Shown here: positions 1 through 64,000 of the stretch, one piece after another | How positions within the stretch are numbered: position 1 is the first letter of the stretch | How the letters are laid out: each line of letters begins with the position of its first letter | Program-made: the position numbers and the translations under genes | Notes under the pieces: generated by a model | Told to the model about the DNA's origin: nothing | Seen by the model: the letters and a program-made list of their open reading frames with translations, nothing else | Database searches by the model: none | NCBI RefSeq assembly: GCF_009834535.1 | Contig: NC_045696.1 | Location: 34,288,001-34,352,000 of the forward strand | DNA from: Camelus ferus | Taxonomy: Eukaryota | Direction of reading: 5' to 3' | Length of the DNA stretch: 64,000 nt

Positions 1-244
1 AGCATAGTGCCTAATGACAAAATTACACTTAAAATTGTTTTATGTATATCATGAATAAATTCTATGCAAAGCATATATTTCAGAATTCCCCCTCTGTTGA
101 AGGACAAAGCTAGGTGACTACTTACTTCCTGAAGGCCATATTCATGCATCTATAAAGTAGGGCTCAGAGTGTATCAGTACTGACAACCTCCCAATCTTGA
201 TAGTAAATCTCAGAGCTTTTACTCTACATTTATTCCACTGTAGG

Positions 245-331
245 TTAATACTTAAAGTGGAATTTCTTCAAATCTGCTCTTTTTATTCCAAAATAATTCA
301 TTGCTCTGCAAACTGCAGTCATCTTCATTAG
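245..331 (-). pseudogene. Putative next exon (LMKMTAVCRAMNYFGIKRADLKKFHFKY*); 3' boundary uncertain
   Basis: Follows an 89-bp intron (332-420) ending gagttcttag|, with phase-0 entry matching the upstream exon. A further strong donor GGAA|gtaagt lies at 126/125. Confidence 0.35.
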
Positions 332-420
332 CTAAGAACTCACAAGCTCAGAAGCTGAACTAAACTTCATTGCATTTTCATGGAGATAAAGTTGTCACAG
401 ACATCATTTATCTCTATTAC

Positions 421-491
421 CTTGTACTTTTCAAGGAAGATTTGTGCAGTGCGTCTAACTTTTTCACTTGAAAATTGCCAGAAGAACCACC
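421..491 (-). pseudogene. Putative internal coding exon of an unidentified - strand gene (71 bp, phase 1 to 0; (W)WFFWQFSSEKVRRTAQIFLEKYK)
   Basis: Acceptor ttcttcttttctcttggaacattacag| and donor AAG|gtaata. The frame is open and joins in phase with the 1113-1316 exon (T|GG = Trp). Confidence 0.7.
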
Positions 492-1112
492 CTGTAATGT
501 TCCAAGAGAAAAGAAGAAATGGAATTAAATGAACACAGAAATATCAACCTTAATGCCTGGAAATCAGACATACATTCCCAGGACCTTATCTAACAGGTAT
601 TGGAAGTTTTATTAAAATCCCCTGCCAGGGTAGTATGGCTTTGCTGTCCAAAAAAGTCTGCTTAAGATTCTTAACAGCTTTCCAAATAACCTACATTGCC
701 ACCACAGATGAAATATCTCTGCCAGGCACATCAGACTGATGGGAAAAAACCATAAACAAGTGCCAAATTGCATTCCCTAATGAATTCTCTTAGCATACAA
801 ATCCAGAGAGAGCAGCAAATTGAAATTTAAATTGGTGCCACGACTGAGGCAGATAACCAGGGGGATGGGAATTAGAGGTTGGAAGTGTCAGATAGGGATA
901 GAAACAAGGTAACTATTCTAATGAAAGATCTCATAAGAGAGAGACCCGGTCACAGGTAAGAGACTAAACACTTCATGGAAAAAAGCTTCATTCAGTGTAA
1001 ATAGTTGGAACAATGAGGTAGATGGATGAAATTTCACAGATACTTTTAATCAGGTTGTTAAGTCAACTTTGCTTATGGGCAAAACTATATGATCCTAAAA
1101 GACTACACTTAC

Positions 1113-1316
1113 AGTAGCTCAGATTTACAAAATATAAATAATCCAAATTATCTGGAACTTCCTCTCTCTGTATTTGAGGAACTTCCTCATGTTTTGTTTG
1201 GAGATGGTTGATTGACTTCTGCAAGAGAGGATTTGAGTTAATCAGAGATGGCCCCATATCCTTGCCTAGGATATGTTGAAAAATTTGAAACAATAAGGCC
1301 TTCAGAATATGCTGAC
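1113..1316 (-). pseudogene. Putative internal coding exon (204 bp, phase 1-1; GQHILKALLFQIFQHILGKDMGPSLINSNPLLQKSINHLQTKHEEVPQIQREEVPDNLDYLYFVNLSY)
   Basis: Acceptor ttttcactctcttcagttcag| and donor TACT|gtaagt. It lies inside ORF 1063..1350, is open, and has a length divisible by 3. Confidence 0.7.
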
Positions 1317-1645
1317 CTGAACTGAAGAGAGTGAAAATGTTAAGACGCACTGTTGTATACTCCGGTGTCTGCTACATAAACCTGGCTTTAGCATACATTT
1401 GTTAGAAGGCTAAATAGGTATTGATTCTAACCTTATTATTTGACCAGTGTTGTATCTATGACCATCACTCACCTATGTAGTAGGCTGAAAAACAATATAT
1501 TCTAAAATAAGCATTCTACACTTTTTTAAATGAAGATTTGTTAATCACTCAGTCACCAACCATGAGATTTGCAATATATTTGGAATGCCATGTTCTTCAT
1601 TATTTTTTTACCTGTATATCTATCTATGATAAAATATTTAATTAC

Positions 1646-1714
1646 CTTTCTAATATAATTTTCTTCAAAGAACATCCACTCTTTCAAATTCATCTCTCAA
1701 AAAACTAAAAGCAC
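1646..1714 (-). pseudogene. Putative exon with in-frame stops (69 bp, phase 1-1; AFSFLRDEFERVDVL*RKLY*K)
   Basis: Acceptor gaattttag| and donor AAAG|gtaatt. The phase matches the 1316 acceptor, but that frame contains TGA and TAG. Confidence 0.5.
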
Positions 1715-1964
1715 CTAAAATTCAGTGTTAAATGCTAATATTTTTGTTGCATTTATGAGACATTCTTCACATGTTGAAGCCCTAACTATTATGACAACTT
1801 GTAATCCTCACTATTTGGCTTTTCTTGGATGGAGAGAGAAGAAAGAGCTGGATGCTGAATTTGTCTGGTTGGCTTACAATGGCCACAGATGTTGATGCTA
1901 ATAATACAACAGTATGGCATGGTTAGTCATCTAAATGAACTAACATGAATACAAATTACTTTAC

Positions 1965-2271
1965 CAAGTAAAATTAAGTGCAATTCTATATGATATAGTG
2001 GCTGAATATTTTTTCTGTTTCCTCTCATGCTTTTTATCTTTCAGGTTTGAGCAGTGAACCAGCACCTTTGAATAACAGTGTCTTTATTGTTGATAAAGTA
2101 TTCCGAAATAAAGTTTCTAGAGTCCGAACTACCCAAAGCAATTGTGTTATGAAGTTAACTGTCAATCTGATTTTTCATCATTTTGTTTCCTTTTTAGATA
2201 ATTTTTTTCTTATCCCAAAAGTAATGTACATACTTCTTTGGAAAAGTTAGAGGCAAAGCTTAAAGAATAAT
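1965..2271 (-). pseudogene. Possible decayed exon (starts YSLSFASNFSKE...); donor either gtatgt at 2233 or gtaaag at 1964
   Basis: Acceptor ttttttattcattttttattaaaaatattgacag|. The long form has stops in all frames. Confidence 0.3.
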
Positions 2272-4869
2272 CTGTCAATATTTTAATAAAAAATGAATAA
2301 AAAACTAATAGTTCCTTATAGAGAGAAAACAATTGCTTAATCACCTCTCTCCTGGCACTCACTGATAATTCACTTGGAGACTGCTGGAAAGGGATGTGTT
2401 TATTAGACTGAAGAACTGAGTTGGACAGCAAATAATGTGTATGGTTATTAAAAATCAAACTTTAATGCATAGGTTGGAAAGTCCTCTTATTTGCATTGTC
2501 CTACAGCATTAGACAATGTCTACAAAATTTCCCAAATTATTAGTCAGATATAGAGTTTATCATTTCTGATAACAAGATTCCAGATAGGTAAATTACTACA
2601 AATTGTTTATTTCTAAAATAAACTATATTTTATAAAACTCAAAAGATTGACCATAGCCAAAAAAGAAAATCACAAGCAAATATGGATCTAGCATAAGCAG
2701 CTGTGTTAGTACACCCACAGGAAGTGTGATAATGTTTCTGAGTTGCATTATGGTGGGAAGTATCAAGAACACCATGGCAGTTGACACAGGCTAAAAAGGG
2801 TATCTGTAGGGCAGAAAGATAAGTCATGCTTCAGCACCTTCTCTCTTGTCCTCATTGTCTGTTTGTCCTCTAACTTAGGCACCTGGATTGATACAGTTCT
2901 TGGAGACTGAAGCAGGATTTCCCTGGGTGTCACCACTTCTGTGTGTAGGAATGAGGGGAGGGAAGGGAGTACTATGCGAATCCAAATATATGCTCAACAT
3001 TTAAATACTACAGCAGCACAAAGCAGCTGCTCAGTGAAAATTTTTGGATTAGTTGCTATTTTTTCTTCTACTTACTCTAGACTATTTGCCCCTTCTTTTT
3101 CTAGCTTTTTATGGAAGAAGCATAAAACATTGATTTTAGATTTTTCATATTCACAACTGTAAGGGTTTAGATTTCTTTAATTTCTCTCACTAATGTTTTC
3201 CCTGTAAAGTTTTTAGACATATTTTATTAGATTTCCTCTTAAGCCGTTGGTATTTTTCTTATGTTACTGTCTTTTACATTTCATGTTTAATTTTTTTTTT
3301 TTTTTTTTTTTGCTGGGAAAACAACTTTCAATTTGATTACATGTTCCCAGTAGTTTGTTCTTCTTGCTATAATCCTAGGAAGACTCTTCATAGGCAATGA
3401 TGAAATATTCATATATTCAAATAAATATTCATAGGCAATGATGAAATTCAAGTAAAAGGACAGATCTCTCCCAGTAGGAAAAAAATGTTCATAAACCCTA
3501 TAGAACAATACCTTATCATGGAAATGCTTCTGTAGTGAAAGAACTATTATCAGCCAAGAAAAAAGGTACTCATGACTGATAACCATATCTCCCTTTAGCA
3601 TAACTGGGACTTCCTCAACCTATTTATATAGCTATTACATTTCTGATAGTAAGTTAAATTTCACTGTTTCTTCTACCTAATACTGTAAGAATGTCAGCAA
3701 CTTGAAAATGGGTCATCCCATACTCCCTCTCCCAGCTCAGTTATTCTGCAGGTGACCAGAGAGGCTCACAGTTAGTACATGATCCAGCTATTTCCTACGA
3801 GGTGCTTCCATTACTCTTACAAGTAGTGCCACAATTCTGCAAGGACAGCTGCTGCTCACCAGATACTGCCAAAGACACAGGAGATTTTGTGTGCAGGGAG
3901 ATGTGCTCAGTCGTGGGAGAACTCCTCTCTGACCTGTGTTTTCCACTCTGCTAAGAGGATCCCAAAACTTTGACGCATGAGCATCAAAATTAATTAAAGA
4001 GAGCTTTAGTTATAACTCCTCTGCACTTTCTAGGGGCTGAGTTAGAAGGCAAATATAAATAACAGAAACTACAATATTCCCAATTTACTCCTGAGGGAGA
4101 GAAGTCTTAATGATTACCCATAATTTCTCTTACACATTTCCAATAGCACAGGAAGATTTTATGTAAATGTATATGATATATGCATGCTGTGTGTATGTAT
4201 CAGACATGGCATCTCATGAGGCAGATTTTTTTAAACCAACAAATTTGCATTGTTATCCAAAAGTTCATGCAAGTAGAAAGAAAACTTCCCCACTTAGGCA
4301 GAAATTTAAACACATGCACATACACACACATATAAAACAGATGTTCTTCTGAAAAGAGAGAGTCAGCTGTCATTTGTATTCCATAATTTGAAAGACATTG
4401 AAATGACTTTCATCTCACAATTTTCCTCACCTAATGTCTGAAGTTCAAGCATTTAGATTAATTTGTCCTAAGCTTTTACAGTTCATGTTACACTGAACAT
4501 GAAATGATTGACTAGGAGCACCCTGAGCTACTGTGACCTGGAAGAATATTTAAAAGACTTACAGAGGAGGAGTGATGTCAGCCATATACAAACTCAAAGA
4601 GGAATTCTTTTTCCCTGAGAAACTGAATCAGGAGATAATCTCCCTGCAGACTGGTAGAACACAGTCCTACCCAAGGCCACAGCATGGGCAGAATTCAGAG
4701 GCAGTGAGCAGGGATTGCCAAGTACTTAGATAAACTGAAGAGAGCGCTCTTTATATACATAAAAGGAGATGAAGCCGACTCTGTAAAACATGTAGCAGGC
4801 ATTTTTCAGACGAAATTGGAGGAAACAAATGTCCTCTATATTCCTCAGATAAAATTCTGGCATTTAAAT

Positions 4870-5560
4870 TGAACTTTGAATTTTTGCACTAATGTCACTT
4901 CCTCCTGAAAATCCAATAAATCTACCACAAGGGATTGTAAAGACATACCCAGTAAGCATGGAAGAACAGCAAAGTATACAACAGAAAACAAAGGAGAGAA
5001 CAGGTGATGGATACAGAATATCTAGAAAACTTAATTCAGCAAGTGAAATTGAGAAATAATCCAGTTTATACCACAGAATGCTCAGACATTTCTTGGATCT
5101 GTAGCACCAGATACCTCTATAACTGAGGCGGGACAAGGAAGCAGAAATGTCAAGAGGATTGGGTGAAGTTGAATGGCATCTGGATTGCCATCTTAAACTC
5201 CTGGATAAAGCCCTCTCCCACCAATTCCTTTACCCTCTCTATTTTTTCTGGAAATACAGTCATTAAAGACGGTATAGTAAAGAGCCTTTGTGGCAGAATA
5301 TGCTAGATACAGTTGAGGATCTGGCTTTATCCCGAAAATAGAGGGATTAGTGAACATATGTATTCTGAATGCTAAATGCTGAGGACCCCATATTCTCTCT
5401 ACAATTTGACACTCAAAAAGCTGATAGTCAAACTGTTAGTCTACACACAGATTATTAGAAGAATTTTCTCTAGGAAATCTGACAAGCCTAAGAGGAAAGA
5501 CCTAAAAACACAGACATGGAGAGGTTCCAACAAGTATCCCACTTAGATTACCTTAGTACA
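4870..5560 (+). mobile_element. Ancient L1M/L1ME-type 5'-region relic
   Basis: Motifs such as cacttcctcctgaaaatcc and ttctctaggaaatctgacaagcctaagaggaaagacc resemble old L1 5' ends. A similar stretch lies at 47440-48180. Confidence 0.35.
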
Positions 5561-5569
5561 AAGTTTCTC

Positions 5570-5845
5570 AAGAGTGACCATTATCAAAAAAAAAAAAAAA
5601 AAAAAAAAAGATAAGTGTTGGTAAGAATGTAGAAAAATTGGACGCATTGTATACTATTAATAGGAATGTAAAGTGGTTCAGTTATTATGAAAAATGGAAT
5701 GGAGTTTCCTCAAAAAAATAAATAAAAATAGAATTTCCACATGATATGGCAATTTTACATCTGGGTATTTTATTATCCAAAGAATAGTATTCCATTGTAT
5801 ATAGATGGACCACATTTTGTTTATCCTTTCATTCATCAATGGGAA
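5570..5845 (+). mobile_element. L1 ORF2 3' fragment with a short inverted L1 segment (about 5786-5843)
   Basis: aagtgttggtaagaatgtagaaaaattgg...cctcaaaaaaataaataaaaatagaa on +, then gtattccattgtatatagatggaccacattttgtttatcc, which is L1 antisense. Confidence 0.75.
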
Positions 5846-5879
5846 AAATAGAAAAATATTAACAAAATACTTAGACATT

Positions 5880-7085
5880 AAGGAACACTGTCTTAAAAAC
5901 CCATATAAAAAGGAAAAAAAGTCAAACTGATACTATGATTCATCTGTAAAGAGAAAGGGCCACTCAAGAAACAGAAACCCAAACAACTGAGAATCAACAT
6001 AGGGCAAGAGCCTCAACCTTGGTATTATTCAGGGAAATGCAGATTACAGCAACAGTGTGCATCATATTTCAGTTATCAATTTAGAAAAATGAAAGTGCTA
6101 TTTCATTTAATGCTGACAGATGAGTGGAATAAAAATTGCTTTTTCATACCTTACTAGTGGGATTCCAAATTGATAAAACTTTTTTGAAGAATACACATTA
6201 TCCTTTGACCCAACAACTCAGAAATGTAAATTAATGCTTAAGAATATATTTACAAAGCTGTTTCTAGAAACAGCTGTTCTAGAAAAACCTGTGGTGACAA
6301 AAAAGTTAACATCTTAAAAGCCCATCAATTAGAGAATAATTAAATTAACTGTATCACAGTCACTATTCTGTGTAATATTATTGGCTTATAACAAGATGAC
6401 TTGGGGAAAAGAACTTTTCCTTTGATTTAGAGGAATACTGACACCGGTCCATGTAGCTCACAGTCGGGAAGGTGGATTAAAGCAAGAGAATTACAGAGAG
6501 AAAAAATAGAATCAAAGAAAATGAACAGAGCATCAGCGTAGGATACCTTCAAGAAGCCTAATATGAATGTTAGAGGAAAAAAGTGTTCAGTAAATAATGA
6601 ACAATATTTTTCCAAATTTGCTTTAACTAAAAATTCTCATATCCAACAAGTTTAATAAACTCCTAGGGAAAATAAAATAAATGAAGAAAACTAAAACAAG
6701 GCACATAATAATCAAACTACCAAAAACCAGTATGACAGAGAAAAACAAAGGCACCCAGAAAAAGAAAGATATACTACATAGAGAGAAGTAAAGATAAGGT
6801 GATGGCAGAGTTCTCATCAGAAGCAATGCAAGCAAGAATTACAGTGATAGAAAGCAGGTCCATTGTTGCCTGGGAAGGGAGGCATGAAAAGGAGAGTAAG
6901 GGAGAAATTACCAAGGTTCAGAAGGAAATTTTGGAAGTCAGGGATGAATCATCACCTTGATTGTGAGTTTCATGAGTTTAACACCTATGTCAAAACTTAA
7001 TCACTTTTCAATTTTAAACAAATTTATCACTTTATACACTTTAAATATGTGCAGTTTATTGTATGTAAATTATATCAATAAAAAA
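5880..7085 (+). mobile_element. Mosaic of old L1 (L1ME-type) ORF2, ORF1 and 3'-end fragments
   Basis: cagggaaatgcagatt, an ORF1-like aggcacataataatcaaactaccaaaaacc, and a 3' end gtgcagtttattgtatgtaaattatatcaataaaaa. Confidence 0.65.
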
Positions 7086-7724
7086 AGTTCTGTTTGTATA
7101 TATATGAATCATAGAGCTGTGGCTCAGTTATCATACATGTGTGACATATACACATATGTCACATATACACATCTGTCATATATGTGTATACATATATGGC
7201 ATATGTGCACAATTTATGACATATTTTATATATGTCAGACATATATGTAACAGCTGTGCCACAGCTCCAGAAGTACCATGGTAGAAAAAGCATATTTAGG
7301 AATATGATATCAGAAAATTCTCCTTGCTATCATCTTTAGAGGTCTTTCTAGAAAAATATAATCTTTCTCTCTCTCCCTTAAAGAATTTGTTTTTCCACCT
7401 GGATGCTGTGACATCTATAAATAGCTAAAGTCAGACTTAAAGCTAGTGGATATTGAGAATAATTCAATTCATGATAAGAAAGCAGGCATTCTGTCCTCTC
7501 CATAGAAATTAGAAATACCTGGATCAAATATCAGAAACATATATAATGTTTTCAATTGTGTTGAACCTAAATCATTTTATTTTAACTACAAAATTCCAAG
7601 TGTGTAATTATATAACCATAATTTTAAGTTGAAAGTCCTATTTTAGGTTTTAGTCATTATATAATATGAATACATCATACCTGTAGAACCAGAGCCTCAG
7701 AGCACATCAAAAAATACAAAAGTA

Positions 7725-7898
7725 GGGGATCAAGAGGTAAAAATTATTAGGTATAAAATAAGCTACAAGGATATATTGTACAACACAGGGAGTATCGCCA
7801 ATATTCTATAATAACTATAAATGGAGTATAACCTTTAAAAATTGTAAATCACTTATTGCACACCTGTAACATGTAATATTGTACATCAACTATACTTC
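7725..7898 (+). mobile_element. L1 3'-terminal fragment
   Basis: ataagctacaaggatatattgtacaacacaggg...tattgtacatcaactatacttca, a typical laurasiatherian L1 3' end. Confidence 0.85.
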
Positions 7899-8462
7899 AG
7901 ATGACTGGATGAAGAAGTTGTGGTATATTTATACAATGGAGTACTACTCAGCCATAGAAAAGAATAAAATAATGCTATTTGCAGCAACATGGATGGACCT
8001 GGAGACTGTCATTCTAAGTGAAGTAAGCCAGAAAGAGAAAGAAAAATACAATAAGTTATCACTTAAATGTGGAATCTAAAAAAAAGAAAGAAAGAAAAGG
8101 ACACAAATAAACTTACTTACAAAACAGACACAGACACAGAAAACAAACTTATGGTTACCAGCGGGGAAAAGTGTGGGGAGGAATAAATTTGGCTGTTCGA
8201 GACTTGCAGATACTAACTACTAAGTATAAAATAGATAAACAAGGTCCTACTATATAACACAGGTAGCTATATTCAATACCTTGATTATAGGCATTCAATA
8301 CCAATGCCTATAATGAAAAACAATACGAAAAGGAATATATATATATTTATAAGTGAATCACTATGACATACACCAGAAATTAATACAGCGTAAATTGACT
8401 ATACTTAAATAAAAAATAAAGTAAAAAACTAATAAACATAAGAAGATAAATAAATAAATAAA
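7899..8462 (+). mobile_element. Second L1 3' end (ORF2 C-terminus, 3'UTR and A-rich tail)
   Basis: ORF 7879..8079 reads DWMKKLWYIYTMEYYSAIEKNKIMLFAATWMDLE, the ORF2p C-terminus. It ends aaattgactatacttaaataaaaaataaa. Confidence 0.9.
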
Positions 8463-8689
8463 CCTTTGTAACAGGTTTTAGTGAAATCAGTGGCAAGAAA
8501 CAGTATATCTAATTTGTGTGGCCAAACGTTAATCATGAGCTCAAAAATACTTTATTTTCAGACATTTAAAAGCTAAATTGTTAGTCAATATGAGAGAAGA
8601 ATTTTTAAATGTATTCTATTATAAATGTTGTTTATCATTTTTATTGCAAGTGTAATTATTTAAATAAATCAACACTTTAATGTGATCCT

Positions 8690-8990
8690 GGGCCACCAGG
8701 TACGTGTTGGCTCACTCACCTATGCCACTGCTGGTTAGTAGTTGGTCCCCTGTAGATGGAGAAGAAAGGAGAGACAAAAGAAAGAGGCAGGGCATGCCAG
8801 ATGGGTAGATGACAGGTTTAATAAGCTAGGGAACTTACTTACAAGGCTTGTCCTGGGCAGCCACAAGGCGGAAGAGCTCTGCACTTGCCCACCAGAACAC
8901 TAAAGTTCACTTAGAGGCCTCAACTGGGCTTGCTCCTCTCTGTGACCTCTTCCAATAGCCACATATTGCCAGTGTCTTGGATTCTGAAGA
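8690..8990 (-). mobile_element. Probable old LTR fragment
   Basis: GC-richer island with caggtttaataag...gggaacttacttacaaggcttgtcctggg, resembling the antisense of ERVL-type LTRs. Confidence 0.35.
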
Positions 8991-9034
8991 GGATGAGTGA
9001 GCAGGGCTTGGAACAGGCAGACCGCATGCCACCT

Positions 9035-9155
9035 TTATTGTCCTCTTATGTCAGCTGGGGAGATTTTAGGCCCAGAGAGGGCAAGGGTAGTTCTCAAGTT
9101 CATACAGCAAATAGTGGTAGGGCCAAGAGTTGAACTCAGATCACCTGTCTTTCCC
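9035..9155 (-). mobile_element. MIR fragment
   Basis: aggcccagagagggcaagg...caagttcatacagcaaatagtggtagggccaagagttgaactcag matches the MIR core. Confidence 0.7.
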
Positions 9156-9574
9156 AGCGTTGCTGCCTTGGTTGGGCAGTTTCAGGAGTGGGGGCAGTCA
9201 TCCTGGGGAAATTGAGGGGTAGCTCAGGGGTTCAGGGTTCAGGGCTCAGGGTGATTACCCTTTCGTGAAGCTAATACCTTTTGAAACAGTGGTAAGAGGT
9301 AAGGTTTAAAAACATCTTAAAACTATATGGAGAACATGAGAGAAGTAATTCTCAGGAGTACAGCTGCTTCTTTAACATTCATTATGTACAAGTTTGATCA
9401 ATGACTAACCATTTTTAAAACAATGTCTCTCTTATTTTGGAATTTTAATAGGTCACACTTTCAATCTGTTTGTGTACTTAGTATTAAATATTTACCTCAA
9501 ATATTTAAGTAGTGAGGTAAAATAACTATTGCATTGATATTAATCAACACATTCACATTCATGTTTTAACCTAC

Positions 9575-9677
9575 TCAATTTAGTTGAAGTTTGCTTTTGA
9601 GCACATTTAGACTTGGTATAACTATGAGTGTTCATTTCATTGATGCACAGGTATTTGGACTCGCAAACTCCATGTCT
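9575..9677 (-). pseudogene. Candidate exon (103 bp; RHGVCESKYLCINEMNTHSYTKSKCAQKQTSTKL)
   Basis: Acceptor gcagtattttag| and donor TTGA|gtaggt. One frame is open, and the segment is not in a recognisable repeat. Confidence 0.3.
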
Positions 9678-10914
9678 CTAAAATACTGCATTTAATTTTC
9701 CTCATTGATAGTAATGATGTAGGGATTTATCTGTTGATACATATAGAATGATTAAACCTTACCCTTCTAAAAGACTTAAGCATAGTTCAAGGAAAGGAGA
9801 AAGGCCACGGTCTGTGTGTTTATGGATGTACAGTACAATAGAGACAAGAAGCTATACTATTAAAAGGTATATATATAAATTTGTTTTGCCCTAAAAATTG
9901 TTACTTTTCTAAGTGTTTTTAAATGCTCAGTCCATTAGTAGCTTGTATCTAAAAGCTCTGAATTTGTGTTTATTTTTTACTCTTTTTTGATATTGGTTTC
10001 ATATTGTGTCTCTAACTGCTTTATACTTTCAAAATACTCTTATGCAAATATGCCTTAGTATTAGTGTTAGTATTAGTACTAGTCTAGTAATAGTTTTAGT
10101 ATTCCGAGAAGTATTTCTTCTTAGTATCAGACAGGACCAGGGGTATTATGTTACACTACTAAGGCAGTTTTGGTAAGGTCAAGGCAGCTCTTCAAAGGTC
10201 TTTTTTTTCACAACTAATGTATATTTAATTTGTATCTCTCCACCAACCAATACTGAGGATCATCCTTACAGTGATAAGTATATCTTCTAGTAATTCAGTG
10301 AAGAATGCGTTTTAAGTATTCTCAAAAGCACAATGAAAGGGAGGAAAATAAGTAACCAATACACAATTCTTGTATTATAGAATTATTCAAGTAGTTGTAA
10401 ACAACTATTAAAGTTTACTCAAACTGCAGGTTGTCCTTGAAAATAGATATGTTAACACTTTACAATTTGGGGTAGATGTCAACTGTAGTTTTAGCACACC
10501 GTTTGTAGTAATTTTAGAAACTAAGATTTGTAAATTTGACACTGAAAATGCTCTTTTTAGTCCCTTCCTAGACTATATCTGATATTGAAATAAGTTCTTC
10601 CAAACTAGACAGGTTTGCATCTGATTTAAAAGCTGGGCTTTATTAGTATGTAGTGAACTGCATTTTAAGAAGCAATATGTTTTCCACTGAATTAGACTTT
10701 TTACTAATTACTAAAGCAATGAATATTAAATAATTGCTGAGTATTGTATCATAAAGAGAAAACAAAGAAAAGTCTAGACCAAAGTAACTATCTAAAAACT
10801 ATCATTAATATCCAGTGACTCACTGCTTCTTTAACTATGGCTTTCCTTCAGGGCTAAATTATTTACAGATAATTCATGCTAAACTCATTACCGAAATCAC
10901 AAGACTTCTGGAGA

Positions 10915-11364
10915 AGTTCTGGATTGAATAGTGACCTCCAAAAATTCATATCCACCAGAAACCTGTAAATGTGACCTTATTTGGCAATAGGATCTTTGCA
11001 GGTATAATCAAGTTAAAATAAGGTTGTAGTGGATGAGGGTAGGTCCTAATCCAACGACTTACGTTCTAATAAGAGGAGGGAAATTTGGATACAGGGGCAC
11101 ACAGAGGGAGAACGCTATGTGATAATGGAGCCACAGATTGGAATAATGCATTTACAGACAAGACATGCCAAAGATTGGCAGAAACCACCAGAAGCTGGGA
11201 GAGGGGCTTGGAACAGATTCTCTAGAAGAGCCTTCAGAAGGAACCAATCACTGAAACTAGGTTTTAAGACTTCTGGCCTCAAGTACTGTGAGAGACTAAA
11301 TATCTATTGTTTTAAGCCAGCTGTTTGTGATACTTTGTTCTGGCAGCCCTATAATGTTAATACA
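10915..11364 (+). mobile_element. MaLR solo LTR (MLT1B/C-like) with 5-bp TSD GGAGA
   Basis: aatgtgaccttatttggcaataggatctttgcag...ttgttttaagcc...taataca, flanked by ggaga at 10910-10914 and 11365-11369. Confidence 0.9.
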
Positions 11365-12875
11365 GGAGAGACACATGGTTTTGATGGAATTTCATGGTTT
11401 TGAAGGAAGGACCTTCACTTTTAATTTCAGATTCAGTTTTCTCTATTTGCCTTCTCAGAAGAAAAGCCCTATTTACTTTTCTATTTCCTCTATGTCTCTC
11501 TCTCTCTCACTTATGAAAAAGCAAATAGCAGAGAAAGTATGTAATAATGTGATGGTATTGACCTATAAAAATCCAATCATGGTGTTTTATTAAATCAAAA
11601 GTTTTCTTGACAGTTCTTCATCATCTCCTGCAAAGAGAGATTTCCAATATTATTTGATAAATTTAAATTGAATAGTCAGATCAAATTTCCCTGCACTTTG
11701 TGAGAAGACTTAAAGTTTTTAAAATTCCTCTTTTGAACTTAAAATTATTTTGCAAAAAGAAATATGAAAAATGCCTTATTTTGTTGTTTACATCATTGCA
11801 TATAGAAAAAGCACTCTTAGCCAGAAACCATCTATTTCACACTTTTATAAACTAATCAAGATGTCAGAGATTTAGCAAAAAACAAAAGTACATTTAGATG
11901 ATCTCTTTAAGAAAGTATTTAATGCAATCATAAAATAGACTGTGATGTTTGTGATGGATACTATTTAATCCACTAAATCTGGAAAGTCATCTGTAGGAAG
12001 GTAGGTGATATCAAGAAATACACTCATTCTTATTGATGTCAGTGTTCATAGAACAGAAATCATCCTTATCCTTCTTTCCCATGGGTTATTCTTTTTAGGT
12101 CTATATGTCAAATTCACAACCTGTGAATTTAACTATATTAACATTTTTTTTCCTTTCATTTTAAAAGTTGTATCAGGAAGAATTTACATTTATCTGTGAG
12201 TAACTGAACCCCAGCATGTGCTCTGTAGCTGGCAAAGGACTAAGAAAAACTACATGCCACATTTAAAGTCTAATAGATTAATTGGAAAAAGAAGTGTTAC
12301 TTTCTGTAGTTATTCCACAAAATGTTACCATTAACTTCTAAAGAAACATAGTACAAAAGTAATTTTAAAAATCTAGAATAATCAAGTATTCAATACTTTA
12401 GAAACTTATCTTTTACCGAAAAAATTACTCTTAATATATGTAAAACTGGAACTAATACATTTCAGTTACTTTGTATGCCTAAGAAATAAAGTATAATAGA
12501 AGGCAAAAATATTTATAAGAAAACATATATAAATTCTAGTTGCAAACTTCCAAGGAATCAATATTTAGTATGATTTGCTTCAATTCTATTCAGAAATGGA
12601 ATAAAGATATTAAATATTTTTGTGTTACTTATAAATTTGAAGTAGAATATAAGATCTAGTTTCATAGACCTATAATTTCAGAAAACTGTGGATAAAAATT
12701 CCAATAATAAGCCTCTCTTTAAGCCTGAAAACTTTTGAAAGAAGTGGTAGATTGGTTGGTTGGTTGGTTGACTGGTTTTTATAAGTAATGATAATTTTAG
12801 GACTTTTTTTTAACTACCCTAATTTCTTTCAGGATACACCTCACTTAGGAAAAATCACAAGTTGGGAACAGATTA

Positions 12876-13410
12876 TGTAGTTCAGGAGTCCTCATGGGTT
12901 CAATAATTTGCTTGAAAGACTCACAGAATTAAGAAAAATCATTATCCACATAGTTCTTGTTTGTTACAGTGAAAGAATTCAGATTAAAATCGGCAAAGGG
13001 AAGAGGGGCACTAGAGCAATGTCTAAGAGAGTTTCAGGCATGAGCTTTCCACTGTCCTCTCCCACTGGAGTCACATGGACAATGCTTATTTGTCCCAGCA
13101 GTGGTGTGCGGCAACACATACAGAGTGTTGTCGGCCAGAGACGGTCACCTGAGCACTGGTGTCCAGGGATTTTACTGGGGATTTATCATGTAGGCATCAC
13201 TGACTACCCACATGATTGTTCAGAGTCTCCAGCCCCTCCAGAGATCAAGCCGCCAGTGCATGGTCCAGAACCTTCCCAGTAATCACATTGTTAACACAGA
13301 TTATCTAGCACGGCCCAAGACCCCAAGTGAACAAGCACTCTTATCTGGTAAGATATTCCAAGGGTTTAGAGGTTACCTTCCAGCAACTGGAGACAATGGC
13401 AAAACTTAGT
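12876..13410 (-). mobile_element. Solo LTR, MER21-like
   Basis: ggttcaataatttgcttgaaagactcacagaa...ttacagtgaaagaattcagattaaaatcggcaaagggaagagg...cactggtgtccagggattttactggg. Confidence 0.75.
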
Positions 13411-13963
13411 GTTCAGGCTGTGGACCATGCGGACTTGCTGACTAAGAAAGGGAAATTTGAGTTAAATGACTGAAAAAGAAAATATTGATAAAAAATTTTT
13501 ATTATAAAAGACCAATTTCTAATATAACAAATAATTTCATAGAGAGCTCATTTATATCAGAAATGTAAACTAGCAAACTTCAGAGCATTTCATATTTGAA
13601 AACCTTTTGGGGACTTAGGAAAAAAATGACAAAACATTTTATTGTCTTACTTGCATCTTAGGGAAGTTGTCTGAATTATCTACTCAGATTTCCCAAATCA
13701 AAACAAATTCTTGAGTAAATGTTTAAGCAATTTCTCAAGTAAATTCTTGTAAAGTCTATACTGATCTAATTCACCAGGTTGTATAAGTAAATTAGTAAAT
13801 GGTCAAATATTAATACTAATGTAAATTACTTTAGCATGCCACATGGTAATAAAAAGACACCAATAAAATGAAGACAGACAAAAACAGAACAAACCATTTC
13901 TGCAAACAGAATAAACAGAAGACAGATTAAGAAGGAACACAGATTATCTTCTTTTCATAAATA

Positions 13964-14333
13964 CAGGTATCCCCTGAGTTTTGAAAGACCTATGTTAGTA
14001 TCTGTTTTTACTAACTAAAAGAAACTCAGAGAGGATTTTCACTTCTAAGAAAAAAAGGCAAAAAGGGAAAATAGCATTCAGTGTTTGTTTTGCAGGGAGC
14101 CTTATAGAGGCATGGTGCACGAAGATTCAAGAATGGCACCACCAAGCTCCTTCTCTGGGAACTACACTCAGCATCTCAGCACCAAGCCACCATAGCTTTG
14201 TGAGCATCTGTGCTTTATCTCGCCTCCATTAGCAAGATGTCTCCTAAGGTAATTACTTCTTTGCTTTAATGCTATTTTGGCTTACGAAAGCTTTCATGGG
14301 AATATGCTGCTTTCAGATAGCAAGAGAAACCTG
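13964..14333. mobile_element. Non-autonomous TcMar-Tigger DNA transposon (MITE)
   Basis: ta|caggtatcccc ... gagaaacctg|tg: degenerate CAG...CTG terminal inverted repeats with a TA-type target site. Confidence 0.75.
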
Positions 14334-14799
14334 TGATTATGGATACATCACTATATATACTAGAAATCAAATTAAAACAATCTAATCAGATGATTTCTTT
14401 TAAAGAGCCTTTAAGATACTGTAGGAGTGAAAATGGTCATTGTCCTATGTTTATTGCATTTAATGAATCCTCAATTTGCTTTTCTCAAGACTGTTTTTTA
14501 TTTCTTAGAATAACCTTGAAATTTTTAATTCTGAAAGGGAAATCAGTGATATCTTCAGGAACTCGCTTTGTGATAAAAATGCATTTGAGGTTAGATAAAT
14601 AACACAGTATCTCCTCTCCTATCAACAAAGGGTGTATTTCTTAATTTCTTCTCCATAGCCCTGTCTCAAAGTTACAAGTACTTAGATCTGTGAATTTTTT
14701 ACTGCATATTCTCAACTCTAATCAAAAAATTAAAGTTTTGGTTATTTGTTATTATAAAAAATTTGGAATGTATCTTTAAGCAAAAATCTTTACCCTGAA

Positions 14800-15236
14800 A
14801 AGATTACTTAGCCCAGAAATTTCCCCAGCCATTGATCAGTTATTTATTAAAAAACAATAGCAAAATAGTTTGAAGACTGTTTCTGATAGTTATTTGTTAA
14901 CATGGGTACAAAACAATTAGTCTTGTTGTAGGATCAGAAATAATTGTCAGAACACATCTTAAATCTTTAACTATTTAATCAGTCAGCAGCAGGCATACTC
15001 CAGTAAACCTGAACCTGAGAGCAGCCAATTAACAGCATTCTCTTCTGAGTTACCTCACTTCTAAAGCTTACCAATTCCTGAATACCATGCTTCCCCCAAA
15101 ACACTATATAAGATCACTACCTTGCTCTGCTGAGAAGTCTGTACCAGTACTCCTATAGTATTCCTTACTTAAGGAAGCAATAAATTTAGCTCTGTGTTTT
15201 TGTTTTGGTTGCTGAGTGGTGGTCTTACCCTTTGAT
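14800..15236 (+). mobile_element. Probable ERV solo LTR
   Basis: Ordered CCAAT (15025), TATA box tatataag (~15105), AATAAA (~15179), and U5-like ttgctgagtggtggtctt...tttga. Confidence 0.5.
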
Positions 15237-16520
15237 ATTCTTATGTTTTGGCAACAATACTAGCTTATAAACATCATTCTTGACCCTGGTCTCTTTTCTC
15301 ACAATTTTCTTTAAGTGCAGTCTTTATTTCTACATTATCTTATTATCCCTTGACTATATATTTTCCTTTTGTTTCTTGAAGAATTTATAATGACCATCTC
15401 TTATTCACATAGTCGTTAAAACTTCCCTTTATATTTTGGCCTTTCATATCTCCATATGGGCTAATTTCCATATGCACAACTTGACAGATCAACCAATTTG
15501 AATAAGAGCTTTCAGTTAAAACTGTAAAAGTATTTTGCTTTTATGGAGTTTCTTTATTACCATTCATGTCAAAGTTCATTTGCACTTGCACAACCACTGC
15601 CAAGCAGAGAAGAACAATATTTTGTTCTTCACATCCCAGAACAATATTTTTGACTAAATTTTTATTGAAAATTTTTCCAACTGAATTGAATATAGTAACT
15701 CAATTGAACTTAGTAAATGATTAATAAAAATATTTTATGTTTGCCAAAATTTGCAAGACTTGATCTTGGAAATGAGGAGGGAAAAACCAGATTTGATAGT
15801 CAACCTATTGCTGCTTAATTTCATACTCTGAAATTACTCTTTTAACTATTTCTCTAAAAATAAAGTCTTGAGAAGTATGAAAATATTCTCTTTGGTACAG
15901 TTAATATTAAACTATTAAAGAAACAAAATGGCAAAATAAAAAGATCAATTTATTCATCTATGTATCAGGAAAAATACAGTACTGCCCTTAGAATTAAACA
16001 ACAGAGATCCTTGGCTTGGGTCTTTTAGCTTTTAAGAGTCCCATGTATCATACACATCATTTATCAAAGAAAACATGGATTCTGCTTCACAGAATTTAAC
16101 ATCAATGCTGAAAGGACCTGTAACACTGAACACCAATTCTCACAACTAACAACTCTTCAGGCTCCAGGAAATAGCTTCTAACTATTTCTTGCCCCATGTC
16201 CTCCAGAAGAAAAGAGGATTACATCCAAATGCCAGGAAGGTTTGTAGATTATATGACTGACTTGTCTCACCAGACACAGAAACTGAGAATGAGAATAGGA
16301 TGTGAGTGGCAGAAGTATTAAGTAGGAAAAAAAAAAAAGACAATATAAATACTAGTCAGCTCCTTCCTGTCAGCATGAATGCAAAAATTCTTATAAAGCA
16401 AAGAACTTCCCATTAGTACATAAAACCTTAAAAGTTGCAGAAGGTAGTTGCGATGAATTTACTATATTAAGCAATCTTTATTACGCATAAATTTGTATGT
16501 ATGTGGGTCTAGACTTAACA

Positions 16521-16656
16521 TTTTTTTTTAAACTTTTTAGGGGGAGGTAATTAGGTTTGTTTGTTTATTTATTTATTTTAATGGAGGTAGTGGGGATTGA
16601 ACCCAGGACTTCATGCATACTAAGCACGCACTTTACCGCTGCACTATACCCTCCCC
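16521..16656 (-). mobile_element. Camelid tRNA-derived SINE (Vic-1 type)
   Basis: Reverse complement reads ggggagggtatagtgcagcggtaaagtgcgtgcttagtatgcatgaagtcctgggttcaatcccc, then (TAAA)n, cctaattacctcccc and an A tail. Confidence 0.9.
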
Positions 16657-17279
16657 TTCTTAACGTAATTTTGATACTTCACTTTAGTATGAAGTGTGAA
16701 TTGAATGCTACAGTTGCAAAAAGCTTTATTTTATAAAAACATTTAATAAGATTTAATTTATCAATATTCAAAACACTAAATTAAAAACTTCAACTTTATT
16801 GAAATACTTTTGAGCTCAATTTTTAGTTATGTATAAATGACATTTTGCATTTTAATTTCAAGAAAAAACTTTCTGAAAACAAATGTGAAAATAATTTTAT
16901 CTTTTATTTTTACTTTAATAAATTTTGATGAAAATATACTTAATTTCTTACACTTTTGGAAGCAATTACATCTTATTAGATGATTAAACATGAGTTCAAG
17001 TTGGAGTCATAACAAGATACCCAAAAATGGAGCTCAAAAAAAATGAAGAAATAGGGAAAATCTTTAGAGAAGTAGTTTGTTTATATTTTCAAAAGCTAAA
17101 AAATTAAAGAGACTAACTTTTATTTAAGTGTAACCAACCTAAATTGAGCATACAAGACACTACAAATGATTAATTTAATGAAGATTTAATTTCTTTAGAA
17201 AATGAGAAGGAAAGTATCTCATCAAATAGAAAACTTGAATGGGTCAGATGAAAACCCTGTAATTTTGTTTAATTATTCT

Positions 17280-17351
17280 TTTTTTTAAACATTTTTATTG
17301 ATTTATAATCATTTTACAATGTTGTGTCAAATTCCAGTGTTCAGCACAATT
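17280..17351 (-). mobile_element. Extremely 5'-truncated young L1 insertion (~70 bp) with TSD aattattct
   Basis: Nearly identical to the terminal bases of the L1 at 49004-49068. The TSD is at 17271-17279 and 17348-17356. Confidence 0.9.
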
Positions 17352-17977
17352 ATTCTGGATTAAAATAACATGAAGCATATAACTTGTGTACAAAAAAAGA
17401 ACATGTATAATTATTAGAACTGAAGGAAGACTGAATAAATAGCAACTCATAGTATGCAACAATTATAAGAAAATGTCAACAAAGAATATTGGCTTGAAGG
17501 TTTGAAGTTATTTAAAGCATGAAACTATATATCCATTATTTGTCAAGAGTGACAGTGATTTTATATATGATATTTACAGAAAACAGTAGAAAATTTCTAG
17601 ATATAGTAGAAATGATTTCAAAATGTGATGCTAGGAGGACTAACATGTAAACATGGATATAAATAATTTAAAAAATCACTATCTAGAATGAAAATCTCTA
17701 AATAAGATTAATTTATTGTGTTTTTAAAAAGAAAAAGAAACCAAAATAAAATATAAATAATTCTGTACTAATTGATTCAACTAGAGAGTACTTGGAACAA
17801 GAGTCATGTAGAACAAGAAACACTTATACACAATGTTGAACCACTCAGAGAAGAAAATGGGAGATGCGAAATTAATAAATGTTTTAACGATTTTACACTA
17901 ATTTTAAAAGCACAAGTTTTGACTCAAGTGGTGAGCTGAAGAAACAAAATTCAATATTAGGCCTTAATTTAAAAGTG

Positions 17978-20900
17978 AAAAGAGGGGTCCAAGATAGTGG
18001 TATAAGAAAACTTGGAACTCACCTCCTCCCATGGATACATAGATCTACACGTACATATCCAGCAGTTCCTTCTGAGGAAGAGCTGAGGGCTGATTTAACA
18101 GCTTCTGCACAGCAAACAATGGAAGGACCACAGAGGGATGGGTGGAGAGAGGGAGATCCAGTGTCTGTTAATATTTAATAGAAAAGATCAATGAAACTAA
18201 GATCTGGTTCTTTGAAAAGATGAACAAAATAGATAAACCTTTAGCCAGATTCATCAAGGAAAAAAGATAGAGCCCAAATAAATACAATCAGAAATGAAAG
18301 AGAAGCTACAACCAATACCACAGAAATACAAAGGATAATAAGAGACTACTATAAACAATTACATGCCAATAAATTGGACAACCTAAAAAAGTGGGTAATT
18401 CTCAGAAACATACAATTTTCGAAGACTGATTCAGGAATAAATAGAAAATCTGAACAGACTGATTACTAGTAATGAATCAGTAATTAAAAATCTCCTAACA
18501 AACAAGGTCCTGATGGCTTCACTGAAGAATTCTACCAAACATTTAAAGGAGATTTAATACATATCCTTCTTAAATTATATCCAAATGTTTAAGATGCAGG
18601 AACACTTCCAAATTCATTCTACAAGGCCAACATTACCCTGATACCAAACCAGACAAAGATACTATTTTAAAAAGAAAGATAATTACAAGCCAATATCCCT
18701 GATGAACATAGATGTAAAAATCCTCAGCAAAATAGTGGTAAACCAAATTCAACAATACATTAAAAGGGTCATGCATCATGATCAAGTGTGATTTATTCCA
18801 GGGATGCAAGGATGTTTTGATATCTAGAAATGAATCAATGTGAGATATCATATTAACAAACTGCAGAATAAAAATCACATCATCATCTCAATAGATGCAG
18901 AAAAAGAATTTGAGAAAATTCAACATCCATTTATGATTTAAAAAGAACTCTCAATAAAGTGGGTATAAAGGGAAAACACTTCAATATAATAAAGGCCATA
19001 TATGATAAACCCATAGCTAACATATACTCAATGGTGAAAAACTGAAAACTTTTCCTCTAAGATCAGGAACAAAAAATGGAAGCCCACTCCTGCCACTTTT
19101 GTTCAACACAGTATTGGAAGTTCTAGCCATAGCAATCAGATAAGAAAAAGAGATAAAAGAAAGTCATCCAAATAGGGAAAAAAAGAAGTAAAAGTGTCAC
19201 TATTTGCAAGTGACATGATATTATAGGTACAAAACTCTAAATACTCTACCAAAAATACTATTAGAACTAATAAGTGAATTCAGCAAAGTTGCAAGATACA
19301 AGATTAATATACAGAAATCTGTTGCTTTTCTATACATTAAAAACAAGCTATCAGGAAGAGAAATTAGAAAACAGTCCCATTTGTAATTGCATCAAACAGA
19401 ATAAAATACTTAGGAATAAATTTAACCAATGAGGTGAAAGACCTGTATTCTGAAAACTATAAGATATTGATGAAAGGAATTGAAAAAGACACAAATAAAT
19501 AGAAAGATACACTATGTTCAAGGATTGGAAGAATTAACATTGTTAAAATGTCCATACTACTCAAAGCAATCCACAGATTCAATGCAATGCAATCTTTATC
19601 AAAATACCCATGGCATTTTTCACAGAACTAGATCCTAAAATTTGTATGGAACCACAAATGGCCTTAAATAGCCAAAACAATCCTGAGGAAGAAGAACAAA
19701 GTTGGAAGTATCATGCTTCCTGATTTCAAATTATACTACAAATCTATGGTAATCAAAAAGTGTGGTACTGGCACAAAAACAGATACAGATCAGTGGAACA
19801 GAACAGAAAGCCCAGAAATAAACCTATGCTAATACAATTAGTCTACAATAAAGAAGGCAAGACTATACAGTGGAGAAAAAACAGTCTTTTCAAAAAATGG
19901 TATTGGGAAAAGTGAACAGCTACATGCAAAATAATGAAACTTTCTTACGTCATATACAAAAATTAACTCAAGATGGATAAAACACTTAAATGTAACATCT
20001 GAAACCGTAAAACTGCTAGAAGAAAAACAGGCACTATTCTCTTTGGCATTTGTTTTAGCTGTATTTTTTTGGATCTGTTTCCTCAGGCAAGGGCAAAAAT
20101 AAACATATGGAACTATACCAAACTAAAAAACTGTTGCACAGTGAAAGAAACCATCGACAAAACGAAGAGGCAACTTACTGAATGGGAAAAAATACTGGCA
20201 AATGATATGTCTGATAAGGGGTTAGTATTCAAAATATATAAAGGACTCACATAACTCAGCATCAAAAAAGCAAACAATCTGATTCAAAAACAAACAGAGG
20301 ACCTGAATAGGCACTTTTTCAAAGACATATAGCTGGCCAATAGTCACATGAAAAGATGCTCAACATCACTAATCATCAGGGAAATGCAAATCAAAACCAC
20401 AATGAGATATCACCACAAACCTGTCAGAATAACTATTGTCAAAAAAGACAATGAGTAAGTTTTATTGAGGATGTGGAAAAAAGGAAACCTTCGTGCATTG
20501 TTGGTGGAAATGTAAATTGGTACAACCACTGTGGAAAACAGGATGGAGATTCCTCAAAAACTTAAAATTAGAACAACCATATGACCCAGCAATTCCATTT
20601 CTGGATATCTATCTGAAAAAATATGAGAACACTAATTTGAAAAGATAGATGCACCTCTATGTTCATCGCAGCACTATTTATAACAGCTAAGATTTGGAAG
20701 CAGCCTAAGTGTCCATTGATAGATGAATAGGTAAAAAAAAAGAAGTGGCATATATATATTATTCATATATATGTTAATATCAGAATATATAAATAATGGA
20801 AGATTACTCAGCCATTAAAAAGAATGAAGTCTGGTCATTTGTGACAACCTGAGTTGACCTAGAAGGTATTACACTACGTGAAATAAGTCAAACAGAGAAA

Positions 20901-21281
20901 GACAAATACCATATGATTTTACTTATGTGTACAATTTTAAAACAAAACAAACAAACATAACAAAACATAAAGAGACTCATAAATACAGAGAACAACCTGG
21001 TGGTTGCCAGAGAGAAGGGGGTAGAGGTATGTGTAATATAGGGATGGCGACTAAAAGGTATACATTCCCAATTACAACTTAAATATGTCACAAGAATGTC
21101 ATGCATAGCATTACAGTATACATTACAGGGTATATAATCAATAATATTATAATACCTGTGTATGGTGACAGATGGTAACTAGACATTGTGATCATCTAGT
21201 AATGTATTAAAATATTGAATCACTATGTAGTACACCTAAAACTGATATAATATTGTAAGTCAGTTATACTTCAATTAAAAA
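17978..21281 (+). mobile_element. L1 with 5'UTR start joined directly to mid-ORF2, running to the 3' end (internally deleted, degraded)
   Basis: 5'UTR caagatagtgg...gaactcacctcctcccatgg, then ORF2 from atagaaaagatcaatgaaactaag through the RT motif (tttgcaagtgacatgata) to the tail cagttatacttcaattaaaaaaa. Near-TSD aattta(a)aagtg. Confidence 0.92.
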
Positions 21282-21899
21282 AATTTAAAGTGGACTTGCA
21301 ATATCATCTACAAATGTAAACTAGTAATAATATAATTCATACTTCAGGATGGGGAGAAAGAGGACGTAAACCTAGAACAGCTGTGGGAGTCAACAGGTTT
21401 AGGGGTGTAAGGGTGGCATTGAAGAATAGAGGTGGGAGATAAAGGGAAAGATTATATTCAGTTGAGTAGAACAGAGTCATAAGTTCATGTTCAAAATAAT
21501 GAAAGAAAAATTTGAAACATTTTTAAAATAAATTAGCTCATGAAATGCTTGAGACAGTTATTTTTTCTCCGTAGCTTCTTCCTCAACAGCTACTTCTAAT
21601 GATTTATTTTTTTCTACTCGGGAATGCAGAGAGCGGGAAGAAATAGTTCTCATGCTTAACAATAGAAAAATTGCTGGCTAACTTCACATTCATGAATTTT
21701 TTTAAATCTGTCATAGAACTGAAGTCACCTAGCAATCAACCGGCCCAAAATCTAAGGACACACACAGGCACACACGCAGACAGCGTGAGAGGCGTGAGTA
21801 CTCACTTACCTGGGGTAACTATCAGGTCTGTTACACCTCTGCCACCAGGGGTGGCCGATAAGCCCTGATAAAGTTCTGGGCCTTGGAACTAGGTTGCAG

Positions 21900-24130
21900 A
21901 TTCACAGCCATTAATTCCTTCAGCAGTTCAGATCAGCTATCTTTGGCACCCCATCACCAAAGATAGGCCCCAACATATTCCTGGACTCTTTCAGTATTGG
22001 GGCAGTTTATGCCCCACTTCAAATTCCTACTTGATCTCGTTGACTGACCTACAAATCAGCTCGTTTTGAGTTGCATCCTAATCAAAAGTCCCATTAGAAA
22101 TTTTCCAGCAAATTATAAGACGTTCTTTACCTTTGGGTCTGACAATCCTAATGACCTTCTTGAGCTACAAATTTCTATGACTGATAATTTTGCCTATCAA
22201 AATCCCCAGCAATGGGAGGTAGTCACGCCTCAGAAGTCCCTCTTAAGGCTTTGGAATCCCTGTTGCCCACACAGCTGCTCAATACAGCATTTCTGATAAA
22301 CAGCTATTAGCATACTGTTGGGCTTTATTTGAAACCAAACACCTTATCAGAAGGGCCCTGTGAGTCTCTGAAATAACATGCCTATTTTAGAGTCAATTCA
22401 GTGTCCACAACTAACAAGATAAAGCATGCTCAACAAGCCTCACTTGTCAAGTAGAAATGGCATATTCATTTGGCCCCAGCAACATCTTAGCTTACATGAG
22501 AGACTGGCAGCTGTATCTGCAAGGGACACTTCATTCCCCACTCCACTGCCTGAAGAAACGCTGCCTGCTCAGTGACTTCTCATGTCACTGAGATTCCCCA
22601 CAATGCCCAGCTCTGCTAAACTGAAACCTGATGGTGTGCACAGGGCTCTGCAGGCCCAGCCTTGGACCAGCTGGGCCAAACTGAAAAGGACTGTGTTTAT
22701 TCTATACTGTGGGCAGATCTCAAACTGTTCTCTAACTCAAATACTCCCCTTGATGAACTTTGTTATATTTTCACTGACTTTTGAGCTGTTGCAAAAGGCA
22801 CAGAGGTGTGGTCAGCCACATGGTAAACTATGGACGGTCAGATTAAATGCACCTTTATTTGGGGCCATGAAGTGTGGAAATGAGGCTGTGAACCAAGCTA
22901 TCTGGCCCACTTCTACAGGTGGCCATGATGAGGATTCATTCTCTGATGAGGCCAGCTGGAATCATACTGCTGACTGAGCCCACACTGCCCAGATTATCAC
23001 AATCACTGCATAGATTCATTACTGTATATGGGATATGGCAATCCATCCACCGTCATATCCTGGGCACAAGGGAAAGCATTCTGTTTCTGATGAAGGGGCT
23101 ACCACCACATGCCAGATTCTTGCCAAAAGTAAACCTGTTGTCTTGAGGCAGGAGGGATCAGATTGCTTCGGGCTTGGCCTCCACCCAGTACTTTCAGGTT
23201 GATTGCGTTAGCTCCCTAATCCCCTTATTGAGGCCACTAATGGTGCCTCACTGCTGTCAGCACAGTTCAGGCTATGGAATTTCTGTCCCAGTCCAGACAA
23301 AGGCCTCCAGTCACACCATTGTGACCCTTAAAATTAACCTCTATTGTGTGTCTGACTTTCTGGACCATTTGCAGTCTGACAGTGGTGCTCCTTGCATCAC
23401 AAAACTCACTGGACAGTGTGCACAATGCCCTGATAGGTATCCGGTGGATTTTCCACACTGCCTACCATCTCCAGGCATCCAGTATTCTTGAGCATTGGAA
23501 AGGCCTCCTGAAAACCAGCTCAAAAAGATTTCTGAGTCTACTTCCCTCATTTCCTTCTAGTCCACATACTTAAGGTAGTTTGGTCATTAAAGGAGCATCT
23601 AATGGTCAGGATGGAAGTGGTTGGGGGGATATGTAGACCTGTTTTGAAAGTTTGAGATTCCAACCTGACCAGTCCTGAGCATTATGTTTTCTTCTTTCCC
23701 TTAACAGCAACCTCAGGCTGGATGCGTTAGTACATTCTCTAAGTGGCAGCTGAACCGAAAGTGGACTCAGAGGATTCAAATGAATTCTGTCTGGCCCAGA
23801 CACCTGGATTTTCTCATTGAATGTACATAGTTTTTTAACTTAATAACAAGGACTCTTTGGTTGAGTGCACTATGCAACAAACCCCTTACAGTAACCCACA
23901 TGACTCCAATAGGGGATATGCTGGGTTTCTGAAGCTTTTATAAGAATGTCCTATCCTTCTCACACCAGATCCTTCTGGATGAAAGGTTTAGATGACAATA
24001 GACAATGGCTGAAAAACAGTGACATTATCACTACTGTAATAGGACCTACATATTTTACAGCCATGGAGAGAGCATGACAACCGTGGCACCTTTAGGAGGG
24101 AACATCTTAAACCCAGGAGATGTGAGAGAG
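21900..24130 (+). mobile_element. Degraded class III (ERVL-like) retroviral pol: RT connection/RNase H and integrase
   Basis: Fragments translate to the RNaseH-linker KQLLAYCWALFET and the integrase QVD...SGYG...LQSDSG and IRWIFHTAYHLQASSILEHWKGLLKT (ORFs 23174..23491 and 23346..23573). Confidence 0.85.
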
Positions 24131-24534
24131 GGAGGGAGCTTAGTGATCTTTTACATTTCAAAATTGCCCTGGATAGCTTCTCTGTGGATTTTAACTGACT
24201 GCGGGGTTTCCTATCCCTACCAGAGGGCTTTGACAGTGCTTTGATCACCATTCCCCGAAACCATCCAGGAAGTCAATTCAAAATAGCAGGGAAAGACCCC
24301 ATATCCCACATCTCCCTCATAAAACACGTGTCAATACTTCTAGATGTCTTTTTCACCCTTATTCTTATAGCTGTTGCTCTAATGCTCCATAGGACAGACA
24401 AATATCCCCCAGCGGGTGGCATGCAAGAACCAAACAGATCAGCCAAATTGCCTGTAGGCAGTCTCTCCAAAAGCAAGGATTAGGCTCAACTCTTCAGAAT
24501 GAACTGGGAACTACACCAGATGGCTGGGAGATGG

Positions 24535-24845
24535 TGTAGGAGACACTGTTGACTTGTGTCTCCTGATGAATGTGGGTCCCACTTGGGGGATTCTTACAAT
24601 TGTAAACAATTTCTTTCCAAGATTACTTTACCCTATCCCCGTGATGCTTCTTATGCAGAAGCCATCATTAACTTTCCTCTTTCCTTCAAGCTTTAAGGGA
24701 ACACAATCTGTAAGGGATGTAGCCCTAAGACAATGGCTGTGGAGATCTCTTCAAAATGGCTACCATCAGTACCTTGGGGGAGCTTCCCAGAGGGGTATCT
24801 GCTCATGATTCATGAGTACTAAGTGGGCAGTTTTACCTCCAATGA
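24535..24845 (+). mobile_element. Probable 3' LTR of the ERVL-like provirus
   Basis: Purine-rich ggctgggagatgg (PPT-like) is followed immediately by TG (tgtaggag) downstream of pol. The 3' boundary is approximate. Confidence 0.5.
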
Positions 24846-24994
24846 GAGTCATTCCTTTAGAAAAGATGATAGAGATTTATAAGATTAACTTGCTGCATGT
24901 GGAGTTGTTCATACCTCCTCATAACCAGACAGCAAGCTCTAATACCAGTCACCACTGAGTGGGTTCTTTCATGAATATAAGCTTGGCAATCAGC

Positions 24995-25130
24995 TAGTCT
25001 CTCTGAAAGACATGAGTTCATATTCCAGATGTGCCACTTAAGAATGGAATGACCTTGAGAAAATCAGTCCACTTCAATCTTTTGGATTGTTTTTTTATCT
25101 CTGAAAATGTGGATAATATTACCAAAATTG
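24995..25130 (+). mobile_element. MIR fragment
   Basis: agacatgagttcatattccagatgtgccacttaagaatggaatgaccttgagaaaatca...tctctgaaaatgtggataata. Confidence 0.7.
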
Positions 25131-25339
25131 GCAATATACATAAATTTTTATGGCACATTTACTGGCTCAAATAAATGAAGGTTCCTTTCTTTTCTTTGCT
25201 TCATTTAAAATCTTCAATGGTACAATTGAATTTTTTTCATTATTTTTCTTTAGTCATTTATTATTTGAGACTTTAAGCTACTGATTTTCTTAAAGGGAAA
25301 AAAATCTTGCCTATATTATGTAATGTGCTGAAAATAAAT

Positions 25340-25470
25340 AAGACTTTGGAATCCGTCAAATCTAGATACAAATTGAAGTCCCATCACTCTTTATCAGTGT
25401 AAGCTTAAGCAAATTACTTACACTCCTGGACTCAAAAAAAAAAAATTAAGGATTTGAACTAAATGATCAT
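25340..25470 (+). mobile_element. MIR fragment
   Basis: gactttggaatccgtcaaatctagatacaaatt...agcttaagcaaattacttacactc. Confidence 0.6.
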
Positions 25471-25797
25471 TATTGCACTACAAATTTCTAAGAAAATAAA
25501 TGTTTTTTTGAACACGGTGTGAGATTACTAAAGTATCTTTTTAAAAGCATTGAATCTATTTTAAAGAATTCTAAAGTGCCATCTTTTAAAAATGCATTAT
25601 ATATAGTCTCACCTTCTTTAAAAAAGTACTCGAAATACGTTTAGCCATTTATTGATAAATTAGGATTACTATTATGGTCATAGAGTATCATAATGCACTA
25701 TAAATACTGAATAGTCCTAAAATATTCACACCTCATGATTTTTAGATTTAGAGCTTCAGATATGTGGGCAACACTCTTCCAAAATCTGAGAAACACA

Positions 25798-25944
25798 GGG
25801 GAAGGGTATAGCTCAAATGATACAGCTCATGCATGCCTGAGGTCCTGGGTTCAATTACCTCCTCTAAAAATAAACAAACCTAATTACCTCCCCCACCCCT
25901 GCCAAAATAATACAATGATAAATAAATAAAATCCTTTTTTTTTT
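25798..25944 (+). mobile_element. Camelid Vic-1-type SINE with 13-bp TSD aatctgagaaaca
   Basis: ggggaagggtatagctca...gaggtcctgggttcaat...cctaattacctcccc. The TSD is at 25783-25795 and 25945-25957. Confidence 0.9.
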
Positions 25945-27339
25945 AATCTGAGAAACAAACTTTAAAAAAATAGAAAGAAAAGTAGTTGGTCAAACTTTAT
26001 TTTTCCTTTCAAGTGCAAATTAATTAAGATGGAATTTCTTTATCCTTGGTGAAAGGCTCTATCTAAACATATCTTCAGTAAGACTTCTTATATTATTAAA
26101 TTTATTTATAGAAACAATTCACATTTTACATCATCATTAGACATTAACCTAGGTATTTTCAGTATATACAGGAAGCAATGGGATTTTAGTTGCCAGACTA
26201 AGATATCAGGATTGTATGAGATTCTGAAAGGTGTTAGGTCCCTGTCTGTGAAGTGAATGTGCTCTGAGCATTATTCCAGCTCACTGCCAGCTCTGGTCCC
26301 ATGCACAAATTTTCACAAATTAATTCTTCCAAACATGAAGTATATTCTGGCGGTTATTTTCAGATACACAGCCAAGGAATGAAATTAGTGTCTAGGGGCT
26401 GTGTTGGAGCTTTGGAAGGAAAAAAAAATTGTATACTGTGTGCTACATCATTTGAGCCCATTATCTCATTGTTTACTTATTTATTATTCAGATTCATTCA
26501 GAAGCAGATAATCATGTTTCTTAAAACAAAATATATGATTGCTATGAGTGTGAGATTTGAAAGACTATTCAGGATGACAAAACCTTTTGCAGATCACAGT
26601 GACCTAAAGTGTGCTTTAACTCCTATTTCAAGGGTGTGTTGATAAGAGTGAGCCTTGAAATGTTAAAGGGAAATGGACTTGGCAAAGAGGAGAGAAAATG
26701 TTTTGAATGATGCTCCCTGCATGGAGATTGTCCTATCAGCACAAGGCGAGCTTGTTTTTAGGCAGAAAATTTAAATGTTGAAAATACTCAGTATAATTTG
26801 AGGCAAGATAGGTGCTCATTAATAGCCTCCATTTATGCTAGCATGTTTTTTGCAGAGTTCAAGGCATTTTTTCGCTCACATTGTCCTCAGGTAGAGTCAA
26901 TGAAGGAATCATCTATTTTAGTAGTTTATTTGGTCTTCTTTATTGAGAACTGGAATTGTGTCTCCCCAGATCCCCAACAGTATGAAATAGAACTATTTCC
27001 TCATCTTAGGCAAAGTAGTAAAATTATTTTCCCACTCTTTCTTTATACCTGCAAATAACACCTGATTTAATTCCAGAAACTCAAGGTTTTTTCTTATCAT
27101 TCTGCTGAAAAATGTCCACGTAAAATAACAAAGCAGGCATGTAATCAAAAGCATTTTAAAAAGAACCGACTAACACTTTATCTTCTTTGTTTTTATATGT
27201 GAGCGCTGACCAAAGGCCATTGGGGAGTGATTCTATATGCCAATTGAGTTGATAGTGGTGGTTTTATCTGTTTTGCATAAAACCTGCATTTCAGTAAGGA
27301 ATAAGACATCAGTAAGAATTTTAAGGAAGTGCTCCATAC

Positions 27340-27405
27340 CTCCTGTTGTTCCAAACTTCTTAAATACCCTGGAAAATGAATATACTGCTTCCACTAGGAA
27401 ATATT
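27340..27405 (-). pseudogene. Candidate exon (66 bp)
   Basis: Acceptor gatgttttag| and donor GGAG|gtatgg, length divisible by 3. Frames read YFLVEAVYSFSRVFKKFGTTG or NIS*WKQYIHFPGYLRSLEQQE. Confidence 0.35.
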
Positions 27406-28017
27406 CTAAAACATCATTCTCTTAATATAAATAGTGGAAGGGTTTCAGTGAATTGCGGGAGTTATTGATAAGGCATTTATTACATTTCTTCCATTAAACT
27501 CTAACCACTGCCTCACAGTCCTGGCTTCTTCCTTTACTTGTGGCTCTGAAGACATTTCTGAAACCGTCTCCCCTTTCATAACTTACTTTCTCTGCAGGAC
27601 AACTGCTTATTGTCTTCACTATTCCTTCATAGAGCTTTGTTTGTCCAATACAAACATGAGAGACATTTCCAGGGAGGAATCAATAGGATCTAATGATTTA
27701 TTTGATATTGAGGGCAAGAGAGATTATGGCTTTTAGACAAGGAGAATCTTAAGATTTTGGTTCCCAGCAGAAATTGAGGCAAGATATTTATTTATTCTTA
27801 CAAGTGAGAATCATCTGCTGCACAGTCCACTTGCTGAAAAGTTGGCTGCCAGCGTGGGTCTGGAACATTTACCAAGGTTTCCCCCAAACAATCAAGAAAC
27901 TGAGAGTGAGAAATCAGAACTTTCCTAACCATCCATTCCAAGATTCCATCTTTTTTACAGTGCTTTATGTCTTTATTTGCCAAAATAGTTCAGATTTTTT
28001 TCTCAGTGCTGCCTCAC

Positions 28018-28062
28018 CTGAAAGCAGTTCTTTTCTTCCAGATTTTGACTATACATTTGAAA
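28018..28062 (-). pseudogene. Candidate exon (45 bp)
   Basis: Acceptor gttttcaagttttcag| and strong donor TCAG|gtgagg. Two frames are open (FQMYSQNLEEKNCFQ or FKCIVKIWKKRTAF). Confidence 0.35.
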
Positions 28063-28189
28063 CTGAAAACTTGAAAACTTTTCACTGGAAAACATATTCC
28101 CCTCTGAAATATGCTTATGCCTAAGGTGTTGTAAGTAGCATTTCTTGTCCTTGACGCTAATGAGCCTCACCTGCTATGATGCCAGACAC

Positions 28190-29800
28190 TGAATTAGTAT
28201 TAAGGATTACAAGGCCACTGAGAACACTTCCCTGCTCCCAAAGGCTTGAAATTTAAACATGTAAAACATAAATAAATGCCATACAGTATGGCGGGTGTGT
28301 GGTGAAAGGGAAGGCAGAAGAAGTCCACAGGGGTTAATAAATTCTCCCTAGGGAATGAGGCACCACAGATAGCTTCATAGAGGTGATGTCTCCACCTACT
28401 TTGAAACTGGGGACTAGGGATTTGCTTTTCGTGCAGCAAGAGCAGGTGAGGACAGGTATGGATGCACAGGCAGACTGATGTGCTCACAGAATGGCAAGCA
28501 GATCAGTGTGCATAAAACCACAGTGCACACAAGGATTCCACAAGAGGAAAAAATGGATAGGCTGGCAGAATTCACTTTATCGAAGACCTATGACTTCTAT
28601 GAGGGGAACAGTGATTGTCTGTCCTGCACCCGCCACCCCAAACCCCATTCTTTGGCAGCTATGTGAGTGGGATCACTTCACTCCAAGTTCAGGGTGGACC
28701 AGGATTGATCTCAACCGTCGAGGTAATCCCACTCTCCTTGCCACAGTGATTGGTTCAGGGCAAGACACTAACAAAGGCCTGAAGGGGTCAATGCACTGTG
28801 ATTCCCTATCCAAAGGGATTTTATTCAAAGAAGCCCCAATCAGCTGAAGCTAAAGGCCTCTTTTATATGGTTGTGGGAATTGACTGGAAGTGTCCTTCTT
28901 CTGAGGAAGGAAACTCCTTGTCCCATTTGCAGCTGAACCGTCACCTAAGAATGAAGCTAATAGAGTAGTAGGGAAAGTCAGAAGAAAAGCACGAAAAATG
29001 CATGAGGCTCACCCTGTACTTTAATGAGATGATCGAGTCAATTTGTGTTAGACACAGGTAGTGTTAAATTTTCTGATACTGCATCCTAAAGGAGCCATGG
29101 AAACATTTTAGGTAGAGTTGTAGTATTACCAGTGTTATACTTCAGAAAGACCATTCAAGACATAGGCTTAGAAAGAATTTTAAAAAACACACAACTGAGG
29201 TTGAGGGATTCTTAAAAACCTACTTTGGTAGCCACGCGAGGGCTCTGAAGGCCTTTAGCAGTAATGACAGATTCAAGAGCCAGAAGTTAGACATAGTAAG
29301 ATAGAACCCATAAGACTTAGTGATTTTCCGCGTGGGCAGAGAGGTCAGGAGAGAAGAGGATTATTATACAGTTAGCACTAGGTTTCTGAGTTTTGGATAC
29401 ATTCTTTTTTATTAGACAGGAAATTCTGGAGGTATAATCATTTTTCAATGATTCAGCCATGTCAATTTTGAAGTGAATGGAGGAAATATAAAGAGACGTG
29501 TCAAGTACGCACTGGATATTCTCAAAGTGATTTTTTGATAGCAGTATAAATTTGAGAACCATAAATAGCTATAGGAGAATACATTAAGTGAAAAGCAAAA
29601 AATAATAAAAGATAAATTCAGAAAGAAAACTAATATTAATAAACTTAAGGAAAAGGAGTCAATAAAGGAAGTACAGGAAAAGCCCAGCAAAGTAATATAA
29701 GAACCGAGAGAATGGTGTATCAGAAACCAAGGAGGGGGAAAGAATGACCCGAAGAGAATGAGGAAGTAAGATACCACAGGAAGTAAGAAAAAGATACCAC
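28190..29800 (-). mobile_element. L2 relics interrupted by an old MaLR LTR (about 28610-29060)
   Basis: L2-like ggagccatggaaacattttaggtagag and gtatcagaaaccaagg; MLT1-like cttgccacagtgattggttcaggg. Confidence 0.55.
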
Positions 29801-30809
29801 TCATTTATTCACGGATGTTTATCACTGCTCTGACTTTGTGCCAGGTGAGGCTGTGCGTGCTGAGATACACAATGCATGAGGCAGGCAGAGTTCATACTCT
29901 GTTACCTTACAATCTACATGGATCTTTTCCTACCATGGGCAAGGCAGTCTCCTGCAGTGGTCAGGATAAAATCCAAATTACAGGTGTGGGGGCCATGAAG
30001 AAGGCTGGAAGAGAGAGGGCTGATGGCAGCCTACCCCATGTCCCCCACCCCACCCATTCACAGAGGACCAAGCTGCCACACACACACAGCCTTCTCCAAG
30101 GCTGCCTCCCTCTTTCCCACCTGTGGGTGGAGACTTCAGGGAAGACCAGAGCCCTAGACAGAGTGGGTAGCAAGAGAAGCTAGGGATGAACGGCAATTGT
30201 GTATCCTGTTTTGAGAGTGATTAAGGGGGCAGCTAGTTGCTAATCTCATAGCCTTTTTTTGTTTGTTTCTATTCTTTTATATCACTGTTTGAATCGAGGA
30301 GGAGGGGTGCTGTTTGGAAATAAAAATCCTCAAATCTTCCCCCCGCAACCCCCCACCCCAGAAAACCCACAAATTACAGGTGTGGAAAAGTGAGTGGAAT
30401 GAAAGGAATTAAAGTCTTCAATTGTAGGTGGAAATGTCGAGAAGTGTGGTGATGAAGCCGAGAATAAGAAAGAGTTATTAGTTGTGGAGTGGCCCATGAC
30501 AATTATCTTTTCTATTTAGGACAAGAATGAGCATGTTTAGGCTGAGGGACAAAGAAAACTAAAAAGAAACATAAGAAAATACAGATAAGAAAGGGAACAG
30601 CAAAGGTTGCTTGAAAGATCCTAGAAGAGAGAAGATGAGCTTGAAACAAGAGCACAACTGGAGAAGTGAGCCTTGAATGAAACAGAGGATGTGAAAGCAA
30701 AGAGGCGGTTGGCCATGCTTGGCCCCGCTCAGATGGAGTGAGGGACTCTGCTCTGCGGTCTTGCAGAGCAATGCACATACCTCTACATTATTGTTGTGGT
30801 TATTTAAAG

Positions 30810-30930
30810 TGATTTTCTCCCTGATAAACTGTAAGTTTCCTGCGACCAGCAGTCGTGTGTATCATTTGTCCAATGAGGAGAGCAGTGCCTGGAACATAGC
30901 AAATGCTTATCAAGTGTGTGTTAATAACAG
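30810..30930 (+). mobile_element. L2 3' end
   Basis: aaactgtaagtttcctgcg...gcagtgcctggaacatagcaaatgcttatcaagtgtgtg. Confidence 0.65.
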
Positions 30931-31636
30931 AATGCTCCCAGAGCAGAAATGGGCATTCCTGACTTAAAGGACTATATTCTAAATGCAAACGAATTTCCAA
31001 ATAACTTCAATTTGCTCTCGCTTTATTTCCATAAGGCCTCAGGAGTCAGTAACATAAATAAAATAAAACATTTCAAAGTTATAGTGGGGTTTTCTTTCCA
31101 GTTGTTACTGGATTTTCTTACCATCAAATATACAAACATTTCCATACGCACAACCTACACCCATGACAACTCTCATCTACCTTCACTGAATAAAGAAAGG
31201 CCCTTCAAATGATAACAGCTTATTTGCAGTTAACTCTCAAAAATGTAGAAATGCTCATAAGACCTCAGAATTAACACTAACTAACAGAATTAACACTACT
31301 TAATATTATACACGACTGGCTTCTCTAAAGCACAAATATATATATAGAAATCTGAGTCCTCTGTATTTATAATAAAATCAGAATCCATTTTTAGTTAAGC
31401 AAGAGTTCCCTAATGACTCACATAGCAAATATCCTCTATGAAGGAATGGGATTTAAAATACAAATGGGGACTTTTCTTTTATAAAACTAAGCACACAGCT
31501 GCAGTCACTATACTTGTCCTCTTTTTTCCCCAAATGTCTCTAATCATGTAAACAAAGGACCATAGTTCATGATTCAGTGAACAAGAAAAAAAATGCCTTC
31601 CTTTTGAAAATCCAGCTTTAGAGAGACCTTCAATAC

Positions 31637-31691
31637 CTTCAAAGTTCAAGTAAACTTCCTTTATCCTTAGTTGATAAATTTGCTTTTAGTT
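31637..31691 (-). pseudogene. Candidate exon with a stop (55 bp; LKANLSTKDKGSLLEL*)
   Basis: Strong acceptor tttttaattctcccttccttcag| and donor GAAG|gtattg. All frames are closed; the best has a TGA that could be a CGA>TGA CpG decay. Confidence 0.45.
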
Positions 31692-31969
31692 CTGAAGGAA
31701 GGGAGAATTAAAAATACAATGTTAATGTGTAGCCACTATCACTGATCTCTGTAGAAGAGATTCTACCGTCTATAAAGAATAAATTCTTGACATTGTGTAC
31801 CACATCTCAAATCCAATCATAACCAAAAATTAACATGATAATGATTTCCAAGCTCTTATCATGGTCCACTTAATTCACATGATTGTTAAGAATACAGAAT
31901 TTGTTCTGTAACTGTTGGCTTTAATTTATGTTACTCTGTTACCTCCCTATTGATTCTTTTGTATATATG

Positions 31970-32512
31970 TGTCTATTAGGAATTTGTTCCACTGTAAGTG
32001 ACAGATAACCCAATTTATAATGACTTACACTAATAGGGGTTTATTTTTCTCACATAATGAGAAGTTTGAAGATAGGAGGTGGCTAATGTCAGTTCAACCG
32101 CTCAATAACATGTCAAGGAGTAGCTCTTTCTATCCCCCTACTGCGTCATCTTTAGCGTGTCAGTTTGTTTCTGATGAAAACCAGATAAATCACAGGAAGT
32201 CTGCTGCAGGTCCAGATATCTGTCTGTTTTCAAGGCAGAAAAAAATAGGAACAAATGATGCTGGCCACCATAGTTCCGTGTTTCAGGAAAGAAAAAGCCT
32301 TCACAGAAATCCTTCCCCATACTATCATTTCGATCTCATTGGCCCCTCTTAGATGCAAGAGAGATCAGGAAAGCAGAGAACAAACAGGATTCTAGAGATT
32401 GGATTAAAAGAAACATCATGCATTGCTCATTGTTCCTAACAAAATAAGAGACCAATAACAGGAAAAAAAGGAGGAGATGGATTCTTGGTAGACAACTAAC
32501 AATGTCTGCCAG
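31970..32512. mobile_element. Old MaLR LTR (MLT1-type)
   Basis: ctgtaagtgacagataacccaa...tttatttttctcacataa...ggtagacaactaacaatgtctgcca. Confidence 0.65.
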
Positions 32513-32874
32513 TGTACATCCATGAAGTCTCTATTATCTGGAATGTCTACAGTATACAATTTCACTTTTCCTTACTTTTTCTAGTTAAGAAAAAAGGAGT
32601 GTAGGTATTAATGGCTCTACTATCAGCTCCTCAAGAGCAGGGACTGTGATTTTTTCATTACTTTGTTATAACAGATATAATAACTGTCATATACCAGATA
32701 TCAAATAAACATTTGTGGAAGGATGTATAAATAAGTAAATCCATGAGTGAATACACATGTAAATTACTGATTTTCAAAAACTTGAATGCCATAACATCAT
32801 TCAATACTAAAATTATATTGAATAATAGATGTTTTATGGTATATCATGCAGTTGTGATCCTCTCATGTTTTTAA

Positions 32875-34395
32875 ATTCTTTTCTTTTTTAAAATTAATTT
32901 TTCCAGCTTTATTGAGTTATCATATTGAGTTAACATAAAACACTGTGTAAGTTTAAGATGTGCAACATGTTGATCTGCTGCATTTATATATGGCAGAATG
33001 ATTATGACCATCGCATTAGCTAACACCTCTATCATATCACATAACTACCATTCTTTTGTGTGTGTGGTGAGAATATTTAAAGATCTACTTTCTTAGCAAC
33101 ATTCAAGTGTATATATACTAAGCATTGTTAACTACAGTAACTGGACTGTGTATTAGATCCCCAGAACTTATTCATCCTGTAACTGGAATTTGTGCTCTTT
33201 GACCAGCATCTCATTTCCTCCAGCCCAGCGCCTGGTAACCACCATTCTACTCTCTGTTTCTATGAGTTCAGCTTTTTTCAATCCCACATACAAGTGATAT
33301 CACAGTGTTTGTCTGACTTATTTCATTTACCATAAAGCTCTCAAGGTTCATTCATGTTGTCACAAATGGCAGAATTTCTTCTTTTTTTTAATGAGTGAAT
33401 AAAATTCAATTGTGTATATATGCCACATCTTCTTTACCCATTCATCTGTTGATGAACATCTATCTTGACTATTGTGAATAATGCTACAGTGAACACAGAA
33501 GTGCAAATATCTCTCTGAGATCCTATTTTCATTTCCTTTAGGTATATACCCAGGCATGGGAATGGATCATATGGTAGTTCTATTTTTAATTTTTTGAGGA
33601 AAATCCATACTGTTTTCTATAGTGGCTGCACCAATTTACATTCTCAAAAACAGTGCAAAAAGATTTCCTTTTCTCCACATTCTCACCAACATTCTCTTAT
33701 TGTTTCTTGTCTTTTTGATATAACCACCCTGACAGCTGTAAGGTGATATCTTGTGGTTTTGATTAGCATTTCCCTGATGATTAGTGATATTGAGCACTTT
33801 TTCATGTACCTGTTAGTCATTTGTATATCTTCTTTGGAAAAAAATATCTGTTCAGTTCCCCTACCCACTTTTTAATCAGATTGTTTGGTTTTCTGCTATT
33901 GATTTTTATTAGTTCTTTATATACTTTGGATATTAACCCCTTATCAGATACATAATTTGCAAATATCTTCTCCCATTCTGTAAGTTTCTTTTCATTTTGT
34001 TGATGATTTTTTTTTTTTTTGCTGTACAGAAGCTTTTTAGTTTTATATAGTCCCACTTGTTGATTTTTGCTTTTTGTTGCCTTTGCTTTTGGTGTTAAAT
34101 CTGAAAAATTACTGTCAAGACCAAAGTCAAGGAATTTACTCCCTATGTTTTCTTCTAGGAGTTTCATAGTTTTATAGCTTATATTCAAGTCTTTAATCCA
34201 CTTTCAGTTGATTTTTGTACATGGTGTGACATAGGGGTCCAGTTAGCATTCTTTTGCATCCAGTTTTTCCAATACCATTTATTGAAAAGACTACCTTTTT
34301 TTCCCATTGCTTACTCTTGGCTTCTTTATCATAAATTAATTTTACCTTTGTTATTTCCTTCCTTTTGCTAACTTTGGACTTAGTTGGTCCTTCTC
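32875..34395 (-). mobile_element. 5'-truncated L1 (L1MA-type), 3' ORF2 and 3'UTR
   Basis: T-rich tail at the left. ORFs 33360..33557, 33683..33868 and 33817..34188 give ORF2p C-terminal peptides (EWEKIFANYVSDKGLISKVYKEL). Confidence 0.92.
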
Positions 34396-35136
34396 ATATG
34401 TTTTTAACTTCTGCAAAGCCTTATGAAATTTAAAGGCAATTTCCTTTCTCCAAAAGGAGTTGCTAAGTTATTTAGCTATTAAGTATATAAGGTATGAATA
34501 ATAGAGTAAATGCCCCCAGTAGTTGGGAGGAAGAGGGAAAAAGAGAGGGAGGGACGGAGGCAGGGAGGAAGGCAAGAGGGAGAAAAAAGAAAGGAAAGGA
34601 AATAGAAGAAACACTCAAGCTATCATATGATTGTCAGGGTTTGGATAGCAGCTAGAGGTACAAGAGTGAAATGCAACATCATTCAAAGTCCTGGAAAAAA
34701 CAAAGGTTGATTTAGTTATGCTTCTCAAGTCTAAAAATAAAGCCAGTATTAGAATAAGTCATCTTTGATAATAAAGCATAATTAAGCTGGAGCATTAGAA
34801 GCTCTTCAGATAATCAGAGTGATGCTTCTACCTTTTTAAGCAGTATTAAATATTATGAGGAAGCAAGGACTTTTCCCTGTAAAATCCTTTTCTCCATTGT
34901 CCAACCCTCTCCTCAATCTTCTACTTTTGGCAAAAAAAGAAGAGGATCATTGGTTAGAGCGAGAAGAGCCTTCTAGAGTGCCCAGTACCAAACAAAGAAA
35001 ATCTCAATAGGAAGAGTAGAGAAAACTTCACACCATTTTCTGGACTCCATGTGAGCCTATGATAGGTAATAAGAATGTTTTCCTTCTGGAAGCAAACTAC
35101 CTCCACAGCCTTGTAGACAGTGCAAATGAAAAGCTA

Positions 35137-35138
<2 letters not shown>

Positions 35139-35170
<32 letters not shown>

Positions 35171-35194
35171 AGTTCTATTTATCATTTTTTAACA

Positions 35195-35227
<33 letters not shown>
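35139..35227. repeat. Poly-T tract (~30 nt) and (CA)n microsatellite
   Basis: Directly visible. Confidence 0.95.
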
Positions 35228-35229
<2 letters not shown>

Positions 35230-36894
35230 GCTGAAAAGTATCCAATAATCTATTACTCTTAACTACACATGAAAAGAATTGTTAAGCTGATGGGACTGTG
35301 CCCTCCCAGTGAGAGGTTATTTTAATGCAAGGCAAATACATAGGAGGGGACAGACAGAACCATAAATTTCATAATTCTGTACAAACACAAACCAGTCAAG
35401 CAATGGCAAATTCATTGAAATCATAAAAATTTAAACCAGAATAAGACCTTAAGAGAACAATGAATCCAACCTCTTTATTATAATGAAGAATAAACTAATA
35501 TTTGAAGCTATAAAACTGGATGGCAGAGGTTGAACTAAACCCAGGTATCCGATGGCATATGATTCATCTATGCAATAAACTTTGGGAAAGTATTTGACTA
35601 TCTTTTGACTGAGTTTATCATTATGATCATGAGATATGCAAGCAATTTGTATGTAAATAGTTTAAGTTAATCCAAAAACCAGTTGGACAGATTTTCATTG
35701 ACTACCTTAACTTGCCTAATGGCTAACATGATTATGAATTTTTAAATTGTCCATATTAAATGGATGATCTTAGCTTTTATTATGCATAAGTTACTATGCA
35801 TATAAAATTAATGTATGGAAGTTTATGTATATACATGCCTATTAAATTCTAATATGCATAATTTAGACATTAAATAGGGGGTGAATTCTGGCAGAGCTAT
35901 GCTGCAGCTGGTGAATATCAAAGATACGGCTATTTGCCTTCAAGTTAACTGCAAATAACTTTTATCTGAAATAGAAAAGCGTTGCAGTTTTACATTTACT
36001 TAAAATCAGTCAAAACTGTTTCTGTGGTTGCCACAGACTAGAAAAAAAGTTAATATTTCCATTGAAATGATATGTGCTAACTACTGAAATGGTAGGAGCT
36101 AATCACAAATACTGTCCTCTCATGCCAGCTTTACTAATTGTGTATCAAATGTTTTCTTAATTAGATGGTACTGTATGAAGAGTGGCACTATAAATATCAT
36201 GGCCGTGTTTTTCTTTAATTAGTAATATTCAATTTACTGAAAATTAGGGGCTTGGGGCTATTTGGAAAAGTATCTCTGTATGTTTTATTCAGAAAACTAT
36301 CTGAAAATTATCTTGCTGAACATATCAAAGCAAGTCTGATATCCTTTATCCTAACAAAACTATAGCTGTTCTGCTTGTGAATTTATAATCATGTTTTCTA
36401 AAAATTTAACATCAAATATTTTTATATTAACTTAGATGCCATTCTAAAATTTCTTAAATGATTAGTGTTTTAAACAATAGTAGTTTCCTTATTTTAAATA
36501 CTTTTCTGCTTCAAATATTAGTTAAATATTCATTTTGAAAGAGGAGATAGGAAGTTATACTCTATACACAGCGGCCTTCACTGTACAAAGAGAAAAATAC
36601 ATGGTTGCACCTGGTAGAGAAAAGTGCAACCTGGAGATGCATGGAGCAGAACTAGATTAGCAGGGGGAGAACAGAGAGCACACATTAGGAGAGGAAATTG
36701 AGAGACTGTGATGGAAAAAAGGAAGAAACAAAGGAAGTGCCGAAAGTTACATACACATAGCAAACAGAGTTCGTTTTTGAAATTGAGGGAACAAAGTAAG
36801 CTTTATGACAAAGGCTCACCACTTCATCTCTCAGCATTGTGTGCAGGGAAGAAAGGATGGGGAGAGAAGGTAGGACAGGTGTCCTCGAGCTAGC

Positions 36895-39800
36895 TGGTGG
36901 AAAGTGGCAGGGTGGGAAAGTCCTGAGCTCTCCTCCTCCCATAGACACACCAAAACTACAACTTCATATAGGACAACTGTCCCTGAGAATGTCCTGAAGA
37001 CTAGCAGAACAGATTTTCTACAACTAATAATATAAAGAAAAGAACAATTTGAGACAGATGGGAGAGGCAGAGACATAGTCTAGTCAGAACCCATGACTCC
37101 AGTGCAGCAATCCATAAGCAGGAGAGATATCACAACAGCAGAGGTCCCGTCCCCCCTGAGGAATGAGGAGTGTGAGCTCCATGTCAGCTCCCAGCCCTGG
37201 AGACCTGCCCCAGAAAGATAAGCCCCCATAAGTTTTGACCTTGAAAGCCAGCGGGGCTTACATCCAGGAGAACCAGAGAGTTGTAAACTGAGACACAGCT
37301 CTTGAAAGACTTATGCACATTTTCACTCACACCAAGGCCCAGCTCAGAGGCAACAGCTTGAAAAGTGCCTGAGTCATACTAGAAGGAGATTGACTGAATT
37401 CATTTAGGGCTTGTGCAGAGGGGCAGGGATCTGGAGGAACTTTCTCTGAGGACAGAGTACTGGCAGGCACCATTTTTTTCTCTCCTTCCCCCTAGCTAGC
37501 TGATGCTGACTAGTACCATTTCTGTCACTCCCCCTCAACTTAGCTAACACAGTGTACCCTACCCCAGTGATCCCCCAAGGATCCACCCTGCCAACCCACC
37601 CACTGCAGCTGGCGCCTCTGAAGCAACTCTCACCTGCCCCATCTGGTGGGCTACACTGACTGGCATTGGTGCCCCTCCAAAGTGGTTCTGAAGCCCTGCC
37701 CACCAAGGCATCTGGAGCTTTTGTGGACGAGCCATGCACTAGCTCGTCCAGAGGCAGCAGAGCTTACTAGAATGCTGGCAACTGTTGTGGCTGGACCTCA
37801 CAGTCAGCCAGACTGGGAACCAACCCTGCCTAACAGTGCACCTGCAGCAATCATAGCCCAACCACGGTTGGAAAGATGTATGCAGCCCACACAGGAGATA
37901 TCCTGGAGCATCTAGCTCTGACAACCAGGATACATTGTGCCATTGGGCTTAACAGGACAACTTTATGTAAGGCCACTCTTTCAAGACTGGCGGATATAAT
38001 TGATAAACCTAGACATAAAAACAAACACAAAGAGTTAGGCAAAATGAGAGGACAAAGGAGTACCTTCCAAATAAAAGAACAAGACAAAACCTCAGGAAAA
38101 GAACTAAATGAAACAGATAAGCAATTTACCAGATAAAGAGTTTAAAGATAAGAGAGAACCTTAAAAGCAGCAAGACATAAACAACTAGTTACAGATAGGG
38201 GACCCCCATAAGACTATCAACTAACTTTTCAGCAGAAACTTTACAGGCCAGAAGGGACTGGCATGATATATTTAAAGTGCTAAAAGAAAAAGTTACAACC
38301 AAGAATACTGTACCTGCAAAGTTATCGCTCAGAATTGAAGGAGAGATAAAGACCTCCCCAGACAAGCAAAAGCTAAAGGAGTTCATCACCATTAAATCAG
38401 CCTTATAAGATAAGTTAAAGAGTTTTTTTTTTTTTTAATGTGAAAGAAAAGGCTATAACTAGAAACAAGAAAATTATTTTTTTAAATCTCGCTGGTAAAA
38501 GCAAATATACATCAACATAGTGGAACAAACAGCAAAAATCTAGTATGAGGATTAAAAGACAAAAATAGTAAAAATCATCCATATCTAAAATAATTAACTA
38601 AGCAATACACAAAATAAAAAGATGTAAAATATGAGGTCAAAAACACAGATAGAGGGGAATAAAAATGTAGTTTTTTTAGAATGAGCTTGAAATTGAGCTA
38701 TTATAAAATTAAAATAGACTGGTATATACAGAAGATATTATATATGAACCTCATGGAAACCACAAACCAAAAAATTTATGATGGATACACAAAAAATAAA
38801 AAGAAAGGAATACAAACATAACACTAAAGTAAGTCATCAAATCACAATGGAAGAGAATAAGAAAAGAAAAGAAAGAAAAAGATGAAAACTACAAAAACAA
38901 TCAGAAAATTATTAACAAAACAGCAAAATACATACCTATCAATAATTACTTTAAATGGACTAAATGCTCCAATCAAAAGTCATAGGATGGCTGAATGCAC
39001 AAAACAAACAAACAAAAAGACCCATATATATGCTTTCTACAAGTGATTTACTTCAGATGTCAAGACACACACAGGCTTAAGATGAAGAGATTTTTTTTTT
39101 AAAGCTACTCCATTTAAATGGAAATGAAAAAAAAGCCAGGGTAGCAATACCTATATCGGGTGAAAAAGGCTTTAAAACAGAGAATGCAGTAAGAGACAAA
39201 GAAGGGGTTTACATAATGATAAAGGGATCAATATCAAAATAAGATATAACATTTATAAATATCTATGCTGTCAACATAGTAGCACTTAAATATGTAAAAC
39301 AAATATTAACATGCATACAGGAAAAAATTGACAGCAATGCAAAAATAGTAGAGGACTTTAACACCCCACTTGTATCAGTGGATAGATCATCCAGACAAAA
39401 AAATCAATAAAGAAATACTGGCCTTAAACAACATATTAGACCAGATGGATTTAATAGATGGATAGATATATATGTAACATTCCACCCCAAAAGAGCAATA
39501 TTACACATTCTTTTAAAATGCACATGGATATTCTATCAGATAAACTACATGTTAAGGCCACAAAATAATTCCCAATAAATTTAAGAAGGCTGAAATCATG
39601 TCAAGCATCTTTACTGACCACAATGGTATGCAACTAGAAATCAATTATAAGAAGAAAACTGAAACAATACAAACAAGTGAAGTCTGAAAAACATACTTTT
39701 AAACAACCAATGAGTCAACAAAGAAATCAAAGAGGAAATCAAAAAGTACAATGAGAAAAATGAAAATGGAAATACAACTATCCAAAATTTATGGAATGCA

Positions 39801-42599
39801 ACCAAAGCAGTTCTAACAGGAAAGTTTATAGCAATACCTCAGAAAACAAGAAAAATCTCAAATAAACAATTTAACTTAACATCTAAAGGAACTAGAAGAA
39901 GAAGGACAAACAAAGCCCAAAGTTTGTAGAAGGAAGAAAATGATAAAAAATCAGAACAAAATAAACTTAAATAGAGACTAAAACAACAATAGAAAAAAAT
40001 CAATGAAACTAAGAGCTGGTTCTTTGAAAAAATAAACAAAACTGATAAAACTTTAGCCAGACTCACCAAGAAAAAAGAAAGAAAGAAGGAAAGAACCCAA
40101 ATAAATAAAATCAGAAATGAATTAGAAGTTACACTCAGTACCACAGAAGTACAAAGAATTATAAGAGGCTGCTATGGACAATTATATACCAACAAATTGG
40201 ACAACCTGGAAGAAATGGAGAAATTTCTAGAAGCATATAATCTTCAAAGACTGAATCAGGAATAAATAGAAAATATAAACTGACCAATTACCTAGTAATA
40301 AAATTGAGTCAGTAACCAAAAAACTCCCAGCCAACAAAAGTGCAGGACCAGATGACCTCACAGGTGAATTCTACCAAATATTCAGAGTTAATACCTATTC
40401 TTCTCAAACTACTCCAAAATATCGAAAAGGAAGGGAACTCTTCCAAACTCATTTAATGAGGCCAACAGCACCCTGATATCAAAATTAACAAAGACACTAC
40501 AAAAAAAATTACAGGCCAATATCTCTGATGAACACAGATGTAGAAATTTTCAACAAAATATTAGAAAACTAAACTCAATAATACATTAAAATGGTCACAC
40601 ATCATGATCAAGTGGGCTTTATTCCAGGGATGCAAGGAAGGTTCAGTATTTACAAATCAATTAACATGATACACCACATTAATGAAACAAAGCATAAAAA
40701 TCATATGATCATTGTTAATAGATACAGAAAAAACATTTGACAAAATTCTGCATCCTTTTATGATAAAAACTCTCAACAGAGTGGGTATAGAGGAAACACA
40801 CCTCAAAGCAACACAAGCCATTTATGGCAAACCCACAGGTAGTATCACAGTCAGTGGTGAAAAGCTAACGGTGATCTTTTCCTCTAAGATCAGGAACAAG
40901 ACAAGGATGCCCGCTCTTGACACTTTTATTCAATATAGTATTGGAAGTCCTACCCACAGCAACCAGACAAAATAGAGATAAAAGTCATCCAAACTGGAAA
41001 AAAAGTAAAACTGTCACTATTTGCAGATAACATGTTACTATATATAGACAACCTTAAACTCCACCAAAAAAAAAATCTATTAGAATTATTAATCACAAGC
41101 AGTAAAGTTGCAAAATACAAAATTAATATACAGAAATCAGCAGCATTTCTCTACACTAATAACAAACTATCAGAAAGAGAGATTAAGAAAGCAATCCTAT
41201 TCATAATTGCATCAAAAGAGTAAAATACCTAGAAACAAATTTAACCAAGGAGGTGAAAGACTTGTACTCTGAAAACTGTAAGAAAAAGGACAGAAATTGA
41301 AAAAAAAAGACGCAAATAAATGAAAATATATTTTATGCTCATGGATTGGAAGAATTAATGTTGTTAAAATGTCCATACTACCCAAAGCAATCTACAGATT
41401 CAATACAATCTCTATTAAAATACCCATGGCATTTTCCACAGAACTAGAACAAATAATCCTAAAACTTGTATGGAACCACAAAAAAATTCAAATAGCCAAA
41501 AAATTCTTGAGAAAGAAGAAAGCTAGAGGTATCACACTCCCTCAATTCGAGCTGTATTACAAAGCTATAATAATCAAAACATTACGTTTCAGGCACAAAA
41601 ACAGACACACAGATCAATGGAACTGAATAGAAGGCCCAGGAATAAACCCATGTTAATGTGGTCAGTTAATGTATGACAAAGGAACCAAGAATATACCATG
41701 TAGGAAAGACAGTTTATTCAATAAATGGTTTTGAGAAAACAGGACAGCTGCATGTAAAACAATGAAACTGGATTTTTTCTTACACCATACACAAAAATAA
41801 ATTCAAAGTGGATGAAAGAGTTAAAAGTAAGAACTGAAACCCCAAAATGTCTAGAAGAAAACATAGGCAATACACTCTTTGACACTGGATCTAGCGATAT
41901 TTTTTTAATTTCTCTTCAGGCAGGGGCAATGAAACAAAAGGAAACAAATGGGACTACATCAAATGAAAAAGCTTTTGCACAGCAAGGAGAACCATCAACA
42001 AAATGAAAAGGCGACCTACTGAATAGAGAATATATTTGCAAATGATGTAACTAGTAAGGATTTAATATCCAAAAAATATAAGTTCTTATACAACTCAAAA
42101 TTAAAAAAAAAAAAACAATTAAAAAATGGGCAGAGGACCCAAACAGACATTTTTTCAAGACATACAGATGGCCACAGGCACAAGAAAAGATGCTTAACAT
42201 CACACTTGATTTTAGTCAAAAAGCTGAGTAGCGATCAGCATCACAGCATCACTAATCATCAGGGAAATGCAAATCAAAACCGTAATAAGAGGTCACCGCA
42301 CATCTGTCAGAATGGCTGTTACCAAAAAGACAACAAATAATAAGTGTTGTCAAGGATGTGGATAAAAAGCAAACTTCCTATACTATTGGTGGGAATGTAA
42401 ATTGGCTCAACCACTGTGGAAAATAGTATGGAAGTTCCTCAAAAAATTAAAATTAGAATGACCATACAATACAGCAAGAAAACTAAAGCACTAATTTGAA
42501 TAGATAGATACACACCAATGTTCATTACAGCATTATTTACAATAGCCAAGATATGGAAGCAAACTGTCCACTGATGAATGAGTGGATAAAAAGATGTGG

Positions 42600-42600
<1 letters not shown>
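36895..42600 (+). mobile_element. Near full-length degraded L1 (5'UTR, internally deleted ORF1, ORF2); 3'UTR missing
   Basis: GC-richer 5'UTR, ORF1 remnants at ~37990-38420, ORF2 EN start at ~38920 (ggactaaatgctccaatcaaaag), RT motif tttgcagataacatg. It ends at aagatgtgg followed by (TA)n. Confidence 0.93.
42202..42235 (-). pseudogene. RNU2: U2 snRNA 5'-end retrofragment (nt 1-34)
   Basis: Reverse complement atcgctactcagctttttgactaaaatcaagtgt versus U2 ATCGCTTCTCGGCCTTTTGGCTAAGATCAAGTGT (29/34 identical). Flanked by aacatca and cagcatca duplications of the host L1 sequence. Confidence 0.88.
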
Positions 42601-42637
<37 letters not shown>

Positions 42638-42662
42638 GTGTATATATATACACATATATATA
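42601..42662. repeat. (TA)n microsatellite
   Basis: Directly visible. Confidence 0.95.
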
Positions 42663-42917
42663 CTAGGCTGTTTGTATGAATTATTTCTCTCTTATGTAAT
42701 AATCAATGTAATTGATGTAATGTAATAATTACATTAAACCCATGCAATGGGAAGAAATGCTGTCTCCACTGTATAGAGGCAAACACTAAGAAACAAAGAA
42801 ATACAATAAACACCTCAAGTATAAGTAGATAATAAGCAGTTAAGGAACGTTTTAAATTCAAGAAGTCTCTTCTCTATGAGAGTAGAGATACTTGAAATGC
42901 TTGAACTGACATGTGAC

Positions 42918-42960
42918 ATTAAGATTATAAAATGCCATTATGGCATTTTATAATCTTAAT
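42918..42960. repeat. Perfect inverted repeat: 21-bp arms with a 1-nt spacer
   Basis: attaagattataaaatgccat-t-atggcattttataatcttaat. Confidence 0.95.
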
Positions 42961-44044
42961 ACCAAAATAAAGTTTGCTACAAGTCTACATAAACAAAAAC
43001 CTTTCTTTTCCTTTCTTTTCTATTCTTTTAAATTGTGTTTGAATAAAAGAAGATCAAGAAAGAGATAGTCTCAGTGTTTGGGGCCAAAGGTATAATTGCT
43101 GAAGGATGAAGAAAATAGTAAACCTCTTCAATTCTTGTTTTGTTTCTGTCCTCTCTGTAAATGGAAATAATCCCTTTACTGAAAGAAGTGGAACAGACAT
43201 TTTTAGAAAGGCAAATAAACTTAAAATGGATGAAAGATTTAAAAATCTACTCTAAATGAGTTAGTCATTTGGCCACAGACAAGTTACATCTCAGACTATT
43301 AAAGAAACCAAAAATAAGAAAAGGAGAAAATTATAAATAGTGGCTTAAGAGGGAAAGGATTCTAAAATACAGGCTAAGAGAAAGACGTGAACTGTGTAAA
43401 TTATAAAATATAATGATTCTAATAAAAATATCAGAAAAGTTTATATTATACAAGAAAAATGCTATATATATATATATATGAATGTTCATTTCAGCCTTGT
43501 ATATAATAACAAAAATTAGAAACAACTTAAATATCCAATAATAAGTTATTACATAAATTATGTTACCTCCATGCTATAGAATACCTTGCAGTCTATGAAG
43601 GTGACATATAGAGAATATATGAATGTGGAATGTTTGAAAACTGTTTAGTAAACATTCCTTGTTTGTATGGTGTGGGGGGGTGTGTGTTTAGATGTAAATT
43701 TATTGAACAGTGAGATGTCTAGAAAGATAAAATGTGTAGACATTTTTCAGATATTTATAGGAGAATTGTGATTTTAAGCATTTTAAACTATTTTATTAAA
43801 AAATTTATAATAAACATGTATTATCTTTGATTTTTAAAAGTTTTACAAAGCAACATTTATTGGAGAGTTGTTTCATGAGCACCTTCACCACCCTATATGT
43901 GTTCATATCTAGCAAGGCCTGCTTATTTCTTGATAATCAACAAATTAGTAGAAAGGAGAATCATGGTACCCGTAAAGGACTTAAACCAAATAAGCATATT
44001 AGAAATAGAAAGTAACTTCCTAAAACTGACAGAAGCCATCTCAT

Positions 44045-46172
44045 CTCAATTTGCTGAGCCTTATAATCATAAGTAGAAGTTCAATTTTATTGAAAGATTT
44101 TTCTGCATCTATTTAAATTATCATATGGTTTTCTCTTATATACTGTTACTATGATAGATTACATACATTTATATTAGAATGTTAAGCCATTCCCGAGTTA
44201 AGCCCTACTTGCTTATGATGCATTATCCTTTTCCTGTATCATTGGATTCGAAATGCTGTCTTAACATCCTTTTAATGTGTAAAGAATATGCAGTGATATT
44301 TTTCTCTCATTCACTAAAAATCTATTAGAACCAATGAACGAATTCAGCAAGGTTACTAGTCACGTGATCAAGTTGTAAAATTTAATTGTATTTTTAGACA
44401 TTAACAAGGAATAATTTTTAAAATGAAATTAAGACAACAATTTTATTTCTCATAGCATGAAAAAGAGTAAAATACTTAGGAATAAACTAAACAAAAGAAG
44501 TGCAAAATTTATAATCTGAAAACCACAAAACAGTATTAAAAGAAATTAAAGAAGACCTAATAAATGGAAAGACATTCCTTTTTCAAGAATCAGAACACTA
44601 ATATGGGTAAGATAATAATACTCCCCAAATTGATCTACAGATTTATTAGAATCTACATCAAAACCTGTGTTGGCTTTATTGACAAAATTTACAAACTGAT
44701 CTCAAAATTCATACAAAATTTCAGGGGACTGAGAATAGCTAAAAGCATTTTGAAAAAGCACAAATTTGGAGGACTCACATTTCCCAATTTCAGAACTTAA
44801 TACAAAGCAACAGAAATCAAGAAAATATATTACTGGCATAAGTGTAAATATATAGATCAATGGAATAATATCAAGAGTCTAAAAATAAACCCTTACATTT
44901 ATAATTAACTGATTTTCAATAAGGTGCTTAGATAATTTGATGGAGAAAGAAATAATATTTTCAACAACTGGTACTGAGACAACTGGATATTCAGTTGAAG
45001 GTGAATTTTTCTCTTCATACTAGATTAAGTACAGAAATGTAAGAGCTAAAACTCTAAAACTCTTAGAAGAAAATATAGGAGTAAATCTTAATGACTATGG
45101 ATTAAGTAAAGACTTCTTACATATGACACCAAGAGCACACTAAGAGACAAAGGAAGAAATAGATAATTTAAATTTTATCAAAATCAAAAACTTCACAGAA
45201 CACCAATCAAGAAAGATAAAACAACAACCACCCATAGAATGGGAGAAAAAAATTGGAGATTATATATCAAATAAGAAATTTTTATTTAAAATATGTAAAA
45301 ACTCTTACAACTCAATTATTAAAAAAATACAACTAAAAATGGACAAAGGATATGAATGGATGCTTTTCTAAAAATATACAAATGGACCATAAGCACACGC
45401 AAATACGCTCAGCACCATTAGTTATTAGAAAAATGCAAATCAAAACACCAATGAGGTGTCCTGTTACTCCCAGTAGAATGGCTATAATCAAAAAGATAAT
45501 AAAAAAAGTTGACAAGGATATGAGAAATTGGAATCCTCATATTTAATGTAGAATGCTGCAGATACTTAGAAAACAATCTGCCAGTTCCTGAAAAAGTTAA
45601 ATATAGAATTACCATATGTCCAGCAATTCTACTCCTAGGTATAGAGAGAAATGAAATAAACACATGACTATGCAGAAACTTATACATGTATATGTTGCAT
45701 CATTATTCATAACAGTCAAAAATTGGAAACAACCCAAGTGTCCTTCATCTGATGAATAGATAAATAAAATGTGGTATATCTATACAATGGAATACTTAAT
45801 TCTGCAATCAAAAGGAATGAAGTACTGTTATATGCTGTAACATGGATGAACCTTGAAAACATGCTAAGTGAAAGAAGTCAGTCACAGAAGACTACATATT
45901 CTATGTTCTATTTATATTAAATGTCTGGAATAAGCAAATCTATAGAGACAGAAAGATTGTTGGTTACCCAGGACAAGGGGATGGGATGGGGAGAATGGGG
46001 AGTGAGTGCTAATGGGAATGAAGTTTCTTTGGGTGATAAATATGTTCTAAGATTGATTATGATGATGGTTGCACAACTCTATGTATACTAAAAACCAAGT
46101 ATTATAAACTTCAAATGAGTAAATTTTATGGGATATGAATTACATATCAACAAAACTGTTAAACAAAAAACT
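44045..46172 (+). mobile_element. Older L1 (L1MB-like) ORF2 3' half and 3'UTR, preceded by an inverted ORF2 segment (about 44045-44310)
   Basis: The + strand runs ctattagaaccaatgaacgaattcagcaagg...gaattacatatcaacaaaactgtt. The upstream segment reads as L1 on - (gatgcagaaaaatctttcaataaaatt). Confidence 0.88.
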
Positions 46173-46348
46173 GTAACTAAGGTAGGAGATTGTTAGAGAA
46201 AGAGCAAAGAGTCAGGGAAAGGGTAGAAGGGAGAGAAGAGGCCTAGGGACAGGGCTTAACAACAAGGGAAGGGCTGGAATTGGAGTTGGTAGGGCTCGTC
46301 CTAGAGGTTTTATAAAAACAAAAGCTCAAACTGTAAAATACATACTAT

Positions 46349-46503
46349 TGGAGGGAGATTATAGCTCCGTGGTAGCATGCACGAGGTCCTGGCTTCAATC
46401 CCCAGCACCTCCATTTAAAATAAATAAATAAATGAATAAATAAATAGATAAATAAATCTAATACCTCCTCCCTCCAAAAAAACTCAAAGAATAAAAATAA
46501 AAT
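46349..46503 (+). mobile_element. Camelid Vic-1-type SINE with 14-bp TSD aaaatacatactat
   Basis: atagctccgtggtagcatgcacgaggtcctggcttcaatccccagcacctcc followed by (TAAA)n. The TSD is at 46335-46348 and 46504-46517. Confidence 0.9.
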
Positions 46504-46611
46504 AAAATACATACTATATAGCACCACATAACTACTCTTAATAATACCTTTGACTTTAACATTAAATCAATATACAAAACTGTTTTTTTATTAATGGTGT
46601 TGTGGGAGGAA

Positions 46612-46790
46612 AACATACTTTGGAATCAGTTATAAGATGAATTCAATCCAATTTATGCCACTTACTAGCTGGTTAACGCTATGAAAGTCGCTTAGATTCT
46701 CTAAGCCTCATCTCCTCTATCTGTGAACTAGGGACACTGATACATTTCTCTTAGTCTCACAACACATGTAAGGTGCTTGCTGCAGTTGTG
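46612..46790 (+). mobile_element. MIR fragment
   Basis: ctttggaatcag...tgccacttactagctgg...ctctaagcctcatctcctctatctgtgaactaggg. Confidence 0.75.
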
Positions 46791-48773
46791 GTGTCGGTAG
46801 CTGTTAGTAGAAGTAATAGTAATAACCATTATTGTTCAATTATGATTACTACCAATTTCCCATATTCTCCTGAAAGTTCTGCGAACAGGATAATCTAAAC
46901 TTTGTTATTAATAGAGTGGTGCCTCTAGGTTCTACAACAGATAGCTTTAAAAAACGTTTTTTCTTTCATTTTATATCAAACAGTTATAGAATAATAAATG
47001 TTTTTCATTATGTAGAAGAAAACATAAGGGCAAACAATAAGCATAAATAGCTGATCTGAAGGCCAATAGTATATGACACAATAACATAACCCCCTCTCTG
47101 TGGTATCACCATTTAGAAAAGAACATTAAAGTAAAAGGAAAATAGAGCTAGATGTATAGAAAACAGGAGACTAATAGAAATTGGAGTGCCAAAAAGAAGA
47201 GAAAGAGCAAGAAAGTAAACAAATGCAACTAAGAGCAAATAATTCTTAATTATTATATCAACTTAAAAATGGACAGTTTCAGTTATGACAATAACATAGA
47301 AAAGGTAAAAATTACATATAAATTTTGTATGTTGTAGTATCATATCATAACATAGCATAGTACATAATAATATATTATCAGGGCCAAACACTATGTATTT
47401 TACAGAGAGATTCTCTTTTAACTTTGAAAGGTTAATTAAACATCATGTATTTGTGCATTTATCCATAACACCCCTGCTAAAAAGGCAGTTAAGAAAGAAA
47501 ATGGCATTAAGCCACAAGGAATGAAACAACAGGAAAGCAGACATTAGGTTTCCATGTTTTGCTAGGAGATGGGAAAACTGAAAGCAGGTAGATGAGTGGT
47601 AGCTGGCTCCGCCACACCCGTGAGAGGCTCAGGACAAGCACTGGGCATCTTAAAAAGTGAGTATAGCACAGTCCCGAAAACAGGTGTATTGGTTAGAAGT
47701 CTTCTGTGTATAATGGAAAACTATGGCTAGGTCTTCTGACTGTGCATTGTAGCCAGGCAGTAATTTCTCTATCCTCACCCCACGAGAAAGACGGGGGAGT
47801 TATTCTCCAGGAAAATTGCAGCAGAGATTTTCCTGCACAAAAAAAACGCCAAGCACGGAGGCACGGCATAGAAAGATTAAGTGAAATTTTACATAATAAA
47901 GAGTGGAATCCCCCATTACCTTACCCCTTACTACTCCCAGAATGCTTCAAAAAAAGAGACTGGAAGATTCTTCTCTGGAGTAATTGAACAATCCCAAATA
48001 ACAGACATTTTCCATGGAATATGCAGTTCACTGATCCATCAATTTTAATGAAGCCCACTCTTAGGTAGGTACAACGTGGCACACAGAGCTTCTGTATCCC
48101 ACTTTTAAATATTAATGAATATCCAAACAACGTCAGACATTTTAAGATACCTCCAATATGAAAAGCAGAGAGTGACAGCAAGGGGAGGAGAAAGGAGAGA
48201 TATTCTATACAGTATCATTGAATGACACTGTAAAAGACACCAGATAATTTAACAAACATCATTTTTGAAAAACAGAAGTTAATGGATTTTATTTTTAAAG
48301 ATATGTACCTAATATATTTCTTCATGCATATGTTTCAAAAATTACTGAGCATCTTCCAATTTCTAGGCATAAGGCAAATTACTAAGGGTGAGCAAAGATG
48401 AATGGAATAGTTTTTACTTGAAATAGCTCAGAGTCCAGAAGAAAACAGACAAATACACAAACACAAATTAATTACAACAAAGTGTGATAAATGATAAAAT
48501 AGTAGAATGAACACAGCCTGAGGTACAATAGAAACAATAATTAAATGTTTGGGAGAGTCTGCTTCCCAAAGCAGCATTAAATTATACTTTAAAACGAATT
48601 CACTAATCCTATTTCATATGTAAATATGTGCTTAAAGTAATACAAGGAAACATTTATAATTTAAAAGTGTTGAGAAGTTTTTTTTCTCTTTGAAAACTAG
48701 AAGCTTTATGGGTGAACCCTGTTCAGAGAAGCTGTCTACTTCATCCCAGTGTGCTTAGTAGGACTTCACTTAC

Positions 48774-48904
48774 AATAGCGGGCTTACTCATACTGATCAG
48801 CTGCTGCCTTAGGCTCTCTGTGTTCAACTTTGGACTATTACCATGATGGCATTTTAAATGGTTACAGACTTGGCACGGAGCTTTGGACAAATTGTATTAA
48901 AATC
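48774..48904 (-). pseudogene. Candidate exon with an apparent 1-nt frameshift (131 bp; DFNTICPKLRAKSVTI/LKCHHGNSPKLNTESLRQQLISMSKPAI)
   Basis: Acceptor gcatttcccacag| and donor TATT|gtaagt. Length is 132-1, and adding one T in ATTTAAAA gives a fully open phase 0-0 exon. Confidence 0.45.
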
Positions 48905-48983
48905 CTGTGGGAAATGCACTTAATTAAACAATAATAATTTACCAAAACTTTTACTAAGCTGTTAAGTCTCATGTCACATTTTT

Positions 48984-50486
48984 ATTTTTATTTTTATTTT
49001 TTTAACATTTTTTATTGATTTATAATCATTTTACAATGTTGTGTCAAATTCCAGTGTTCAGCACAATTTTTCAGTTATTCATGGACATATACACACTCAT
49101 TGTCACATTTTTTTCTCTGTGAGTTATCATAACATTTTGTGTATATTTCCCTGTGCTATACAGTGTAGTCTATTCTACAATTTTGAAATCCCAGTCTATC
49201 CCTTCCCACCCTCCACCCCCCTGGTAACCACAAGTCTGTATTCTCTGTCTGTGAGTCTATTTCTGTCCTTTATTTACACTTTGTTTTTGTTTGTTTGTTT
49301 GTTTTTGTTTTTGTTTTTTTTTAGATTCCACATATGAGCGATCTCATATGGTATTTTTCTTTCTCTTTCTGCCTTACTTCACTTAGAATGACATTCTCCA
49401 GGAGCATCCATGTTGCTGCAAATGGCATTATGTTGTCGGTTTTTATGGCTGAGTAGTATTCCATTGTATAAATATACCACATCTTCTTTATCCAGTCACC
49501 TGTTGATGGACATTTAGGCTGTTTCCATGTTTTGGCTATTGTAAATAGTGCTGCTATGAACATTGGGGTGCAGGTGTCATCCTGAAGTAGATTTCCTTCT
49601 GGATACAAGCCCAGACAATACTATAGAGCTACAGTCATCAAGACAGCATGGTATTGGTACCAAAACAGACATATAGACCAATGGAACAGAATAGAGAGCC
49701 CAGAAATGAACCCACAAACTTTTGGTCAACTCATCTTTGACAAAGGAGGCAAGAATATACATTGGAATAAAGACAGTCTCTTCAGCAAATGGTGTTGGGA
49801 AAACTGGACAGCAGCATGTAAAACAGTGAAGCTAAAACACTCCCTTACACCATATACAAAAATCAACTCAAAATGGATTAAAGACTTAAACATAAGACAA
49901 GATACAATAAACCTCCTAGAGGAAAACATAGGCAAAACATTATCTGACATACATCTCAAAAATTTTCTCCTAGAAGAAATAAAAGCAAGAATAAACAAAT
50001 GGGACCTAATGAAACTTACAAGCTTCTGCACAGCAAAGGAAACCAGAAATAAAACAAGAAGAAAACCTACGGAATGGGAGAAAAATTTTGCAAGTGAAAC
50101 CGACAAAGGCTTGATCTCCAGAATATATAAGCAGCTCATACGACTCAATAAGAAAAAAATAAACAACCCAATCCAAAAATGGGCAGAAGACCTAAACAAG
50201 CAATTCTCCAAGGAAGACATACAAATGATCAAAAAGCACATGAAAAAATGCTCAATATCACTAATTATCATAGAAATGCAAATCAAAACTACAATGAGGT
50301 ATCACCTCACACCAGTCAGAATGGCCGTCATTCAAAAATCCACAAATGACAAATGCTGGAGAGGCTGTGGAGAAAGGGGAACCCTCCTACACTGCTGGTG
50401 GGAATGCAGTTTGGTGCAGCCACTATGGAAAACAGTGTGGAGATTCCTCAAAAGACTAGGAATAGACTTACCATATGACCCAGGAA
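48984..50486 (-). mobile_element. Young 5'-inverted (twin-primed) L1 with a 15-bp TSD
   Basis: (TTTTTA)n tail and antisense 3' segment at 48984-49614, then a sense ORF2 segment at 49612-50488 (uninterrupted 265-aa ORF). TSD tcatgtcacattttt at 48969-48983 and 50487-50501. Confidence 0.96.
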
Positions 50487-50896
50487 TCATGTCACATTTT
50501 TAAAAAGTACACATATAAAGATATAATAAACTTATTTTTAAAATAATCACAATTTGTTCTCCATCAAGGACACATATTAATCAATCTTTTAAACACTAAT
50601 GTCGGATAATTCTATTACATTTTAAACACTTGGAGTCTACGTTTTTGTCCTAGTAAATTTCCATTAATTACAGTAGAGTTTGTTTACATATATTAAGAAC
50701 TGGCAATGATCCAGCTATAGGGTTTTACCTTGATTTTTCAAAAACATCCTTTTTTAAATTGACATTATTTCTATAACTGCATCTATGCAGAAATAACCAC
50801 AGGACATAGGAAAAGAAACAAAGACCTGTTTATTGTTAAGTACATGCTGATTTTTTCAATATTCCCATTTGATACTCCAATTGGCTGAGTACTCAC

Positions 50897-51179
50897 TAGT
50901 ACAAAAGCATGCAAAGTACCCTGTCTGGTTGACCAGAAGCTGTTTAGTTGTAAATTACACTTCTATGAACTATCTTCTCTTTAAAATTTGGCTTGCATGT
51001 ATTGACAAGTTTCTGATCAAAAGATTAGCAACATGGAAGATAACTTTATTGTGTCAAAACCTGATGATTTTGCTCTGATTTTCTTGCTTTCTTCACATAA
51101 ATTTAACTTTTTGTTGTTTAACAGTTTACCCTTTCTGTGGAATTTCATACATTGTATCCAAGTACACTCAAGGTAACTT
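50897..51179 (-). pseudogene. Candidate 5' exon of the - strand unit, containing an ATG (MYEIPQKG...)
   Basis: Strong acceptor tctttctttctccag|, with donors at gtaaac (51129) or CTA|gtgagt (50896). The long form has multiple stops. Confidence 0.35.
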
Positions 51180-54084
51180 CTGGAGAAAGAAAGATTTGGC
51201 ATTATTCCCATTTGAAATTTAGAAAGCCTGAATTGGAAGAGATTGGATACCTTATTTAAGTTACCAAACTGGTTAATGGCTTGACGAAATTGAGTCAAGT
51301 TAGTTCAGTTCTAATGCAAGTCTCCTTCATGATCTTTATACCTAGTTTTCTCATGAATACAGGGAGATAACTGTAATTTTCCAGTTGCCATACCAAATAC
51401 AGAATAAATGAAAAATTGTGAAATGGTATTAAAAATATTAAGATTAACATAAACAATGGCTGTAGGTAAAACACAATTATAATGTAACTGAGAACTGCAT
51501 CAAAATTACTAAGAAATATGAATTTATTGATATTGACTATCTATTGAGATAATCTGAGTTTTTAGCTAGAGCGTTGGATTATATAGCACTTTAATGTTGT
51601 TAATGTTTCTTTAACTGAACTTGGTCAACTGTAGTTTTCCTATTGTACAATCATAGTAGACTTAGTAACTACTTGTTTTGACACATCACATATTCTTCAA
51701 CATTTTTGCCCAGCTATACTATAATTATAGTGTGTGAAACACCATGCTGCAATTCTTTCAGTTGTGGAGACAAAGAAAAACGTGGCAATAGATAAAAACA
51801 TTATTTAAGAGTTGGTGTTTACCTTGTTCACTACTTCTCAACTCATTTTTAAAGATTAACTAACTATGGCCCAATTCACAGTTCTATAGTGACAAACCTG
51901 GAGCTTTCTAGTTAAGTTGTCTGTCTACCCCATCACTTTGCACATACTTGGAAATAACTCATGAATTTAGCTAACTAGAAGGAGAATTTTAATGATTTAT
52001 ATAAAAGAATCTATCTAAATTATGAAACCAATTTTTCTGTTGCTATTTTAGTTATGATAGTATTCTCTAGAGACTAAGCAAATACTCATTATTTTATGAC
52101 ATGGATTATTTCCCAATCCAGTCTTCCCTGCATATTATGGAATTATTAAATTATATTTATTCAACCTCTTCAGACCTTTCTATTTGACTTCCTTCCAAAA
52201 GAAGGAGCAATTATCTGATGAATTTAATGAATGAATAAATTCAATCTGAATAATTACAGAAAAATAAAATTCTTTCCCATAGACTTAGGAAGAGTTTCCT
52301 TACTTTAGTGCTTTAATTTGTATTATGAGTTTTCATTTTATTCTGCAGTATTTTTTCCAAAATAAAAAAGGGTACTTAAAATAATGCTTTTAAAAAGTGA
52401 CTTTTTGATGTCATGGAATGAGTCAGTGGATCTTACTTGTGAGGTTTATGAGGGCAAGTTAATCTTCTGTAGTTAGCCAAATAACTCAAGGAAAACATAG
52501 CCATTAAGGAAAGGTTACAGAATTTAGGCCCACAGTATTTGTGTCCTGTCTACATTACTTACATCCTTTCACAACTTTCCAGCTTTTTCATTAATTTTGC
52601 ACTTTTACAGTTATCTTAGTGCAGTCAGCTTAATTGAAAGAAACAAGGGAACTTCAACTTAGTCTTAACTAAGTTCAATATTATCAAAGTAGTATAATTT
52701 AATTAAAATTCCTTTCTGACAAAAGATCAAGAAATAGACTATTAATTTCTTGCCTATTAGTACATTTGTCCCCACATATGTAAGAAAAACAATAAACAAG
52801 ACCTTTAAGCACTGATGCTTTCTGGATCTTTTATCTAAGCTTTCTTTGGAAAGAACCTGTTTGTGATAACTTAATTCATCCTAAAGAGTTTTAAAGCTGT
52901 GAACTTAAAACTGACTGAGATTCTGGCCTCTTTCTCACTGAGATTCAGGATTTTAAAATGTAGTAACTTATCTAAAGAAGCAGCCCAGTTACTCACCCTC
53001 TACTTACTCAGAGTGACCCTGGCTGAGTGTTGCGACTGGGTCTTGCCTGCTGGGTCGAGTGTCTGTGCACTGAATAGCAAGTGGAGTATCTCTAGGGCAC
53101 AGTGACTTATTGCAGCCTGCAAGGTGCGTTTTCGTTACTGATGCCTAAGTAAATTTGTTCGCTGCACTAGCAATAGCAGAAGCATCTGAAAACTTACGTC
53201 GCCTTTACATCATAGGTGAGATTTTTCACGCATCTTCACTGAATACAATCTACCCCCCCCCCAGATATACTACAGAATTGTTAGCTCCAAATGCACAAGT
53301 CCACACATGGCATTCAGAAACATCCTTCTGTGTAGAAAGTACATACATTCCTGATCTGTTTGTTGAGTTGATATAACCTTGGACTCTCTCCATGGCTGTC
53401 ATCTACAAGATTTGTTACAAATTACTCTGGGTACAAGTGTAAAATCAGGGTGGTCAATGTCATATCTTCTAGGGAAATTACTGTGTTCTATTAGGAAAGT
53501 TATAAATCTTAACTTACTCTGGCATTATTTTCACTCTGCTCTCATAAATGAAGAGCCATAGCCACATAGTCAGATATTTATGAGACCAGGGCTGGGACCA
53601 AGCAAATTATGACACAGGGAATTAAGATTTAAGAATTATGTGGGAGAGTAAAAACGTGAAGTAAATGCTAATGATGATCCAAAATCATTACCTGTAAAAG
53701 TTCAGCTAACAGTTCTTGAGTACTAAATGACAAGCATTATGTTTAGTGTTTTATATATAGGATCTCATTTAAATATATGATGTCAGAGAGCAAGGATGAC
53801 CTCAACAAGAGAAGAAAGATGGGCTGGAAAATACATGTTTAGTCTATGAGAAGCATTTATAGAAGATCATCTTTGAATGGCAGAAAGTTTTGTGAGATGG
53901 GAGAACAGAAAGCAGCTTTCAATGACAGGAGTTCCTTTTGGTGAGAAAGGATCTGGGATAGTCAGATCCAGGGTAAACTATGTCTTGGGGTGGGTCCACT
54001 GGTGGATTATGGGGGTGTTGCTTCATACAAAACATCTGTCCCAACATTGGCGAACTCTTCCAGTGCTGGAAAACTGACACCTTC

Positions 54085-54720
54085 TATTACAGAATCAAAT
54101 TTGGGTCTACCCCTCTACTCACAGTAAAGCCAATCTACTGACACTGGGTTGTGGTAAAGGAAAGGGTAGCAGATATTGCAGAGCACCAAGCAGGGAGTCC
54201 AGGCAGCTAATGCTACAAAACTCCAAACTCCCTGATGGCTTCCAGGGAACGGTTTTTAAAGACAAGGGTGAAGGAGAGAGGTTGTGGGTTACTGTGATCA
54301 GCTGGTGGACATCCTTTTGATTGGTTGGTGGTAAGGCAATTGAGAGTCAACAGCATCAACTTTCTGGTTTCAATTCATCTGGGGTCTGTGTGTCTATGGG
54401 CAGCATACAATTAACTTCTACCTGGTGGAGGTTTTAGTAACTGCAAAACAGCTCAAAGGATATGGTTCAGAATTTTATCTACAGCCCTTGAGGAGGTACT
54501 AAAGGTCCTTGACTTTGTTTAATGGCTAAACCATTACTATTTTGTTTTGCTTGACTGTTCTCCATTCTTTCTGTATTTTCTCACTTCTCTGATTAAATTT
54601 ATTTTTTTTTAACTTGGGGAAAGCCTAGGGGGCTAGTTTTTCTACAGACAAGGGGCAAGTGGAGGACATGGGGTGGGGATGTGGGGTCTACCCTGGGAAG
54701 GCCTCATAGGGTCCTGCTTC
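54085..54720 (-). mobile_element. ERV1-class solo LTR, MER41-like (cetartiodactyl type)
   Basis: aaagccaatctactgacactgggttgtgg...caggcagctaatgc...ccctgatggcttccagggaacggtttttaaagaca...gattggttggtgg...gggtcctgct. Confidence 0.7.
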
Positions 54721-54964
54721 CAAGAAGCACTCAAGTTTCTAGGATCAGTCAAAGCAGGTCTAGTTCTCATAGGCTGGAGCTGAAGGGACTCAGTCTACTG
54801 GGCTATGAGTCATTGATCTGAAAAGGCCATGAACAATAAAGGTCAAGTATTTTCTCAAGGTCAAATCTAGGTCAAAACACTGCAGATGTATTCCAACTAT
54901 CTAAAGAGTAAATCTCTAAGTGATGCCTTAGACTAAAGCCTTAACTAAATCCTGGCCCCATTAC

Positions 54965-55130
54965 CCCGCGTATCTCCCTTCTCCTTTCGCCCTCTACCTC
55001 AATTCTTTTTCAGGACATGCCTGCTTTGTGAAGTTGTGGATATAGAGAACTCGGTCCATTCAGCGACTGGTTTGCAGGCCCACTTCCGAAGACCGCCCCC
55101 AATTACTCCCTCTTCGCTTTCCGTACCTCA
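54965..55130 (-). promoter_or_regulatory. Candidate divergent promoter and first exon for the - strand unit
   Basis: ETS site cacttccg (55081) and GC box accgcccc (~55092). Minus-strand donors CGGG|gtaatg (54965/54964) and GAG|gtacgg (~55126). Confidence 0.4.
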
Positions 55131-55429
55131 GCTCTTTCCTAGCCACCCAACCGGGTAAAAAGAGCTACGGAGAAGGAGACGCAAAGGTTAGAAAAGGAAA
55201 AGGAGACATAAGTCGTCTTATTTTAGATGTTTTCAGAAAGGTTATTCACGTCATTTTCAGATTCTATGAACAGATAATCTCCAAGGTATCACTCAAGTTA
55301 AAGAGACGGGACTCTTCCCTCCCCCGCCCTTCTCCACGCATCAGTGGAAGGGAAAGGAGAAGGCTGAGACGAGGGTGGAGGGGGGAAAGTGAGAGAAGCG
55401 AGATGAGAAAGGAGTGTTGAAAGCAGGAG

Positions 55430-56060
55430 GGGATGAAGGCAAAAAGAGAGGAGTGTTTGGGGAGGTAGAGAGCCGGGGCGTCTGACCGCCCGCGCTCCGG
55501 ACCGCCCCGGCACGGCGCCCGAGTCCCGCATCGCGCAGCCAGCTCGCGGCCGCGAGAGCAGCCCGGGCACGCCGCTCTCCACCCCGCGGCGGCCGGCACC
55601 CCGCACCGCAGCCCCTGCCGGCCCGCCGGCCCGCCGGCCCGCCGCCCGGCTGGGGGTCCGGCTTCCTGCCCCGGACTGCTGCGGGAGCGCTCTCGGTGAG
55701 TGTGTGGCTCCGCGTCCTCCGAGGGAGAGTGCGCCGCGCCGGCGGCCGGCGCGCGGGTGGGGAAGGGGCGCGGGGGCAGCTCTGGGCGGGAGGGCCGGGA
55801 AACCCTGCGGGCTTGGAGCCGAATTCTTTTCCCTCACTTCTTTGGGGACGAAGGGGCAGCTCTGGAATTCAAGAATCGTCCTTTCGCACTTCCTCTACAC
55901 CCTTGCTCCTCCGGGCTGAAGTTGCGGGGAGCAGGCGTGGTCCAGGGCGGAGCAGGTGGTCCAGGGTGGGAGGAAGGGAGGGGTCCGGCCCGGCTCTGGG
56001 GTGAGGGGTGGCGATCCGAGCCCGCCACACCCCACCTCGGGGCAGACTCCCGGCGCTCCT
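55430..56060. promoter_or_regulatory. CpG island promoter
   Basis: Abrupt very GC- and CpG-rich segment in an AT-rich background, with GC-box cores (ccgccc) and an ETS-like cttcc. Confidence 0.95.
55480..55695 (+). other. Non-coding first exon of an unidentified + strand gene (TSS approximate)
   Basis: Consensus donor CTCG|gtgagt at 55695/55696 within the island, followed by a G-rich intron start. There is no ATG in 55480-55695. Confidence 0.75.
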
Positions 56061-58529
56061 GCCTTGAGGAGCTGCTGTGGTGGAGAGAGAGGGGGCCAGA
56101 ATCCATCCCTAGAAGGACAGGACAGCCTTCGAATCCATCCCTCTGTTGGATCTGGGGAGGATTCTGAGGCAATGATTAGAGAAATGTGAGGAACCTGACG
56201 GAGGCATAGATCAGGAAAAAAGCAGCAGTTTTCTAACTTAATTTCCCGAGGGTACGAACCCATGAGGTAAAAGGGCAGGAGAGAGCTTCCACCTCGCAAT
56301 CGTAATGTCTGCTTCGGGTCTTGCCCATGGAAGGAAGGCACCCTTCTCTTTAGAAGGGCGGTTGAGCAAAGGGGAAAAGGGGATTCGAGTGAGCGTTCAT
56401 CCTCAAGGTTCCTGTCCCCAAGGGGGCTGGGAGAGCCGCATCTGTGTGCTCAGAAAGTAAAGGAATAAAATGGAGGAGCTGAGGAAGAATACCTACGGTG
56501 ATTAGCATTTTGGGTGCCTCAAATGCTGTATTTGGGTTTTGGGTTATTTACATTTGCATAAAAGAAGTGACCCCTGATAGGGCACTGGATGGGAACAGAA
56601 GGTGCACTGCCATGCACTTTGGAAGAAACCTTGAGACTTCTTTTTCTGCTTTGTGAAGTACGTTCCAGGCACCTTGACGATTGGAATATAGTGAAGCTGA
56701 TTTGTTAAATGAACATTTAAGATGACATAAGCAGGGAGCGTCACCCGCCCCATTCCCTCAGTTTTTCTGGAATATCTATGTTATTGCAGTTTGATTAAAT
56801 TTTAGGGGGTGTGCTATACCAAAATCCAGGAAACTGAGACACATTCAAAATGGGTTTCACTCTGGTTCTATTTCCATACAATTCTTTGACATTTGATTTG
56901 GTGATCAGCAATCTAATGATTCTTAAGTTTAAGATGCCCCTGTGTTAACACAGAGTTGTGTGCACCGAGTTGTCTCTGTGTTAGTTGAGGGATGTGGGCT
57001 AGACTCTTAGCTGGCTTTCACTGAGGGGGTGGGAGTGTCAACAGCCAAAGCAAACCTAAGGAAGACTCTGTCATCCCTCTGGGCTCGCAGATGCTGTTCC
57101 TCCTTCTCTTCCCCTTTCTCCTTCTTCAAACTCAGAAGCAGTTTCGAGTGTCATCATATTGTGTTTCCTCCAAGGAAAGTGGAGTTCTTGCTCCCCACGA
57201 CCCCATGCAAATGTGTCTCAAGGTCAGGCTTGATAATGAAGTTTCGCTGTTTCCAATCGGAAGTGTTTCTATGATTTGGGTAGATTTTTCATTAAACTCA
57301 GAGGTTTGTAGAACAAACATTATACTTAAACTTACCTAGTATTAGTCTAGGAGTTCACAGATATAAAAATAACTTAGTTTACTTATTTTGTCCAAGAAAT
57401 TGTAGTATGTTTTCCCACACTTCCTTTGGTGAGTATGAATCATTTATCAAGCTTTATCCACTGAGGCTTATTACAGAGCTGATGAGCCTAAGGTATATGA
57501 AGGGATTGTTCTGTTTTAATGGTATATAAAGATCTCTTGGAATGAAGGTTTAAGGAATGATACAGTTGTTGCTACTTTACCTCCTTAGGCAAGTTTGATA
57601 GATGGCTGGGATTAAGCAATACTAGCACATTTACAAAGCCAGCTTTTTCATTGTTTTAAATACATAAATAGGTTACTAAACTACATCAGTGAAGTTTTTA
57701 AGCATGCTGTTCTTATAAAGACTACCATAAAGCTGCTTATAAGAATTATACAACACACCCACCTTTCTTAGAATTTTTGTTTGTTTGTTTTAATTTTAAG
57801 TTGGGTTCATGTCTCTTTCCAAAGACTTGCAAAACTGTAACTTAATTCTTAATGGGAAATGAGAGGAGTGATAGTTCGAATTTTTATCTAATAAATGTGG
57901 TCCTTTTGAATTTGATTAACTATTACTGAAATTATTTAAAAGATTTTTGAAGGGTACTTTCTAGTGTACTAGTAATAAATGGCTTATGTACAAAAACATG
58001 GACATGGTAATTTAAGAGGTGGGAAGAATGCTGTTTGAAGCACAGGAAATGAGATGCAGTATGTTGCTATCTGATTGTTATTAACTGAAAACACTAATAA
58101 TTCTTAAGTGATGGAGTCCTGAAACCCCTAGAGACACGTCTGTAGTGATCTGATACAGAACCACAGTCCTATGCCCCACAGTGAGAAACCTTGCTTTCCA
58201 TTCCCTCAGCTTTAGTTTAGACCAGAAATAACTAACTTCTGTTCTAACAGTCAAGAACCCTTGAAGTGCAGTAGGGAAGCTTGGAATTGGCATCTGTAAC
58301 AGAAACTACTACTTCCACTTGAAAAGGTACAAAGAGAAATGTTTCTGAGCCTAGGAATGAATGTAAATAGGCAGAAATTATATCAGTGAGTGTATACAAG
58401 TATTAAAGCAGAAGGACTGTGTTGACCTGATAATACCTTCAATTCCCTAGTGGTGTTTCCTTCTCTCAGAAGTGATATGTGGCCTCTTAGCCCACGGTAT
58501 ATATAAGTGTCTATTTTCTTCTCTGTACA

Positions 58530-60130
58530 ATTGGAAGCCATTAAAGCATTTCTAGTAGGAGACTATTTTACCAGGATCCTCTTGCAGTTGTGTCAAGATG
58601 ATCTCTTGAAAGACAAGAGCAGATGCAAGAAGGCTTCCTGTTAAGAGGCTACTAGGGTTTCTTAGCCTCTTCTTTAACCAGAGTGATATCCATGGAAATA
58701 ATGAGAAGTGGCCAAATTCTGGTTATATTTGGAGGTAGAGGTGACAAGACTTTGATGGATTAAATGTAGTTGTTGACAGCAGGAAAGAAATCAAGGCTCA
58801 TGCTTATTAGATTTCTGACCAGAGCAGCTGGAAGAATGCAGTTGCCACCAACAGATATGGGAAGACTAAGGAGAAGCAGTTAAGTTTTGAGCAGCCTATT
58901 AGACATTCATGTGCAGGCATCAGCAAGGTAGTTGGGACAGAGCTCAAGGGAAAAGTTAGAGTTGGAGATAAAAATGTGCGAGTCATCAGTATATAAATGG
59001 TATTTAAACAGCGGGACTTTATGAATTGATTAAAGGAGAGAATGAATTTAAAAGATCAGTCTGAGAAAAGAGCTCTAGAACAGCCTAAAATATGGACACT
59101 GAAAAGAATAGGAGCCAGAAAAGGAAACCGAGGAGTAGCAATCAGTGAAATAGGAGGAAATACAGAAGGGTATAATATCATGGAAACCAAAAGAAGAAAG
59201 TATTTTTAAGAGGGAGGACATTAGCTATGTCCAGTGCTGTGGGAGAGTTAAATTATATGAGGGTAAAGAATTGCTTTGAAATTTTACTTGACCTTGATAA
59301 GAGCTATTTCAGTTGAAACGGTGGTGAGAAAAGATTGACCGATAAGGACTGAACAAAGACTGGTGACCTAATGATTCTAATCCTAGGGATTTATTTTACA
59401 AATATACCTGCACTTTTGAAAAATAATGTATGTTTAAAGTTACTTCTTGTAGCTTTTTATGTAAGTAAACAATGAAAACAATAAACACCTGTAAATAGGA
59501 GAAACGCAAAATAAACTATGTGCATATATTTAATGGAACATTATCTAGATGCTACAATTTTTAAGGCAGATTTCTATGTACTAATAGGAAAAGATCTTCA
59601 GAGTATATTAAAGAGGAAAAGTTGCAATGCATTGTGCATGATATGTTATCATTTATTAAGGAATAAAGAAAATGAGCCTATTTATGAAAGTATATGCCAA
59701 AAAATGGGTAATAGTGGTTACCTACAGGGAGAGAAAGTGGGTGGTAGGGTACAGTATTGGGAGGGAGATTAAATTTTGTATAGACTTTAATACCTTTGAA
59801 TTATATAGATATAGATAAGCTATTCGAACTTTTAAATAAGTTTTTATACATAAATCTGAAAAATACTTTTAAAAAGTATTGTAAAGTAATGGTACAAAAG
59901 GAAGAACGGGATGTGAGGAAGGGAATACTCTGTATAAAATAACTTCTTCAAGAAAAGGATTAAAATTAGCTGGAGCAGGACACGGAGATTTGTTTTTAAA
60001 ATGGGAGCTTTAATGATGGAATTGGACCAGTGAGAATGAGCTAGACAGAAGGAAAAATTGATTAAAGAAAAAAAAATACAACTATGGGAGCAAAGCCCCT
60101 TAATAGTCGGTAAAGATGAATTACAGAAAT
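58530..60130 (-). mobile_element. L2 relics with an interposed L1ME fragment (about 59370-59830)
   Basis: ggaagccattaaagcattt...gagtcatcagtatataaatggtatttaaac...catggaaaccaaaagaagaaag is purine-rich L2 antisense. Confidence 0.7.
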
Positions 60131-60329
60131 TAGTCAGGAGTGGAACTAGGTTGATCAGGAACCGTTTCCCTCAAACCCCCAGATCTGCATCAGTCCTTTG
60201 GTCAGCTTCCTACATTCCTAAAGCGAAGTACTGCCTAGGACATCAGAATAAACTATTCTAAATTGACACTACTGTAAAGTCAGTTCTCGTGCCATTTGGA
60301 CACTCAACTTCTCATCGTATCTTTTTTTA

Positions 60330-62830
60330 AGCCTTTTTTTCGGTGGTGGTGGGCATCCTCTCTTGTTCCCTTAGCAGCTATAACACAGCTTGCTACTCTT
60401 TTCAAAACTGTCTCTGCCTCCTCACTTTCAGGATAATTCTTTACTGGGAATTCAGACTCTCCCAGAAATGAAGCTTCCTTACTACTTCTAACTCCTGTGT
60501 ATTTATCTGCTCACCTGCTCTCCTTCCTTCCAAACCTGTAGTCAAGCTGACCTCCCTCTCTGCTCTGGATCTCACAACTGCCGCACTCCAAACCTTGCAT
60601 CTTAAACCATTCTTTTATCACCTGCAACTTTAAACTCTTCTTAATTTCATGACTTCATCATTTAAGTATGTTATACTTATCATATCATTCCCATGTTTAA
60701 GCAAGCAGAAAGGTCTCTCATGATCCTGAACATCCCCTATATCTAGTCTCCTATTCATTCCTCCTTTACTCAACCAGCTTCTAGGAAAAAAGTAATTTTT
60801 ATTTCTTATCGCCATCTCCTCCCTTCCCCTTAACTCCTCTCCTCCCACGGTCTGGCTTCTACCCCCATCACTCCATGAAACTGCTCTGGCAGTGATCATA
60901 CTATTATTAAATCAGAGGTTACTGATCATTGAAATCTTATAGCCTGTTGACCTACAGAGGGGCATTTGACAAAGTAACCATTAACTGCTCATGCCTTTTC
61001 TTCCCTTAAACTCAAAGATACCTTCCTCTTCTTGAAGAAAGTCAGTGACTCTCTTTGTCCACTTCCTGTATCTTTGAATTTTCTTCACTTATTTGGTGAT
61101 CCTATTCCACTGTTCATCCTTAGTTCTCCTATCTACTCACTTCCATTTTTTTCTTATTCTCTTTTGGTCAAAGATCCCTATGAGAATCTAAAAACAAACA
61201 AGTCAGCAAACAACTATGGTATCTCTTCCCAGGGGAAAAAAAAATTCACATAAGTGCAAATATTTGCAGATAATTTTTGGCAATTAACCGACTCACTGAA
61301 TCCCATCCACGGGAATAAGAAATCTTTCCTAGACCTTCCTATAAAGTAATAATTCCATTAGTAACTGTGGTTTTAGTTACCTCCAAATGACTTGATAGAC
61401 CTAGTTATTCCAAATGTGAGGATGAATCTCAGTTCTGGTATCGTCCACTAAGGATCCTCTTTTGATGTATTCAAGTCATAACAACACAAACTACCTTCAT
61501 GATTTTTTTCTGTACCTTCATATCACATTATTTCTTCTTTACATAATTTCTCTTTAAATTGAATCACATCTTAAAATAAATAAGTAAATATAAAATTCTT
61601 ACCACTGTTTTTAACAGAAAGTCAATATTACTGCCTCAAGTAAGAGGCAATGGTTTTTTTGTAAAAAAAGGAGTATAGCAAAAAATGGTGATGTTATTAA
61701 ATTTTAATCAGATATTTATTGCCTTGAGCCTAAGACTTATAAGGGAGATTAGCAGAAGTAAAAACAATTTTTTACCAAACTGAAACTCTCTCAAAGGGTC
61801 AACCCAAAGGGAAAGAAAATTGGAAAGGGAATCAATTCCTCACTATGTGACACAGTGTTATTTAATGTCATGACCCAGTAGAAGTAAAGTCATGTGGGGT
61901 AGTACCAGTGGAACTTGAACTTAGGAAAATGCCCCTCTCTTCTGCATATCTAGCTCAAACCTCCCCATTAAGGTACAGAACCTGGAGATCACCATAAGAA
62001 CAGATAAATGACCTCCAGTTTCAATCGACAGGTTCGTAATTAAATTCATCTTCTTTCTCCACTAAATGTTTAAGCCTATTATATTCCATATCCCATTAGA
62101 GTAACTTCCAGGTTTTTTTTTTTTTTTAAATTTTTTTCTTTACCCAGCCAAATTTAGTCAATGCAATGGGTCTCTTGAATCTACCTTCCTGATCATCCAT
62201 CTACTTACTATAACTCAATATGCGTGACCTGGGCTCTTAAAAAACCTTTAGCCTCATCTCCCTGGATCTAGCCCTGCCCCCATAAATCATTTGCACTCCC
62301 CTCACCCGTCTCACCTAATTAATTTTATAGATTTCTATCCCATATTTTGGTGGCTCCCCGGTTCCTTCTGGGAACAAGCCAAGCCATGTAACTCAGTCTC
62401 CCAGCCTCCTGTTTCTGAATTTCTGTTCCTATTTACTTCCTGCCACTTCACCTTGCCCACCTGCAGCTATGCTTTAGCAACAGGGAACGACTCACACTTA
62501 CCTGACAGGGCAGTTTTCTTCTGTTCTTCACTTAGCTCTGAATAGCCTTTCTTCCATCTGGCAAATTCTTAGTCAGTTGCCAAAATGCATATTTATTTGT
62601 TTTCCTTTCCAGACCCCTTTCTTAGCCAACAAATAACCCCCTAACGTCCATTAGTTACGGACCTTTTGCAAGCTTCCATGCTACACTTACCATGCTGTAT
62701 TATATTTTAGTTATTTACATTTTTCTTCTCTCCATTAGACCAATGAGTCCTTGGAAGCAAGAGTTGAGTCTTTTTAATCTATTTCTCGAGACTGAAGGAA
62801 CCATAGTGCTTGGTACAAAGGGCATCAAAG
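60330..62830 (+). mobile_element. L2 relic (pyrimidine-rich), ending in an L2 3' end, with probable small DNA-transposon insertions
   Basis: catcactccatgaaactgctctggcagtgatca...gcatttgacaaagtaacca, and a 3' end cattagaccaatgagtccttggaagcaagag...catagtgcttggtaca. Confidence 0.65.
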
Positions 62831-63432
62831 GGCATCTCAGACTCTTGTGTTGCCTGGGGTAAGAGCTCCTATAAACAAGCTGTGACACCAAACTCTTCAC
62901 AGATACCCTTGGGTAGAAGTGATTTTCTAAAAATCACCTCAAAAACTTCTGTTTCTCTATTCAGTGGTGGCTCTATGGCATTTCACTCTTTCAAACCATC
63001 TCATAAAATTAAAAGGCAAAATAACTCAGAGAAGCTTCTTAATAATCCTCTGTACCCACAATCTCCAAGACAGATGGCTATTTTTCTTATATAATAAAAC
63101 CTCAAGGTAAGAAAATTATATAACCTCACTCAGTAACCCGATTAAGTGCTCAGCTATCTTAATTTTTTATGCAGTGTGTATTGACATTGCTGTAAGTCAT
63201 TTCTATTTTTTTAAATGGACAATGTGTGGTTACATTTTCCTTGTATCAGTCTTTTCATCTATTTCAAAACAATGTCAACTAATATTGAACAGAATTATCT
63301 CAATTAAATCAAGAGTTATTGATACTCATTCACCTTTTGCAAATGCTTAACTTTCAACTTTATCCAAGATATGGAAGTCTTTGGGTCCAGTTCAACATAA
63401 ACATTTTCTATTTTTGTGTTATTTCTCCATCT

Positions 63433-63486
63433 TATAAATATATATATTTATATATATTATAACACTGATATATATATCAGTGTTAT
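63433..63486. repeat. Two adjacent perfect palindromes (20 bp and 28 bp)
   Basis: tataaatatatatatttata (63433-63452) and ataacactgatatatatatcagtgttat (63459-63486). Confidence 0.95.
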
Positions 63487-64000
63487 TAACATACTCATAA
63501 TGGGAATTTATGGAATAAAATCTTTTTTGAGATAGATGTTTTATTTAAGTAGAAACTGTATATACATTCAATCAGTCGTGGTTATGTACAAACCCCTAGC
63601 CATCAAAAGCCCTAACTTTATAATTATGTGTTTGCCTTATACTATTTTGCTTTTTTGAGGCATTTGTGATATTTTGAAAAGTACATATGATTTTGTTTTC
63701 TAATTACCATAGCATGCAAGATTCCTGACTACTTCATTAATAGCTAAGATCATTTCAGGAAAAGATTAATTTGTCTCATCTTACAAGCAAGGATGACTTA
63801 ATTTTGTGGTACAAGTAACAATGAATAGGTTAGTTGCATATTTTCATAGCTTCTTATTAAATAATGTTTGAAATAATGAGTTCCAGATTTGGAAAGTGGT
63901 CATTTCAACATTCTGTCTACAGATTACCTAGTGCAGCCACTGCAACACAGGACTAATAATTCAAGGCATCTTTTAGCTGTTCTTTAGGATCTTGGCAGTT

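Follow-up and report, generated by a model that had tools for sequence, protein, structure and literature searches.

A possible relic of a dead multi-exon protein-coding gene beside a CpG island on camel chromosome 1

In a window of 64,000 nucleotides from chromosome 1 of the camel Camelus ferus, we identified a series of candidate exons on the minus strand that lead away from the edge of a CpG island, and we tentatively read them as the remains of an old, dead protein-coding gene that now gives rise at most to a divergent non-coding transcript, and whose loss would not be confined to camels. According to this proposal, an old multi-exon coding gene would have shared a bidirectional CpG-island promoter with a plus-strand gene, probably HTR1F; point mutations, chiefly to TGA, would have destroyed its frame at an early stage or repeatedly, and beyond camels, leaving a locus that would encode no protein. 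The evidence does not separate a fossil gene cleanly from chance, and an origin in DNA that never coded is nearly as likely.

The original prediction placed the minus-strand unit head-to-head with a CpG-island gene, and an island is indeed present at that position (200-bp windows, GC of at least 55% and CpG observed/expected of at least 0.65), with 83 CpG dinucleotides in 55001-56000. Judging from the position on camel chromosome 1 and the gene order in sheep, the plus-strand gene is probably HTR1F, and the window probably lies just upstream of it. Divergent (promoter-upstream) lncRNAs arise from CpG-island promoters, and their geometry, that is, a start opposite to the first exon of a gene in a CpG island and no more than about 1 kb from it, is found here as sequence features only, with a minus-strand donor at 55127, a plus-strand first exon at about 55480-55695 and the island at 55301-55960. 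The features of the window are as follows, the exons of the minus unit being candidates.

55301..55960, no strand: CpG island, presumed bidirectional promoter, with the above GC and CpG values and GC boxes
55480..55695, plus strand: first exon of the plus-strand gene, without ATG; GTGAGT donor at 55696, 5' end approximate
55127..55164, minus strand: 3' part of the candidate first exon; donor AG/GTACGG, true start within or near the island
48969..50502, minus strand: young 5'-inverted element, 3' end sense to the minus unit; identical 16-nt repeats (16-bp target-site duplication)
48774..48904, minus strand, 131 nt: candidate exon of uncertain frame, with either one TAA or a frameshift
31637..31691, minus strand, 55 nt, phase 1 to 2: candidate exon with a single TGA
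25732..25785, minus strand, 54 nt, phase 2 to 2: candidate exon, open in the frame of the chain only
11563..11627, minus strand, 65 nt, phase 2 to 1: candidate exon with two TGA side by side and a weak donor
1646..1714, minus strand, 69 nt, phase 1 to 1: candidate exon with a TGA, a TAG and a weak acceptor
1113..1316, minus strand, 204 nt: candidate exon, open; alternative 1316-1266, 51 nt, GC-type donor, same phases
421..491, minus strand, 71 nt, phase 1 to 0: candidate exon, open, with AG/GT ends
126..195, minus strand, 70 nt, phase 0 to 1: candidate exon with a single TGA, a poor acceptor and a GTAAGT donor

Each of the five segments first proposed (1714-1646, 1316-1113, 491-421, 31691-31637, and 48904-48774) has AG and GT at its borders on the minus strand. 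Moreover, the three left-hand ones are compatible in phase, with no stops in the 204- and 71-nt segments in that frame, and the stop lesions described in 1714-1646 (TGA and TAG) and 31691-31637 (TGA) are present. The 1-nt deficit attributed to 48904-48774 holds as one reading of that segment, which in an alternative frame carries a single TAA and needs no deficit. Three further segments (25785-25732, 11627-11563, and 195-126) fall in the same frame, and the unit may extend past the left window edge, beyond the last of them. The donor at 55127 scored highest among the nine segments scored. Where the 204-nt segment begins and ends is ambiguous: 1321 and 1218 offer further acceptors, a GC-type donor follows 1266, and the true exon may be the 51-nt one alone.

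Read in one frame, seven minus-strand segments hold six stops in 195 codons (12.9 expected, P = 0.024), the other two frames holding 15 and 16, and five of the six stops are TGA, whose background share is 0.31 (P = 0.012); these P values are flattering, because the chain was selected post hoc among 113 candidate segments. With the 51-nt exon, the chain of 144 codons holds six stops, where about 9.5 would be expected, and its amino-acid composition is unremarkable (p = 0.08-0.17); that of the 204-nt chain leans protein-like (best of three frames, p = 0.019 and 0.089). A selenocysteine reading of the TGA codons was ruled out by reasoning, given the in-frame TAG and the two adjacent TGAs. The stops may have originated at CpG sites. 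Counting against a decayed coding gene, simulated decay gave at least five stops without a frameshift in no more than 1 of 150 runs for any of the six distances used; the template had one CpG, and fast CpG-to-TGA change was thus outside the model.

It is a serious possibility that this DNA never coded, being neutral sequence, perhaps with a divergent non-coding RNA from the island, in which 204 nt happened to stay open and the remaining segments were picked because they fit. Outside repeats, 25 exon-like segments were counted on the minus strand and 15 on the plus strand, against an average of 19 or 28 in DNA simulated with Markov models; hence, of the "at least ten" AG...GT segments originally reported, those named exist, and the segment count is that of chance. 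A single open exon-like segment of at least 67 codons arose in 22/300 and 35/300 simulations, and with stops allowed the best minus-strand chain was equalled in 13/60, 8/30, and 9/30. An ab initio chain search scored the plus strand above the minus strand (185 vs. 166; 112 vs. 92) and mostly picked other segments. Strong donors, in favour of a minus-strand gene, number 52 on the minus and 31 on the plus strand, and the strand skew outside repeats is small. Under strict settings, a compatible pair without stops and at least 91 codons long, such as 1316-1113 plus 491-421, appeared in 0/300 and 4/300 simulations, and the triple in 0/300, twice, with donor classes that were fixed after the data were seen. 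With a weight-matrix cut-off the pair occurred in 4/200 and 3/200 simulations, the real pair lying narrowly below that cut-off. Exon status exceeds chance under the strict settings only, and the looser tests favour nothing; by our own arithmetic, an event of 1-2% per window would be expected hundreds of times across a 2-Gb genome. What argues against a non-coding origin, besides the strict-donor result for the triple, is that four compatible segments lie within 1.6 kb, that the stops are biased to TGA, and that 25785-25732 is open in the needed frame only.

Among 1.84 billion representatives, the sole homologue was P0001, an ORF resembling mammalian genomic DNA, which matches the 204-nt segment and then reads on into the intron. 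For its first 17 codons it stays in the acceptor-side frame, and then it changes frame; five residues are absent across the donor, and the donor is missing. Its divergence from camel is at the same level in exon and intron, as expected of DNA that never coded. The claim that the gene was inactivated in this lineage is contradicted in part by this one sequence, which is also broken, with an exon conserved no better than the intron; a camel-only loss is therefore unsupported.

No annotated protein, family or structure matched the candidate peptide when a homologous protein was sought. For the 67-aa segment, 0/12 candidates scored, and the ESM Atlas gave no match (recognition 1218), nor did it for 48904-48774. 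Multi-segment profiles found 0/279 proteins of 119-2000 aa, and a stronger one 0/2224 proteins of 694-2000 aa only. No Pfam family exceeded the cut-off (CNPase and OTT_1508_deam, sub-threshold with E about 0.08, were rejected), the PDB gave 0 matches for the candidate segments, and exact look-up of two unspliced ORFs in the protein collection returned 0/2. Since the queries were short, the Pfam, PDB, and ESM Atlas negatives are low in power. Given a 204-nt exon, the single-exon search recovered 10/10 simulated orthologues at 50% identity, and the lack of a homologous protein would then favour a non-coding origin. Under the 51-nt model, phmmer recovered 0/20 at every identity and the first profile 9/20 at 80% and 0/20 at 70%; with an exon of only 51 nt, the protein searches therefore had little power. 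Consequently, the negative for a functional orthologue is strong if the exon is of 204 nt and weak if it is of 51 nt. The one passing match among 409 metagenome pattern matches (L001) was rejected as a bacterial gene sharing one short word, with no DNA similarity to the window, and FAM227B, CATSPERE, DEPDC4, CCDC148, and others were dropped, their sequences appearing unlike the segments. Literature searches showed no publication describing gene loss or an antisense unit at this locus, a human lncRNA name for the region turned up in one unrelated table only, and the gene names of the region are absent from the supplements of PMC5577775.

A recent loss in the camelid line would require that other mammals retain the gene intact and fast-evolving, either at 119-693 aa or without annotation, with 1316-1266 as the real exon and a GC or former GT donor, and we consider it quite improbable. 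Zero frameshifts over 435-588 nt would fit a short decay (20-40% of the decay runs at distances 0.03-0.06 were without frameshift), the searches were weak under the 51-nt model, with the stronger profile covering larger proteins only, and the frame changes of P0001 all lie 3' of 1266. However, P0001 has, as deduced from its residues, neither GT nor GC at the 1266 donor position and matches only 8/17 residues over the 1316-1266 part; furthermore, if the neighbour is HTR1F, no coding gene is listed between POU1F1 and HTR1F in the accessible portion of the mouse and sheep gene orders. Far less credible still is a live remnant, translated from the ATG at 1257 across 491-421 and on into exons past the left window edge, or to a stop in 195-126 after about 90 residues. 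The 204- and 71-nt segments are open and in phase and the ATG has a good Kozak context (G at -3 and +4), but there are earlier ATGs and stops in the upstream segments, no such protein was present among the representatives searched or in the look-ups of the unspliced ORFs, and P0001 is out of frame right after that ATG. A decayed coding gene, as originally predicted, stays the single most likely reading, given the continuity of the frame, the TGA-rich stops, and the donor at the island edge, even though the searches yielded no homologous protein.

Eight RNA or probable-RNA runs contained 0.21-0.61 of the words of 100-2400, and their contigs comprise 677-939 million letters, against about 1,970-2,000 million in runs with 0.99; a word share of about 0.35-0.45 is background, and these runs are therefore no evidence of expression. 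The young element at 48969-50502, presumably an L1, has halves in opposite orientation and four AATAAA, and ends 65 bp before the next acceptor (48904). A young sense-oriented L1 end close before an acceptor is selected against in working genes, according to PMC3088655, and its presence here favours a dead gene. Relative to the minus unit, five L1s are antisense and two sense, too few to count. No intact copy of the unit was seen in the window, and an Rfam search of 2400-64000 gave one tRNA-like match, taken as a SINE head. The promoter scan used bacterial signals and is uninformative for this window.

Regarding known systems, chicken LOC768855 was lost in placentals and left a lncRNA (human LOC102606465) divergent from DPH5, as described in PMC5577775; as proposed for the camel unit, this is a multi-exon unit, head-to-head at the promoter of a living gene, whose coding capacity is gone. 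In that case, by the same paper, both an intact ancestor in 17 non-mammalian vertebrates and the lncRNA were observed, whereas the camel unit is known from sequence alone. Similarly, unitary pseudogenes and loss relics, including 33 human loss-derived lncRNAs (PMC10195156), contain introns and scattered nonsense codons, as the camel unit may do, but have a named working orthologue, of which the above searches gave none for the camel unit. Divergent lncRNAs from CpG-island promoters are also mentioned in the discussion of PMC5577775. The camel unit likewise has a donor at the island edge and a mild excess of minus-strand donors and antisense L1s; nevertheless, such lncRNAs need no reading frame, and several segments of the camel unit share one.

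A more far-reaching view, which we regard as rather unlikely, is that the unit is the last trace of a vertebrate protein family without an annotated member, once head-to-head with the serotonin receptor gene HTR1F, lost early or repeatedly in placental mammals, best kept in the slowly evolving DNA of camelids, and still transcribed from the HTR1F island. In brief, this kind of object is already well known; if real, the camel unit would add an unrecorded gene loss, would point to a protein recoverable from marsupial, bird or reptile genomes, and, if the placement beside HTR1F is right, would account for how a divergent transcript arose at the promoter of a receptor gene that is a drug target.

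AT-rich mammalian DNA makes up the window, which contains a single CpG island (55301-55960) and presumably, from cattle and human coordinates, belongs to HSA21/HSA3-homologous chromosome 1, near POU1F1/HTR1F. On the + strand, the following feature was read from the sequence, and no coding exon was recognised from there up to 64000:

55696, + strand, donor GTGAGT of a GC-rich first exon that lacks an ATG

Since introns precede the coding part of HTR1F (PMC12441578) and the sheep gene order is VGLL3, CHMP2B, POU1F1, HTR1F, CGGBP1 (PMC13238802), this ATG-less exon with a donor likely belongs to HTR1F, an assignment made from position, upstream introns and gene order. A mouse table (PMC7298343) includes Htr1f, Pou1f1 and Chmp2b; in the rows consulted, no coding gene separates them. 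Within the first exon, an 8-bp GC-rich unit occurs in four copies (55617-55648), where 5' UTR length polymorphism is possible.

On the opposite strand, a decayed multi-exon gene (126..55130) had been proposed, and its five named segments (1714-1646, 1316-1113, 491-421, 31691-31637 and 48904-48774) were all verified in place, with their AG and GT ends and their stops. The 1-nt deficit ascribed to 48904-48774 (131 nt) proved less certain: a frameshift is a possible reading, but another frame has one TAA and needs no frameshift. Three extra frame-keeping segments were found in this analysis:

25785-25732, - strand, frame-keeping segment
11627-11563, - strand, frame-keeping segment
195-126, - strand, frame-keeping segment

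Joined, seven of the eight segments span 195 codons, among which are 6 stops (5 TGA, 1 TAG), whereas the remaining two frames contain 15 and 16; the background predicts 12.9 stops (P=0.024), and TGA makes up 31% of background stops versus five of six in the chain (P=0.012), both P values ignoring the selection of segments out of 113 candidates. A speculative 28-nt segment (35965-35938, - strand; AG/GC end, phase 0 to 1, one TAA) has a phase that would bridge 48904-48774 and 31691-31637. Within 1316-1113, an 11-nt word is repeated at 24-nt spacing (1195-1160, - strand), as in a remnant of an old in-frame tandem duplication. Outside the frame chain, a GC-richer patch (9202-8720, - strand) carries a strong acceptor/donor cluster (9202-9145, 8983-8843, 8749-8720) and high chain-search scores on both strands.

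That the region was never coding is a serious possibility. Exon-like segments, counted over 31,850 bases kept after repeat masking by eye and with crude splice matrices, numbered 25 on the - strand and 15 on the + strand, which is ordinary beside Markov DNA means of 19 (order-3) and 28 (order-5). With stops allowed, the best minus-strand chain was equalled in 13/60, 8/30 and 9/30 null sequences, and in a chain search over the whole region the + strand outscored the - strand; a lone open stretch as long as 67 codons turned up in 22/300 and 35/300 simulated runs. Against a never-coding origin, the stop-free triple appeared in 0/300 Markov simulations, twice, and the stop-free, phase-compatible pair (1316-1113 with 491-421) in 0/300 and 4/300, with donor classes chosen post hoc; when a matrix cut-off was applied, which the actual pair narrowly misses, pairs occurred in 4/200 and 3/200. 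Amino-acid make-up, as best of three frames, gave p = 0.019 to 0.28 (five segment sets, two models). Taken together, a local cluster of this kind is expected in 1-2% of windows, which is noteworthy and yet not decisive for a genome-wide scan.

Coding-gene decay is nevertheless the leading reading, and we tentatively favour an old dead gene that is not camel-specific; in this respect the proposed interpretation stands in part, without its loss "in this lineage". The 67-aa translation of 1316-1113, compared with 1.84 billion representatives, gave one match (P0001, E=2.4e-4), a 149-aa singleton on a 5.2-kb contig. Its alignment (window 1335-980) runs through the segment into the intron, for which reason P0001 is probably the orthologous stretch of another mammal's genome. 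Residues match at 8/17 positions where the segment begins and 13/21 right after the donor (hand count); P0001 keeps the camel frame to ~1266, shifts through the other frames and returns (partly read by hand), and lacks five residues across the 1113 donor. Judged from its sequence, this copy is evidently not a working exon, which disfavours a loss confined to camels. Recent loss with living orthologues elsewhere seems improbable, and a live remnant very improbable. With two sequences compared, either the camel or the P0001 frame may be the older.

A GC-type donor (AG/GCAAGG) after 1266 would give a 51-nt exon (1316-1266) with phases unchanged, and all P0001 frame changes lie beyond it; if this exon is the true one, the long open frame is luck. 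The chain would then count 6 stops over 144 codons, with 12 and 13 in the other frames. Under this model phmmer recovered 0/20 simulated orthologues at every identity, and the first profile 19/20, 9/20 and 0/20 at 90, 80 and 70%; the 204-nt model recovered 10/10 at 50% (phmmer) and 10/10 at 60% (profile), assuming Z = database size and a protein passing the word filter. The peptide homology search yielded no protein match besides the intron-crossing P0001: 0/12 candidates scored with the 67-aa translation, multi-segment profiles scored 0/279 and 0/2224 proteins (the latter of 694-2000 aa only), and Pfam, PDB and Atlas gave nothing for the segments. Given the weak power of the searches under the 51-nt model and this length range, there may still be a living orthologue, 119-693 aa long and less than ~80% identical.

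In neutral decay simulations, at least 5 stops without a frameshift arose in at most 1/150 runs at each of six distances, from a template whose single CpG leaves fast CGA-to-TGA change unrepresented; with such change, a short decay (0.03-0.06; 20-40% of runs frameshift-free) would fit. Old decay would account for the stops, but for the unbroken frame only if part of the chain arose by chance, and the loss could have been early or late. At 48969-50502 lies a young element that we take to be an L1, with a 5' inversion, oppositely oriented halves, a perfect 16-bp target-site duplication and no Pfam match. Its end, in sense orientation and carrying four AATAAA, stands 65 bp short of the acceptor at 48904. 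Selection in genes acts against sense LINEs close to splice sites (PMC3088655); this placement fits an element that inserted once function had been lost and, just as well, a region that was never functional.

Eight RNA or probable-RNA runs contain 0.21-0.61 of the words of 100-2400, the level predicted genome-wide by total contig size, so they give no sign of expression. Elsewhere, 21840-25000 is a GC-richer block whose frames are interrupted by stops, resembling the internal region of a decayed LTR element; two ORFs in it lack a Pfam match. At 16582-16653 (- strand) there is an Rfam tRNA match just over cut-off (30.2 bits), in all likelihood where a camelid tRNA-derived SINE has its head. A bacterial contig, L001, matched by chance and is unrelated to the window; at 9073-10321 it carries a presumably ParA-like gene and, after it, one of 191 aa that we take to be phasin-like.

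The literature searches listed no paper on this unit, and gene-loss tables that bear on it may exist in further supplements, of papers or of preprints. HTR1F, POU1F1, CGGBP1 and six neighbours are absent from the supplements of PMC5577775, where lost genes are listed by Ensembl ids only and no human coordinates fall near the presumed HTR1F start; one supplement of PMC10195156 gave no match. LOC768855, lost in placentals, left a lncRNA divergent from DPH5 (PMC5577775), and the candidate unit would work like such gene-derived lncRNAs.
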